Source: a bacterium
GTDB lineage: Bacteria > UBA8248
DNA length: 64,000 bases
Assembly (NCBI GenBank): GCA_963692865.2
Contig: OY843592.1
Coordinates: 1,408,001 to 1,472,000, forward strand
Reading direction: 5' to 3'
How positions within the stretch are numbered: position 1 is the stretch's first letter; each line of letters opens with the position of its first letter. Under the pieces are notes generated by a model that did no database searches, was not told the DNA's origin, and was given only the letters and a program-made list of their open reading frames with translations. The position numbers were made by a program, and so were the translations under genes. Below are positions 1 to 64,000 of this stretch, piece after piece.

Positions 1-2071
<2,071 letters not shown>

Positions 2072-2248
2072 TTTTGCCTTTCTCATCCGCACCCCGCCAC
2101 GGAGGCCGGACGCGTTCGGGATTCCGCGTTGACGGCCCGCCCGTGCGCGGCTAGATTGAGTGGCTCAGGCGCACCGCCCGGGGGACTCCCGAGGGGTGGT
2201 GGATTCGGACGTGGTTTTCGAGTATAAGCCTTTGCTCGCCAAGGGAAT

Positions 2249-2333
2249 GCGAGGGTGGCGGAACTGGTAGACGCGCTGGATTTAGGATCCAGTGCCTTCG
2301 GGCGTGGGGGTTCGAGTCCCCCCCTTCGCACCA
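2249..2333 (+). tRNA. tRNA-Leu(TAG)
   Basis: Acceptor GCGAGGG/CCTTCGC; anticodon arm CTGGA-TTTAGGA-TCCAG; long variable arm; TTCGAGT T-loop; encoded CCA. Confidence 0.97.
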
Positions 2334-2383
2334 ATGGCCGTGATTTTTCATATTCTTGGGTTTGTGGTTCTGGAGAGTCAGGC

Positions 2384-3760
2384 ATGACCGGCACAGTGAG
2401 CGACATCGACGCCTGCACGAAGCGTCTCGAAGTCGCCGTCCCGCGCGCGGAGGTCGCCGACGAGATGGATCGCGCCTACAGGCGGCTATCGGGGCGCGTG
2501 AAGATGAAGGGCTTCCGGAAGGGGAAAATCCCCCGCCGCGTGCTCGAGCGCTACTACGGCGAGGAGGTGCAGGCCGAGGTTCTGAACCACGTGATATCGA
2601 CTTCCTACCGCAGCCTGCTGGAGGACAGGGGCATGCGCCCGGTGGGCGAGCCGAACGTGACCGACATCAATATGGACGACGACGCGCCCGAGTTGACGTA
2701 CAAGGCGACGGTGGAGGTGATCCCCCCCTTCGAACTCGGCGAGTACGAGGGGCTTAAACTCAAGGTCCAGCGCCGCGCGGTGACGGACGAGATGGTCGAC
2801 AAGCAGATCGAGGCGCTCCGGCAGCGCGCCGCCACGTTCGAGGACGTGGACAGGGAGGCCCGGGCGGGGGACTACGTTCTCTTCGACATCGAGGGCTTCG
2901 AGGATGAGGAGGCCGTGCCCGGCACCCGGGGGGAGAACCAGGCCCTCATGATCGGGGGCGATGAGAGCGAAAAGGAATTGAGCGACGCCCTCACAGGCAT
3001 GAGGACGGGCGAGGAGGCGGACGTCGATATCGACGTTCCAGAAGGCGCCTCGCCCAACATCGCGGGCAAGAGCCTCCGGTTCCACCTGCAGTTGAAGGAA
3101 GTGAAAGAAGCGCATCCGCCCGAACTGGACGAGGAGTTCGTCAAGTCCCTGGGCCGCGGCTACGCGAGCACGGAGGATTTGCGGGCGGACGTAGTCAAAG
3201 AGATGGAATCCATGGAGGATGCGAACGCGCGCGGCCAGGGGATATCCGAGCTCCTGAAATCGTTGCTGGAGGCGCATCCCTTCGAAGTCCCCCCCACGCT
3301 GGTCAAGGGGGAGGCGGATGAGCAGATTCGCGAGTACGAGCGCAGGCTGCGCCAGGAAAACCCCGACGCTCAGCTTTCGGCAGCCAGGATCGAGGAGTTG
3401 CATGAGGAGGTGACGCCCCAGGCGGAGGAGCAGGTGCGCAGGCTCATCCTCGTGGAGCGCATCCGCGAGGCCGAGGAAATCGAGGCGAGCGCCGAGGAGG
3501 TCGAGGCGCAGATCAGGCTCTCGGCCGCGCGCTACGGCATGACGCCCGAGAAGCTTCGCGAGCGGATGATGACGACCGGGGCGATGGCCTCGCTCGTCTC
3601 GAACATCAACTACAACAAGACGGTGAGTTGGCTGTATGATCAGGCCGACGTGGAATTCGACGTTCACGATGCCGCCGAGCACGAGGCGCATTCCCCCGGC
3701 TCCGAAGAGGACTTGGGCGAGGAGCGCTCGGCAGACGGCGATTCGAAAGAGGATGGATGA
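2384..3760 (+). CDS. tig: Trigger factor
   Basis: KGFRKGKIP ribosome-binding signature; precedes clpP-clpX; ATG 2384 after GGAGAG (the ORF-track start lies inside the tRNA). Confidence 0.95.
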   Translation: MTGTVSDIDACTKRLEVAVPRAEVADEMDRAYRRLSGRVKMKGFRKGKIPRRVLERYYGEEVQAEVLNHVISTSYRSLLEDRGMRPVGEPNVTDINMDDDAPELTYKATVEVIPPFELGEYEGLKLKVQRRAVTDEMVDKQIEALRQRAATFEDVDREARAGDYVLFDIEGFEDEEAVPGTRGENQALMIGGDESEKELSDALTGMRTGEEADVDIDVPEGASPNIAGKSLRFHLQLKEVKEAHPPELDEEFVKSLGRGYASTEDLRADVVKEMESMEDANARGQGISELLKSLLEAHPFEVPPTLVKGEADEQIREYERRLRQENPDAQLSAARIEELHEEVTPQAEEQVRRLILVERIREAEEIEASAEEVEAQIRLSAARYGMTPEKLRERMMTTGAMASLVSNINYNKTVSWLYDQADVEFDVHDAAEHEAHSPGSEEDLGEERSADGDSKEDG

Positions 3761-3763
3761 ACA

Positions 3764-4414
3764 GTGGCTCTCGTACCCATGGTGGTGGAACAGACGAACA
3801 GAGGCGAGCGGGCGTATGACATCTACAGCCGCCTGCTCAAGGAGAGGATCATCTTTCTGGGCACGGCGATAGACGACACCATCGCGAACCTCGTGACGGC
3901 CCAGCTTCTTTTCCTGGAGGCGGAGGAGCCCGATAGGGACATCGCCATGTACGTGAACAGCCCGGGCGGGGCCGTCACGGCGGGTCTCGCCATTTACGAC
4001 ACGATGCAGTACATCAAGCCCGACGTGTCGACCATCTGCATCGGCCAGGCGGCGAGCATGGGCGCGCTCCTGCTGACGGCGGGCGCGAAGGGCAAGCGCT
4101 ACGCCCTGCCCAACTCGCGCATCCTGATCCACCAGCCCCTGGGCGGCGTGCAGGGTCAGGCGAGCGACATCGACATCCAGGCGCGCGAGATTCTCCGCAT
4201 GCGCGAGGAACTCAACGAGATTCTCGCGAGGCACACCGGCCAGTCGATCAAGCGGATTGAAAAGGACACCGATCGGGACAATTTCATGACGGCCGAGCAG
4301 GCGAAGGACTACGGCCTGCTCGACGACGTGATCGTCGCGCGCACGGACGCGTCGAATCTCATTTCGGGCGACGGCATGGATGACGGCCAGAATCAGGAGA
4401 ACAACGGCTCCTGA
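3764..4414 (+). CDS. clpP: ATP-dependent Clp protease proteolytic subunit
   Basis: [16 protein letters not shown]; GQAASMG catalytic Ser; IHQPLGG; DRDNFM. Confidence 0.98.
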
Positions 4415-4466
4415 CCGGGGCCGGGTTTCGTTTCAAGAAGCGTTCTTCACCGAGGGGGAATGATCG

Positions 4467-5708
<1,242 letters not shown>

Positions 5709-5792
5709 GCCGGCTCCCGCATCGTTTCTCCGTCAGTCGAGCGTTTCGTGAGTCTTTAGCCGCTTGGTCCGCTTCGCGCGGCATCCGGGGAG

Positions 5793-5826
5793 TCTGCCCC
5801 AAGGAGGGGGCGGGTTGGTTTTTTTC
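5793..5826 (+). terminator. Probable intrinsic terminator after clpX
   Basis: CTGCCCC/GGGGCGG stem followed shortly by a T-run. Confidence 0.5.
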
Positions 5827-5867
5827 GTAAGGGGCGTTATTTTTCATTCGGGTGGGGAAGGCGCGCG

Positions 5868-5897
5868 TTGACAATGCGCGGGCCGCTTCCCTATCAT
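5868..5897 (+). promoter_or_regulatory. Sigma70-type promoter for tRNA-Val/thrS
   Basis: TTGACA-N18-TATCAT upstream of the tRNA. Confidence 0.6.
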
Positions 5898-5923
5898 TTC
5901 GCTATGCCGGATATACCGGACGA

Positions 5924-5998
5924 AGGCGCGTAGCTCAGGGGGAGAGCGCTTGCTTGACACGCAAGAGGTCGGCGGTTCAAAACCGCCCGCGCCTACCA
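5924..5998 (+). tRNA. tRNA-Val(GAC)
   Basis: Acceptor AGGCGCG/CGCGCCT; anticodon arm CTTGC-TTGACAC-GCAAG; GGCGG-TTCAAAA-CCGCC T-arm; CCA. Confidence 0.97.
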
Positions 5999-6092
5999 TC
6001 ATGGAATTGACGATGAGGCGAATCGCCGCCGCATCGTGGAGATAATTCAAGGAACTCGAAGAGGAGGTTGCGGCGCCAGCCAACGCCCGTTT

Positions 6093-7970
6093 ATGTCCCA
6101 GCAAACCCAGCAAAAAGACTTTCCCAAAGACGCCATCGCGATCAAGATTGGCGGCGCGACCGTTGATTTGAACCGCGGCCTTCCCGACGCCGCCGAACCG
6201 GAGTTCATCCTCCTCGATTCCGAGGAGGGACTGGAGATTCTGCGCCACAGCACGGCGCACCTCATGGCCCAGGCCGTGCAGGAGCTCTTCCCGGGCGCGC
6301 AGCTCACCATCGGCCCTCCCATCGAAAACGGGTTTTATTACGACATCGACGTCGATGCCGCCTTCACGCCCGAGGATTTGAAGACGATAGAGGCGAGAAT
6401 GAAAAAACTCGCCAAGAAGAAATACGCCATCGAGCGCGAGGACATCTCCCGCGCCGACGCGCTTGCCCTTTTCGAGGAAAGGGGCGAGAGCTACAAGATA
6501 GAGATGATCCACGATTTGCCCGAGGACGAGGCGCTTTCGGTCTACCGCCAGGGCGACTTCGTGGACCTGTGCCGTGGGCCGCACGTTCCCGGCACGGGCT
6601 GGCTGCGCAACTTCAAGCTCCTGAGCGTGGCGGGCGCATACTGGCGAGGCGACGAGAAGAACAAGATGCTCCAGCGCATCTACGGCACCGCCTTCGCGAC
6701 GAAAGAAGACCTGGCCGACCATCTGCAGAAACTCGAAGACGCGAGAAAGAGAGACCACCGCGTCATCGGCAAGCAACTCGGCATTTTCCTGGTCGATGAG
6801 GACGCGGGCGGCGGCCTCATCTACTGGCAGCCCCGGGGCGCGACCGTCAAGAAGGTGATCGAGCGCTTCTGGGAGGATGAGCACGTCAAGCGCGGCTACC
6901 AGCTCGTCTCCATCCCCCACATCACGCGCGACGTGCTCTTCAAGACCTCCGGCCATTATGATTTCTACCGGGAAAACATGTACGTCCTGAACATCGACGA
7001 GGATGAATACGTCCTGAAGCCCATGAACTGCCCGGGCCACATCCTCATCTACCAGCAGAAGATACACAGTTACCGCGATCTGCCCTACCGGCTGGCGGAA
7101 TTGGGCACGGTCTACCGCTACGAGCGCAGCGGCGCGCTGCACGGCATGCTCCGGGTGCGTGGCTTCACCCAGGACGACGCGCACATCTTCTGCACGCCGG
7201 AGCAGGCCGAAGACGAAGTGCTGGGCGTCATCGATCTGGCCCACTTCATGCTCAGGACGTTCGGCTACGAGGATTTCGAGACCGAGCTCTCGGTGCACGA
7301 TTCTTCTGATTTCAGCAAGTACGCCGGCGTGCTCGAGGACTGGGAGGCGGCGGAGGAGGCGCTCACCCGCGCACTCGAAAAACGCGGTATCTCCTATAAG
7401 CGCATCGAGGGCGAGGCGGCGTTCTACGGGCCGAAAATCGACATCAAGATGCGCGACGCCCTGGGCCGGGGCTGGCAGGGGCCGACCATCCAGTTCGACT
7501 TCAACCTGCCAAAGCGCTTCGATCTGAACTTCGTCGGCGCGGACGGCGCGCGACACAAGGTCATCATGATCCACAGAACCGTCATGGGTTCGATGGAGCG
7601 CTTCGTGGGCGGGCTGATAGAGCACTACGCGGGCGCGTTCCCGGCGTGGCTCGCGCCCGAGCAGGCGCGGGTCATGACGATCACCGACGATCACATCCCC
7701 TACGGCCGCGAGGTGGAGGGCAGGCTGCTCGCCGCGGGCTTCCGCGCGGAGGGGGATTTCCGAAACGAGAAGATTGGGTATAAAATAAGGGAAGCCCAGC
7801 GAGACAAGATACCGTACATGCTCATCCTCGGCGCGCGCGAGGCGGAAACGGGAGAAGTTTCCCTGAGGCTTCGCGAGCAAGGAGACGTGGGATCCATTTC
7901 ATTGGAGGAACTTATGCAGAGAATGCGAAGCGACATTGAAACGAAATCACTCACCGCGGGAGCGGTCTGA
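6093..7970 (+). CDS. thrS: Threonine--tRNA ligase
   Basis: LRHSTAH; DLCRGPH editing motif; KPMNCPGH; FYGPKID; start uncertain (6036 or 6093). Confidence 0.97.
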   Translation: MSQQTQQKDFPKDAIAIKIGGATVDLNRGLPDAAEPEFILLDSEEGLEILRHSTAHLMAQAVQELFPGAQLTIGPPIENGFYYDIDVDAAFTPEDLKTIEARMKKLAKKKYAIEREDISRADALALFEERGESYKIEMIHDLPEDEALSVYRQGDFVDLCRGPHVPGTGWLRNFKLLSVAGAYWRGDEKNKMLQRIYGTAFATKEDLADHLQKLEDARKRDHRVIGKQLGIFLVDEDAGGGLIYWQPRGATVKKVIERFWEDEHVKRGYQLVSIPHITRDVLFKTSGHYDFYRENMYVLNIDEDEYVLKPMNCPGHILIYQQKIHSYRDLPYRLAELGTVYRYERSGALHGMLRVRGFTQDDAHIFCTPEQAEDEVLGVIDLAHFMLRTFGYEDFETELSVHDSSDFSKYAGVLEDWEAAEEALTRALEKRGISYKRIEGEAAFYGPKIDIKMRDALGRGWQGPTIQFDFNLPKRFDLNFVGADGARHKVIMIHRTVMGSMERFVGGLIEHYAGAFPAWLAPEQARVMTITDDHIPYGREVEGRLLAAGFRAEGDFRNEKIGYKIREAQRDKIPYMLILGAREAETGEVSLRLREQGDVGSISLEELMQRMRSDIETKSLTAGAV

Positions 7971-7971
7971 T

Positions 7972-8703
7972 ATGGCGTCGCGCTTCAGAGGGCGGGACAT
8001 CCACCCGACGGCCACGGGCCCGAGAGCCAACCGCGACATCCGCGTTCCCATGGTGCGCGTCATCGACGAGGACGGCCAGCAGCTCGGCGTTCTCCCCGTG
8101 GAGGAGGCGGTGGAGGCCGCGGAAGACCGGGACTTGGACCTCGTCGAGGTGTCCCCCAACGCGGACCCGCCCGTGTGCAAGATCATGGACCTGGGCCGCT
8201 ACAAGTACACGCAGCAGAAAAAGGCGCAGGAAGCCAAGAAGAAACAGCGCGTGGTGGAGGTGAAGGAAGTCAAGCTTCGCATCAAGATTGAAGAGCACGA
8301 CTACGCGATCAAGCGAAGGCACGCGGAGCGGTTCCTGAACGACGGCAACAAGGCGAAGGTCACCATCATGTTCCGCGGACGCGAGGTGACGCACCCCGAC
8401 CTCGGACGAAAACTGCTGGAAAGAATGGCGAACGAACTCATCGAGATCGGCACGGTGGAGCAGTTCCCCAACCTCGAAGGCCGCAACATGACGATGGTGC
8501 TCGCGCCGAAATCGACAAAACCGCCCAAAAAGGATACAACGCCGCGCAAGAAATCGGGCAGGAAAGCAGAAGACGTCTCGGTGGACGACGGGAAACTGAC
8601 GGCTCCTCTGGCCGATGCGCTTAAGGAAGCACAGATTGAACTCGGCCCGGACGGCGGGGCGGAGGACGAGAAACCCGAGGGAGAAGCGAAAGAAGATGCC
8701 TAA
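7972..8703 (+). CDS. infC: Translation initiation factor IF-3 with a charged C-terminal extension
   Basis: [18 protein letters not shown]; KEVKLR; FRGRE; thrS-infC-rpmI order. Confidence 0.96.
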
Positions 8704-8893
8704 GATGAAGACGAACCGCGGAGCGGCCAAGCGTTTCAAGATAACGGCAACGGGCAAGGTGAAGCGGAACCGCTCCCATCACCGTCATATCCTGACGAAG
8801 AAGACGACGAAAAGAAAGAGGGAACTGCGCCACAGCATCATCGCGAACCCCACGGACGCGAAGATGATCAAGCGGCTGATACCTTATATGTAG
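8696..8893 (+). CDS. rpmI: 50S ribosomal protein L35
   Basis: [21 protein letters not shown]; HILTKK. Confidence 0.97.
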
Positions 8894-8972
8894 CCTTTTC
8901 GCAGGCGCGGTCATGGTTTCGCCCCGGGCGCGCGATGAACCCGCGCCGTCATTTCGCCGGAGCTGAGAAAAC

Positions 8973-9122
8973 ATGAGCAATCCGGTGGGCAATCTGAATG
9001 ACTTTATCAAGTCGATCTTGGGCGGGGTCGGATCATTCGTAGTGGAATATCCCTACGCTGCAGGGGCGGTCCTCTTTTTGGCCATCATTCTCAGGCGCAC
9101 CATCAAGCGCGCCAGAAGGTAA
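8973..9122 (+). CDS. Unannotated 49-aa putative single-pass membrane microprotein
   Basis: MSNPVGNLNDFIKSILGGVGSFVVEYPYAAGAVLFLAIILRRTIKRARR; hydrophobic stretch plus basic tail; GGAG/GAG upstream. Confidence 0.6.
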   Translation: MSNPVGNLNDFIKSILGGVGSFVVEYPYAAGAVLFLAIILRRTIKRARR

Positions 9123-9272
9123 CGCGCCCCTTTTCCGCTTTTGTCATTTCGGGCTTGCGGTCATCCGGTTGTGCGGGTATATTCCCCCGGTCGGTCGCCG
9201 GAATTGCTTGATAATTCGCGGCGGCCTCCCGGGGAACGGAAGAAAATCATCGATTGAGGGAGTAACCGAATC

Positions 9273-9629
9273 ATGCCGCGTTCGACAGGAAAACCGGCTG
9301 CCAGAGAACGGCATCGCAGGCTTCTCAAGGAAGCGAAGGGCTATCGCGGCGCGCGCTCGAAGCGGTTCCGCTCCGCGAGGGAGTCCGTGCATCGCGCCCG
9401 CGCCTACGCCTATCGCGACCGCCGGGTGCGCAAGCGCGAGTTCAGGCGTCTTTGGAACGTTCGCATCAATGCGGCGGCCAGGCTGCACGGCCTCAATTAC
9501 AGCCGCTTCATCTGGGGGCTGGGCCAGGCGGGCGTGGAGGTCAACCGCAAGATTCTGGCCGAAATGGCGATTGCCGACCCCCAGGCTTTCGGCAAACTCG
9601 TGGAAATCGCCAAGGCGCAAGCCGCCTAG
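9273..9629 (+). CDS. rplT: 50S ribosomal protein L20
   Basis: AKGYRGARS; YAYRDRR; [12 protein letters not shown]; NRKILAEMA. Confidence 0.97.
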
Positions 9630-9652
9630 AGCCGGGCGAGAAAAGATGCTTC

Positions 9653-9683
9653 AGGCTCCACCCTGCCGGGTGGGGCCTTTTTT
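9653..9683 (+). terminator. Intrinsic terminator after rplT
   Basis: AGGCTCCACCC-TGCC-GGGTGGGGCCT followed by TTTTT. Confidence 0.75.
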
Positions 9684-9719
9684 ATGCGGCCCCGAAATGA
9701 AGGGGATTGAGGAACGAGC

Positions 9720-10832
9720 ATGAGCGAAGATCGGCTTGTCGACATTATCCGTGAAGCCTCAGGCGCGTTGTCGGGCGCCTGGGCGGCGCGCGACTTGGGC
9801 GCGGCCGAGGGAGTGCGCATCCGCTATCTGGGCCGCAAGGGCGGTGAACTCAACGAGGTGATGCGGGGTCTCAAGGATTTATCCGCGGAGGAAAAGCGCA
9901 TCGTCGGGCCGCTTGCCAACTCCGTTCGCGCCTATATCGAGGCGAGCGTCTCGGCCATCAAGGAAAGCGACAGGGACAAGATAATCGAAGCGCACCGCGC
10001 CCTCGGTGAGAGCCTGAGAGGCAGGGAAGAGAACGGCGCGTTGGGCGAGATGATCGAGCAACGAGCGAGCGAGATTCTGGGCGCCGCCGACGTCGCCGCC
10101 GAATCGCGCTCGCGGCTCGACCTCACGATTCCAGGGCGCGCGCCGCTCATCGGCCACGAGCATCCACTCGTCCAGACGATGGAGGATTTGATCGAGGTGC
10201 TCACGCGTCTGGGCTATTCCGTGGCGGAAGGCCCCGAGGCGGAACTCGACTATTACAACTTCGAGGCTCTGAACATTCCCAAGGATCACCCCGCGCGAGA
10301 CATGCAGGACACGTTTTATCTGGCCGGCGACGCCCTTTTGCGCACGCACACCTCGCCCGTGCAGATCCGGGTGATGGAGAGCCGGCCGCCGCCCGTAAAG
10401 GTCATCGCGCCGGGCAAGGTCTTCCGCTGTGACGCCGACGTGACGCATTCGCCCATGTTCCATCAGATAGAGGGTCTCTACGTGGACGAGGGCGTTACGT
10501 TCGCCGACCTCAAGGGGACGCTCGAGGCCTTCGTGCGCGAAATCTTCGGGCCGGAGTACCGCGTGCGGTTGAGGCCCAGCTTCTTCCCGTTCACGGAGCC
10601 GAGCGTCGAGGTGGATATCGCCAGCGATCATGTGGCGGGCGGGGAATGGATGGAGGTACTCGGCGCGGGCATGGTGGACCCGGCGGTCTTCGAGGCGGTG
10701 GGGTACGACCCCGAGCGGTGGACCGGATTCGCCTGGGGTCTTGGAGTGGAGCGCATCACCATGCTGCGCTACGGCATCAGCGACATCCGACTTTTCTTTG
10801 AAAACGATTTGAGAATGCTGCGGCAATTCTGA
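9720..10832 (+). CDS. pheS: Phenylalanine--tRNA ligase alpha subunit
   Basis: HPARDMQDTFY; LRTHTSPVQ; FPFTEPS; FAWGLGVER. Confidence 0.97.
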   Translation: MSEDRLVDIIREASGALSGAWAARDLGAAEGVRIRYLGRKGGELNEVMRGLKDLSAEEKRIVGPLANSVRAYIEASVSAIKESDRDKIIEAHRALGESLRGREENGALGEMIEQRASEILGAADVAAESRSRLDLTIPGRAPLIGHEHPLVQTMEDLIEVLTRLGYSVAEGPEAELDYYNFEALNIPKDHPARDMQDTFYLAGDALLRTHTSPVQIRVMESRPPPVKVIAPGKVFRCDADVTHSPMFHQIEGLYVDEGVTFADLKGTLEAFVREIFGPEYRVRLRPSFFPFTEPSVEVDIASDHVAGGEWMEVLGAGMVDPAVFEAVGYDPERWTGFAWGLGVERITMLRYGISDIRLFFENDLRMLRQF

Positions 10833-10865
10833 TTTTCAGGATTGAACGCTCGATGAGGAACCCCG

Positions 10866-13280
10866 ATGCGGATTAGCCTGGAATGGCTCGCCGATTTCAC
10901 CGACCTGGATATGGAAGACCCCGAGTTGCCGGAACGTCTGGCGAACGGCCTGCTGCTCGCGGGTCTGGAGGTCGAGGCGCTCGAACGGCCCGAAGCGTCG
11001 TTCGAGGGGCTCGTGGTGGCCGAAGTCTTGTCGGTGGATTCCCACCCCAACGCGGACAGGTTGAAAGTCTGCCGCGTGGCCGACGGCGCGGGGGAGCGCT
11101 CCGTGGTGTGCGGCGCGCCCAACGTCGCGGCGGGCAGGCGCGTCGTGCTGGCGACGCCCGGGGTGCGGATGCCGGGCGGGATGAAGGTCGAGGTCGCGCG
11201 GATTCGCGGCGAGCAGAGCGAGGGGATGCTCTGCTCGGAGCGCGAACTCGGTCTGGGTACGGACCATAGCGGCATCATGGTGCTCGGCGAGAATCAGGAG
11301 ATCGGCGCGGACGCGGCGGAGCTTCTGGGGCTCAACGACGTGATTTTCGACATCTCGATCACGCCGAACCGGGCGGATTGCCTCTCCGTCCTGGGCGTGG
11401 CGCGCGAGGCGGCGGCCCTTCTGGGAACCTCGCTCGAGGCGCCCGGGATTTCAGTCGAAGAGGATGAGAACGCCTCCGCCGCTTCGGTATGCGCGGTGGA
11501 GATATGGGACCCGGACAAATGCCCGCGCTACGCCGCCCGCATCATCCAGGGGGTGGAGATCGGCCCATCGCCCGGATGGATGGCGCGGCGCTTGAGAGCA
11601 GCGGGAATGCGGCCGATCAACAACGTGGTCGACGTGACGAACTACGTGATGCTCTCGCTCGGCCAGCCGCTCCATGCGTTCGACCTGCACCGCCTCGCCG
11701 AGCAGAAAATCATCGTGAGAAGGTGGGCGGAGAGCGACGGCCCCTTCACCACGCTCGACGGCCAGAAGCGCGAGATGGACGATGAGGACCTCATGATTTG
11801 CGACGGGGAGAAACCCGTCGCCATCGGCGGCGTGATGGGGGGGCTGTACTCCGAGGTGAGCGGCGATACCCGCGACATCCTGTTGGAAAGCGCTTATTTC
11901 ACGCCCCAGACCATCCGGCGCACCCGCAGGCGTCTGGGCATGTCCACGGAAGCGTCGTATCGCTTCGAGCGCGGGGTGGACCCCTCCGGCACGGTGCGCG
12001 CGGCGGATTTGGCCGCTGAACTCATCCGCCGGACGGCGGGCGGCGCCGTCGCCCGGGGGGTGGTGGATGCGCATCCCGCGCCCGTCGCGCCCAGGCAGGT
12101 GCCGATTCGGGTGGCGCGCGCGTCGAGTCTGCTCGGCATATCCCTGGACGCCCCCCGGGTGAGGGAGAGCCTCGAATCCCTGGGGTTGCCCGTGAGCGAA
12201 AAAGAAGACGGCGTTTTCAGCGTCGAGGTCCCCACCTTCCGGCCCGACATCGAACGCGAGATCGACCTTATCGAGGAGGTGGGCAGAAGGGTGGGTTACG
12301 AGAACATTCCCGCCACCCTGCCGGCTTCGGGAAGCCCCGCCGCAAGGCCGGCGCGCACCCGCTCTTTGGAGCTTCAGGCGCGCCGGATCATGGTGGCAGG
12401 CGGGTTCAGCGAGGCTATCAACTACAGCTTCGTCAGCAGGGAGGCTCTTGAGCGGATGGGGTGGCGCGATGAGCAAATGGTGGCGCTGCGCAATCCCCTG
12501 AGCGGCGAAATGGACGTGCTCAGAACCACGCTGCTCGCCGGTTTGCTGGCGAACGTGGCGCACAACCTGAGCAGGGGAGTGGGCGGGATACGCCTGTTCG
12601 AATTGGGGCGCTCGTTTCATCCCGTCGAAGAAGAAGCCTTGCCGGATCAGGTGCTGCGCATGGCCGGCGTCGTCGTCGGTGAAGCGGCGTCTCAAGACGG
12701 CGTGTCGCTTCCGGAGGCTTTGTCCGACCTGAAAGGGGTGATCGAGCGCTTCCTGGAATCCCTGGGACTGGAAAACCTCCTGTTCGAACCTGTCGACGCC
12801 GCTCCGGGTTGGGAGCCGTCGGCGGTTTCGGGTATTCTCGCCGGCGGCGCGGCGGTCGGCCACGTCGGTTTGGTTTCGCGTGAGGTGTTGGGCGGCTGGG
12901 ACATCGAGGCGGGCGTGACCGCTTTCGAGCTGAGCCTCGCCGTTTTGGCCGAAATCGACCCCGCCCCCCGCCGCCTGACGCCTCTGCCGAGGTATCCGGC
13001 TTCGCTGCGCGACTTGGCGGTGGTGGTGGATGCCGCGCGGACGAATGGGGAAATTGAGGAGATCATCCATCGAGCGGGTGGAGACTGGCTCGAATCGGTG
13101 GATTTGTTCGACGTCTATCAGGATGCCGCCTTGAAGGCATCGGGCGAGAAGAGCCTGGCGTATTCGCTGGTGTTCCGACACCCGGAGGCGACGCTCACCG
13201 ACGCGCAGGTCGGCGAGGCGTTCGAGGCGATTGTGGAGGTCTTGGGCGCGCGTCTGGGCGCGCGTCTTCGCTCGTGGTGA
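10866..13280 (+). CDS. pheT: Phenylalanine--tRNA ligase beta subunit
   Basis: HPNADRL; CGAPN; TPNRADCLS; RFERGVD; follows pheS. Confidence 0.97.
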   Translation: MRISLEWLADFTDLDMEDPELPERLANGLLLAGLEVEALERPEASFEGLVVAEVLSVDSHPNADRLKVCRVADGAGERSVVCGAPNVAAGRRVVLATPGVRMPGGMKVEVARIRGEQSEGMLCSERELGLGTDHSGIMVLGENQEIGADAAELLGLNDVIFDISITPNRADCLSVLGVAREAAALLGTSLEAPGISVEEDENASAASVCAVEIWDPDKCPRYAARIIQGVEIGPSPGWMARRLRAAGMRPINNVVDVTNYVMLSLGQPLHAFDLHRLAEQKIIVRRWAESDGPFTTLDGQKREMDDEDLMICDGEKPVAIGGVMGGLYSEVSGDTRDILLESAYFTPQTIRRTRRRLGMSTEASYRFERGVDPSGTVRAADLAAELIRRTAGGAVARGVVDAHPAPVAPRQVPIRVARASSLLGISLDAPRVRESLESLGLPVSEKEDGVFSVEVPTFRPDIEREIDLIEEVGRRVGYENIPATLPASGSPAARPARTRSLELQARRIMVAGGFSEAINYSFVSREALERMGWRDEQMVALRNPLSGEMDVLRTTLLAGLLANVAHNLSRGVGGIRLFELGRSFHPVEEEALPDQVLRMAGVVVGEAASQDGVSLPEALSDLKGVIERFLESLGLENLLFEPVDAAPGWEPSAVSGILAGGAAVGHVGLVSREVLGGWDIEAGVTAFELSLAVLAEIDPAPRRLTPLPRYPASLRDLAVVVDAARTNGEIEEIIHRAGGDWLESVDLFDVYQDAALKASGEKSLAYSLVFRHPEATLTDAQVGEAFEAIVEVLGARLGARLRSW

Positions 13281-13285
13281 TTTCC

Positions 13286-13314
13286 TTGACACCGCTTTTT
13301 TCCGAACCTAGAAT
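13286..13314 (+). promoter_or_regulatory. Sigma70-type promoter for zapB-zapA
   Basis: TTGACA-N17-TAGAAT. Confidence 0.7.
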
Positions 13315-13374
13315 TATTTCAATGCGTTGCCGAAATTCGTTTTCTTTTGTTACGCCCGTGGAAAGAGTGTCCGA

Positions 13375-13629
13375 ATGGTCATCGAAAAATTAAACGCACT
13401 CGAAACCGCGCTCTCGAACCTTTTGGAAGAACGCAACGCCCTCAGGCGCTCCCGGGCGGAACTGGAGTCGCAAATCGAGAGGCTGAAGGAAGAAGCCCGC
13501 GCCGATTCCGAGTCCGTCCGCGTCCAGGCCGATGAGTTGGCGAAGTGCCAGGCGGAGAACGCGCGGCTTCAAAAAGAACAGGTCGAGATTCGAGAGCGCG
13601 TGGAGAAGATTCTGACGCACATCGAATAG
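13375..13629 (+). CDS. ZapB-like coiled-coil cell division protein
   Basis: All-helical heptad protein ending IRERVEKIL, between pheT and zapA. Confidence 0.7.
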   Translation: MVIEKLNALETALSNLLEERNALRRSRAELESQIERLKEEARADSESVRVQADELAKCQAENARLQKEQVEIRERVEKILTHIE

Positions 13630-13673
13630 TTCGCCGCAGGAAAATGCAGGATGACGGCATAAGGAGACAACTT

Positions 13674-13952
13674 ATGACCGGGGAGAATAAACTCATGGTG
13701 GAGATATTTGGCCAGTCCCTGAACCTGAGAAGTTCGGCCAATGCCGAATATACGTTGCAACTCGCCGAATATGTGGATTCTCAAATTCACAAGGTCTCGC
13801 GTCAGTCGAACGATCCGATCAAGGTCGTTCTTCTGGCGTCGATGAACATCGCCAATGAGTTGTTCGAAGAGAAAAGAGCGAAGGAAAAAAGTGAGGAAGC
13901 CCTCTCACAACGCGCCGATTCTCTTTTGGAGATGGTGAAAAGAGCGGACTGA
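13674..13952 (+). CDS. zapA: Cell division protein ZapA
   Basis: VEIFGQSLNL; LAEYVD; LASMNIANEL; AAGGAG RBS. Confidence 0.9.
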   Translation: MTGENKLMVEIFGQSLNLRSSANAEYTLQLAEYVDSQIHKVSRQSNDPIKVVLLASMNIANELFEEKRAKEKSEEALSQRADSLLEMVKRAD

Positions 13953-14028
13953 ACCGAAATTTCTCTCCATGCGGCAGTTTCTCCTGGTATTCATGCCCTG
14001 ATTTTAGTGTCATAATGCGTCTTTGGCT

Positions 14029-14208
14029 TGACCCTGCCGTGTTCGTGATGGGGTAAAGCATTTTGACCCAGTACGAATGTAACGGGAGTCCTGCCCCGCG
14101 GTGGTGAGCTATTCCTCTCGGGGAGTTCGGCCTAAAGCCGCGGATATGGACGCCCACCTGGCGAAAGCTGGGTTCAAAGCGAACCTCACACGGCACAAGG
14201 CGGGGTCA
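14029..14208 (+). ncRNA. ssrS: 6S RNA
   Basis: About 180-nt rod closed by TGACCCTGCC/GGCGGGGTCA and CCGTG/CACGG; canonical position between zapA and the formyl-THF cyclo-ligase; CATAAT -10 just upstream. Confidence 0.88.
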
Positions 14209-14286
14209 TTACTGAAGTGGACCTCGGGCTGCGGACGGGAGTGTTCCTCGCGGCGGCGACCCGAGTGTGGCGTTGAAAGAGAGCGC

Positions 14287-14904
14287 ATGGCCGAATCGGA
14301 GATGGAGAAACGCGAAGTTCGGCTGAAGATGAAGGAGATGAGAGAACGATTTCCCCCTGCCGAGGCCGGCGTGTTGAGCCGCTTGGCGGGAAGGCGCCTG
14401 GATTCTTTTCTGGTTCTCATGGGCGCGCGCAGGGTGGGAATATATGCGGCGGTTCGCGGCGAGATGGATCTCTCGTCGCTCTGGAGTGAAGGTAGCGATG
14501 CGAAAAGGACATATTACTTCCCCCGGGTGGGGAAAGAGGTTTTGCATTTCTGTCCGGTGAATCATCCTGAGACGGAGCTTCGGCCTGGCGCGCTTCGAAT
14601 TCCGGAACCTGTTCGCGATATTCCAACCATTGATGTGAATGCGCTCGACGTGGTCGTCGTCCCCGGCCTTGCGTTCGATCCGTATGGCGGTCGGCTGGGA
14701 ATCGGCGGGGGATTTTACGATCGCACTTTTCAGGCCCGCCGCGGCGGCCCGGATGGGTCCGGGCCCCTGCTGGTGGGCGCCGGTTATGCGTTTCAGTTGC
14801 TCGTCGGCGAATTCTGGGGGCGGGATGTCTGGGATGTCGACGTTGATTGGGTGATAACCGATCGGGGGGCGCTGCGATGCCTCTCACGTGAATATATGCC
14901 CTAG
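14287..14904 (+). CDS. 5-formyltetrahydrofolate cyclo-ligase
   Basis: IPEP; DVVVVPGLAFD; RLGIGGGFYDR; downstream of 6S RNA. Confidence 0.92.
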   Translation: MAESEMEKREVRLKMKEMRERFPPAEAGVLSRLAGRRLDSFLVLMGARRVGIYAAVRGEMDLSSLWSEGSDAKRTYYFPRVGKEVLHFCPVNHPETELRPGALRIPEPVRDIPTIDVNALDVVVVPGLAFDPYGGRLGIGGGFYDRTFQARRGGPDGSGPLLVGAGYAFQLLVGEFWGRDVWDVDVDWVITDRGALRCLSREYMP

Positions 14905-14913
14905 GAGGCGGAT

Positions 14914-16497
14914 ATGGATAACGTGGTTTTGTTGCAGGCAGTCGTTGTCGCCGTCGCCGTCGTTTGCGTGGCGGTGTTGTTCGTCATGCGGGCGATGAAG
15001 CGTCGGCATGAAGAGACGGTGGCCCGCCTGGAGGCGGAAGCCGAGGACCGGGTTCGGCAGGTCAACGAGAGCGCAACCAAGGAACTGTCCCAGAAGATTC
15101 AGGAGTCGCAGGTCGCGCACAAAGCGGAGTTGCTGCAGGAAAGGGAGCGCATCGAGCGGGAGAACAAATCCCGCGTGGATGAACTCCAAAAGCTCGAACA
15201 AAGGGTGAACCAGCGCGAAGAGATACTGGACAGGCGCCGCGAGAGCCTCGACGGCAAGGAAGCGGCCGTCGAGCGCCGCGACGCCGAATTGAGCGAAAAG
15301 GAACGGGAACTGAAGCGCGAGGAGGCGCGCTATAAACAACTCCAGGAAGAGGAGATCAGAAAACTCGAGGAAATTTCCGGCCTCAGCGTCGAGAGCGCGA
15401 AAAAAGAACTCATGGATCGTTTCATGGAGGAGGCGAAACAGGACATCGCCGCCGAGGTGCAGCGCCTCGAGCGCCGGGCCAGGAATACCGTGGAAGCCGA
15501 TGCGAAACAGGCGCTCGCCCTGGCCGTGGAGCGCTTCTCTTCCGAACATGTGGCGGAAAACCTGGTGAGCGTGGTGGATTTGCCGACCGATGAGATGAAG
15601 GGCCGCATCATCGGCCGCGAGGGCAGGAACATCCGGGCTCTCGAAATGGCGACCGGCGTGGACGTGATCATCGACGATACGCCCGAGGCCGTCGTCGTCT
15701 CGGGCTTCGACAAGGTGCGCCGCGAGACGGCGCGTCTGGCGCTCGAGGCGCTCGTGCAGGACGGGCGGATCCACCCGGGCAGAATCGAGGACATCGTCAA
15801 CAAGACGAAAAAAGACCTCGACTCCCAGATACGCCGGGCGGGTGAAGAGACCGTCATGGAACTCGGGGTGGGCGACGTGCATCCCGAACTCGTGAACATG
15901 CTGGGCCGCCTCAAATACCGCACGAGTTACAGCCAGAACGCGCTCATGCACTCCAGGGAGGTGGCCTATCTCGCCGGGATGCTGGCGGATGAGTTGCGCA
16001 TCGACCCCACGATGGCGAAGCGCGCCGGCTTGTTTCACGACATCGGCAAGGCGGCGACGCACGAGGTCGAGGGCTCCCACGTCCAGATAGGCTACGACAT
16101 CGCCAAGCGCTACAACGAACCCCCCGAGGTCTTGAACGCCATCGTCTCCCACCATGAGGACGAGGAGGCGAACTGCATCGAATCCGTCCTGGTGAAGGCG
16201 GCCGATACGCTCTCAGCCGCCCGGCCGGGGGCGAGGCGCGAGATGGTGGAGAGCTACATCAAGCGCCTGGAGGCGCTCGAGAAGATCGCCGAATCGTTCA
16301 ATGGCGTGGAGAAGTGCTTCGCCATCCAGGCGGGCCGGGAGATTCGCGTGTCGGTCCTGCCCGATGAGGTCACCGACTCGCAGGCCACCTTCCTGGCGCG
16401 GGACATCGCCAAGAGAATCGAGAGCGAACGCACGTATCCGGGCGAAATCCTCGTCACCGTCATTCGCGAAACCCGCCACGTGGCCACTGCGCGTTGA
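14914..16497 (+). CDS. rny: Ribonuclease Y
   Basis: N-terminal TM, coiled coil, KH domain ([13 protein letters not shown]), HD domain (FHDIGK). Confidence 0.97.
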
Positions 16498-17291
16498 GGT
16501 CGTCTTTGAGGCTGCTCTTCATCGGAGACATCACGGGAAAAGTGGGCCGCCGGATGGCCTGCGCCCATCTGGGCGCGCTCAAGGAAAAACACGGGGTGGA
16601 CGTGTGCGTCATCAACGGGGAGAACGCGGCCGGCGGCTTCGGGATCAACAACGCGCACGTCGACGAGTTGCTCGATGCGGGAGTGGACGTCATCACCTCG
16701 GGGAACCACATCTGGAACCGCAAGGAGACGGCCGATTTCATTTTGCGCGAACCCCGCCTGCTCAGGCCCGGGAACTACCCTCCCCGAACGCCGGGGAAGG
16801 GCGTCTTCGTCCTGGAATGCGAAAAAGGCCGCCTCGCCGTCTTGAACCTCATGGGCCGCGTCTTCATGCCGCCCATCGAGTGTCCTTTCCGGGAAGCCGA
16901 TGAACTCGTGAGGACAGTGGGCCATGATACGAAAATGATCATGGTCGATTTTCACGCGGAGGCCACGAGCGAGAAGGTGGCGATGGGCTGGCACCTCGAC
17001 GGGCGAGTGAGCGCCGTCTTCGGTACGCACACCCACATTCAGACGGCGGACGAGCGGGTGCTGCCCAAGGGTACGGCCTTCATTACGGACGTCGGCATGA
17101 CGGGGCCGCGCAACTCCATCATCGGCATGAAAACCGAGATTGTTCTGGATAAATTTATCTCGGGGCTCCCACGCCGCTTCGAAGTGGCCGGAGGCGAGGG
17201 GCAACTGAGCGGCGCGCTCGTCGAGATAGCCCCCGATTCCGGAAAGGCGCTTTCCATCGAGCGCGTCCAGGTGCTGGAGGGGGAGCTCTAG
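16494..17291 (+). CDS. ymdB: YmdB/TIGR00282 family metallophosphoesterase
   Basis: FIGDI; NGENAAGG; TSGNH; [10 protein letters not shown]; GTHTH; directly after rny. Confidence 0.93.
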
Positions 17292-17328
17292 CGAGCCGCC
17301 TGCTTTCGCTTCGCTCTTGAGAAGGCTT

Positions 17329-17934
17329 TCAATGTCCGTTCCTATGGGCGGACTTCTCGTAGTCGGTGATGGCGAATTTCGAGGGCTTGTCTTTTCTGAG
17401 AAACGCGAGCAATCGTTTCAGGCGCCATTCGAGAGAGCGCGACTCCAGGAAGGCCTGTTTTTCCCGAAGCGGCAGCCTGAGAACTTCGGCGACGGCGAAA
17501 GAGAGACGGAACGGGTCTTCCAGCAATTCCTCGGGCAGGTTCAAGGGCGCCGAATCGCTTTTTTCGAGAGCGTCCCACACCATTCGGCATAATTCCGTGG
17601 GGTCGTCTCCTTCTTCATCGTGAAAATCGCTTGCCTCCCCCTCGAAGAAGGGCCGGCTGTCATAGATTCGGAAAACCTCGAAGCGCTGCTCGCCCAGGGT
17701 CAGGATGTTCATCCTGCCGTCGGGAAATTTTTCGATCACCTGGGTGATGCGGGCCGCGCAGCCGATTTTATGGATACCGCTTTTCTCCACCAGAACGACT
17801 CCAAAGGGTGCGTCGTCCTCGATGCACTCGCCGATCATGATCTTATAGCGTTCCTCGAAAATGTGCAGGGGCAGTCGCTGACTCGGCAAGAGTACGACTT
17901 GAAGCGGGAACAGGGGCAGGCGATAGGTAGTCAT
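17329..17934 (-). CDS. LON peptidase substrate-binding domain protein
   Basis: LPLFPL; LPLHIFEERY; no AAA+ or protease domain. Confidence 0.88.
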   Translation of the reverse strand: MTTYRLPLFPLQVVLLPSQRLPLHIFEERYKIMIGECIEDDAPFGVVLVEKSGIHKIGCAARITQVIEKFPDGRMNILTLGEQRFEVFRIYDSRPFFEGEASDFHDEEGDDPTELCRMVWDALEKSDSAPLNLPEELLEDPFRLSFAVAEVLRLPLREKQAFLESRSLEWRLKRLLAFLRKDKPSKFAITDYEKSAHRNGH

Positions 17935-18130
17935 GAAAAAAGTGTAACTTGAATCGCCCGATTTTGAAATTCACGCGAAGTTTCGGGAGGCCGGCGCCCG
18001 GAGTGGCGCATATCGCTCCCGGACTGGAACCTTCACCTCAAGCTGGCCTGATTGTGCGCGATTATGGTATTTTCTCTCCATCGGGACAGGAGCGTCTTTC
18101 AGTCTTTGGGTTTTGCGGAGGTTTCCCACG

Positions 18131-19759
18131 ATGAGCGAGCCGAGCATCGCTATGGCCCAAAGGGCGTGGAGCGAGCCTGGGGAGGAAGGCGGTAGAGCCA
18201 CCCTGTCGGGCATCACGCTTCCGGCGTTTTTCGGCCCCGGAGAGGTGGATTTGGAAAACTCCGACGAGAAGCCGGGGGCGCATCCCTACACGCGCGGCAT
18301 CTACGCGAACATGTACCGGGGCAAGCTCTGGACGATGCGCCAATACGCCGGTTTCGGCAGCGCGCGGGAGAGCAACCAACGCTACCGTTACCTCCTCGAT
18401 CACGGGCAGATGGGGATTTCCGTGGCGTTCGATCTGCCCACCCAGATCGGCTATGACCCGGGTCATCCTCTGGTATTTGGTGAAGTGGGCCGCGTGGGGG
18501 TGTCCATCGCCTCCATCGAGGACATGGAAGTTCTGCTCGATGACATCCCCCTGGACAAGATTTCCACGTCTATGACCATCAACGCCACCGCCCCCATCCT
18601 GCTGGCCCTCTACGTCGCGGTGGCGGAGAAGCGCGGCATTTCCTCCGAAGCCCTCAGGGGAACCGTGCAGAACGACATCTTGAAGGAATACATCTCGCGC
18701 GGAACCTACATTTATCCGCCCGAGGCGAGCTTGCGTCTCATCACCGACACCATGGAGTTCTGCAAGGACAGGGTGCCGAAGTGGAACGCCATATCGATCA
18801 GCGGCTACCACATCCGCGAGGCGGGATCGACCGCGGTTCAAGAGGTCGCCTTCACGCTGGCGAACGCCATTACCTACGTGGAGTCCGCGGTGGACGCGGG
18901 GCTGAACGTGGATGAACTCGGCTCGCAGATATCGTTTTTCTTCAACGTCCACAATCATTTTCTGGAGGAGATCGCAAAATTCCGCGCCGCGCGCAGGCTT
19001 TGGGCGCGAATCATGCGCGAGCGGTTCGGGGCGCGCACGGAGAAGGCCTGCATGCTGCGGTTTCATTCCCAGACCGCCGGCAGCGCGCTGACGGCCCAGC
19101 AGCCGAAGAACAACGTCGTGCGCGTCGCGCTTCAGGCGATGGCCGCCGTGCTCGGAGGCACGCAGTCGCTTCACACGAATTCGATGGACGAAGCCCTCTC
19201 CCTGCCCACGGAGGACGCGGCGAGGCTCGCCCTCAGAACCCAGCAGATAATCGCCGAGGAGTCGAACGTGCCGAACGTGGCGGACCCGTGCGGCGGGGCG
19301 TACGCCATCGAGGCGCTCACTTCGGAGATCGTCTCTCGTGCGGAGGAGATGATCCGGCAAATCGACGAATCCGGCGGCATGCTCCACGCCATCGAAACGG
19401 GATGGGTGCAGCGCCAGATTCAGGAGAGCGCCTATACCTACCAACGTCTCGTCGATGAGGGGGAGATGGTCGTCGTCGGCGTGAACCGGTATCAACAGGA
19501 AGAAGAGTCGCCCATCTCGACGCTCCAGATTCGCCCGGAAGTCGAAGAAGAGCAAAGGGAGCGCGTCGCCTCGCTCCGGAGGAGGCGCGACGCCGCGCGC
19601 ACGAGCGATGCGCTCGACGCTTTGAGCCACGCGGCCAGGGGTGATGACAATCTTCTGCCCTACATTCTGAGGGCGGTGAAGGCCGAGGCCACCGTCGGGG
19701 AGATCGCGGACGCCATGCGCGAGGTTTTCGGCCTCTATCAGCAAGACGTCGCCATCTGA
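18131..19759 (+). CDS. Methylmalonyl-CoA mutase, substrate-binding (large) subunit
   Basis: PYTRG; WTMRQYAGF; AFDLPTQ; QNDILKEY; [12 protein letters not shown]; no B12 domain. Confidence 0.93.
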
Positions 19760-19827
19760 AGCGAAGCGGCGCCTCACCCGCCGCAGTGATTTTCAAGTCC
19801 AAGAGCGACATTTGGAGAAATCAGCCT

Positions 19828-22473
19828 ATGAAGGGCAATGAGGTCCGCCAGAAATTTCTCGAATTCTTCGCCGACGAGGCCCACAGGATCGTCCGCAGTT
19901 CCAGCCTGGTGCCCATGAACGACCCCACCTTGTTGTTCACCAATGCAGGCATGGTCCAGTTCAAGGACGTGTTCACGGGCTTGGAGAAGCGCGACTACTC
20001 CCGGGCGGTGACCTCCCAGAAATGCCTCAGGGTGAGCGGCAAGCACAACGACCTTGAAAACGTTGGCCGAACGGCCCGGCATCACACGTTTTTCGAGATG
20101 TTGGGCAACTTTTCGTTCGGCCAGTATTTCAAGGAAAAGGCGATCGAATTCGGCTGGGAGTTTTTGGTGAGCCGCGTGGGTCTCGACGGAGATCGCATGT
20201 GGATCACCGTTTTCAGGGAGGACGACGAGGCGGCGGAGCTTTGGCAGCGGCTGGTCGGCGTTCCGCCCGAGCGCATCGTCCGCATGGACGAGAAGGACAA
20301 CTTCTGGGCGATGGGGGACACCGGCCCCTGCGGCCCCTGCTCCGAGCTCATCTACGATCAGGGAGATCACATCGTCGGCGCGCCGCCGGGCAGCGGACAC
20401 GCAGATGAGGACGGAGACCGCTACCTCGAACTTTGGAACTTGGTGTTCATGCAGTTCAACCGGGAGGCTTCGGGCAAGATGGAGCCGCTGCCCAAGCCAT
20501 CCGTCGACACGGGAATGGGGCTCGAGCGCCTCGCGGCGGTGGTGCAGAAAGAAGACAGCAACTACCACACCGATCTTTTGATGCCGCTCATCCATTCGGT
20601 CGAGGAACGCTGCGGCAAGGAGTACACCGGCGGCGACGCGCCGAACGACGTTTCTTTCCGCGTCATCGCGGACCACGTTCGCGCGGTCAGCTTCCTCGTG
20701 GCGGACGGCGTTCTTCCAAGCAACGAGGGCCGCGGCTACGTGCTGAGGCGCGTGGCGAGACGGGCCTTGCGCCACGGCAGGATGCTGGGCATCGAGGGGC
20801 CGTTCCTGCATCAGACGGCGGGCGTGGTGGCCGACATGATGGGAGACGCCTTTCCCGAACTGAGCGAGGGTCTGAGCTACATCTCTCGCGTCACGCTGGC
20901 CGAAGAGGAGAGGTTCGCCAACACCCTGGCGCAGGGCCAGCCGCGTATGGACGCGCTTGCCGAGGAGGTGAAGTCATCGGGCGGCGTCACTATTCCGGGC
21001 GGGGAGGTGTTCACCCTGCTCGATACCTACGGCTACCCTTCGGATCTGGCGGTGGAGACGGCCGCGTTCCATGGCCTCGAAATAGATCAGGGCGGTTTCG
21101 ACGAGGCGATGGAGCAGCAGCGAGAGCGCGCCCGCGCCCATTGGAAGGGTTCGGGCGAGGCCGCCGTCGATGAAATCTGGCATCGGGTGCGCGACGAGGC
21201 GGGCGCGACGGAGTTCACCGGCTATCAGAACGATGAGCAGGAAGCCTGCGCGCGCGCCATCATCGTGGACGGCGCGCCTTGCGATGAAGCCGGCCCCGGC
21301 GAGGAGGCGCGCGTCGTGCTCGACAAGACGCCGTTCTACGGCGAGGCGGGCGGTCAGGAAGGGGACAGGGGCGGTTTCTCATGGCCCGATGGCGCCGCCG
21401 TCGTACTCGATACGCAAAAACCGCTTCCCGACGTGTACGTCCATCACGTCAAGGTGACGGAAGGAGCCCTCGATAAGGGACAAACCCTTACTGCTCGAAT
21501 CGACGCGGAAAGGCGCGACCTCCTGAGGCTCAACCACTCGGCCACCCACCTGCTGCAATACGCGCTTCGCCAGGTTCTGGGCGATCACGTGAAACAGGCG
21601 GGCTCCCACCTCTCGCCCGAGAGGCTGCGGTTCGACTACACCCACTTCGCGGCGATGACGACTCGCGAGCGCGAAAGGGTGGAAGATATCGTGAACGAGC
21701 GCATTCGCGAGAACGCGAGCGTGGAGACGCGCCACATGTCGATTGACGACGCGCTGGCCGCAGGGGCGACGGCGCTCTTCGGCGAGCGTTACGGCGAGGA
21801 CGTGCGGGTCGTCTCCGTGGGTGATTTCAGCATGGAGCTTTGCGGGGGCACGCACGCGCGCGCCGCGGGAGACATCGGGTTTTTCCGCATCCTGCACGAG
21901 GGCAGCGTGGCTTCGGGCGTACGGCGCATCGAAGCCCTGACGGGAGAGGGCGCGCTTCTTCAAGCTCGCAAAGAGCAACACGCGCTCTCGGAGATCGGGG
22001 AACTCACCCGGGCGGCGCCGTTGGAAGAAGCCGAGCGGGTGAGGCGACTGCTCGACCGCGTGAAGACGCTCGAGCGTGAACTCAAGGATTCGCGCGAGAG
22101 GCAATCGCGCGACGAGATGGGCGATCTGGCTTCGGAGGCCCGGGAGGTTTCGGGCGTCAAACTGATCGCCGTGCGGCGCGACGGCCTTCAGGCGGGCGAT
22201 TTGCGCGGCATCGTCGACGCGGCGAAGGGCAAGCTGAAAAGCGGCGTCGCGGTAGTCGCCGCCGTGACGGACGGGAAGGTCGCCATCGCCGCGGGCGTAA
22301 CGAAAGACCTCACGACTCGCATCCATGCCGGGAACCTGGTGAAGGAGGTGGCCTCGCTCGTCGGGGGCAGGGGCGGCGGCCGGCCGGACTTCGCCCAGGC
22401 GGGCGGCAAGGACGTCGAAAAAGTGGATGACGCTCTCGCTGCGGTTCCTGAGTTAATCGAGAAAATGACATAA
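19828..22473 (+). CDS. alaS: Alanine--tRNA ligase
   Basis: LLFTNAGM; HHTFFEMLGNFSFG; NHSATH; ELCGGTH; GGGRPDFAQAGG. Confidence 0.98.
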   Translation: MKGNEVRQKFLEFFADEAHRIVRSSSLVPMNDPTLLFTNAGMVQFKDVFTGLEKRDYSRAVTSQKCLRVSGKHNDLENVGRTARHHTFFEMLGNFSFGQYFKEKAIEFGWEFLVSRVGLDGDRMWITVFREDDEAAELWQRLVGVPPERIVRMDEKDNFWAMGDTGPCGPCSELIYDQGDHIVGAPPGSGHADEDGDRYLELWNLVFMQFNREASGKMEPLPKPSVDTGMGLERLAAVVQKEDSNYHTDLLMPLIHSVEERCGKEYTGGDAPNDVSFRVIADHVRAVSFLVADGVLPSNEGRGYVLRRVARRALRHGRMLGIEGPFLHQTAGVVADMMGDAFPELSEGLSYISRVTLAEEERFANTLAQGQPRMDALAEEVKSSGGVTIPGGEVFTLLDTYGYPSDLAVETAAFHGLEIDQGGFDEAMEQQRERARAHWKGSGEAAVDEIWHRVRDEAGATEFTGYQNDEQEACARAIIVDGAPCDEAGPGEEARVVLDKTPFYGEAGGQEGDRGGFSWPDGAAVVLDTQKPLPDVYVHHVKVTEGALDKGQTLTARIDAERRDLLRLNHSATHLLQYALRQVLGDHVKQAGSHLSPERLRFDYTHFAAMTTRERERVEDIVNERIRENASVETRHMSIDDALAAGATALFGERYGEDVRVVSVGDFSMELCGGTHARAAGDIGFFRILHEGSVASGVRRIEALTGEGALLQARKEQHALSEIGELTRAAPLEEAERVRRLLDRVKTLERELKDSRERQSRDEMGDLASEAREVSGVKLIAVRRDGLQAGDLRGIVDAAKGKLKSGVAVVAAVTDGKVAIAAGVTKDLTTRIHAGNLVKEVASLVGGRGGGRPDFAQAGGKDVEKVDDALAAVPELIEKMT

Positions 22474-22519
22474 CCGCCGCACATCCGCGCCCGGGTCAGG
22501 CGGGCTGATTGCAGCATTC

Positions 22520-23722
22520 TTGTTTCGGAGAACGTTTTTGACGGATACGGCCGTGGCGGGCGCGGTTCCAGAGCGCCTCAAGAAAAGAAGAATTTCTCTG
22601 CTCATCGTAGCTCACGTCGCGAACGACAGCTATTTCGGTTTCCTCCCCCCGCTGCTTCCCCTCATCGTGGAGCGTCTCGATCTGCCCTTGAGTCTGGCGG
22701 GCCTTCTGGCCACCACGCTTTCCATCACGGGCGCCGTGGGCCAGCCCCTTTTCGGCTACTTCGCCGACAGGATCAAGAAAGGGTGGCTGCTGGCGCTCGG
22801 GCCGCTGGGCGGCGCGCTGTTGGCGTTCATGCTCTACATGCCGAATTTCTGGATACTCATGCTGCTCATGCTGATCGCGGGCTCGGGTTCCGCCTGTTTC
22901 CATCCCGTCGCCTCGGTCATCGCCGGCCAGTCGGCGGGCGCGAGAAAAGGCTTCGGCATGTCGCTCTACATCGCGGGCGGCCGTCTGGGCGTGGGACTGG
23001 GTTCGGGCATGGCGACCTTCATCGTAACGAGGTGGGGCATCGACGCCATTCCCTACGCGAGCCTCGTCGGCATCGTCGTCGGACTCCCCCTGTTCTTCAT
23101 CTCTCCGCCCATCCGGGACGTGGGGCGCACCACCGAACCGCAGAGTTTCATGCGGACGATTCAGATGCTCAGGCTCGTGTTCCGGCCGCTGTTTCTGCTT
23201 TGGCTCGTGAACTTGTGCCGCACGACGGTGACGATGACGGTGCAGGTCTTCTTGCCGATATACATCATCGCCAAGGGCGGTTCGCTGGCCGCGGGCGGAA
23301 CGGCCATCACCCTGTTTCTGGTCGCCGCGGCGGTGGGCGGCATCTACGGCGGGTATCTCTCCGACATCTTCGGCAGGCGGATCGTGACAATCATGGCCAT
23401 CTGCGTGGGCACGCCGGCATTGGGTCTGGTCTTTTTGTTCGACGAGCCTTGGCGCACGATCTTCGTCATGCTCTCGGGCGCGGCCTTCTACGCGCAGATG
23501 GGGGTTTCCGTGACGTACGCGCAGGAGATCGCCCCCGAGCACGCCGCCCTGGTGAGCAGCTTCATGCTCGGCGTGGTCTGGTTCGTGGCGAGCATCGGGA
23601 TGATCGCCGTAGGCGGTCTGGCCGACTACATCGGCGTGGAAACGGCCCTGCCGCTGGTCTGCATGGCGTTCGGCGTGGTGGGCTCGTTCATCTCCCTCGG
23701 ACTGCCGAAAGAGACTGCGTAG
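22520..23722 (+). CDS. MFS transporter (Fsr-like)
   Basis: About 12 hydrophobic segments; QPLFGYFADR; FHP; GGYLSDIFGRR. Confidence 0.88.
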   Translation: MFRRTFLTDTAVAGAVPERLKKRRISLLIVAHVANDSYFGFLPPLLPLIVERLDLPLSLAGLLATTLSITGAVGQPLFGYFADRIKKGWLLALGPLGGALLAFMLYMPNFWILMLLMLIAGSGSACFHPVASVIAGQSAGARKGFGMSLYIAGGRLGVGLGSGMATFIVTRWGIDAIPYASLVGIVVGLPLFFISPPIRDVGRTTEPQSFMRTIQMLRLVFRPLFLLWLVNLCRTTVTMTVQVFLPIYIIAKGGSLAAGGTAITLFLVAAAVGGIYGGYLSDIFGRRIVTIMAICVGTPALGLVFLFDEPWRTIFVMLSGAAFYAQMGVSVTYAQEIAPEHAALVSSFMLGVVWFVASIGMIAVGGLADYIGVETALPLVCMAFGVVGSFISLGLPKETA

Positions 23723-23726
23723 AAAC

Positions 23727-24119
23727 ATGTCGAAAAAATTCAAACCCCTGGCCGTGGAGCGTGAGATAGCCGAAGAAATGGCCTCCACGCTCGGTCGTAT
23801 CGGCAGCGGATTCTCCAAGCGCCATAAAATGGCGTGGGCGGCCTTTCGCGCCTGGGAGAAGAGGGGAGAACGCAGCGCCACAATCAGGAAAAGGCTCGAG
23901 GACGCGCTCCACCAAGCGATGGACGAGGCGGAGCGCTATCGCTATTTTCTCATCGTACAGAGAGAGGCGATGGGGCTTCGAAACCACGCGGAGGTAAACC
24001 GCAAATACCCGCTGCCCCGCGTGCCGGGCAGGCCGCCCGCTGCGGGAGACCCCACTAGCCCTCGTCTCGCTTGGCCCGGAGGATTTTCACGAGGTTGGCG
24101 TAGGAAGTTCTCTGGATGA
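23727..24119 (+). CDS. Hypothetical helical protein (DUF6665-like)
   Basis: EIAEEMASTLGR and IVQREAMGLRNH motifs; 3' end overlaps the convergent mlaC by 65 bp. Confidence 0.65.
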   Translation: MSKKFKPLAVEREIAEEMASTLGRIGSGFSKRHKMAWAAFRAWEKRGERSATIRKRLEDALHQAMDEAERYRYFLIVQREAMGLRNHAEVNRKYPLPRVPGRPPAAGDPTSPRLAWPGGFSRGWRRKFSG

Positions 24120-24660
24120 TGGAGCGGAACTGGTCGCGGTAGTTTTTTACGAGGCTCACGCCCTCCACCACAACGTCATAGACGCGCCATTCACCCCCCA
24201 CTCTGTGCAGGCGGTAGAAGATGTCGACCTCTTTCTTGTCCGTCGTGATGATGACGGTATCGACCTTGGCGAATTCCGCGTCGCTGGTCTCTTTGCCGAA
24301 AACAACTTTCTCGTCGGTGTAGCTTTCCAATGTGCCGGCGTAGTTGCGTTCCATGAAGTAACTGAAAAGCTCGATGAATTCGGTCTTCTCCTTCGGCGTA
24401 CGTTTTCTCCACGCCCTCGCGAGGCTTCTTCGGGACATTTCCTCGAAATCGAAATACCGGTGGATGACCTTGCGCATCCGGTTTCTGCGCTCCGCCTTTT
24501 TCTCGGGGGCTTTTAAATCGGGTTGGCGAAGGATATCCAATACCCCGTGTATCCCCGTCCGCACCACTTCGGACGGCTCTCCCGCTTGAGCGAGCGGCGC
24601 GAGAAGCGCACAGGCGAACATTGCGGCAAAGAGTAGCGGCAAACGCTTTTTCAACAACAT
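24055..24660 (-). CDS. mlaC: MlaC/Ttg2D phospholipid shuttle protein
   Basis: Signal peptide; FDFEEMSRRSL; WRVYDVVVEGVSLVKNYRDQF. Confidence 0.93.
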   Translation of the reverse strand: MLLKKRLPLLFAAMFACALLAPLAQAGEPSEVVRTGIHGVLDILRQPDLKAPEKKAERRNRMRKVIHRYFDFEEMSRRSLARAWRKRTPKEKTEFIELFSYFMERNYAGTLESYTDEKVVFGKETSDAEFAKVDTVIITTDKKEVDIFYRLHRVGGEWRVYDVVVEGVSLVKNYRDQFRSIIQRTSYANLVKILRAKRDEG

Positions 24661-24834
24661 GGGCTATCCTCGTGGGGGAATGACTGCATTCGGAAATGGC
24701 GGCAAAACTTGGATGATGTGGTGATAGTTATATATTTTCCGGTTCTCTCGATTCTGAGTCCGCTGGCGCGAAGCACTCATTGACGAACAGATTATCGGTC
24801 ATCTTCTTGCGTTGTTTCAGGCGGCGATGCTCCT

Positions 24835-25287
24835 TTATTTCTTCTTCTTTACATTGCCGAAAATAAAGTCGCCGATGAGTTTCTCGATGTCAACCGGTGG
24901 TTCCGTCTCGCGAATCCGCCCGCCCGGGGGGATGATTTTTTCCGACCCTCCCTGGCTGAGGCTCACGTATTTGTCGCCCAGGACCCCTTTCGTTCGAATC
25001 GAGGCGATGGAATCCCGGGAGAGTTCAATGCTCTCATCGATGCGGAGCGTAATTTTCGCATCCTCCCCGTCGAGGGAGATTCCGCTCACCCGCCCGACGC
25101 GCACGCCCGCCATTTCCACCGACGCGCCACTTCTCAAGCCTGTCGCAGTCGTGAAATTCGCCGAGACTTCATACGCGCCGTCATCAAGAATTTCCAGACC
25201 GCCGAGGTTAATGGAGAGATAGGCGAGCGCGAGGATTCCCGCCAGAACGAATACGCCGACGCCGAATTCCACGTTTTTTCGGTACAA
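24835..25287 (-). CDS. mlaD: MlaD MCE-domain protein
   Basis: EFGVGVFVLAG; GLRSGASVEMAGVRVGRV; GVLGDKYVSL; TTG start 25287. Confidence 0.93.
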   Translation of the reverse strand: MYRKNVEFGVGVFVLAGILALAYLSINLGGLEILDDGAYEVSANFTTATGLRSGASVEMAGVRVGRVSGISLDGEDAKITLRIDESIELSRDSIASIRTKGVLGDKYVSLSQGGSEKIIPPGGRIRETEPPVDIEKLIGDFIFGNVKKKK

Positions 25288-25301
25288 GGCTCGTCCCTTC
25301 T

Positions 25302-26090
25302 TCAAATGAGAATCGAGGTGAGAAAATAATCGCCCACGAGTATCAGGACGGAAGACAGCACCACGGCCGAGGTGGTCGCCTTGCCCACTCCCTCGGCCCC
25401 GTGGCCGCAATGATACCCCTTATAGCAGCAGACCCATGTGACGATGAGGCCGAAGACGATGGACTTCCATAAGCCCACTTCGATGTCGACCATCTCGATC
25501 TTGTCCTGCATCTCCCCGAAAAAAGTGCCGGAGCTCAGGCCCATCAGCTCCACGCCCACGAGATAGGCCCCGAAAATGCCGATGAGGTCGCAAAGCGCCG
25601 TGAGCAGGGGGAATACTATCACGCCTGCGAGCAGCCGGGGAGAGACGAGGCGCTGCAGGGGGTTCACGGCCATGCTCTTCAGGGCGTCCACCTGTTCGGT
25701 GATCCGCATGATGCCGATCTCGGCCGTCATGGCCGAACCCGCTCTCCCGGTGACGACGAGGGCGGTGAGCACGGGCCCGAGTTCGCGGATGAGGCTGAAG
25801 GCGACGGCGGGGCCCAGAAAGGCTTCTGAGCCGAATTTTCTGAAAGCGTAAATTCCCTGCAGCGCCAGCACCATCCCGGTGAACAGGCCGCTCAGCAAGA
25901 CGATGGAGAGCGAGCCCGTACCGATGATGTATATCTGGCGCATCAGGAGAGAGGGCCGCCAGGGCGGCGCGAAAATCCACCGCACGGATTCGAGCAGGAA
26001 GATCGCGGCGCTTCCCATGCCGGCGACGGTCTCCATCGCGCGCCGACCCAGCGTTCGGATGCCTTGCGTCACCATTGTAGCGGAACTCAT
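25302..26090 (-). CDS. mlaE: MlaE ABC permease
   Basis: RELGPVLTAL; GRAGSAMTAEIG; EQVDAL; GAEGVGKATT. Confidence 0.95.
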   Translation of the reverse strand: MSSATMVTQGIRTLGRRAMETVAGMGSAAIFLLESVRWIFAPPWRPSLLMRQIYIIGTGSLSIVLLSGLFTGMVLALQGIYAFRKFGSEAFLGPAVAFSLIRELGPVLTALVVTGRAGSAMTAEIGIMRITEQVDALKSMAVNPLQRLVSPRLLAGVIVFPLLTALCDLIGIFGAYLVGVELMGLSSGTFFGEMQDKIEMVDIEVGLWKSIVFGLIVTWVCCYKGYHCGHGAEGVGKATTSAVVLSSVLILVGDYFLTSILI

Positions 26091-26276
26091 GGGGCTTGCC
26101 TTCTATTCCTCATCATGAGCGAGTATAGTGATCTTAATCGATTGCGTGGTTGTTTCCACGAGCGGTTTCTCGCGATTCATGGGGCGGAGAAAATCGGTTC
26201 CTAGTGTATCGTTCCTGAAGGATGGAGATCAACGCTCATACGAGCGCCCATATTCTTCTAAGGGTTTGTTTTTTAT

Positions 26277-27101
26277 ATGAAAAATGCAGTAGTCGGCCCC
26301 TTGTCCAGATATATCGAGTATGGCGTGCGCAACCATATGGCGGATTTTGCGCAAATCACCCGCCTTTTCGTCATCATTTACGTGCCCGTATCCATGATGG
26401 CGCTCTCGGCGCATCCCTCGATCAAATCGCTTATCGACCCCGAAGCGAACCTCATGCTGCTCTTCCCCCTCATGATCGCTTCACAGTTGATTTTACGCGT
26501 ATTGCAGGTGTTCCTGTTTATCCTCCTGATCTTGCGGGTCGAATCCGAACGTGTGGGAGACGGGGCCGTTTGGGACATCGCCGAAGCGGTGAATCGCCTG
26601 AAATCCGTCGCCAAGGTGGATTTGGCGTATACCTTCGGCTTGCAGTTGCTGGGCGTCATCGGGTTTGCAGCGGCGCTGTTCATCTTCGGTTTTCTGTTCG
26701 GAGATTCGCCCATCGGTCTTCCGTTTGCCTTCGCCGTTACGGTTTTTCTCGTTCTCACGCCGGCGGTTCGGTATTATTTCTGCACCCTGACCGCGCTGCT
26801 GTATGGCGATGACTTCGCCCAGGCCTTCCGACGCGCCGGCGCGATATCGAGCGGGGGCGAGAGAACCGTCGTCGTCCTGGCGATGACCTATCTGCTGATC
26901 TGGTTCATACTCTGGCAAGTGATACAGGGGATTTTCGGCGGGGGTCTGTTGGGGCAGGTCCTGTTGCAGACGGGGGTGATGGTGACCTCGATCTCCTATT
27001 ATCTGGCGGGGTATCTGCTGTTCTCGGACCTTTGCGAGTCTGGGAGCGTAAGGCGGACGGATGAGGCGGAGCAAATCCCAGAAGATACGGGCGACGCGTA
27101 G
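26277..27101 (+). CDS. Hypothetical integral membrane protein
   Basis: About 6 hydrophobic segments; start may be 26337. Confidence 0.7.
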   Translation: MKNAVVGPLSRYIEYGVRNHMADFAQITRLFVIIYVPVSMMALSAHPSIKSLIDPEANLMLLFPLMIASQLILRVLQVFLFILLILRVESERVGDGAVWDIAEAVNRLKSVAKVDLAYTFGLQLLGVIGFAAALFIFGFLFGDSPIGLPFAFAVTVFLVLTPAVRYYFCTLTALLYGDDFAQAFRRAGAISSGGERTVVVLAMTYLLIWFILWQVIQGIFGGGLLGQVLLQTGVMVTSISYYLAGYLLFSDLCESGSVRRTDEAEQIPEDTGDA

Positions 27102-27109
27102 GGCGGCGT

Positions 27110-27892
27110 TTACAGGAAAACGTCGAAGTTCAGCCCGTCATACGCGAGCTCAACGCCGCCGGGCAGGTTCCGGTTCGTTTCGTGGTATTCGAGTTCGAAA
27201 TTGGTGTGGGTGAAATAAGTCTGCTCGGGCTCGAGCGCCTCGACGATTCTCAGCGCTTGGGCGACCGTGAAATGAGAGGGATGTTCCCGGTGGCGCAAGG
27301 CGTCCAGGATGAGGACGCGCACTCCTTTCAGGATTTCCATGGATTTTTCCGGGATCGCGTTGCAATCCGTCGCGTAAGCGAAGTCCCCCACCCGCAGGCC
27401 CATCACCATCATGCCGGCGTGTTCGAGTTCGAAGGGGATGACGTTCATGCCGGCCACACCGAAAGGGGAGTCTCGAATCTCCTCCAGCGTGAGTTGCGGC
27501 CTGAAGCCGCCGTAGTCCTTCGCGTCATTGAATATGTAGCTGAAATTCCTGCGTAGAATCTGCACCGTATTGGGATAGGCGTAACAGGGAATCGGCTTTC
27601 CCATCAGGAAGTTGAAGGCGCGCAAATCGTCGATGCCGTGGGTGTGGTCCGCGTGATAGTGGGTATAGACCACGGCGTCCACCCGGGTGATCTCGTGTCT
27701 GAGCGCCTGCTCGCGCAAGTCGGGACCCGTATCGACGAGCAGGTTTCGCCCGTTGTGCTCGATGATGATGCTCGGGCGCAGCCGCTTGTTCCTGGGGTCA
27801 TCCGAAAGACATGCGGCGGTAGCGCACCCGATGGAGGGAACGCCGGTGGAAGTGCCGCAGCCCAGAACGGTGACGCGAGCTTTCGAGTTCAT
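27110..27892 (-). CDS. MBL-fold metallohydrolase (PhnP/YycJ-like)
   Basis: LGCGTSTGVP; THYHADHTHGIDDLR; YATD. Confidence 0.92.
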   Translation of the reverse strand: MNSKARVTVLGCGTSTGVPSIGCATAACLSDDPRNKRLRPSIIIEHNGRNLLVDTGPDLREQALRHEITRVDAVVYTHYHADHTHGIDDLRAFNFLMGKPIPCYAYPNTVQILRRNFSYIFNDAKDYGGFRPQLTLEEIRDSPFGVAGMNVIPFELEHAGMMVMGLRVGDFAYATDCNAIPEKSMEILKGVRVLILDALRHREHPSHFTVAQALRIVEALEPEQTYFTHTNFELEYHETNRNLPGGVELAYDGLNFDVFL

Positions 27893-28923
27893 CTCACCGA
27901 ATCCGCCAGAACCCGAGCGGCGGTTTGCACGTCTTCCCTCGATACGTCCAGATGGGTGACGGCGCGGAGCATCTTCGCGTTCGGAACGGAGAAGGCGACC
28001 CCTTTTTCCATCATCGTTTCGTTGATCCGATGCGCCGTCTTGCCGGTTTCCGATACGTCGAGAAACACGAGGTTGGTGGGCGTGGTGTCATGGACGGGCC
28101 GAACACCCGGAACTCCGGCGGTGAGTTCGGAGAAAAGCTGGGCGTTGGCGTGATCGTCCGCCAGGCGCTCCACGTGGTTATCCAGAGCGTAGAGACCTGC
28201 GGCGGCGAGAACCCCCGCCTGGCGCCAGCCGCCGCCCCACATTTTCCAGTACCGGCGCGCCTCCTGGATGAACGCTTTCTCCCCGAGTAGAATCGAACCC
28301 ACCGGGCAGCCCAATCCCTTGGAGAAGCAAAAGCACATTGAATCGCAGCGCCTCGCCCATTCCTGCGGGGGGATGCCGGAGGCGACGATGGCGTTGAAGA
28401 TGCGGGCGCCGTCCATGTGAAGGGGGATGTTTTGCTCTTTTGAGAAGGCGCGCAACTCATCGAGTTGTTCGAGGGGGAACACGTGGCCCCCGCCCTGGTT
28501 GTGCGTGTTCTCCACCCAGAGCAGGGCGCTTGTGGGATATCCTCCCCTGGGGCGGAGCCATGCCTCGGCGTCTTCGCGGGCGAATGCCCCGCGTTTCGCC
28601 GCGATCAAGGCGAATTGAATTCCCGATAAGAATGGGCCTGCCCCCAGTTCGTTTCGAAAGGGATGGCAATGTGAATCGGCGATGATCTCATCGCCCGGGT
28701 TCGTGTGCACCTTGATGGCCAACTGATTGGCCAGCGAGCCCGATGAGACGAAAAGGCCTTCTTCCTTCCCGAACAGGGCGGCCGATTTTTCGATGAGTTT
28801 GTTGACGCTCGGGTCCTCTCTGAGCGTATCGTCGCCCACTGGAGCGGCGGCGATGACCTCTCGCATCGCCTGGGTGGGGCGCGTTGCGGTGTCGCTTCTC
28901 ATATCGATGAAATGACGGGACAA
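27889..28923 (-). CDS. ltaE: Low-specificity L-threonine aldolase
   Basis: DMRSDT; ENTHN; HMDGARIFNA; FSKGLG PLP lysine; TTG start 28923 avoids overlap with the M48 gene. Confidence 0.9.
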   Translation of the reverse strand: MSRHFIDMRSDTATRPTQAMREVIAAAPVGDDTLREDPSVNKLIEKSAALFGKEEGLFVSSGSLANQLAIKVHTNPGDEIIADSHCHPFRNELGAGPFLSGIQFALIAAKRGAFAREDAEAWLRPRGGYPTSALLWVENTHNQGGGHVFPLEQLDELRAFSKEQNIPLHMDGARIFNAIVASGIPPQEWARRCDSMCFCFSKGLGCPVGSILLGEKAFIQEARRYWKMWGGGWRQAGVLAAAGLYALDNHVERLADDHANAQLFSELTAGVPGVRPVHDTTPTNLVFLDVSETGKTAHRINETMMEKGVAFSVPNAKMLRAVTHLDVSREDVQTAARVLADSVR

Positions 28924-29080
28924 AGGAGAGACTCCCCGGTTGCCGGCCCCCGTCTCCGGGAGTCGGGTTTCAGGTACTCGTTTTGTTGAAATCCATTTGG
29001 TGGAGAATATATTTGCATAATCACAGGTGATTTGCCAGATTAACGCCCTGTGATTTTTTGCTTCTTCCGAATCCTCATTC

Positions 29081-30223
29081 ATGACCAGAGACCAAAACGA
29101 CATGCCGGATAGCGATGGGTTGCCCCTATTCGAGGACGAATTCATAAAGCGCGCGAGGGCGTATCAAATGCGGCGCCTGTCTGTGGGATTGGCGTCCTCA
29201 CTGCTGGAGTTTGGCGTCTTGTTGGCCTTCTCGTTCTGGTATCTGGGCGCAGGAGCCGGGATTTCGTCGCACGGTGCTTTCTGGAGCGGATTCATTGTTT
29301 TTTCCTTTATCGCACTCACAAAAACGCTGGTGTCTTTGCCCTTCGACTTCTACGGCGGTTACGTGCTCGCTCGCCGGGAAAATTTATCGAACCAGTCGCC
29401 GGCGGACTGGTTGTGGGACAGATGCAAAGGATTGGTTCTTCTCCTGCTTCTCGGAGGATCGGCCGGCGGTATTTTTTTGATGATCATGGTTCGGTGGCCT
29501 GTGTATTGGTGGTGGATTGCCGCGGTGGCTTCGGTCTTGCTGGTGATTTTCATCTCCCTTATCGCGCCCGTGTTGCTCGCGCCCATATTCTTCCGCTTCA
29601 AGCCTCTGGAGGATGAATGCCTCAAAGAGCGGCTCCTCGCCTTGCTGGAGAGAACGAAGGCGAGAGTATACGGCGGCGTGTGGGAGATGGATATGAGTTC
29701 CAAGAGCAAGGCTGCGAACGCCGCCCTGGTCGGCTGGGGGCCGTCGCGCCGGGTGGTTCTATCGGATACGCTGCTCGATTTCACGCCCGATGAGATCGAG
29801 GCGATTCTCGCCCATGAAATCGCGCATCACGTGGGCCGTCATATACCGGCCCTGATAGCGATGAAAAGCGCGATCTTGGTTTTCGGGATGTATCTCTCCC
29901 ACCATGCGCTGATATGGCCGGGCTCCGCTCTGGCGCAACCCGGAGAGCCTGCCTGCGTCGTGGTCTTGTGGATAGTCCTGAGTCTCCTGGGAGCGGTATT
30001 GTCTCCATTGGTTCTGGCGGTATCGCGTAACCTGGAGCATAGCTGCGATCGCTATTCCACCGAACACGCGCAGGCGCGGGGCGGTTTGTCTTCTGCCCTT
30101 ATCAAGTTATGCAGGCAAAACCTGACGGACCCTGATCCGCCCGGCTGGGTGGTCGTGCTCTTTCATTCCCACCCTTCGGTTTGCGACCGGTTGACCAGAA
30201 TCGAATCCTGGGAGAAGGCCTAG
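29081..30223 (+). CDS. M48 (Ste24-like) membrane metallopeptidase
   Basis: Multiple TM segments; LAHEIAH; SRNLE; HSHP. Confidence 0.9.
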   Translation: MTRDQNDMPDSDGLPLFEDEFIKRARAYQMRRLSVGLASSLLEFGVLLAFSFWYLGAGAGISSHGAFWSGFIVFSFIALTKTLVSLPFDFYGGYVLARRENLSNQSPADWLWDRCKGLVLLLLLGGSAGGIFLMIMVRWPVYWWWIAAVASVLLVIFISLIAPVLLAPIFFRFKPLEDECLKERLLALLERTKARVYGGVWEMDMSSKSKAANAALVGWGPSRRVVLSDTLLDFTPDEIEAILAHEIAHHVGRHIPALIAMKSAILVFGMYLSHHALIWPGSALAQPGEPACVVVLWIVLSLLGAVLSPLVLAVSRNLEHSCDRYSTEHAQARGGLSSALIKLCRQNLTDPDPPGWVVVLFHSHPSVCDRLTRIESWEKA

Positions 30224-30231
30224 GTAATCCA

Positions 30232-31089
30232 TCAGCGTATTTTGCGAATGAAGGGGATGACCCAATTCGCGATGTTGGGATGCGTGAGTGATTCGAACGG
30301 TCCTTGTTTCTCTATCCTTTGCAGTTCCGCTCTCCCGCCGCTTTCCTTGATCGCTTTCAGGAAGGATTCGGCATCGCTGAGCGGGTAGGGCGCTCCTTGG
30401 CTGTGGAGCAGCAGAGTCGGGGCCTTGGTCTTGCCCGCCACACGGATGGGAGAGCGCTCACGATAGGATTCCCGTGATTGAGCGGGCGCGCCGCCGAGCA
30501 GCGCGCGTATTCTGCTCTTCCGATTTTGGGATAAGAGCGGGTAGTTTTTCTGCAGGTCATAAAATCCGTTTTCAAGAACGAGGCCCGAAATGCTCGCGCT
30601 CCTGGTCGCCGCGAGGGCCGCCACCGAAGCCCCCTGTCCGATTCCGTAGACGAAAATACCGTTTTTCTCGACGCTCTCCCTGGTGCTCAAATATCGGACT
30701 GCGCCGAGTGCGGCATCCACGCTTTTGGGTCCTGCGAAATCCTCTGGTCCTGTGGATGCGCCGAAACCGGGCAGCGAAATGCTCATCAGGATGAAACCAT
30801 CACGCGCATGAGCCAGCATGGCGCGCCGGAACCTTTGGGCGCGGGCGTCCGCTCCATGGAGCAGGAGAATCGCCGGATAGCGTCTCTGAGGAGGAAACCC
30901 TCTTTCAGGTGGTTGGATGGCGTATGCCTCCACGCGGCCCCAGGGAAATTCCAGAAACCATTCCCGGATTACATCGCCGCGAGCGGTCTTTGTCTCTTGA
31001 TCCAAGACGCATCCCGTGAGTAAAAACGTCGAAACCAGGAGAAAGCAAACGCCGGGGAAGATGTTTTTCCAGTTTTTTTTCAATTTCAC
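30232..31089 (-). CDS. Lipoprotein alpha/beta hydrolase (S9-like); nucleophile motif reads GIGQG, so it may be inactive
   Basis: Lipobox LTGC; LLLHG; PGFGAS; RSPI; PTLLLH. Confidence 0.75.
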   Translation of the reverse strand: MKLKKNWKNIFPGVCFLLVSTFLLTGCVLDQETKTARGDVIREWFLEFPWGRVEAYAIQPPERGFPPQRRYPAILLLHGADARAQRFRRAMLAHARDGFILMSISLPGFGASTGPEDFAGPKSVDAALGAVRYLSTRESVEKNGIFVYGIGQGASVAALAATRSASISGLVLENGFYDLQKNYPLLSQNRKSRIRALLGGAPAQSRESYRERSPIRVAGKTKAPTLLLHSQGAPYPLSDAESFLKAIKESGGRAELQRIEKQGPFESLTHPNIANWVIPFIRKIR

Positions 31090-31220
31090 GGCGGGTCCTT
31101 TTCATCTCTGCGAATGGTTCTCATGAAAATTTATTCCGAGCGGGACTGCATGTAAGATATAAATAACATCATCTTAACATATTGATATGATAGAACTAGA
31201 CGCATCTGGAAAAAAGGGGG

Positions 31221-31249
31221 TTGCATTTTATGGATTTTCGTATTATATT
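31221..31249 (+). promoter_or_regulatory. Sigma70-type promoter for the 73-aa ORF
   Basis: TTGCAT-N17-TATATT in an AT-rich island. Confidence 0.55.
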
Positions 31250-31307
31250 CGTATTATTGGTGAATATAAAAATTCTCCATATAGCAACAATTTTTAACCT
31301 GATTTTA

Positions 31308-31354
31308 ACACAAAATGTAGTGCATTATTGCAGGGCAGGCACTATATATAGATT
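31308..31354. promoter_or_regulatory. Tandem NrdR-type boxes
   Basis: acaCAAAATGTAGtgc (31308) and gcaCTATATATAGatt (31339), 31 bp apart; match consensus acaCwAtATaTwGtg. Confidence 0.75.
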
Positions 31355-31406
31355 ATCAAGCTGCTCCCCTTCAGGTTAGAGGGGAAAGCGGAAAAGGAGG
31401 CCCGTC

Positions 31407-31628
31407 ATGGCGATGAGAACGCAAATACCCGGATACAGGACACATGGGACGAGCCGGACCTCGAAGCGCATTCACCAAGCCTGCATGCGGAATCTCGCCC
31501 TTTATTTACAAGGCCATATCTCTTATGAGGATTGGCAGACCCGACAAGAGGAGCTCGAATCGAGGCTTACGCCCGAGCCCGAGCTTCCCTTTGTGACGTG
31601 CGACCCCAAAACCCCCGAGGCCGCATGA
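31407..31628 (+). CDS. Hypothetical 73-aa protein
   Basis: AAGGAGG RBS; own promoter and operator; no family recognised. Confidence 0.7.
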   Translation: MAMRTQIPGYRTHGTSRTSKRIHQACMRNLALYLQGHISYEDWQTRQEELESRLTPEPELPFVTCDPKTPEAA

Positions 31629-32042
31629 TATATCCCTCGCCTGGGCGAAACGTCCCGGGCAAGCGCGTCGCTTCTCCCTGACGCGCTTACGCCGCTTTCT
31701 CCGCTCGGTCCTGCTCTGCAGCGGGGCATCGCCCGTAGGCGGCATGAGGGATGGGGAGAACCCGGAAATCAATCTCTCGCTCCATTTTGGCCCATGGATT
31801 GCCGAACCCACAGAGGGAAACCACGCTTTCGTCGTATGGGTGGCGTGGCGTAAAAGATTGTAAATCTTTATTTTTACCCCTTGCGCTTATTGGGAGTATC
31901 TGCTACGGTTTGGCGTCTTTTCCCACAATAGGTGTGGGTAAAAGGTTTGTGGGTATGCAGGACGAATGAAGATTCCCTTCCAAAGAGACGCTCCATTCAT
32001 CATTACATCCCCTCAGTTCAATTTCTTTTTTTGAGGAAACGT

Positions 32043-32246
32043 ATGTCGACAGGAACAGTGAAGTGGTTCAACGATGCGAAAGGTTATGGTTTCATCACGC
32101 CCGAGGACGGTGGTGAGGATTTGTTCGTCCACCACACGGCCATCCAGGCGGAAGGATTCAAATCCTTGAGCGAGGACGATCAGGTTTCGTTCGAAGTCGC
32201 CCAGGGTCCCAAGGGGCTCCAGGCGCAAAACGTCGTCAAGCTCTAA
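32043..32246 (+). CDS. cspA: Cold-shock protein (CspA family)
   Basis: [15 protein letters not shown]; DLFVHH; GPKGLQA. Confidence 0.95.
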
Positions 32247-32265
32247 AGCATCACCGGCGTTTCAG

Positions 32266-32300
32266 AAAAGCGGCGGCTGGTTTCCGGCCGCCGCTTTTTT
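32266..32300 (+). terminator. Intrinsic terminator after the csp gene
   Basis: AAAAGCGGCGGCTGG-TTT-CCGGCCGCCGC-TTTTTT. Confidence 0.85.
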
Positions 32301-32375
32301 CCGTCTCAGGCTTTCCCATCTTCTCACTCCCAATGTAATCTGCGCCTCAGATTTTCTCAAGACGAGGGTTTTTCG

Positions 32376-34415
32376 ATGAAGCGCCCTGCGCTCGATCAGA
32401 GAAGAAACGTCGGTATCATTTCCCACATCGACGCCGGGAAGACGACGACAACCGAGCGAATACTATTCTACTCGGGAGCCGTACACCGGATTGGCGAAGT
32501 GGACGATGGTTCGGCCACCATGGATTGGATGAGTCAGGAGCGCGAGCGCGGCATCACCATCACCTCGGCGGCCATCACCACTACGTGGGCGGACCATGAG
32601 ATCACGATCATCGACACCCCCGGCCACGTTGATTTCACGATCGAGGTCGAGAGGAGCCTGCGGGTGCTCGATGGCGCTATCGCAATTTGCAGTGCTGTGG
32701 AAGGCGTCGAACCGCAGAGCGAGACCGTTTGGCGTCAGGCGGACAAGTTCGGCGTGCCCCGCCTCGCCTTCATCAACAAGCTGGATCGCATAGGTGCGGA
32801 TTTCGAGAGAACCATCGAAATGATGGTCGAAAAATTGGGGGCCAGGCCTGTGCTCATGCATTGGCCCGACGGAGAGGGTGAGGATTATACGGGTCAGGTC
32901 GAAGCGATGAGCGGTGATTTCCTCACATGGGAGGGGGGAGAACCCCACCGGCGTGAACTCCCGGAGACGCTTAAGGAAAAAGCCGTCGAATTGAGGGAAT
33001 CTCTCATCGAGGCGGTGGCGGATTACGACGAGTCCGTGATGGAAGCGTATTTGGAAGGAAGCGCCATCGACGCGGAAACGCTCAAGGCGGGCTTGCGGCG
33101 CGCCGTGCTCGCGGGAGAACTCGTGCCCGTATTTTGCGGTTCCTCCCTGAAGAACAAAGGAGTACAACCCCTGCTGGACGCCGTGGTGGATTATCTGCCT
33201 TCTCCGGTGGATACGCCGCCCGCGGTCGGCTTCGCTCCGGGCGAGAACGAACCTCTCACGCGCCCGCCTGCCGAGGATGCGCCTTTCTCCGCCCTGGTCT
33301 TCAAGGTGCAGATCGATGAGGGCAGACGTCTCACCTACCTGCGGGTGTATAGCGGCGCCGCCAGGGTGGGCGAGAGTCTGTGGAACCCCGCAAGAGAAAG
33401 CAGCGAACGCTTCGCCCGGCTTTTCAGGATGTATTCCCACAAGCGCGAGCGCATCGACGCCGTGGGGCCGGGCGATATCGTCGCTGCGGCCGGTCTCAAA
33501 GAGGCTGCGACGGGTGACACCCTTTGCGCACAGGCTGAATCGATAGCCTTCGAGTCGATTCTCGCGCCCCAGCCCGTGATCTCGGTGGCGATCGAACCCA
33601 GGGACGCCACTGGAACCAAGAAACTGAGCGAGACCCTGGCGAAGCTCCAGGCGGAGGATCCGACGTTTCAGGTGCGTGTGGATTCCGAATCCGGGCAGAC
33701 GGTGATGAGCGGCATGGGCGAACTCCACCTGGAGGTGCTCACGCGCCGGATGGATGAGGATTTCGGCCTGGACGTCCGCGTCGGCGCGCCTCGCGTGGTG
33801 TACCGGGAGACGATCGCGAAAGAAGCCGACGCCGAGTTTACCTTCGATAGGGAACTTGCGGGCGAGCCCCAGTTCGCGCGGGTGCGCGTAGGCGTGGCGC
33901 CCAGACCCGGCGGTGGCGTCTCCTGTGGGAGCGCGGTGGATGACACGGTTGTTTCTGACAATCTAATTGCCGCTGCGCTGGAATCGCTCAGAGCCTCCAC
34001 ATCGAGCGGCGCCATGGCGGGCTATGAGATGACCGACCTGAGCGTCACCTTGCTTGAGGCGGGCTATCACTCAGAGCGTTCCACCGAGGCCGCCTTTTCC
34101 ATCGCGGCGGCGAACGCGTTCACGGAAGCATGCCGCGCAGCCGGCGGGCAGCTTCTGGAACCCGTCATGTCGGTGGAGGTCGTGGCGCCCGGTGAATTTC
34201 TGGGCGCGATCATCGGCGACATCAACGCGCGGGACGGAAAAATGTCCGGCGTGGAAGAACGCGGCGGCGCTTCGCCCGTGAGCGTCGTGCGCGCCTCGGT
34301 GCCGCTCGCCAGGGTGTTCGGCTACGCCACCTCCCTGCGCTCCGCCACCCAGGGCCGCGCCACGCACACCATGCGCTTCTCCCACTACGCTCCCTGCGAA
34401 ATGGCGGGGGTGTAG
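32376..34415 (+). CDS. fusA: Elongation factor G paralogue (outside the str operon)
   Basis: HIDAGKTT; RGITI; DTPGH; NKLD; GMGELHLE; divergent domain IV. Confidence 0.92.
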   Translation: MKRPALDQRRNVGIISHIDAGKTTTTERILFYSGAVHRIGEVDDGSATMDWMSQERERGITITSAAITTTWADHEITIIDTPGHVDFTIEVERSLRVLDGAIAICSAVEGVEPQSETVWRQADKFGVPRLAFINKLDRIGADFERTIEMMVEKLGARPVLMHWPDGEGEDYTGQVEAMSGDFLTWEGGEPHRRELPETLKEKAVELRESLIEAVADYDESVMEAYLEGSAIDAETLKAGLRRAVLAGELVPVFCGSSLKNKGVQPLLDAVVDYLPSPVDTPPAVGFAPGENEPLTRPPAEDAPFSALVFKVQIDEGRRLTYLRVYSGAARVGESLWNPARESSERFARLFRMYSHKRERIDAVGPGDIVAAAGLKEAATGDTLCAQAESIAFESILAPQPVISVAIEPRDATGTKKLSETLAKLQAEDPTFQVRVDSESGQTVMSGMGELHLEVLTRRMDEDFGLDVRVGAPRVVYRETIAKEADAEFTFDRELAGEPQFARVRVGVAPRPGGGVSCGSAVDDTVVSDNLIAAALESLRASTSSGAMAGYEMTDLSVTLLEAGYHSERSTEAAFSIAAANAFTEACRAAGGQLLEPVMSVEVVAPGEFLGAIIGDINARDGKMSGVEERGGASPVSVVRASVPLARVFGYATSLRSATQGRATHTMRFSHYAPCEMAGV

Positions 34416-34461
34416 ATTTTTCTCCTCCAGGTTTTGGTTTCTGGTCAAAAGGCGTGTCTGA

Positions 34462-35343
34462 ATGACCACCACCACCCTCTCGGTTCTCTTCTCGCTCTCC
34501 ACGGCGCTCGTGGTCGGCTCCTTCACCCTGTTCGTGAGAAGCGGACAACAGTATGCGAACGCGGTATCGGGCGTTCTCATCGGGATCATCGTCTCCCTGC
34601 CGCCGCTGCTCCTGGGAGCGATATGGACGTGGGAACCTGCCCATTATCAGCCCTTGGGTTGGCTGTTCTTCGCTCTGGCGGGCGTCATGGGACCCGCCGT
34701 GGGGAGGGTGTGTTTTTTCCATTCGATTCATCTGATGGGCGTGGCGCGCGCCGTGCCGCTCAACTCGACCATGCCGCTTTTCTCGGCGATAATCGGCATC
34801 CTCATCCTGGGCGAAAGGCCGGGGCCGTACATTCTGGCGGGCACGGTGCTCATCGTGCTTGGGTGTATGGGGATTACCGCGAAAAGAGGGGAGTCCCAGT
34901 CCATTCGGGGCAGTCATTTGCTCGTAGCGCTCGGGAGCGTGGTGTTTTTCTCCATTTCGCACATGCTGCGAAAACTCGGCATTGGCGCATCACCCAACCC
35001 GTATTTGGGAATATCGGTCATGAGCGTTGCAGGCGGGGCGTTTCTCTATGTTTTCGGGCAGTATCTGCCGCAAGGCTTGAGACCCTCTCTGATGGTGAAG
35101 AAAGCGTGGGTGGCCTACAGCATCGGAGGGGCTCTGAACGCACTTTCGGTTCTCCTGCATCTATACGGCCTCCGCTACGGCGACCTCACCATCGTGATTC
35201 CGCTCGCCGCCACTGCGCCCTTGTGGGCGTTGTTGCTCACGGCCATGTTCCTGCGCAAGGTCGAACGCATCACCTGGCCGATTCTCCTGGGCACTGTGGC
35301 GGTCGTCGTGGGGGGCGCGCTGGTGGCCGGCCGCGCACTCTGA
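34462..35343 (+). CDS. EamA/DMT family transporter
   Basis: About 10 TM segments, duplicated EamA pattern, LGERPG. Confidence 0.88.
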   Translation: MTTTTLSVLFSLSTALVVGSFTLFVRSGQQYANAVSGVLIGIIVSLPPLLLGAIWTWEPAHYQPLGWLFFALAGVMGPAVGRVCFFHSIHLMGVARAVPLNSTMPLFSAIIGILILGERPGPYILAGTVLIVLGCMGITAKRGESQSIRGSHLLVALGSVVFFSISHMLRKLGIGASPNPYLGISVMSVAGGAFLYVFGQYLPQGLRPSLMVKKAWVAYSIGGALNALSVLLHLYGLRYGDLTIVIPLAATAPLWALLLTAMFLRKVERITWPILLGTVAVVVGGALVAGRAL

Positions 35344-35476
35344 CGAGGCGGAGTTCCGTCGGTTCTGCTATAGTGGAGCCGCTTGCAGGTTTGCCTGATG
35401 CGCCGCCTATCCAACATTTCCCACGGCAGGCCAAGAGGATTCATCCTTGCCAAGATTGCCTCGGGGAGGAGTGGGT

Positions 35477-35917
35477 ATGAAATTCATTTGCAGGTTTTTT
35501 TGTGTTTTGATGCTGGTCGCACTTTTTCAGACAATCCCCGCCCAAAGCGCGGATAAGGAGCACGACCGTCAGGGAGAGAAACCGGCGATGAAGGAATCCC
35601 CCGTGAAAGGCGAGGCGACGGGCGGCATTGCGCTCAAAATCGCCGACGGGGAAATCCAGGGCGGCAAGAAAGTGGTGCGCGTGAAGCAAGGCGATGAAGT
35701 CAGACTCAACCTCCTGGCCGACCGAAAAACCGAAGTCCACCTCCATGGTTACGACATCGAAAAAACCGTCTCCCCGGGCAAGGTGGCCGTGATGGCGTTT
35801 CGCGCCAAAGTGGCGGGCCGGTTTCCCGTGACCGAGCACGGCTCTCACTCCCACGGGAAGAAAAAAAGCGGCGGCCACGGCGAGAAAGTGTTGTTCTACC
35901 TGGAGGTGCATCCGTGA
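35477..35917 (+). CDS. Secreted cupredoxin-fold, His-rich protein
   Basis: Signal peptide; VKQGDEV; EVHLHGYD; GRFPVTEHGSHSH. Confidence 0.75.
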   Translation: MKFICRFFCVLMLVALFQTIPAQSADKEHDRQGEKPAMKESPVKGEATGGIALKIADGEIQGGKKVVRVKQGDEVRLNLLADRKTEVHLHGYDIEKTVSPGKVAVMAFRAKVAGRFPVTEHGSHSHGKKKSGGHGEKVLFYLEVHP

Positions 35918-35930
35918 AGAGGACAATTTC

Positions 35931-37382
35931 ATGATCCTCGGCGCCCGAGGGTTCAGTCTCGTTGCCTTCATCTTGATTTTCCCCGCTTCCGCATCGGCGC
36001 ATGGATTCGGCCAGAGGTACGATCTGCCGGTGCCGCTGGGTTTGTTCATGCTCGGGGCGGGAGCATCCGTGGTGCTTTCTTTCTTGGGCATGGGGCTTTT
36101 CGTGCGCAAGAAACAAGAGAGCGTGGATTATCCGAGCCATAACCTTCTCGCATCTCCCGTCTTCTCGTGGATGGGCGGGTCGGTTTTCCTCTCTCTTATC
36201 AGAGCGCTTTCCGTCGTTTTGTTCTGCGTGACGCTGGCGGCGGGTTTCTGGGGGACGGAGAACCCGGATAAGAACTTCACGCCGACCATGGTCTGGATCA
36301 TCTGGTGGGTGGGTCTGGCCTATGTCTGCGCGCTGGCGGGTAACCTGTGGTCGCTGGTGAATCCGTGGAGCATCATCTTTTCCTGGGCGGAGGCGCTTTA
36401 TTCGAAAATCAAGCCCGGCGGTTCTTTATCGCCCGCCCAGCCGTTCACGGAAAGCCCGGGCGTTTGGCCTGCCGTGGGTTTGTTCCTGTGGTTCGCGTGG
36501 GCGGAGATCGTCTGGCCGAACAACGACCTGCCCCACAATCTCGCGCTCGCCGCCACCGGGTATTCCATCATCACCTGGGCGGGCATGTTCCTGTACGGCA
36601 AAGCAGCGTGGCTAGAGCGCGGGGAGGCGTTTTCCATCATATTCGGCGTGATGGGCCGATTCTCGACCACCGAGGCGCGCGTGGACGGGGAGGGGAGAAT
36701 GGAGTGGCGGCTGAGGCCGCCGGCTGTGGGTCTTTTGAGCACGAACGGCATGAGCAACTCCATGGTGGTGTTGGTGGTGTTGATGCTGGCGACGGTGAGT
36801 TTCGACGGCTTTACCGAAACGCCGCTTTGGCACTCGCTTCGCGCGGGGATATACGAAGCGGTTATCTGGGTGGGGCGCGACGCCCTGCTCGTGGCGGATA
36901 CCATCGCGCTGGTCGCGGCTCCGGCGCTCTTCCTGGGCGTGTATTACCTTTTCTGCATGCTGATGCGCGCCATGAGCGGGAGCGCGCTCACAACGGGGGA
37001 ATTCGCGCGCCTGTTCGTTCTCTCACTGGTTCCCATCGCCATTGGATACCACGTTGCGCATTATTTCTCCTTTCTCTTCATCCAGGGGCAGCGCATCATC
37101 CCTTTGCTCTCGGACCCCTTCGGAATGGGGTGGAACCTGTGGGGAACCGCCGGCTACAAGGTCGACATCGGAATTATCGGCGCCAAGACGACCTGGTACG
37201 CTTCGATCGCGGCGATAGTTATCGGCCATATCTGCGCAGTCTACCTGGCGCACGTGACGGCGCTGCGCGCGCTGGAGAACCGCTTCGCCGCCGTACGCAG
37301 CCAATACCCGATGCTCCTGCTCATGGTGGGCTACACCATGGTGAGCTTGTGGATCATCGCCCAGCCGATTACCGATGGCTGA
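35931..37382 (+). CDS. Conserved polytopic membrane protein (family often loosely labelled fenitrothion hydrolase)
   Basis: AHGFGQRYDLPVP; FDG; LVPIAIGYHVAHY; SDPFG; SQYPM. Confidence 0.75.
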   Translation: MILGARGFSLVAFILIFPASASAHGFGQRYDLPVPLGLFMLGAGASVVLSFLGMGLFVRKKQESVDYPSHNLLASPVFSWMGGSVFLSLIRALSVVLFCVTLAAGFWGTENPDKNFTPTMVWIIWWVGLAYVCALAGNLWSLVNPWSIIFSWAEALYSKIKPGGSLSPAQPFTESPGVWPAVGLFLWFAWAEIVWPNNDLPHNLALAATGYSIITWAGMFLYGKAAWLERGEAFSIIFGVMGRFSTTEARVDGEGRMEWRLRPPAVGLLSTNGMSNSMVVLVVLMLATVSFDGFTETPLWHSLRAGIYEAVIWVGRDALLVADTIALVAAPALFLGVYYLFCMLMRAMSGSALTTGEFARLFVLSLVPIAIGYHVAHYFSFLFIQGQRIIPLLSDPFGMGWNLWGTAGYKVDIGIIGAKTTWYASIAAIVIGHICAVYLAHVTALRALENRFAAVRSQYPMLLLMVGYTMVSLWIIAQPITDG

Positions 37383-37546
37383 GGGTTTGGGAGAGATGGA
37401 CCGGAAGCCGCTTCATTGTCCATGAAGTTGAGATTCATCCCGCATCTTCGAGTGCCCGTCTCGACATAGCCGAATGTCCGCTCCTCTGATAAGAGATAGT
37501 GCTTGTTTTTTGAGGTTTTGTTTGTGTTTCGGCCGGGAGAGGCTCC

Positions 37547-38428
37547 ATGAACGATACGCTGCTGGCGGCGGGGTTCGCCCTGGGCACCGCGTCGATGTCC
37601 TCGGCCTTCAGCCTCATCGCCAGACGCGGGCAGCGGCACGGTTCGGCCATAACAGGCGTCGTCATTGGTTTGATCGTGAACGTCCCCTGGCTGGTGGCGC
37701 TCACGATCCTCACCTGGGAGCCCGCCTTTTGGAGTAAGGAGGCATGGTTCTGGTTCTTTTTGTCAGGTGTCACGGGGCCTTCGCTTGGCCGCGTATTCAT
37801 GTTCCAGGCCATACACCGCCTGGGCGTATCGCGCGCGGTTCCTCTCCTGGCCGCGAATCCGCTCTTTTCCGCCGCTTTCGCCTATATTTTTCTGGGAGAG
37901 AGGCCGGGGCCTTACGTCTGGGGGGGAATACTGCTCGTCGTTTTCGGCTGTGTGGGGATCACCTATCAGCGCAAGAGCGACGCTCCCTGGGACAGGCGCG
38001 CCATCTGGCTGCCATTGATGGCGGTGTTGGGATTTTCCACGTCGAACATTTTCAGAAAAATCGGCATCGAGGTCGTACCCTCGGCGCTGCTGGGCATCAC
38101 GCTCACCAGTTTTTTCGGTTTCCTGGCGCTGATCGCATTCGCATGGTTCCTGCCCAAACCCCAGCGCCCCTCACTCAAATGGGGAAAGGCCTGGCACTTC
38201 TATGGCCCCTGCGGACTCATCAATACCCTGGCGTTTCTGAGCCATTTCGCCGCTTTGAAGTATGGAGACATTTCGGTCGTATCGCCGCTCTCATCCACCG
38301 CGCCGCTGTTCGCGCTCCTGTATACCTGGATATTCCTGCGCGATATGGAGCGAATCACGCTCCCCATCTTGTTTGGGACGGTCTGCGTCGTCGCGGGAGG
38401 AGTGATCATCGCCTTGAAAGCGATGTAG
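37547..38428 (+). CDS. EamA/DMT family transporter
   Basis: About 10 TM segments; clear paralogue of 34462..35343. Confidence 0.88.
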   Translation: MNDTLLAAGFALGTASMSSAFSLIARRGQRHGSAITGVVIGLIVNVPWLVALTILTWEPAFWSKEAWFWFFLSGVTGPSLGRVFMFQAIHRLGVSRAVPLLAANPLFSAAFAYIFLGERPGPYVWGGILLVVFGCVGITYQRKSDAPWDRRAIWLPLMAVLGFSTSNIFRKIGIEVVPSALLGITLTSFFGFLALIAFAWFLPKPQRPSLKWGKAWHFYGPCGLINTLAFLSHFAALKYGDISVVSPLSSTAPLFALLYTWIFLRDMERITLPILFGTVCVVAGGVIIALKAM

Positions 38429-38449
38429 CGAGTCGCTTTCGGGCGTGAC

Positions 38450-38995
38450 TCAGCCTGTCAGCAGCGTCCTGATCGTGGGAGCAATTTCTCTCGCGCGGCC
38501 CCGGAGTTGCTCATCCGTGAGGCTGCCGACCGGATGGGGGATATAGGCCACCGGATAATCCGGCATGCCGCGCACCTTGGAGACCATCTCGACCGTGGGC
38601 CGGAACGGCTCGGTGCAGATGACGGCCGTGGGAACGCCTTTTTTCTCAAGCTCGATTCCGTCGTGCACACTGCACGAAGAGCAGGAGCCTCAGTCGCCCA
38701 CCGCGGTGATGGCGAGGTCGCATTTCTCGGCCATCTCCGCGTAAACCTCCGGCTTGGCCGGGCGGGTGTCGTATTCTTTGGATAGCTCAACGGCGAGGTC
38801 AGAATCCGCGCCGTCCGCCCGCAACTCATCCAGTATGTAGCGCATGAGCTTGTCCGCGCCCACCTTGGAGTTCCAGAGCAGGCCGATGCGTTTTCCTGCA
38901 AGCGCGCCGTCGCGGCTTGTGCGGTCTTCGGTTTCGATCTCCGGCTCCACGGTCGGGTCGTAAATCGGTATTGCGGTTTCTACGATGGGGTTCAT
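38450..38995 (-). CDS. UGSC-family selenoprotein (181 aa, Sec at TGA 38692-38690)
   Basis: Two ORF-track pieces are in frame across the TGA: AVGD-U-GSCSSCSVHD; SECIS-like hairpin follows. Confidence 0.88.
38650..38689 (-). promoter_or_regulatory. Bacterial SECIS-like hairpin
   Basis: UCGUGCA-GUG-UGCACGA stem starting 12 nt after the UGA, G-containing apical loop, extendable by GCUC/GAGC. Confidence 0.7.
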
Positions 38996-39083
38996 CGAAA
39001 ACCTCCTTCTGCGTATGAATCAACGCGCGGACAATTTCTCGCCTCGTATCCTGTAAGTCAATCCAATCTCTCACGTTTCTTTT

Positions 39084-40124
39084 TCAAACGCGAGATTCCC
39101 GCCGCTCGGCCGCGCTCGGCGCCGGGCGGGTGACGGCCTCGCCGTTTCGCCTCCTGCTCCAGGAGGGAACCCAGGAGGAGTGTCCGCCGGCCTCGCCTCC
39201 TGCGACGACGATGTATATGTCTTCGGGCTTGAGCGCGTGGCGCACGTTGCCGTTCTCATCGGCGTCGATGGGCTTGTCGAGCTTGCCTGTGCGAAGAAGC
39301 CGGCTCAGGGGAAGCGTCGCGTTTTCAAAGAGATACTCCTGTAATTCTCTTTTCGTGGGGAATTCTTCGCCCAGAAGATGCGCGTGCTCGGGCGCGAAGA
39401 CGAAAAAGGATTGCCCCTCGCTCATGCTGCCCAGACCCGTCATGGTGGCGGCGGCGGTTTCGGCGATTCCCCTCCCCTTTCCGTAATGGTTCTGTATGTT
39501 GTGCGGACCCTCGGCGGCGAGAAGCGTCACCGTGCTCGTCCCGGCGGGATACCCGAGTTCGACGTTCAAGGGCTCCCAGGGACTCGTTTCCTCCCACTCG
39601 GCGAAGGTGAAGCTGTATTTGCCCGGATTCCCCTGGGTGGAGCGGTCCAGAAGGCCCGGTTTCGAGCCCAGGCAGTTGATGATGACGAGCCTGAGCGCGC
39701 GGCCTATCGTCGCGCCGGCGCGGTTGCCCGGCCCGTAGATGTTCCCCTGCATGTTGAGGCCTGTCTCGTGGCGGATCGGGCCGTTCACGACCATGAAGGG
39801 CGCCGCCCCGCCCGTGCTCGTGGCGCTCGAGTGGAGGTTGTAGGCCGGATCGGCCATGGCTTCGAGCGCGGCGAGGATGACGGGCATGTAGGAGGGCGAA
39901 CACCCCGCCATGATGGCGTTCAGGGCCACTTTCCCGGCCCGGACGGTTCGTTTCCGCTCCGCCAGGTGAAAGACGACGTCGTCCGCCTCCAGACCCGACG
40001 CCTCCAGAAAGCGATCCAGGAGTTCCGGCGTCGGGGGAACCACGGGCAGGCCGTCCGTCCAGCCTTTTTCGTGGTACGCCTCCATCGCCTCATAGACGTC
40101 CGACGCTTCGCTTACCGCTTCCAT
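39084..40124 (-). CDS. Conserved uncharacterised protein (TDGLPVVPPT family), partner of UGSC proteins
   Basis: GWTDGLPVVPPT; NAIMAGC; STGG; IGRALRL; QGNPGKY. Confidence 0.8.
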   Translation of the reverse strand: MEAVSEASDVYEAMEAYHEKGWTDGLPVVPPTPELLDRFLEASGLEADDVVFHLAERKRTVRAGKVALNAIMAGCSPSYMPVILAALEAMADPAYNLHSSATSTGGAAPFMVVNGPIRHETGLNMQGNIYGPGNRAGATIGRALRLVIINCLGSKPGLLDRSTQGNPGKYSFTFAEWEETSPWEPLNVELGYPAGTSTVTLLAAEGPHNIQNHYGKGRGIAETAAATMTGLGSMSEGQSFFVFAPEHAHLLGEEFPTKRELQEYLFENATLPLSRLLRTGKLDKPIDADENGNVRHALKPEDIYIVVAGGEAGGHSSWVPSWSRRRNGEAVTRPAPSAAERRESRV

Positions 40125-40322
40125 GGGGTCTCCTGTGTCAGAGTGGCTCTTCCCAGATTGGGCCGCAGAATATCGCAGATGGGCCGTTTTGAAAATGAGG
40201 CTTTACGCCCGGGGCGCCGGGTTTCATAAACGCCCGGCGGTTGGTGTATCATCCCTGCGAGGTCTGGTGTTCAGCCGCCTCCCCCAGGGGCGGCGCATCC
40301 GAAAGAAGAGGGATCATTCCGC

Positions 40323-40925
40323 ATGGATTTCGAGTTGATTCGCGCCGTAAACGATTGTTTTCATCCGTTTTACGCTTACGCGGCGGCGGAGATTCACGCC
40401 GAGTACGGGCGCGACGCCGGCGACGTCCTGGAGATAGGCCCCTACGGCCCCGGCGTGGCGCTCGCCCTGGCGGAGCGCTGCCCCGGGATGCGCCTCACGT
40501 GCGGGGACGATTCCGAGCGCATGAACGACTACCTCGCCGGGACGATTGCGGAGGCGGGCATGTCCGCGCGCGTCCGCGTGGAACCCATTGATAAATATAG
40601 CCTTCCCTTCGAGGCGGCCTCGTTCGACCTCGTCGTCTTCCGGGGCGGGCTTTTCTTCTGGGAGGAGCAGGAGAGAATCGTCGCCGAGATGAACCGCGTC
40701 CTGAAGCCCGGCGGGACGGGCGCGCACGGCGGCGGATTCGGGGCGGGGGCGCCGGACGCGCTCATCGAATCCCTTCTGCCCGAGGCGCGCGCGTTGAACG
40801 ACCGCCTCGGCAAGAAGCGTCTCTCCCGCGCCGATGTCCGCCAAATCGCTGAAAATGCAGGGCTTGCGCCTTTCCGCATCGCGTCCGAGCACGGCCTCTG
40901 GCTCTTTTGGGAGAAGGCGGGCTAG
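40323..40925 (+). CDS. Class I SAM-dependent methyltransferase
   Basis: VLEIGPYGPG; LPFEAASFDLV; RVLKPGG. Confidence 0.85.
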   Translation: MDFELIRAVNDCFHPFYAYAAAEIHAEYGRDAGDVLEIGPYGPGVALALAERCPGMRLTCGDDSERMNDYLAGTIAEAGMSARVRVEPIDKYSLPFEAASFDLVVFRGGLFFWEEQERIVAEMNRVLKPGGTGAHGGGFGAGAPDALIESLLPEARALNDRLGKKRLSRADVRQIAENAGLAPFRIASEHGLWLFWEKAG

Positions 40926-41418
40926 GCGTTTCCGCGCATTCCGCCCCCGCAATTCCCCGCATTTGCCGTTGTCCTGACGGTCGCGGGTCATGGCAGAATT
41001 CCCCTGCGCCGCGACCCGTCGGCGTCAAAGCCTGAGAAAATAAATTGTCGGAAATTTATCGAAAAACATCGTGAATTTATACAATTTTATACAATTTTTC
41101 AGGAATTCTTTATCTTTGCGCGAAGCGGTCGGCTCCGCATGATACCCGCGCTCTCCTATCCTCCCGCCACCCCAAACGTGGGGTCAATCCCGACTGGTGA
41201 GGGGTTGTTGAAACGGTCCCGATTTCGTGATTGGGCGAATGGAGCCGGCCGGGGAGGGGCGGCGGGGACGGGCCCCCGTGCCCGTCCGGGGTCGCTACTC
41301 CGGATACTCCCGGACGCTTCGTCTTCCGCGGCCGGAATTGCGGGAAAATGCGTGGCCGGCCCCTGCGGAGAAGGCGGTCAAACCCGAAGCGCGATGCGGT
41401 GGAGCCGCGCGCCGCGCT

Positions 41419-42219
41419 TCAGGAGGCGTTCGCCCCGGACTCTCCGGGGCCGCGTTTGAGGACGCCGGCGGCGTCGAAGCCGCCGTCCACCGGCAGCGTC
41501 ACGCCGTTGATGTAGCCCGATTCGGGCAGCGCCAGGTAGAGGGCCGCGGCCGCCACCTCCTCCGGCGCCCCGTAGCGGTTCATCGGAACGCTCCGGAGAT
41601 AGGCCCGGCGGGTCTCCTCGTCGTGCATCTGCTTCACCAGCGCGGTTTCGACGGGTCCCGGCGCCAGGGTGTTGACCGTCACGCCGAACCGCGCCCACTC
41701 CGCCGCCATCACCCGCGTCAACGCCGCGACGCCGCCCTTGGACGCGCCGTAGGCCGCGCGCCCCGTCCCGCCCCGCAGCCCCGCCACCGAGGACATCGAC
41801 ACGATCCGCCCGTATCCGGCCTCGACCATCACGGCGCCGGCGGCCTGCATCATCAGGAAACTTCCCGTGAGGTTGACGGCGATGATGCGGTTCCAGTCCG
41901 CAAGCGTCGTCTCCAGGGCCAGTATCTCCCTGCCGACGCCCGCGAAATGCATGAGGATTTCCAGCGAGCCGAAACGCTCGGTAACCGCCTTGATGAGCGC
42001 CTCGACGTCCCGGGACTCGGCCACGTCGGTCCTCGCGAAGGCCGCCTCGGCGCCTCGTTCTTTCAGCGCCTCCGCCGCCTGAGCGCCCGCCTCCTCGTTC
42101 AGGTCGGCGATGACGACGTTCGCGCCCGCGTCCGCCAGCGTTCGCGCCGTGGCGAGCCCGATGCCGCTCGCGCCGCCGGTGACGATAGCCGTGTGTCCTT
42201 CCAGCTTGAACGTGCCCAT
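41419..42219 (-). CDS. SDR family oxidoreductase
   Basis: TGGASGIG; YGASK; VNTLAPG; VDGG. Confidence 0.92.
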   Translation of the reverse strand: MGTFKLEGHTAIVTGGASGIGLATARTLADAGANVVIADLNEEAGAQAAEALKERGAEAAFARTDVAESRDVEALIKAVTERFGSLEILMHFAGVGREILALETTLADWNRIIAVNLTGSFLMMQAAGAVMVEAGYGRIVSMSSVAGLRGGTGRAAYGASKGGVAALTRVMAAEWARFGVTVNTLAPGPVETALVKQMHDEETRRAYLRSVPMNRYGAPEEVAAAALYLALPESGYINGVTLPVDGGFDAAGVLKRGPGESGANAS

Positions 42220-42326
42220 CGCGTGATGACTCCGGGTTCGCGGCCCCCTTCGGCGAATGCGCGCGGGAGGAGGCGGCCTTCTCCGGGCGGGGGCAGGTCG
42301 CGTCGGGTGAAGATGGGGCTTTCGCC

Positions 42327-42890
42327 TCAATCCGCCCCGCCCGCCAGACTCCTCTTCGTGAACACCGCGTCCAGCTCGTAGCCGCGCGCGGCGAGGTTCT
42401 CGCGTCCGCCTTCCTCGCGGTCCACGAGGCAGATGACGTGCGCGACTTCGAGGCCGAAGGCCAGGGCCGCGTCGATGGCCGTGAAGGTCGAGGCCGCGGT
42501 GGTCACCACGTCCTCGACGATGGCGGCCCTCATGCCGGGCTTGAGGTTCCCCGCCCCCTCGATGCGGTTCTGCATCCCGTGGCCCTTCTCGGCCTTTCGG
42601 ATGATGAAGGCGGGCACGTCCAGGCCTTCGAGGGCGGCGGTCATCGAGACGGCCGTCACCATCGGGTCCGCCCCCAGCGTGGGGCCGCCCACGGCCTGGG
42701 CGCTCCCCCTGATGCGCTCGTAGATCACCCGGCCCACGAGCCGCGCCCCCTCGCCGTGCAGCGTCACCTGGCGGCAGTCGACGTAGAAATCGCTCACCCG
42801 GCCCGAGGCGAGCGTCACCCGTTTTTTCTCGTACGCTTTTTCCAGCAGAAGCCCCCGGAGGGCTTCGAGGTCCGCATCAGGGTTCGTCAT
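42327..42890 (-). CDS. pyrE: Orotate phosphoribosyltransferase
   Basis: TLASG; FYVD; RKAEKGHG; VEDVVTT; VDREEG. Confidence 0.95.
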   Translation of the reverse strand: MTNPDADLEALRGLLLEKAYEKKRVTLASGRVSDFYVDCRQVTLHGEGARLVGRVIYERIRGSAQAVGGPTLGADPMVTAVSMTAALEGLDVPAFIIRKAEKGHGMQNRIEGAGNLKPGMRAAIVEDVVTTAASTFTAIDAALAFGLEVAHVICLVDREEGGRENLAARGYELDAVFTKRSLAGGAD

Positions 42891-42900
42891 GGCGTCGTCT

Positions 42901-43254
42901 CTATGAATCGGTGGATGATCCGGGCGCGCCTCCGGCGGTTCCGAGTTCCCGGCAGATGTGGAGCGCCGCCTCCGCGAAGGCCTCGGGCACCATCAAGTGC
43001 ACGGCGCCCAGGTTCGTGCGGCTGAAGGCGTAGACCGAGCCCGCCGAGTCGTAACTCAGGTGCACGGGGATGCGCTCGGCCTCGAGCCTGGATTTCAGGA
43101 TCAACGCCTCCATCTGCCCGCCGACGGTGGCGATGCGCCTGAGGTCGGATGACCCCTTCACGCCTTCCGGCGTCCTGTCGCCCCACACGTTCTCGCTCCT
43201 CACCGGGAATCGGAAACCACCGCCCATGATCGAAGAAATCCGGCCGGGGCGCAA
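42901..43254 (-). CDS. DUF2007-like small protein
   Basis: EALILKSRLEAERIP...VHLMVPE pattern; start uncertain. Confidence 0.65.
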   Translation of the reverse strand: MRPGRISSIMGGGFRFPVRSENVWGDRTPEGVKGSSDLRRIATVGGQMEALILKSRLEAERIPVHLSYDSAGSVYAFSRTNLGAVHLMVPEAFAEAALHICRELGTAGGAPGSSTDS

Positions 43255-43281
43255 GGGCGGGATGGGGCGCAGGATGATTTT

Positions 43282-44025
43282 GTAGGGGCCGCATACATGC
43301 GGCCCTGCCTTTTCGCCTTCACAATGCGGGTCGCATGTATGCGGCCCCTACACGTCCCCTCGTGGGGCGACCGTAGGGACAGGCCTCCGCGCCTGTTCTC
43401 ACGAGGGACGGCCACGGAGGGCCGGACAACCCCTCCCCGGGGTTGTCCGGCTGCAAAACCATCGCGCCCGCCCACGCTACGTGAACCTGCATGCCGCCGC
43501 TCGCGAAACAGGGTTTTTCAACAACCCCGCCACGGTCGAATTTTCCCTCTTCGGGGGTGTTGAAAAAGTCCCTAAATGGAAAGTGTTCACCGTCATTCCG
43601 GCGAAAGCCGGAATCCATTTTACGCCTTTCGTCTTTCGTCGGGGTTCCCGCGCTTCGGCGGGGAATGAAAAGCCGCCGCGTATTCACCCGCACCCGCAAA
43701 TGAATTCCGGCATGCGCCGGAATGACGGCTGCGGGATTCCGATTTGCCGAAGGGTGTGTAGGTCGGACATATATGTCTGACCTACAAACCCCTCTGCTTT
43801 TCTCCTGCACGGCTTTTTCAGCAGCCCCGTATGCGGCGCCTGCGCCCCCTCGCATCCGTGGAGCCGGATCACGCCGCCGTCATTCCGGGGCAGGTGAAAC
43901 GCGGAAAACAACGGGGAAGGGCGGCCACGGGGATCGCTCCGGCTACGAACGCCTCGCGTATCGGAATGATCCCGTAGTGGGCCGCTCTTTAGCGGCCCAA
44001 GTTCGCGAACCGCCCCTACGGACAT
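43282..44025. repeat. Mosaic repeat cluster 1: GTAG REP doublet (43282-43351), CGTC REP doublet (43591-43727), IS-like ends (43514-43528, 43554-43567, 43814-43828)
   Basis: GTAGGGGCCGCATACATGCGGCCC; CGTCATTCCGGC...GCCGGAATGACG; GGGGTGTTGAAAAA and TTTTTCAGCAGCCCC. Confidence 0.9.
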
Positions 44026-44062
44026 ATCGCGTATCGAAACGCACCGCAGGCGCCCACCGGCC

Positions 44063-45361
44063 TCACAGCCACGCGAACTTCGCGGCGAACAGGAGCGCGA
44101 CCCCGACAAGCGTCGGCGAGCATTCGCGCGCGCGTCCCGCCATCAGCTTGATCAGGGCGTAGGTGATGACGCCGACGCCGATGCCGTCGGCGATGGAGAA
44201 CGTCAGCGGTATGGCGATGACGGTCAGTACCGCCGCGGCCGATTCGGTGGCGTCGCTCCAGTCCAGGTCCATGAGCGGGCGCGCCATCAGGCACGCCACG
44301 TAGAGGATGGCAGCCGCCGTCGCGTAGGGCGGAACCGAGCCCGCGAGCGGGGCGAAGAACAGGCAGGCGAGGAACAGGACGGCCACGACCACCGCGCACA
44401 GGCCCGTGCGCCCGCCCGCGCCGGTTCCGGCGGCGCTCTCGATGTAGCTCGTCACGGGCGAGGTGCCGAGCAGGGCGCCCCCGACCGTTCCCGCCGAGTC
44501 GGCGATCAGCGCGCGCTGCATGCGCGGGAGCCGCCCTTCCTCATCCAGGAGGTTCGCCTGGTGCGCCACGCCGATGAGCGTGCCCGTCGTGTCGAACAGG
44601 TCGACGAGCAGGAACGTGAGAACCACGGCGAGCATGCTCGCCTGCAGCGCGCCGGCGATGTCCAGGGCGAAGAGCGTCGGCGTCGGGTCGGGCGGCAGCG
44701 AGGCGAAGCCCTTCCATTCGGAGACGCCGAACGCCAGGCCCGCGGCGGCGACCGCCAGCATCCCGATGAGCGCGGCGCCCGGCGCCCTGCGCGCGTCGAG
44801 CGCCACGATCAGGCAGAAGCCGGCCAGGCACAGCAGCGGTTCGGGCGTCGTCAGGTGGCCCACGGTGACCAGCGTCGCCTTGCTGCCCTGAATGACGCCG
44901 GCGTTCTTGAGCGCGATGACGCCCAGGAACAATCCGATTCCGGCCGCAATGCCCAGCTTGAGTCCCTGCGGTATCGCCTCGACGATCCAGCGCCGCACCG
45001 GCAGTATGCTGATCGCCAGGAACAACAGGCCGGAAACGAAGACCGCGCCCAGCGCGACCTCCCACTTGTGGCCGAGTCCGAGCACGACGCTGAAGGCGAA
45101 GAAGGCGTTCAGGCCCATGCCCGGCGCCAGCGCGATCGGGTAGTTGGCGTAGAGGCCCATAATCAGCGTGGCGCCCGCCGCCGAGAGGCAGGTGGCGACG
45201 AACACCGCGTCGAACGGCATGCCGGTGCTGGAGAGGATCTGCGGGTTCACGAAGGCGATGTAGGCCATCGTCAGGAACGTCGTCACGCCCGCCGTAATTT
45301 CCGTCCGTACGTCGGCGCCGCGCTGCGCCAGTCCGAAGAAGCGTTCAAGGGTATCGGTCAT
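44063..45361 (-). CDS. NCS2 (AzgA-like) purine permease
   Basis: TTFLTMAYI; APGMGLNAFF; FDTTGTL; YIESAAG; GGRTGL. Confidence 0.94.
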   Translation of the reverse strand: MTDTLERFFGLAQRGADVRTEITAGVTTFLTMAYIAFVNPQILSSTGMPFDAVFVATCLSAAGATLIMGLYANYPIALAPGMGLNAFFAFSVVLGLGHKWEVALGAVFVSGLLFLAISILPVRRWIVEAIPQGLKLGIAAGIGLFLGVIALKNAGVIQGSKATLVTVGHLTTPEPLLCLAGFCLIVALDARRAPGAALIGMLAVAAAGLAFGVSEWKGFASLPPDPTPTLFALDIAGALQASMLAVVLTFLLVDLFDTTGTLIGVAHQANLLDEEGRLPRMQRALIADSAGTVGGALLGTSPVTSYIESAAGTGAGGRTGLCAVVVAVLFLACLFFAPLAGSVPPYATAAAILYVACLMARPLMDLDWSDATESAAAVLTVIAIPLTFSIADGIGVGVITYALIKLMAGRARECSPTLVGVALLFAAKFAWL

Positions 45362-45500
45362 GGGTTCCTCTCACGGGTTTTCGGGGCGGGCGGTTCGGGG
45401 CGGCCTTCGGTTCGAGATTGCGCCGCAGTCTAATACAGCGCCGAGGATTTTTCGAGCGGGGGCCACATGGCCCACCCTAACGAGTCGATGCGGTTTTGTT

Positions 45501-46390
45501 CGTCATTCCGGCGCATGCCGGAATCCAGAACCGATGAGAAGGATAAATATCGGCATTCCATTCCCTCATTCATTCGCCGGGAATGACGGACAAAGAACAA
45601 AAGACAAAGTCCCTGGATTCCGGCATGCGCCGGAATGACGGTGAGCAATCTCGATTCAAGGGGATTGTTGAAAAACCCCACGCCGGGGGACATCGTTTTT
45701 ACCGGGAAGGCCGCTTCCGCGCGAACCCCCAAACCCCCTCGTCGGAACCACCCCCCCTATCCCCCCTTGTCAGGGGTCAAACGCGAGTGATGAACGAGCG
45801 TTTGCATAAGCCATTGACGAGAAACACATCGGCTCGCAAAACCTCCCTCTTCGGTCGGTTTTGACCCCTGACAAGGGGCTGTTGAAAAAGTTCACAAAAG
45901 GAGCACGCCGAATTTCACTCCCCCCTTGAGGGGTTGTTGAAAAACCTGTCCCTCTCGGATCAGCCACGTTTTATCCGTAGGGGCAATCCCTCCTCGGGAC
46001 TGCCCCACCATTCGCGAACGGCCCTTCCCGGAGAAGAAACGGGCGCTTCACGAAGCGCCCCTCCGGTCGCCATTCGAGATGGTATTGTATGTCGGACATA
46101 TATGTCCGACATATCATGCGACCCGCATATCGAACGGGGAGGGCCGCATGATATGCGGCCCCTACACCGCCACTCGAACGACGCCTATGGGGACAAGCCT
46201 CTGCGCCCGCCCGTATTTAGCGCCCGTCAGACAACCCTTTTCATCAGGACAGGCGCGGGGGCCTGTCCCTACGCAAGGATAGCGTCTTCGCAGGGCAGCC
46301 TCTTCTTCAGTCGAGGCTGACTCCGCCTTCTCCCGGTTTTCGTTTCCGGCAATCGGACGGACACACGGGTCCGCCCCGACGGTCCACCCC
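45501..46390. repeat. Mosaic repeat cluster 2
   Basis: CGTC doublet 45501-45640; CCCCTTGTCAGGGG/CCCCTGACAAGGGG pair; three GTTGAAAAA ends; GTAG palindromes. Confidence 0.9.
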
Positions 46391-46450
46391 CCCCGGTTGG
46401 TTTCCCCTTCCATGAAATGGTAGTTTGGTGCCGAAACGGGAGGAGACGCC

Positions 46451-47449
46451 TTGCGACGATTGTGGTTCATCATCCTGGCGGCGGCCCTGGGGCTGCCGGT
46501 CCATACGGCGGGCGACGCTCGGGCCGGGCCTGCGCGGGAGGACGCCCGGAATCAGGCGGCGCGGGCGCCTTTCGTCGTGGTGCTCGACCCCGGCCACGGG
46601 GGGCGCGACGCCGGCAGCCGCGGCGCGCGGCTTCTGGAGAAGGATTTCGCGCTCCGCGCGGCGGAGATGCTGGCCGCGCTCCTCGCAAGACGCCCCGAGG
46701 TGAAGGCGGTCCTCACGCGCGAGGCCGACACGGAGATGACCGCCGTCCAGCGCGCCTCGGTGGCGAACTACAACGCCGCCTCGTTGTTCCTCACCCTGCA
46801 CGCGGACGCCTCCTGGCGGCCCGGCGCGCGGGGGCCGGCCATCATGGTGGCGGCGCCCAGGCGTCCGCCGCGCGTGGCCGGGGAGGCGGCCCGGGCCGTG
46901 GCGTTCCGCTGGCAGCGGAGCCAGAACGTCCATCTGGCCTCGAACCGCCGCTTCGCCCTGGACCTGCAGAGGCGCTTCGCCGCCATCCGCGCGGGCGCGA
47001 GGCCGCCGCTCCGCATTCTCGCCGTGCGCGATCTGGAGGGCGCGCGCATGCCCGCGGCTTACGTGAGCCTGGGCGTCATCAGCACGCCCGAGGACGAGGC
47101 GCGCCTGAGCGAGACGGGAGAAGAGGACCCATACCTCACGGCGCTCGCCAGGGCGGTGCTCAAGTTCGCGGGCCTCACGGAAGACCTGCCGCCCAAACCG
47201 CCCGCGCCCGAAGAGGCCGCGCCGGTAGAGACTCCCGAATCGCAGGCCACACCGACTGAATCTTCACGGGTTCCGGAGACCCCTCCGCAGCCTGAATCTG
47301 GTGAACCCGAAGCCGCGCCGTCTGAATCTTCAGGGGCGCCCGATCCGCCTCGGCGGCCTGAATCTACTGAACCGCAACCCGCGCAGGCGGGATCGCCTCA
47401 GCCGGGGTCCGGGACGCAGAACGCCGCGCCTTCCGGGGAGGGCCGCTAG
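46451..47449 (+). CDS. N-acetylmuramoyl-L-alanine amidase family protein (Amidase_3), catalytic Glu apparently substituted
   Basis: Signal peptide; VVLDPGHGG; EK; TLHADA; MPAAYVSLG; Pro/Glu/Ser-rich tail. Confidence 0.85.
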   Translation: MRRLWFIILAAALGLPVHTAGDARAGPAREDARNQAARAPFVVVLDPGHGGRDAGSRGARLLEKDFALRAAEMLAALLARRPEVKAVLTREADTEMTAVQRASVANYNAASLFLTLHADASWRPGARGPAIMVAAPRRPPRVAGEAARAVAFRWQRSQNVHLASNRRFALDLQRRFAAIRAGARPPLRILAVRDLEGARMPAAYVSLGVISTPEDEARLSETGEEDPYLTALARAVLKFAGLTEDLPPKPPAPEEAAPVETPESQATPTESSRVPETPPQPESGEPEAAPSESSGAPDPPRRPESTEPQPAQAGSPQPGSGTQNAAPSGEGR

Positions 47450-47450
47450 G

Positions 47451-48242
47451 GTGGCGAAGAAACTCGCGCTGGCCGTCTTGATCATCCTCGTGAGCGGAGC
47501 GCTCGTCTGGAATTTCCAGGAAACCGTCTTGGACTTCATCGAGCGGGGCCGGGACGCCGAGGTAGACGACGCCGGGCGGCCCGGCGCCGCGCGCGCGCCG
47601 GGCGTGAAGAAGACGCTTTATTTCGCAAGCGCCGAGCAAGACGCGCTCGTTCCCTATCCCGTCGAGGTCGAGATCGGGAAGAAGGAGGTCGATACCCTGC
47701 GCAACGTGCTGGCGGCGCTCATCGCCGGACCCGAGAGGGAGGGGTACGCGCCGGTCATTCCCAAAGGAGTGAAGCTGCGCGCCGCGTTTCCGGGGCCGGA
47801 CGGGGTCGCCTACGTCGATTTCGACGAGGCCTTGAGAGACGCGCACCCGGGCGGCGTGTGGGCGGAACTGATGACCGCCTACGGCGTCGCCAACACCGTG
47901 ATCGGGAATTTTCCCGATCTGTACGATCGCGTGGCGCTGCTCATCGGGGGGCAGGAGGCGCTGAGCATCGCGGGCTCCCTGGCCATCACGGGCCCGCTCA
48001 AGGCGCGCGAGGAGTTGCTAATGAATCGCGCTCCCGCACCCGCCGCGGGCGGCGCATCCCAAGACGCGCGGGAGGCGGTTACGCAAAACGCCGCCACGGC
48101 CGCCCAGGGGCCTCCCGCGAGCGCCGTGGGCGAACCCAGGGAGACCCTCCCGCCGGTGGGCGGCTCTCCCCTCTCGCCGGTGGGCGTGCCCGAGAAAAAG
48201 CCGGACGTGGACGCGGTGGGCGCGCCGGGTGGGGATCGTTGA
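47451..48242 (+). CDS. GerMN domain protein
   Basis: N-terminal TM; TLYF; ALIAGP; AYVDF; HPGG; VANT. Confidence 0.88.
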   Translation: MAKKLALAVLIILVSGALVWNFQETVLDFIERGRDAEVDDAGRPGAARAPGVKKTLYFASAEQDALVPYPVEVEIGKKEVDTLRNVLAALIAGPEREGYAPVIPKGVKLRAAFPGPDGVAYVDFDEALRDAHPGGVWAELMTAYGVANTVIGNFPDLYDRVALLIGGQEALSIAGSLAITGPLKAREELLMNRAPAPAAGGASQDAREAVTQNAATAAQGPPASAVGEPRETLPPVGGSPLSPVGVPEKKPDVDAVGAPGGDR

Positions 48243-48292
48243 AAAAGCCTTAATGAACAAGGATTTAACGCGACCGATGAAAGTGTAAGAAT

Positions 48293-48463
48293 CACTCCCC
48301 CCTTGAGGGTCTGGCTTCCCGAGGGGAAAGCCAGACGAAGAGGCCGAGCCTTGGCGAAGGCCGATTCGGCGGGGGACATGGTGATAAAATCAAAAGCTCC
48401 CCCCACCAGTTCGCTTTCGGGCTTACGCCCTTAGCTCACTGACTCCCCCTCAAGGGGGGAGTG
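48293..48463. repeat. About 170-bp hairpin-ended element, copy 1 (intact)
   Basis: CACTCCCCCCTTGAGGG...CCCTCAAGGGGGGAGTG terminal inverted repeats; near-identical to 48778-48938. Confidence 0.92.
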
Positions 48464-48537
48464 TTTCCATACTGCGTGTTAATCGGTATTGCTCGCGAGG
48501 AGGGAGTGAACTTCAAGACCATCGAGGTCGAACACGG

Positions 48538-48777
48538 GCGGTGTAGGGGCCGCATATCATGCGGCCCGCCGCCGGAGGGGCGAAAAGGCCGGGCCGCATG
48601 ATATGTCGGACATATATGTCTGACCTACACACCCTCTTGAAAGACGACCGTGGGGGCGCTTCGTGAAGCGCCCGTTTCTTCTCCGGGGCGGGGCGTTGAT
48701 GAACGCCCCACGTTCGCGAACGGCCCCTACGGGTAAAACGTGGTTGATCCGAGAGGGACGGATTTTTCAACAGCCCC
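48538..48777 (-). repeat. About 240-bp composite repeat, inverted homologue of 45930-46170
   Basis: Shared GTTGAAAAA..TCCCTCTCGGATCA..GGAGAAGAAACGGGCGCTTCACGAAGCGCCC..GACATATATGTC..GCGGCCCCTACAC. Confidence 0.88.
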
Positions 48778-48938
48778 TTGAGGGTCGGGCTTCCCGAGGG
48801 GAAAGCCAGACGAAGAGGCCGAGCCTTGGCGAAGGCCGATTCGGCGGGGGACATGGTGATAAAATCAAAAGCTCCCCCCACCAGTTCGCTTTCGGGCTTA
48901 CGCCCTTAGTTCACTGACTCCCCCTCAAGGGGGGAGTG
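48778..48938. repeat. About 170-bp hairpin-ended element, copy 2, interrupted at its left hairpin loop
   Basis: Direct repeat of 48303-48463 with very few substitutions. Confidence 0.92.
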
Positions 48939-49039
48939 AATTGTCTCTCTCCTTGGCTTGTAGCGATCCTATGGAGGGTGTGGTTTTGTTTGTCATTCCG
49001 GCATTGCAGGCGTTTCCCAACAGCCCCCTGTAATTCGCG

Positions 49040-50413
49040 TCAGGCGCACGCCTCGCGTATGGATTCCTCCAGAACCCCCACCATCCGGCTGATCTCCTCG
49101 TTCGTCACGCAGTAAGGCGGCATCAGGACGATCACGTCGCCCAGGGGCCGCACGGCGAGGCCGCGCCTTCTCGCCGCCAGGATGACCGCGCGCCCCTTGC
49201 GCTCGGCGGGCGTGTAGGGTTCCTTCGTCGCCTTGTTCTTCAAAAGCTCCACGCCGACCATCCAGCCCAGGCCGCGCGCCTCGCCCACGTGGGCCGAGGC
49301 TTTCAGCCGTTCGAGTTCGCTCCAAAGGCGGACAATCTTCGCCCGGTTCGTTTCGATGGTGCGTTCTCTCTCGAAAATTTCGAGGTTCGCAAGCGCCGCG
49401 GCGCAGGCGAGCGGGTTCCCCGTGTAGGAGTGCCCGTGAAAGAACGCCCGGCCCGTCTCGGGCGGTCCGCGGAATGCGTCGAAAATCTCCTCGCTCGCGA
49501 GCGTCGCCGCCAGCGGCAGGTAGCCGCCCGTGATGCCCTTGGCGAGGCACAGGATGTCGGGGGAGACGCCCTCGTGCTCGCAGGCGAACATGGGGCCGGT
49601 GCGCCCGAAGCCCGTGGCGACCTCGTCCGCTATCAGGAGCACGTCGTGCGCCGCGCACGCCTCGCGCACCTTATGGAGAAAGCCCGTCGGCTGGACGATC
49701 ATCCCCGCCGCTCCCTGCACCATCGGCTCCAGGACCACCGCCGCTAGATGCGGCGCGTTCTCCGCGATGTGATGCGCGATCTCATCGCCCGAACACACCG
49801 GACACGGCGGGCGCTCCGCCCCCCTCGGGCACCAGAAGCAATAGGGCGCCTCAGCTCTCATGGTCTGGAAGAGGAGCGGCCCGAAGATGTGGTGGAACAG
49901 GTCGATTCCGCCCACAGACACCGCGCCGACCGTGTCGCCGTGGTAGGCCAGGTTCAGGGTGAGGAACCTGTCTTTCTCAGGCTTGGGGTCTTTTCTCTGC
50001 TTTTGGTATTGAAACGCCATCTTGAGGGCGATTTCCACCGCCGTCGCGCCCGAATCAGAATAAAAAACGCGGGTGAGGCCTTCTGGCGCGATTCGCGTGA
50101 GCTTTTCGGCGAGTTCGATGGCGGCGGGATTCGCCATGCCGAGCTGGGTGGTGTGGGCGATCCGCCCAAGCTGGGCGCGGACGGCCTCGTCTATCTCTTC
50201 CTTGCGGTGTCCGTGTATGTTCACCCACAGGGAGGACACGCCGTCCAGGTAGCGCCCGCCCTCCACGTCGATCAGGTACGCCCCCTCGCCGCGCTCGACG
50301 ATGAGCGGCGGGTCCTCATTCTCCCACTCGTCCATGGGGGTGAAGGGATGCCAGAGGTGCTTCCTGTCCGCGTCTGTCAGTCGGCGGAGGCGCCCCGCTT
50401 CGTCGGTGCTCAT
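49040..50413 (-). CDS. bioA: Adenosylmethionine--8-amino-7-oxononanoate transaminase
   Basis: LWHPFT; SSLWVNIHGH; DSGATAVE; YHGDT; DEVATGFGRTG; AKGITGGYLP. Confidence 0.95.
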   Translation of the reverse strand: MSTDEAGRLRRLTDADRKHLWHPFTPMDEWENEDPPLIVERGEGAYLIDVEGGRYLDGVSSLWVNIHGHRKEEIDEAVRAQLGRIAHTTQLGMANPAAIELAEKLTRIAPEGLTRVFYSDSGATAVEIALKMAFQYQKQRKDPKPEKDRFLTLNLAYHGDTVGAVSVGGIDLFHHIFGPLLFQTMRAEAPYCFWCPRGAERPPCPVCSGDEIAHHIAENAPHLAAVVLEPMVQGAAGMIVQPTGFLHKVREACAAHDVLLIADEVATGFGRTGPMFACEHEGVSPDILCLAKGITGGYLPLAATLASEEIFDAFRGPPETGRAFFHGHSYTGNPLACAAALANLEIFERERTIETNRAKIVRLWSELERLKASAHVGEARGLGWMVGVELLKNKATKEPYTPAERKGRAVILAARRRGLAVRPLGDVIVLMPPYCVTNEEISRMVGVLEESIREACA

Positions 50414-51189
50414 GCGGGGCGTTCGGCGAGGATGACGGCTTCCTGCTCATCGAAGGCGAACGCACCGTCCTCCTCGCGCGGGTCGAGCCAGTAGGCGATG
50501 GCGGGCGAGGCGCTTTCGAGATATGCGCGAAGCGCCGCCTTGTCCGCGTCCGTGAGGTGGGGACGGTTCACCCACTCGGAGAGCACCATCTTCTTACGGA
50601 GCGTCTCCGAATAGAGGACGCGGAAGCCCGCCGCCTCCAGCATCTCCACCAGGTCGGGCAGGCTGTCGCATCGGTTGTGGCTCGGGTCGCGCAGGCGCTC
50701 GAAATCGTTGTAGCTGTCCTGCTCCCTGGGTTCTTCCGGCGCGATGTTGTCGATGTAGACGAGCCTGCCGCCGGGTTTCAGGACGCGGAACATCTCGCGC
50801 ATCGAGGCCTCTACGTCGGGGAAATGATGTGGCGCGATGCGCACCGATACCGAATCGAGCGCGCCCGTCTGGACGGCGATGCTCTCGGCGTCGGTTCTGA
50901 GATAGGAGACGTTCCCGACGCCCTTCTCCTCCCCTAATCTTCGCGCGGAATCGAGCATGCCGGCGGTCAGGTCGCTCGCGATGACGTGGCGGCACTTCTC
51001 CGCCATCCGGTAGGCCGTGTGGCCCGCGCCCGTGGCGACGTCGAGATGGACGCCTCCGCTCGGGTTCAGCACCTCGGCGGAGCGCGCAAGCGAACTGCTC
51101 CGCGCATGCGGCGCGCTGGTGACATAGTAGTCCGAATCCTGGTTGTAAATCTTCTGTACGGCCTCTCGCTGCTCCCTGGACGTGTCCAT
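50410..51189 (-). CDS. Class I SAM-dependent methyltransferase
   Basis: LDVATGAGH; RIAPHHF; RVLKPGG; LRDPSH; stop overlaps the bioA start (ATGA). Confidence 0.88.
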   Translation of the reverse strand: MDTSREQREAVQKIYNQDSDYYVTSAPHARSSSLARSAEVLNPSGGVHLDVATGAGHTAYRMAEKCRHVIASDLTAGMLDSARRLGEEKGVGNVSYLRTDAESIAVQTGALDSVSVRIAPHHFPDVEASMREMFRVLKPGGRLVYIDNIAPEEPREQDSYNDFERLRDPSHNRCDSLPDLVEMLEAAGFRVLYSETLRKKMVLSEWVNRPHLTDADKAALRAYLESASPAIAYWLDPREEDGAFAFDEQEAVILAERPA

Positions 51190-51313
51190 GCGGCTCCTCG
51201 ATGAGAACGGGAATATCGGCTTGCGGGGGGAGTATTTCCAGAAAACCGGTTTTGAGGCAAGCACCTGGCGGGTCAATCGCGACTGATGAAGGAGTGATTG
51301 ACGCGACTGATGA

Positions 51314-51540
51314 GGGGTTGTTGAAAAAGTCCCCGGAAGCAGGGAACGGGTTTCCCGTAGGGGCGGACCTGCGTGTCCGCCCGGTTGTTGATGCGGACCT
51401 TGTTGAGGTTTTTCTACCCCTTTGGTGTTCCAGTTCCCGATATCCGTTCGATATGCGAACTTCGCGTTTGGGGCGGACACGCAGGTCCGCCCCTACAAAA
51501 GACGCAAACGCTAATTCATCGAGCTTTTTCAACAAACCCC
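51314..51540. mobile_element. Non-autonomous MITE-like element carrying a GTAG REP doublet
   Basis: GGGGTTGTTGAAAAA...TTTTTCAACAAACCCC enclosing GTAGGGGCGGACCTGCGTGTCCGCCC and its inverted copy. Confidence 0.75.
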
Positions 51541-51690
51541 TCAAGGGGGGAAGTGAACTTCAAAAGCGTGCGCGAAAAAATCGCTTCTCGGGGATTTTCC
51601 AATGCTCCCGGCAGAGGAGGGCTGTGTCCAGGCAGACTCTACATGTGAGCCGGTCCACGTCGGGAAAGAGAGATCGGATTTGAGTTTGGC

Positions 51691-52320
51691 CTAAAGCGGC
51701 CTCAATACCGCGCGCGCGGGCGCGCCGTCTCGGCCCGGGAACAGGGCGGGCAGGGCGATGAGCTCGTAATCGCCCTCGGGCGCATCGGCGAGGTTCAGCC
51801 CTTCGAGCAGCACGACGCCCAGCGGCATCAGCAGCATGTGGACGGGCGCGTTGGGGTCGGGCGCGTCCACGCCGAGATAGTCCACGCCCAGGAGCTCCAT
51901 CCCGTGGTCGTAGAGAAGCTGCCCGGCTTCGGGCGTCATGTGGCAGTAGTCGGGGCTGTAGGGCTTCGACCACCATCCCTCGTCCGAGTTTCGCGTCTTG
52001 ATGAGAAAGCGCGTGGCGCCTTCGAGGTTCTTGGTGGCGAGCTCCTCCGCCGTGATGCACTCGTGGTTTTCGACCGCGATCACCCGGGCGGGACCCATGA
52101 GGGTTTCGAGGTTCAGCGTCTCGATGCCGCCCGCATCGTGCAGGTAGTGCATGGGCGCGTCCACGTGCGTGCCGGCGTGCACGCCGAAGAGGACTTCGGT
52201 GAGGCAGACGTCGTCGCCTGCGTCGAAGGATTTGTGGAAGCGTATCGAGAGCCCCGGGTTTCCGGGGTAGATGGGCATTTTCCCTTCTTCTACGGGAACG
52301 GATATGTCGATGATGGCCAT
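51691..52320 (-). CDS. Cyclase family protein (kynurenine formamidase-like)
   Basis: YPGNP; HAGTHVDAPMH; GVDYL; DGAPARA. Confidence 0.92.
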   Translation of the reverse strand: MAIIDISVPVEEGKMPIYPGNPGLSIRFHKSFDAGDDVCLTEVLFGVHAGTHVDAPMHYLHDAGGIETLNLETLMGPARVIAVENHECITAEELATKNLEGATRFLIKTRNSDEGWWSKPYSPDYCHMTPEAGQLLYDHGMELLGVDYLGVDAPDPNAPVHMLLMPLGVVLLEGLNLADAPEGDYELIALPALFPGRDGAPARAVLRPL

Positions 52321-52525
52321 GCGCGCTCCTCCGGCGGGATGGGGTGGGATTGGATGAGACTAGGATATCAAAAAACGGCGTGGGGTGTCCAAACGGGGGT
52401 TTTCGGGGTTGATCGCGACCGCTGCGTGAGGCCGCATTGATCCATGGGATGATGCTTCTCTCCCGCTCGCCCTCCGCCCTCGAATCATCCCCCTTCCTTC
52501 CTCACCGGTCGGGATCGACCACCGT

Positions 52526-52730
52526 CGTCATTCCGGCTTTCGCCGGAATGACGAACAAAACCGCACCGCCTCTTTCCTCACCCTGAGTAGCCGCCGAAGG
52601 CGGCGTATCGAAGGGCGAGGGGAGTCGAACGACCCACGCCGGTGCGAGAGGGCATCCTTCGATACGCGGCTTCACCGCTACTCAGGATGAAGCGGAGAGG
52701 ACTTTTTCAACAGCCCTGACAAGGGGGGTT
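52526..52730. repeat. Repeat cluster: collapsed CGTC palindrome, CTCACCCTGAG...CTCAGGATGA doublet, IS-like right end
   Basis: CGTCATTCCGGCTTTCGCCGGAATGACG; GCGTATCGAAGG/CCTTCGATACGC; TTTTTCAACAGCCC. Confidence 0.85.
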
Positions 52731-52831
52731 GGCGGTGGGGGAGAAGCAGACCGCATGTGGTAAGGCTTTTTAAGTGGAGAAGATGGAACTTGAGAAATTC
52801 ATGACGAGGCGAAAACGGGAAGGACGAAGCG

Positions 52832-53044
52832 ATGGGTTCCCATCCGGTGAAAAACAGGCGCAAGGACGAACCGCCGAACGAAGCGGAAGAAACCGCCGAG
52901 GATGCGATTGATTTCGAGATAGCGGCGAAACGATGGCGCGATCTCAAGAAAGGCCGCGACTCGCTCGTTACGGATGAAGGACGGGTGGTCGATTTTGATG
53001 ACTTCGTGATTCTGCGCATGGACCCGGCCGGGGAGAGCACCTGA
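52832..53044 (+). CDS. Hypothetical 70-aa acidic protein
   Basis: AAGGA upstream; only plausible ORF between two repeat clusters. Confidence 0.45.
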   Translation: MGSHPVKNRRKDEPPNEAEETAEDAIDFEIAAKRWRDLKKGRDSLVTDEGRVVDFDDFVILRMDPAGEST

Positions 53045-53077
53045 CAACCGCTCCCCCTTGTAGAGCGCTAAACTGTT

Positions 53078-53265
53078 ACTCCCCCTCAAGGGGTTGTTGA
53101 AAAACCCCCTCCTCGCTCGGAATTCACCACCGCCGTCATTCCGGCGCATGCCGGAATCCAGAGCAGACGGGGATACCGAATCGCAGGACGACCAGGAAAA
53201 ACGATAAAGCGAAAAGACAAATTCAAAAACAAAGTCCCTGGATTCCGGCATGCGCCGGAATGACG
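53078..53265. repeat. Hairpin half-site + IS-like left end + CGTC REP doublet
   Basis: ACTCCCCCTCAA|GGGGTTGTTGAAAAA, then CGTC doublet 53134-53265. Confidence 0.88.
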
Positions 53266-53303
53266 ATCAAAACCGCATTCAACCGTAGCGGGGTGGTTGC
53301 CCT

Positions 53304-53678
53304 TCACGCTTTCACCGATTGAGCAGCGCTTTCGGTCGGATGGCCGTCGCGCTTCCACCAGTCGAGTCCGCCCATGAGTTCCTTCACCCCGAAGCCGAGC
53401 CGCGTCATGTTGAGCGCGCCCTTGGTCGAGGCGTTGCAGCCGATGCCGTCGCAATAGGTGACGATGAGGGCATCCCCGTCGAGGTGCCCGGTGGTATCGG
53501 GGTTCATCTGCCGGTGCGGGATGTTGATCGCGCCGGGGATGTGCTCTTCCTCGTATGCCTCGGGCGAACGCGCATCGATGACGACGACGTTCTCGCCTTG
53601 TTCCATCGCGACTTTCAGGTCCCATGAATCGGTTTCATAGGCCAGCTTGTTCGCGTAGTGGTCGAGCTGTTCGTTCAT
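53304..53678 (-). CDS. Rhodanese-like domain protein
   Basis: VIDARS; HIPGAINIP; YCDGIGCNAS; GGLDWW. Confidence 0.92.
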   Translation of the reverse strand: MNEQLDHYANKLAYETDSWDLKVAMEQGENVVVIDARSPEAYEEEHIPGAINIPHRQMNPDTTGHLDGDALIVTYCDGIGCNASTKGALNMTRLGFGVKELMGGLDWWKRDGHPTESAAQSVKA

Positions 53679-53725
53679 TGGATATCCTTGATTTAAGCGC
53701 TCATCATCTTTGAGTGGCAGTCCCC

Positions 53726-54832
53726 CTACTCGTGCACGACGACGCTGCGGGCCACCTCGCCGTTTAAGAGCGCATCGTATGCCTCGTTGATCTGCTCGAT
53801 GGGCCACTCCCTGGTGAGCAGGTCGTCGAGATTGAGTTTCCCGGCCATGTAGAGGTCGATGAGCCGGGGCACGAACAGCCTGGGGTTGGACGAGCCGTAG
53901 AGGGAGCCGATGAGGCGCTTCTCTTCCGTCACCAGGGAGGTGGGCTGTACCGAGACTTGTGATTTCACGTCCGCGATGCCGACGATGACGGCGGTGCCGC
54001 CCGTGCGCAGGCTCTTGAACGCCGTGGACATCACCTCGGGCACGCCGATGAACTCGAAGGCGTAGTGCACGCCCTTGCCGTCGGTGATCGAGCGGATGGC
54101 CTCCACCGCGTCCTCATCCGATGAGTTCACCGTGTGCGTCGCGCCGAATTTCTTCGCCATCTCGAGCTTGTTCTGCATCAGGTCGACCGCGATGATGGGT
54201 TCCGCCCCCACCATGGCCGCGCCCTGAATCCCGTTCAGCCCCACGCCGCCCGCGCCGAATATCGCCACGCTCTCGCCCGGACGCACCTGCGCGCCGTTCA
54301 CCACCGCGCCCACGCCCGTGATGACGGCGCAGCTCACCACCGCCGCTTTTTCGAGCGACATGTCCTCTCGAATCTTGAGCACCGATTTCTCCGACACCAC
54401 CGAGTGGGAGCTGAACGTGGAGACGCCCAGGAAGTGGTGCACCTTCTCGCCGTTGATGGAAAAGCGCGTCGTGCCGTCCGAGAGCGTGCCGTCGGCCCGC
54501 ATGCGGATGCCCTCGCCGCAGATGGCGGGCCGGTTCGAGAGGCAGAGCTCGCATGCGCCGCAGCTGTAGCGCCAGACGGATACCACGTGATCGCCCGGCT
54601 TCACCGACGTCACGCCGGGCCCCACCTCCTCCACGACGCCCGCGCCCTCGTGACCCATGATGATGGGCGTGGGCACCGGGAACAGGCCCGCGATGGCGTG
54701 GTGGTCGCTGTGGCAGACGCCGCCCGCGCGGTAGTGCACGAGCACCTCGCCCTCCTTGGGCGGTTCCACCTCGATGGGTTCGATGGTCATCGGTTTGCCG
54801 ACTTCGTGGAAGATGGCTGCTTTCATGGGCAT
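53726..54832 (-). CDS. Zn-dependent alcohol dehydrogenase (class III-like MDR)
   Basis: GVCHSD; GHEGAG; CGACELC...C structural Zn site; FGAGGVG; GAGGAG RBS. Confidence 0.93.
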   Translation of the reverse strand: MPMKAAIFHEVGKPMTIEPIEVEPPKEGEVLVHYRAGGVCHSDHHAIAGLFPVPTPIIMGHEGAGVVEEVGPGVTSVKPGDHVVSVWRYSCGACELCLSNRPAICGEGIRMRADGTLSDGTTRFSINGEKVHHFLGVSTFSSHSVVSEKSVLKIREDMSLEKAAVVSCAVITGVGAVVNGAQVRPGESVAIFGAGGVGLNGIQGAAMVGAEPIIAVDLMQNKLEMAKKFGATHTVNSSDEDAVEAIRSITDGKGVHYAFEFIGVPEVMSTAFKSLRTGGTAVIVGIADVKSQVSVQPTSLVTEEKRLIGSLYGSSNPRLFVPRLIDLYMAGKLNLDDLLTREWPIEQINEAYDALLNGEVARSVVVHE

Positions 54833-54984
54833 GCTCCTCGGTCGATGGGTATGCGCGGGGGCAAAGAACCCCGGCGATATCTTGTGGTTTTTCGTATTCT
54901 TACCCGAAAACGGGCCGGATTGCACACGGCGCTCCCCATCGGGCGTTGCAAGTCGGGGCGCATCCGTATATGCTCTTGGGAGAT

Positions 54985-55078
54985 AGTTCCTGCTAGGGGT
55001 GTATGCGCTGAGAGCCCGGAGTCGCGGGCAACCCTTGGAACCTGCACTGGGTAATTCCAGCGAAGGGAAGCGGGCCGA
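54985..55078 (+). promoter_or_regulatory. TPP riboswitch aptamer
   Basis: CTAGGGGTG..GCTGAGA..ACCCTTGGAACCTG..CTGGGTAATTCCAGCGAAGGGAA upstream of thiSGE. Confidence 0.95.
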
Positions 55079-55095
55079 AGAATCCGGGTGTTTTT

Positions 55096-55130
55096 GGCCG
55101 CTCCCGAATCGCGGGGCGGCTTTTTTGTTT
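55096..55130 (+). terminator. Riboswitch-controlled intrinsic terminator
   Basis: GCCGCTCC/GGGGCGGC stem plus TTTTTTGTTT. Confidence 0.75.
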
Positions 55131-55154
55131 TGATGTTTCTGGGGAGATGATTTC

Positions 55155-55355
55155 TTGCGTGTCCGGGTGAACGGAGAGGACAGGGAACTGGCAGAGGGCG
55201 TGAGCGTCGCGGCGCTTCTGGACTCCATGTCGCTCGAGGTGAACGGCATCGCCGTGGCGCTCAACATGGAGATCGTCCGCCGGGGCGAATACGGGGATAC
55301 GCAGTTATCCGATGGGGATGAGGTCGAGATCGTCCGCGCCGTGGGCGGGGGCTGA
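55155..55355 (+). CDS. thiS: Sulfur carrier protein ThiS
   Basis: VNGE; AVALN; C-terminal AVGGG. Confidence 0.95.
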   Translation: MRVRVNGEDRELAEGVSVAALLDSMSLEVNGIAVALNMEIVRRGEYGDTQLSDGDEVEIVRAVGGG

Positions 55356-55406
55356 TTATGAATGATAACGGGCGCGGCGTGAGAGCCGGCGCCGGGAGGG
55401 AGTGTG

Positions 55407-56180
55407 ATGAGCACGTATGAGATCGGGGGCAGGACGTTCACTTCCCGCCTTTTGGTGGGTTCGGGCAAATATCCGAGTTTCGCCGTGATGCGCGACGCGC
55501 TCGAAGCGAGCGGGACGGAGATCGTCACCGTCGCCGTGCGCCGCGTGGATCTAGAAGACGATTCCTCGGAGGGCTTCTGGGCGCATTTCGATAAAGATAA
55601 ATACACGATGCTGCCCAATACGGCGGGCTGCTACGACGTGAAGAGCGCGGTGACGACGGCGCGGCTCGCGCGCGAGGCCACCGGGTCCGACTTCGTGAAG
55701 GTCGAGGTCATCGGCGATGAGGACACGCTCTTCCCGGACAACGAGGGCCTGCTGGAGGCGTGCCGGATTCTGCTGGACGACGGCTTCATCGTCCTGCCCT
55801 ACTGCATCGACGATCCGGTGATCTGCAAGAAACTCGAACAACTCGGCTGCCACGCCGTCATGCCGCTGGCGGCGCCCATCGGCTCGGGCCTCGGCATCCG
55901 GAACCCCTACAACCTCAGGATCATCCTGGAGCAGGTATCGGTTCCCGTCATCGTGGACGCGGGCGTGGGCACGGCTTCGGACGCCGCGGTGGCGATGGAG
56001 TTGGGCGCGGCCGCCGTCCTGATGCAGACGGCCATCGCGGGCGCGGACGACCCGGTGAAGATGGCGCGCGCCATGAACCTCGCCGTCGAGTCGGGCAGGC
56101 TCGCGTACGAGGCCGGGCGCATCCCCATGAAGCTCTACGCCACGGCGTCGAGTCCGCTGGCGGGCGTCATCGGCTCTTAG
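55407..56180 (+). CDS. thiG: Thiazole synthase
   Basis: [10 protein letters not shown]; LPNTAGC; KVEV; APIGSGLG; DAGVGTASD. Confidence 0.97.
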
Positions 56181-56199
56181 GGCTGATACCGCGAAGATT

Positions 56200-56826
56200 T
56201 TGGAATCATCCGCGCTGGACCCGCTCTACCTCATCACGGACAGGAACGCCCCCCCGTCGGGCGATCTCCTCGACGCGCTGGAAGCCGCCCTCGCAGGCGG
56301 CGTGCGCTTCGTCCAGTTCCGCGAGAAGGATATGCCATTTGAGGAGCGCCTGCGCCTGGGGCGGGAGGTCGCCTCCCTTGCCTCTGAACACGGCGCGCGC
56401 CTGCTCGTGAACGGCGACCCCGAACTCGCGGACGCCCTGGGCGCGGACGGCGTTCATCTCGGCAAGGGGACGGTGAGCGTCTCGGAGGTGCGCGCGGGAG
56501 GCTATTCCGGCCTCATCGGCTATTCCGCCCATTCGGGAGAAGAAGCCGCTGCTGCGTTCGCAGAGGGAGCGGATTTCGTTACGCTCAGCCCCGTGTTCCC
56601 CACCAACAGCAAATTCTCATCCGGCGCCGTCCTGGGACTCGATAAGTTCGAGAAAGAGCGCGAAGTTGCGGGCGGCCCCGTCTACGCGCTCGGCGGCGTG
56701 GGGGCCGAGAACGCCTCTGCGTGTATCGAAAGAGGCGCGAGCGGCGTCGCGCTCATCGGCGCGGTACTGGCGGCCGACGACCCCGCCCGCGCGGCGCGGG
56801 AGGTGCGCGCGGCGCTGCGCGTTTGA
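56200..56826 (+). CDS. thiE: Thiamine phosphate synthase (ThiE/TenI family)
   Basis: LYLITD; QFREK; DGVHLG; SPVFPT; ALGG. Confidence 0.85.
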   Translation: MESSALDPLYLITDRNAPPSGDLLDALEAALAGGVRFVQFREKDMPFEERLRLGREVASLASEHGARLLVNGDPELADALGADGVHLGKGTVSVSEVRAGGYSGLIGYSAHSGEEAAAAFAEGADFVTLSPVFPTNSKFSSGAVLGLDKFEKEREVAGGPVYALGGVGAENASACIERGASGVALIGAVLAADDPARAAREVRAALRV

Positions 56827-56835
56827 GCGCGCCCG

Positions 56836-57392
56836 CATGTGGTTGTTGAAAAAAACCTTCTCGCTCGGAATTGGCCACTGCCGTCATTCCGGCGCCATTG
56901 CCGTTCCTGTCGCAGGGGCCGCATACGGGGTTGTTGAAAAATCTCCCCCTGGCGGGATAAACGCAACCTCCTCGAAGGAGAAGCCCCATAAAGGCACCCC
57001 CCCCTACCCCCCTTGCAGGGGCAAGAAAGAGCAAAGCCCCTCCACCCGGCGGGGGACATCGCCTTTTTATGTCCCCCTTGAGGGGGGTTGTTGAAAAAGC
57101 CGGAGAGGGAAAGTTTCTTTGTGCGTAGGGGTCGCATACATGCGACCCTCCCCGTTGGGGGCACGCGGGCCGCATAATATGCGTGGGGCGCTCCCAAGGA
57201 GGGAGCGCCACCTACAAAAACCGCCCCCTCCCGGTCGCGTCATATCCTCGTTAATCATCACTTTTTCTACTCCCCCTCAAGGGGGGAGTGGTTTCGGTGT
57301 TCTCCTCGGTGGGAGAGGTTTTTCAATAACCCCATGTATGCGACCCGTGTTTTGAAGGCGAAAAGGCAGGGCCGCATGTATGCGGCCCCTAC
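56836..57392. repeat. Mosaic repeat cluster between thiE and acs
   Basis: Three GTTGTTGAAAA left ends, one TTTTCAATAACCCC right end, CGTC half, GTAG palindromes, CCCCTTGAGGGG and CCCCTCAAGGGG hairpins. Confidence 0.9.
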
Positions 57393-57647
57393 ACGCGGGC
57401 GGTGGCCCCTCACGGATCGGCTCTCACCAAGGAAAGGTCGCGACCTCGGACGGGAGCAAGGGCCCGTCCGCTGCCACCCCCTCCCCGGTTGTTCGCATTC
57501 GCCGAATCACGAAATCGGGGACTTTTCCGGCGGCCCCGCGCGTTTTCCCGCCCCGCGCTACTTGAGAAATCCGCGCGAATATCCAACAATAGCGGAAAAT
57601 CGCATAGCTATGATTTTTTTCACCTGACCGATCCGGGAGGTATTCTC

Positions 57648-59603
<1,956 letters not shown>

Positions 59604-59633
59604 GAGCGACCGAGCAGAGTCAAGGTTTCATTT

Positions 59634-59661
59634 GTAGGGGACGCACATCATGCGTCCCTTA
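59634..59661. repeat. Single GTAG-type REP palindrome
   Basis: GTAGGGGACGCACATCATGCGTCCCTTAC. Confidence 0.75.
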
Positions 59662-59700
59662 CTTGTATCTTCTCACGTTCAGGGAGGAATTTTCGGCAGG

Positions 59701-60855
59701 ATGAGCCTTGAAGAAATCTTAAGAAAAGCGGTCGAGCACATTGACTCTGGCTTGTTGAGAAAAGAGACACAAGTCAGGGATACAGTTATCAATCCCATTC
59801 TCAAAGCGTTGGATTGGGATGTTGGTAATCCTGAAAGGGTCAGAACGGAATATGAAGTTCTAAAAGGTAAAGAAGGCTCGGTAGACTACGCACTACTCAG
59901 AGAAAAGGCGCCTGTGATTTTCATAGAAGCTAAAAAGCTTGGCGGTATAAAAAAAGCCAAGAAGCCTAGGGACGAAGATAGCAGGGAACAACTATTTAAC
60001 TATTATTATGCCGATAGGAGGCCGGAGTTTCTAATTCTGACGGACGGCAAACGCTGGTTTTTTTATCTCGGGAAATTGGAGGAAGAAGAAAAAGTCTTAG
60101 ATAATCTGTTGTTCCACGAAATGGAATTAACGAGTAGGGAAGAGGTTTCCAAGTATGTCTCGTTTTTCAGGAAATACCTTGAGAGGAAGCAAATCGTTTC
60201 TTACCGGAGTGCCTTGAAGGCCGCAGAGAATGTCTACAAAAAGAATCAGGATAGAAAGATAACACGCGACGCGATTCCGAGTGTCTGGCTAAGGATGCTG
60301 GAGACCCCGAACCAGAAACTACGCGATCTGCTGGCGAAAGAGGTAAGAAACGAGCTTAAATCCAAGCTGAAACCAGATGATTTGCGAGAAGAAGTGGAAG
60401 CGTTTTTGAAAGAGTTTGCTTCTGAGGCTGTGCCACCAACATCTCGCTCCCGTTCATCAAAGCCAGTGCCTGCCTCGGCGGAGCCTAAAGCTGGCAAGGG
60501 GTCGAAATTCGTCGGCTTCGTTCTTGATGGGAAGGACTTCGCCACCAAAAACTCCATAGAAACTTTGGCCAAAATACTGAAAGAGTTTTCTGGCCGTGAA
60601 TCTGGATTTATGGAACGCTTTGCGGAGAAAACGAAGGGGAAAGAGAGGCCGTTGGTGTCGAAAGACCGCGATAAACTCTATGCTCGCCCTAATGAAGCTC
60701 ATCCCCAAGCCGAGGATTTGAAGAACGGGTGGTGGTTACAGAAAGGAACAAACGCTAAAATAGAGCAAATCAAGAAACACATCGAAATCGCCTGCGAAGT
60801 TGCAGGCGTGAAATTCGGCTCTCAGTTGGAGCTGATTGAGCCTGATGCCCAGTAA
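59701..60855 (+). CDS. HsdR_N-type PD-(D/E)xK nuclease with a SeqA-like C-terminal domain
   Basis: INPILKALDWD; VDYAL; IEAKK; LTDGKRW; visibly AT-richer codon usage than its flanks. Confidence 0.75.
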   Translation: MSLEEILRKAVEHIDSGLLRKETQVRDTVINPILKALDWDVGNPERVRTEYEVLKGKEGSVDYALLREKAPVIFIEAKKLGGIKKAKKPRDEDSREQLFNYYYADRRPEFLILTDGKRWFFYLGKLEEEEKVLDNLLFHEMELTSREEVSKYVSFFRKYLERKQIVSYRSALKAAENVYKKNQDRKITRDAIPSVWLRMLETPNQKLRDLLAKEVRNELKSKLKPDDLREEVEAFLKEFASEAVPPTSRSRSSKPVPASAEPKAGKGSKFVGFVLDGKDFATKNSIETLAKILKEFSGRESGFMERFAEKTKGKERPLVSKDRDKLYARPNEAHPQAEDLKNGWWLQKGTNAKIEQIKKHIEIACEVAGVKFGSQLELIEPDAQ

Positions 60856-60892
60856 TCTTGAGAATTATCGGCGAGATTAGGAAAGTTTTTTT

Positions 60893-61087
60893 ACTCCCCC
60901 CGAGGGGCGGTTGAAAAAACCCTCCTCGATCTGAATTGTCCACCGCTGTCATTCCGGCGAATGCCGGAATCCAGAACCGATGAGAGAACCGGAGCCCATG
61001 GAATCCGGCCCCTTACGCCGGAGTGCCTCATTCCAGCCTTTCTTCAATACCAGTCCGCTCTGGATTCCGGCATTCGCCGGAATGACG
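60893..61087. repeat. Hairpin half-site + IS-like left end + CGTC REP doublet
   Basis: ACTCCCCCCGA|GGGGCGGTTGAAAAA, then GTCATTCCGGC...GCCGGAATGACG. Confidence 0.85.
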
Positions 61088-61320
61088 GCGGTTTATCTCG
61101 CTTGATGAGGAAAAGCGCAAAGACAGGGCGCTATCTCGGACGGACGCGGGGGCTGTCTTTACGAAGTCATTGCCTAGAACGCCGATAGTTTGTCGATGAG
61201 AAGCGTTGAGAACTGCTGATCCAATCCGGTATGTGCGGATTGCGGGAGGAAGCTCTCAGTGGAAGAACTCGTGAATATCTGTGCCTATGGGGGAGTGGAT
61301 GAGGTTTCTTCCTGCGATGG

Positions 61321-61548
61321 TCAGATAAGTTTGATGAGGGCGGCGGGGAAGGCGACGCCGGCCACGATCAGCCCGCCGAGCCGAATCGTGATCCGTTGTT
61401 CGAGGGCGGCGAGGTCGGCCTTGGTCGCCAAATTCTCGCTTACGGCGCGACGCATTGTCGAAACGATGGCTTCGGCGTGGGCTTCCGTCAGCCCGGCGGC
61501 CTTCAAATCGCGGGCGGCTTCCAGCGTATCGAATTGGATGTCGCTCAT
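61321..61548 (-). CDS. DUF1640/CCDC90-like small coiled-coil membrane protein
   Basis: FDTLEAARDLKAAGLTEAHAEAIV; LATKADL; C-terminal TM. Confidence 0.8.
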   Translation of the reverse strand: MSDIQFDTLEAARDLKAAGLTEAHAEAIVSTMRRAVSENLATKADLAALEQRITIRLGGLIVAGVAFPAALIKLI

Positions 61549-61794
61549 CGGGGTTTTCTCCGTTGGCCCAACAATCACCGTTACCCTACCACAGATTTCC
61601 CTTGCGCGGAACGCATGTAAAACCCCGTGATTGCCGACCCCTCACGGCCGTCCGTCATCACTTCCGTCCGCCGGGAGATGATTCCCTCGGGCGTTCCCGG
61701 CGATTTGGCCGCGCGCGGGGAGGTGGTACCATGGAGCGGCGCGAGGACGTTCAAAGACCCATCTGAATCTCTATTCCGAAAGATGGGGCGAAAG

Positions 61795-62085
61795 ATGACC
61801 GATTACCAGTTCTACATGTTTCTGGCCACTGCCGCCGGTCCCCTCGTGGCGCTCGGCGTCGGCGGCGCGCAATGCCTGCTGATCTTCAGCGGACTCCGGC
61901 AGATGGAGGCGGCCTCGCGCGCGCGGGAGCAGTTGCACGCCGAGACCATGGCGGTTTTGGAATCGCGGCACGCGCAAACCATGGCGGCTCACAGAGAAAC
62001 GATGGCGGCTTTGGAGAAGCGACATGCCGAAAACTTGGCCGCGCTGAAGGAACTCATCCGCCGCACCGGCGGCGGAGTCGAATGA
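61795..62085 (+). CDS. Hypothetical membrane protein with HxxTMA repeats, copy 1 (96 aa)
   Basis: N-terminal TM; HAETMAV/HAQTMAA/HRETMAA/HAENLAA; paralogue at 62994 keeps the frame. Confidence 0.8.
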   Translation: MTDYQFYMFLATAAGPLVALGVGGAQCLLIFSGLRQMEAASRAREQLHAETMAVLESRHAQTMAAHRETMAALEKRHAENLAALKELIRRTGGGVE

Positions 62086-62150
62086 GCGTGGTTCATGGCG
62101 GGTTGAGGTAAGGCGCGGCCCGGCGCGGATAAGACTTCTTCCTGTGATGG

Positions 62151-62285
62151 TCAGTTTGATGAGGGCGGCGAGGAAGGCGGCGCCGGCCGCGACCGACCCG
62201 CCGATCCGAATCGTGATCCGTTGTTCGAGGGCCGCAAGGTCGGCCCTGGTCGCCAGGCTCCCGCCTGCGGCGCGGCGTATCGACG
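62151..62285 (-). pseudogene. 5'-truncated, diverged second copy of the DUF1640-like gene
   Basis: LATRADLAALEQRITIRIGG aligns to 61328-61460; the FDTL N-terminus is absent. Confidence 0.75.
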
Positions 62286-62411
62286 CGCGATGAAATACCC
62301 GCCTGGAAATTTTCCCCTGATGGATATAAGTTGACGGCGTTGCCTCCTGATGAGGCATCCCTGGAAAGAATCCCGACCCGCTTGATAGCGTTCCGCAAAG
62401 GGGGAAACAAG

Positions 62412-62768
62412 ATGAAAACGCGGTGGAGCCTCCTGGTTTTTCTGATCCTTTCCGTCTCGGCGGCCGCCTTCGCGCACGGGTCCGGGCCGGGCGGTTCCCT
62501 CCGCTCCGAGGGAGTCATAGAAAAGCGGCGTCAACCGGAGCAAGGCCGGCTGCTGGCCCAGACGAAAACGAAGCCGTCGATCGAGAAGGTGGAGCAGTCC
62601 GTCAAGAACAAGACGCTGCAATTGCTAGAGGAGTTGAGAGAGATTTGCCCGACGTGCGTCGTCGTCCAGACCGCCGTCCCCCGCGCATGTCCGCCCGGCT
62701 GTCCGGCTTGCCCCGCCGGTTCGGGGTGGGACGCCCGGCTGAAAAAGTGCCGGAAATTCCGCGAATGA
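62412..62768 (+). CDS. Secreted Cys-rich hypothetical protein
   Basis: Signal peptide ending AFA; C-terminal CPTC..CPPGCPACP..WD..C; AGGGGG RBS. Confidence 0.7.
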   Translation: MKTRWSLLVFLILSVSAAAFAHGSGPGGSLRSEGVIEKRRQPEQGRLLAQTKTKPSIEKVEQSVKNKTLQLLEELREICPTCVVVQTAVPRACPPGCPACPAGSGWDARLKKCRKFRE

Positions 62769-62993
62769 ACGAGCGCGGGTGAACCGGCTGGATCGTTGTT
62801 TCCGCCACCGATCCCGGATTCCGGCGTTCGCAGGCCGCGCGTTTTCGGGGGGAGACGGCCTTCCGTCCGCCGGGAGATGATTCCCTCGGGCGTTCCCGGC
62901 GATTTGGCCGCGCGCGGGGAGGTGGTACCATGGAGCGGCGCGAGGACGTTCAAAGACCCATCTGAATCTCTATTCCGAAAGATGGGGCGAAAG

Positions 62994-63305
62994 ATGACCG
63001 ATTACCAGTTCTACATGTTTCTGGCCACTGCCGCCGGTCCCCTCGTGGCGCTCGGCGTCGGCGGCGCGCAGTGCCTGCTGATCTTCGGTGGACTCCGGCA
63101 GATGGAGGCGGCCACGCGCGCGCGGGAGCAGTTGCACGCCGAGACCATGGCGGACATGGAATCGCGGCACGCGCAAACCATGGCGACTCACAGAGAGACC
63201 ATGGCGGCTCACGCGGAGACCATGGCGGCTATCGAAAGGCGACATGCCGAAAACATGGCCGCGCTGAAGGAACTCATCCGCCGCACCGGAAGCGGGATCG
63301 AGTAA
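62994..63305 (+). CDS. Hypothetical membrane protein with HxxTMA repeats, copy 2 (103 aa)
   Basis: Direct duplicate 1199 bp downstream with one extra 21-bp repeat. Confidence 0.8.
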   Translation: MTDYQFYMFLATAAGPLVALGVGGAQCLLIFGGLRQMEAATRAREQLHAETMADMESRHAQTMATHRETMAAHAETMAAIERRHAENMAALKELIRRTGSGIE

Positions 63306-63428
63306 TTGATCCGCAAGGGGGAGTGGTTCCGAATCTGCGTTCCGTCGGTCGTAGGGCCCCATCCCTAGCAGAGGACAACTCCTGCGGTTGTCCTGTATTT
63401 CGGGTTCGAATCGTTCTTTGTCGTGGGT

Positions 63429-63683
63429 TTACTCCAAAGGAGCGATCTTTCCGGGTGGTTCGAGGTTTTGCGCTCGGCGCCAGGCTTCGCGGAGTTCAGC
63501 CTGGTGAATGGAAGCCCATTCGATTACCAGACCGCGCGCGGGAGAAGGCTGCCTTCCAGCACCGAGAGGGTCTCGATGCCCACCAGTATTTCATCTCCGG
63601 CATAGGACGCATGAAAGTGAGGGGGTCCGTTCTCCGAGATACATGCGAATGACGATCCCGTAAAACCGGCAGAGTTCAGGCAT
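63429..63683 (-). pseudogene. DUF4160 family toxin pseudogene (two frameshifts)
   Basis: MPELCRFYGIVIRMY / GPPHFHASY...GSLLPRA / GLVIEWASIHQAELREAW...KIAPLE in successive frames. Confidence 0.85.
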
Positions 63684-63951
63684 CTTGCGCCGGGAACTTC
63701 GCTCCCGGTATGACTTCTTCAATGGATTTGCCGGTGAGTTCCAGGTAGAGGGCGTCCGCGCAAAGCTCGACTTCCTCATCCCAGGTGATGGCCCTGTGGG
63801 GAGCGATGCGGACTTTCTCGAAACAGCCTGGTTTGCCTCAGGCCTCGAATGCGCCGCGGCCGGAGAGGTCGATCTCACCGGCCATGCCGTCGGAATACCG
63901 AATCCATATCCGGTATCCCGGACGCGGCTCCACGCAAACCGGTTGAATCAT
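63676..63951 (-). pseudogene. DUF2442 family antitoxin pseudogene (internal TGA at 63840-63838)
   Basis: MIQPVCVEPRPGYRIWIRYSDG..GEIDLS..FEA*..ITWDEEVELCADALY; overlaps the DUF4160 start. Confidence 0.82.
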
Positions 63952-64000
63952 CGCTTCTCCTCCATACTTGACAGAGACGGCCTGCGCGCTGGATCCCCCA

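Follow-up and report, generated by a model that had tools for sequence, protein, structure and literature searches.

Origin of a recurring end motif

Which kind of DNA places the same short end motif, again and again, in the loops of unrelated hairpin repeats? The question is raised by the window, the whole 64,000-nucleotide stretch analysed here. A preliminary description had noticed ends recurring more than a dozen times, and GGGGYTGTTGAAAAA indeed has 16 matches in the window with at most one mismatch on both strands, all at 43514-60918, compared with 0.00 expected from 100 dinucleotide-preserving shuffles. With at most three mismatches the counts are 25 observed and 2.1 expected. Every hairpin-loop or REP junction quoted in that description (45930, 48777, 53090, 51539, 45875, 52717, 56927, 43828 and 57333) is present. 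The features of the window are as follows.

43514..43528, minus strand: solo right end TTTTTCAACAACCCC, without a nearby left-end partner
43553..43828, no strand: MITE-like element of 276 bp, inverted ends 43553-43567 and 43814-43828
45661..45675, plus strand: left end GGGATTGTTGAAAAA
45778..45804, no strand: long-loop hairpin CAAACGC-N13-GCGTTTG, intact and unoccupied, example of a target family
45875..45889, plus strand: left end adjoining cccc-TGACAA
45930..45944, plus strand: left end adjoining cactcccccc-TTGA
48442..48462, no strand: hairpin actccccc-TCAA-ggggggagt, intact and unoccupied, example of a target family
48763..48777, minus strand: right end adjoining TTGAG-ggtcgggcttccc
51314..51539, no strand: MITE-like element of 226 bp, its cargo a GTAGGGGCGGAC-type REP doublet
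52703..52717, minus strand: right end adjoining TGACAA-gggggg
53090..53104, plus strand: left end adjoining tactccccc-TCAA
56839..56853, plus strand: left end GTGGTTGTTGAAAAA, 13 bp past the stop codon of a TMP-TENI gene
56927..56941, plus strand: left end adjoining ggggccgcatac, the centre of a GTAG-type REP (ggccgcatac directly before the end)
57084..57333, no strand: MITE-like element of 250 bp, its interior a REP doublet and an intact actccccc-TCAA-gggggg hairpin
60904..60918, plus strand: left end GGGGCGGTTGAAAAA adjoining tactcccccc-GA

TGACAA, next to the end at 45875, is the loop of the TACCCCCC-TTGTCA-GGGGGGTA family, and TTGA at 45930 is that of the CACTCCCCCC-TTGA-GGGGGGAGTG family. 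Paralogous copies of the flank at 45930 are filled in 15 cases and motif-free in 43; for the flank at 48777 the numbers are 22 and 54. These two ends face each other over 2.85 kb containing Amidase_3 and Germane genes. The 276-bp element encloses gtcattccggc-type hairpins and a REP, and lies between half of a long-loop hairpin on the left and a REP half (gtatgcggc) on the right. Halves from two different hairpin families flank the 226-bp element, whose right end abuts c-TCAA-gggg; the repeat-filled 426-bp spacer around it (51263-51687) is 1 bp long in the sister genomes G004, G006 and G008. The 250-bp element has ccccc-TTGAGG on its left and the REP half atgtatgcgaccc on its right. Three ends of the same direction within 285 bp, starting at 45661, would fit nesting or truncation of elements. 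For the left end at 60904..60918 we found no right end, and the element there looks truncated.

Genome-wide, 806 matches with at most one mismatch are found in the 4.15-Mb genome (G000), 402 on the plus and 404 on the minus strand. The full terminal inverted repeat is 19 bp long, GGGGYTGTTGAAAAA(G/C)CCC, and the motif makes up its 15 outermost bases. Among consecutive ends, 185 of 243 inward-facing pairs (plus, then minus) are spaced 100-400 bp, compared with 14 of 242 outward-facing pairs.

The motif ends in the window lie between genes and have, at each junction, a small GC hairpin beside an A/T run, as a host regulatory or terminator site might; an assembly artefact could also be imagined. 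We give practically no credence to either. Several single-contig genomes that were assembled independently show these ends with the same targets and duplications, contradicting the idea that the mosaics are assembly chimeras, and between species of one genus the motif count varies from 1 to 806. Pairing geometry, target duplications and a transposase partner would be unexpected for a regulatory site.

An IS1182-family insertion sequence with the same ends

The check proposed earlier, a transposase lying between the same ends, gave a positive result. Two IS copies (G000:C1:1499149-1500662 and 1724374-1725887), both outside the window and identical at 1514/1514 positions, each contain one ORF of 480 aa and 19-bp repeats GGGGCTGTTGAAAAACCCC at both ends; their target duplications are TTGAG and CTCAA. 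The transposase scores 345.5 bits against the NCBIfam equivalog model NF033551 transpos_IS1182 (cut-off 270), while models of other IS families all remain under their own cut-offs. Its Pfam matches are DUF772, DDE_Tnp_1_6 and DDE_Tnp_1. Members of the IS1182 family are about 1.3-2 kb in total length (ISfinder), and the 1514-bp IS falls in this range and has the layout of the family, a single transposase gene and short terminal inverted repeats. The 480-aa protein is thus a predicted IS1182-family DDE transposase with two intact, identical gene copies, and the IS1182-type DDE character first assigned to the ends is borne out. The consensus of 805 ends agrees with the IS tips. BLASTN of the IS against the genome returned the two copies, two fragments of 381-383 bp and one 69-bp left-end match (78% identity), with no further IS homology.

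A GGGG tip and a 5-bp duplication could also suggest miniature elements derived from the Tn3 family (TIMEs), whose ends we take to resemble the GGGG-starting ends found here. The Tn3-family terminal repeat is about 38 bp, compared with 19 bp here. No DDE_Tnp_Tn3 (PF01526) is present in the 97%-complete genome and an IS1182-family IS has exactly these ends, which refutes a TIME origin; its probability is negligible.

Motif and transposase also occur together across the 23 genomes of the genus. A transposase match is present in 14 of the 17 genomes with at least 48 motifs and in none of the six with five or fewer. Of 39 full-length IS copies in other genomes, 27 are flanked by CCC-N3-7 on one side and N3-7-GGG on the other, a pattern seen at 1.1% of random positions of the same flanks; only 10/39 show an exact duplication at naive boundaries.

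A diverse population of short, mobile derivatives

Bounded by the same repeat as the IS are several hundred gene-less derivatives of about 110-600 bp, which have only the terminal repeat in common with it, apart from the 69-bp match. The genome contains 213 inward-facing pairs closer than 1 kb, and an exact 5-bp direct repeat flanks 54 of them; 500 re-pairings gave a mean of 4.7 and a maximum of 13. Another 22 pairs have a duplication with one mismatch (7.8 expected). The modal duplication length is 5, the same as for the IS. Filled and empty alleles, a second check proposed earlier, were found in related genomes: a 147-bp element with the duplication AAAAC (G000:C1:3804975-3805121) is exactly missing in the sister genome G003, which has a single AAAAC. 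At another site G011 has a nested copy with TTGTC and G012 an intact hairpin without it, although in G012 the downstream sequence differs as well. These derivatives are short and non-coding, with IS-type ends, the duplication length of the IS and presence/absence polymorphism, as MITEs are. Terminal inverted repeat geometry, 5-bp duplication and an orthologous empty site establish a non-autonomous transposable-element family, as had been proposed.

The preliminary description also read the loop sequence on both kinds of junction as a target-site duplication. This is correct genome-wide, and fails for the window's own three short inward pairs (43553-43828, 51314-51539 and 57084-57333), none of which has matching 5-bp flanks (0/3). 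Target duplication is therefore demonstrated by the genome-wide set and not by those pairs.

The interiors differ and carry REP doublets, as described earlier. The 213 elements fall into 148 clusters, among which end modules re-assort. Hairpins and REP doublets lie inside the elements. Of the two most frequent REP types, 40% and 46% of copies fall inside the 213 pairs, which account for 1.44% of the genome. Elements also nest: 20 quartets of ends spanning no more than 1.5 kb run plus-plus-minus-minus, and of these 15 show the inner duplication and 4 the outer one as well.

Could the arrays be mosaics that arose in intergenic DNA chiefly through recombination between short hairpins that they share, with the motif as one module among many and transposition as a minor contribution? 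Unrelated flanks in 137 of 213 pairs, the many interior clusters with re-assorting end modules, and orthologous intergenic regions that are wholly different between sister genomes all fit such a scheme. It leaves unexplained the excess of 5-bp duplications (54 versus 4.7), the excess of inward- over outward-facing pairs, a cognate IS with identical ends together with an exact empty site, and the finding that motif and transposase go together in genomes of the genus. We regard it as very unlikely; recombination probably acts later, on copies already transposed. Since the 5-nt flanks of 137/213 pairs differ by two or more mismatches, simple cut-and-duplicate insertion cannot alone account for most present-day copies. 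Most copies need later recombination, nested end loss or duplication-less insertion in addition.

Preferential insertion at palindrome centres

In 76 empty sites that we reconstructed, symmetric complementarity around the centre of the duplication averages 5.37 of 10 pairs against a background of 2.52 +/- 0.29 (max 3.28). It is 4.41 against 2.49 +/- 0.25 when weighted over 31 target families, a relevant value because many sites come from few repeat families and insertion events are not all independent; at 24 singleton sites it is 3.88 against 2.47 +/- 0.28. Among 307 ends whose 22-nt flank recurs motif-free, 147 have palindromic paralogues whose centre is no more than 1 nt from the predicted centre of the duplication, compared with 2-23 at each of six control offsets. 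The junctions thus lie at palindrome centres far above chance, as the preliminary description held, and an insertion centred on a palindrome duplicates the loop on both sides. Hairpins of the C-run/loop/G-run kind, hairpins with long loops and REPs are among the targets, which comprise at least four unrelated palindrome families as well as unique palindromes. REPs are both struck at their centres and carried inside the elements, in agreement with the parasitism first suggested, with REP junctions 1.5-2 nt off the exact centre.

A palindrome of at least 5 bp occurs at 66 sites; at 28 of them its centre falls no more than 1 nt from that of the duplication, and at 38 it does not (random tie-breaking); such a palindrome is lacking at 10/76 sites. 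The AAAAC site, a clean insertion, is non-palindromic. Statistically, palindromes are preferred as targets and not required.

The claim that structure rather than sequence is targeted is unsettled: clean non-palindromic insertions exist, and the flanks of the duplication, strongly C-rich 5' and G-rich 3', are both a sequence signal and a palindrome. The transposase might prefer a symmetric double-stranded sequence of C-run, 5 bp and G-run, like its own abutted tips (...CCCC / GGGG...), and hairpin repeats would be struck only because that motif sits in them. Family-weighted composition at the 76 sites, C at 48-77% from -7 to -1 and G at 45-66% in the seven bases after the duplication, is in keeping with this. 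So are the singletons gcgcccc-CATGG-gcgg and ctgccg-CTCCA-gggcggg, with CCC/GGG beside the duplication and no long stem, and four alphaproteobacterial relatives with the same tips at one coding, non-hairpin motif of another transposase gene. However, the CAAACGC-N13-GCGTTTG family, with at least 12 sites and varied loop sequences, is struck at the precise midpoint of its 13-nt loop without adjacent C or G runs, and REP centres (gccgcatac up to the junction) have no C-run/G-run flanks. IS1272, of the same family, picks inverted-repeat targets without a common sequence, according to excerpts of PMC5678879 and PMC4923244. A sequence preference of this kind is a possibility we take seriously while considering it the less probable one.

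Our preferred explanation, which we hold with considerable confidence, is that the ends are the tips of an IS1182-family IS, with a MITE swarm that shares its 5-bp duplication and palindrome-centred insertion and would be mobilised in trans. The transposase would bind the ends in trans and move the MITEs. Insertion cuts the target with a 5-bp stagger and so duplicates 5 bp of it. Statistically the cut favours palindrome centres, which leaves the loop at both junctions, where the element's own GGGG/CCCC tips restore a small CCCC-loop-GGGG hairpin. With the hairpins and REP doublets inside it, each copy would bring new landing sites, and element-in-element nesting and mosaic intergenic arrays may follow. 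The target may be either an extruded hairpin or cruciform, or the symmetric C-run-N5-G-run sequence.

Comparison with known elements

As described in excerpts of PMC4923244 and PMC5678879, IS1272 / TnSha1 of staphylococci (IS1182 family) targets inverted repeats or hairpins of unrelated sequence, a choice read as structure recognition, and individual hairpins have been hit independently more than once. The element studied here likewise has inverted repeats or hairpins as targets; its likeness to IS1272 rests on a family assignment by transposase and on published descriptions of IS1272. According to the same excerpts, IS1272 removes the stem-loop wholly or partly and does not duplicate its target. 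Unlike IS1272, our element duplicates 5 bp, keeps both arms and cuts at the loop centre. Stem-loop replacement is thus rejected for the 54 exact and 22 one-mismatch pairs of 213, a verdict that covers these 76, the insertion mode of the other 137 being not discernible. The loop duplication resembles a variant pathway sketched in the part of PMC5678879 consulted, in which the loop alone is duplicated.

Within the same family, ISMac2-derived MITEs of Methanosarcina acetivorans (160 bp, 14 copies, duplication 4; 169 bp, 7 copies; PMC3852290, in part) and ISPse1 of Paracoccus (1653 bp, 16/16 repeats, duplication 4; PMC3281130, in part) share short terminal repeats and short duplications with our element. 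Our single genome has 806 ends and 213 short pairs, a copy number far above that of the ISMac2-derived MITEs, and the duplication is 5 bp. The passages on these elements in PMC3852290 and PMC3281130 do not mention palindrome-centred targeting or nesting.

The closest named transposase relatives are IS1182-family genes of Bradyrhizobium and Sinorhizobium plasmids (about 60% identity over 88% of the length). Their elements share the tips (GGGGCTGTTGAAGAA, GGGGTCGTTGAAAAA) and are flanked by exact 5-bp duplications (ACCCG, CGCGT); they are inserted into a transposase gene of the Mutator family (IS256-type) rather than into hairpin repeats.

Insertion into REPs is shared with IS1397, ISKpn1, IS621, ISPpu9/10 and ISRm22, whose target choice is ascribed to the transposase in the excerpt of PMC1525189. 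The five families named there are IS3, IS110, IS4, IS256 and IS5, IS1182 not among them, and each such IS keeps to the REP family of its host, whereas our element strikes unrelated palindrome families and unique palindromes. The GTAG-type REP doublets abundant in this genome look like REPINs as portrayed in part of PMC3116915. Unlike in REPIN/RAYT systems, no RAYT gene accompanies them in G000, and 40-46% of the commonest REPs lie within IS1182-type elements; Y1_Tnp/RAYT (PF01797) has no match in this 97%-complete genome and mostly weak matches in 11/23 genomes of the genus. The motif studied is itself no REP but a terminal repeat of DDE type.

The suggestion of an undescribed system does not hold, as hairpin targeting by IS1272, IS1182-derived MITEs and insertion of ISs into REPs are all published (excerpts of PMC4923244, PMC5678879, PMC3852290 and PMC1525189). 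A preference for landing at palindrome centres is already known in the IS1182 family; in this genome the copies that show it are very numerous. The ends in the window belong to a very abundant, new IS1182-type family of already known behaviour.

Short elements bounded by a terminal inverted repeat

The window contains 16 matches to GGGGYTGTTGAAAAA with at most one mismatch, all within 43514-60918, where 100 dinucleotide-preserving shuffles give an expectation of none. With up to three mismatches, 25 matches are observed against 2.1 expected. Every junction quoted in the preliminary description was confirmed by reading the window sequence. Across G000, the genome under study (4.15 Mb, 61% G+C, 8 contigs, with the window at G000:C1:1408001-1472000), the motif occurs 806 times, 402 times on the + strand and 404 times on the - strand. 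The consensus of 805 oriented copies comprises the 15-mer and four further conserved bases, (G/C)CCC, with little conservation past those. Among consecutive motif pairs, a spacing of 100-400 bp is found for 185 of 243 inward-facing pairs (+ then -) compared with 14 of 242 outward-facing ones. Such an inward-facing excess is characteristic of short elements that have terminal inverted repeats as their borders.

The inward-facing pairs with a spacing under 1 kb number 213 and make up 1.44% of G000; their interiors fall into 148 clusters (80% identity, 80% coverage). An exact 5-bp direct repeat lies directly outside both ends in 54 of the 213 pairs, whereas 500 random re-pairings of the flanks gave a mean of 4.7 and a maximum of 13. 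Another 22 pairs carry a 5-bp duplication with one mismatch, against 7.8 expected. The modal duplication length is 5 bp, with 4 bp in eight pairs and 6 bp in three.

An autonomous IS1182-family partner

Looking for longer end pairs with matching flanks revealed the autonomous IS, which is present in two copies of opposite orientation.

G000:C1:1499149-1500662, IS copy of 1514 bp, orientation opposite to the second copy
G000:C1:1724374-1725887, IS copy of 1514 bp, orientation opposite to the first copy

The two copies are identical at 1514 of 1514 positions, share the ends GGGGCTGTTGAAAAACCCC and are flanked by the duplications TTGAG and CTCAA. Each encodes one protein of 480 aa that scores 345.5 bits (cut-off 270) against the NCBIfam model NF033551 "IS1182 family transposase" and matches DUF772, DDE_Tnp_1_6 and DDE_Tnp_1 in Pfam; in the first copy its gene spans G000:C1:1499197-1500636 on the minus strand. 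A transposase flanked by the same ends, which the preliminary description proposed to look for, is encoded in G000. Other homology to the IS in this genome is limited to a pair of fragments (381-383 bp, 84% identity) and a 69-bp stretch that matches the left end at 78% identity, so the short elements share essentially the terminal repeat alone with the IS. The transposase would act in trans wherever two ends form an inverted pair. An origin from Tn3, to which the GGGG tips and a 5-bp duplication seemed to point, was discarded, as G000 has no match to PF01526 and the partner found belongs to the IS1182 family.

Insertion at palindrome centres

The preliminary description placed many junctions at hairpin loops or palindrome centres, and four tests, among them the enrichment of ends genome-wide, bear this out. 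In the first, the empty site was rebuilt for the 76 pairs whose duplication has at most one mismatch, and the best palindrome was sought in 75 nt. A palindrome of at least 5 bp was found in 66 rebuilt sites, and in 28 of them its centre is at most 1 nt from that of the duplication (17 exactly); with ties broken at random, an even spread of palindrome centres would give about 3 of 66. In the second, symmetric complementarity was scored at radius 3-12 from the centre of the duplication over the 76 sites; on average 5.37 of 10 pairs are complementary, where the background is 2.52 +/- 0.29 (maximum 3.28). The signal persists when the 31 target families are weighted equally (4.41 vs 2.49 +/- 0.25) and at the 24 sites that are the sole member of their family (3.88 vs 2.47 +/- 0.28).

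The third test concerned the 307 of 806 ends whose 22-nt flank is also present at motif-free sites. In 147 of the 307 cases, the copies lacking the motif form palindromes whose centre is no more than 1 nt away from the predicted middle of the duplication, and six control offsets give 2-23 such cases; the count is conservative because short CCC-loop-GGG cores are missed. Finally, CCC-N3-7 precedes the left end and N3-7-GGG follows the right end in 27 of 39 full-length copies (both ends found) from other genomes, a configuration that fits 1.1% of random positions in the same flanks.

The rebuilt sites represent several kinds of target, unrelated to one another.

Targets of insertion
CACTCCCCCC-TTGA-GGGGGGAGTG, hairpin family
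TACCCCCC-TTGTCA-GGGGGGTA, hairpin family
CAAACGC-N13-GCGTTTG and CGAACCC-N13-GGGTTCG, families with a 13-base loop whose middle 5 bases are duplicated
GTAG-type REPs, target family
CCCATGGG and CGCGC-AATCT-GCGCG, examples of unique palindromes

A clean insertion at AAAAC (G000:C1:3804975-3805121) lies in a non-palindromic site. Palindromes are preferred by the insertions and are not obligatory. Cuts staggered by 5 bp across the palindrome centre would duplicate the loop, and each junction would regain, together with the tip of the element, a small hairpin of C-run, loop and G-run.

Structure was claimed at the outset to be the target rather than sequence. The preference for palindromes stands, but precedence of structure over sequence is unproven, as the C-rich and G-rich flanks are a sequence signal too. 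The bases 5' of the duplication are 48-77% C at positions -7 to -1, and the seven bases after it are 45-66% G, which mirrors the CCCC/GGGG tips of the element itself. Four alphaproteobacterial relatives (L085, L086, L041 and L042; about 60% identity), two of them with exact 5-bp duplications, keep the same GGGG...TGTTGAA tips. All four appear to interrupt a transposase gene of the Mutator/IS256 type, at one conserved set of codons (W-Q-R-C-R-V-H). The interrupted gene was assigned by profile for L086 (Pfam Transposase_mut) and read by eye for the other three. Two explanations suit this apparently shared site, namely an IS that homes into a different IS family, or a single ancient event that has since spread. 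With such flanks and such a coding site on one side, and palindromes of unrelated sequence on the other, a purely sequence-based preference of the transposase is a real possibility, although we lean against it.

Flanks without a matching duplication

The flanks differ at two or more positions in 137 of the 213 pairs, including all three short pairs of the window, in each of which the flanks are halves of different hairpin families. Among the 39 full-length IS copies of other genomes, only 10 have an exact duplication at the naive boundaries. In several of these IS copies (L014, L015, L017 and L021) the left flank consists of a CACTCCCCCC-type arm and then TTGTC, and the right flank of CTCAA or TTGAG with the matching arm, as if the left end had brought 5 nt from an earlier site. 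The unmatched flanks may stem from later recombination among the many copies, from ends lost where elements are nested, or from insertions that occasionally proceed without duplication.

Nesting and cargo

The commonest arrangement of four ends within 1.5 kb is ++-- (20 cases), in which the inner pair has a duplication in 15 cases and both pairs have one in four. At G000:C1:712098-712589, an outer element in unique DNA, flanked by GATTG, carries a CGAACCC-N13-GGGTTCG hairpin, within which lies an inner element with the duplication TCCTC. Hairpins borne inside elements would become further targets.

Of the 213 elements, 77 have at least two REP-like matches. The two most frequent REP types have 125 of 310 (40%) and 48 of 104 (46%) of their copies inside elements, which also contain 29% of all gtcattccggc hairpins as well as 26% of those of the CCCCCTTGAGGGG type. 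GTAG-type REP doublets are abundant in G000, with at least four sequence types (310, 104, 116 and 76 matches). The commonest 12-mer of the genome, CGTCATTCCGGC (390 copies), is part of the hairpin gtcattccggc-(gaaa/gcat)-gccggaat(gac/cc), which often occurs as inverted pairs 80-150 bp apart and presumably resembles the neisserial dRS3 repeat.

Examples of these repeats in the window
43283-43350 and 46088-46165, GTAG-type REP doublets
43595-43615, 45500-45530, 53135-53160 and 60948-60975, gtcattccggc hairpins

RAYT was considered as the driver of the REP doublets and set aside, since no match to RAYT/Y1_Tnp (PF01797) was found in G000, and 11 of the 23 congeneric genomes yield only weak or partial matches.

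Inverted ends 2.85 kb apart (window 45930-48777) enclose genes with Amidase_3 and Germane domains. Each end adjoins one half of a single hairpin repeat, and TTGA(G) is present on either side, like a composite transposon. That interpretation was not adopted, as the genes occupy the same place in three related genomes (G002, G011 and G012) and both junction types are common genome-wide. Parts of window 45300-49200 are present in public runs labelled as sponge metagenomes. In run X1, the contig that bears the amidase and Germane genes is 1972 nt long and differs at 82 positions in an alignment of about 1780 bases, which indicates that a close relative is present in that run. Word depth in the repeat bins of the public runs is 10 to >100x that of unique genes, as expected of multicopy DNA, and the short-read contigs are broken at every repeat.

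Mobility and distribution in the genus

Empty alleles, proposed earlier as a check, do exist in related genomes, among which G002, G003, G005, G011 and G012 are the closest sisters. The 147-bp element at G000:C1:3804975-3805121 has AAAAC on both sides, and the orthologous site in G003 reads through with a single AAAAC. The CATGG element (G000:C1:182026-182209) is absent in G011 and G012, but we did not retain it as a clean empty site because the site has diverged; its anchors are missing in G002 and G003. The repeat-filled spacer at window 51263-51687 (426 bp) measures 1 bp in G004, G006 and G008 and 119 bp in G005, where an intact long-loop hairpin is its sole content. Its counterpart in G011 has an extra nested element with the duplication TTGTC, and the host hairpin is intact in G012, in a comparison where the downstream sequence differs too.

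Two elements sit directly upstream of gene starts and could have changed the expression of those genes. AAAAC of the 147-bp element lies about 13 bp ahead of an ATG with a GAGGAG motif, and the element at G000:C1:195622-196036, with the clean duplication CATTT, adjoins the start of an opposite-strand gene.

Motif counts across 23 genomes of the genus range from 1-5 in six genomes up to 806 in G000, with 0-1 matches to a reversed control pattern. A transposase match was found in 14 of the 17 genomes with at least 48 motifs, the other three being assemblies of 190-470 contigs, and in none of the six low-count genomes. Transposase copies number from 0 to about 33. G000 has the most ends yet only two full-length IS copies, whereas 25-33 transposase matches accompany 171-503 ends in G027, G026 and G030. 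The smallest genomes of the genus (2.9-3.1 Mb) are four of the six that have almost no copies.

Discussion

Several aspects of this behaviour have precedents. IS1272 and TnSha1, both of the IS1182 family, are reported to insert into hairpins of unrelated sequence, with the stem-loop wholly or partly deleted and no duplication (PMC4923244, PMC5678879). Both papers cite a 2015 review for the targeting of palindromes by some IS1182 members, and a pathway that duplicates the loop alone is drawn in PMC5678879. MITEs derived from IS1182 are tabulated for Methanosarcina acetivorans (PMC3852290), repeats of 16 bp and a duplication of 4 bp are listed for ISPse1 (PMC3281130), and insertion into REPs is reported for IS of five other families (PMC1525189). 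A preprint (10.1101/2024.06.02.596822) describes an 'IS5/IS1182' element inserted at a deletion without duplication, which has no bearing on targeting. While the insertions reported for IS1272 delete the stem and leave no duplication, the G000 element leaves a 5-bp duplication centred on the loop.

The interpretation in the preliminary description is partly supported. It was right about the mechanism; the features observed are repeats at the termini, a duplication of 5 bp, a gene for a cognate transposase of the IS1182 family, orthologous presence and absence, palindrome-centred targets and nesting. Its "undescribed system" is overstated, since the family is known or predicted to behave so. 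The element is an undescribed member of the IS1182 family; no description of it was found in literature searches on IS1182 MITEs, IS1182-family hairpin targeting and sponge-symbiont MITEs. It is remarkable for its scale, for the clean 5-bp duplication of the loop and for nesting within itself.

A fuller reading, which we regard as unlikely in its entirety, is that the transposase reads extruded hairpins. A symmetric cut across the loop would yield the 5-bp duplication, as a duplication-forming counterpart of the stem-loop-replacing mode of IS1272, along the pathway that PMC5678879 merely sketches. Since miniature copies carry hairpins and REP doublets, every insertion would plant new targets. 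This self-seeding nesting would build the mosaic intergenic arrays and drive the number of ends, which is about 1 in some species of the genus, up to about 800 in others, and REP doublets in G000, where RAYT is undetectable, would spread only as passengers of the elements.

In annotation, the 19-bp repeat can serve as a simple marker by which the elements are masked and by which assembly breaks and variation in intergenic length in the genus can be explained. The genus offers a large natural data set on palindromic target choice by a DDE transposase, a question open for the IS1182 family. Insertions number in the hundreds, the hairpin families hit are several and unrelated, end counts in sister genomes run from 1 to 806, and intact transposase genes are present. 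Comparing the IS1272 enzyme with the G000 transposase could reveal what sets the positions of the cuts in a hairpin. An IS1182-family transposase and its miniature derivatives are one ordinary agent behind most of the mosaic intergenic DNA of the window and of G000.
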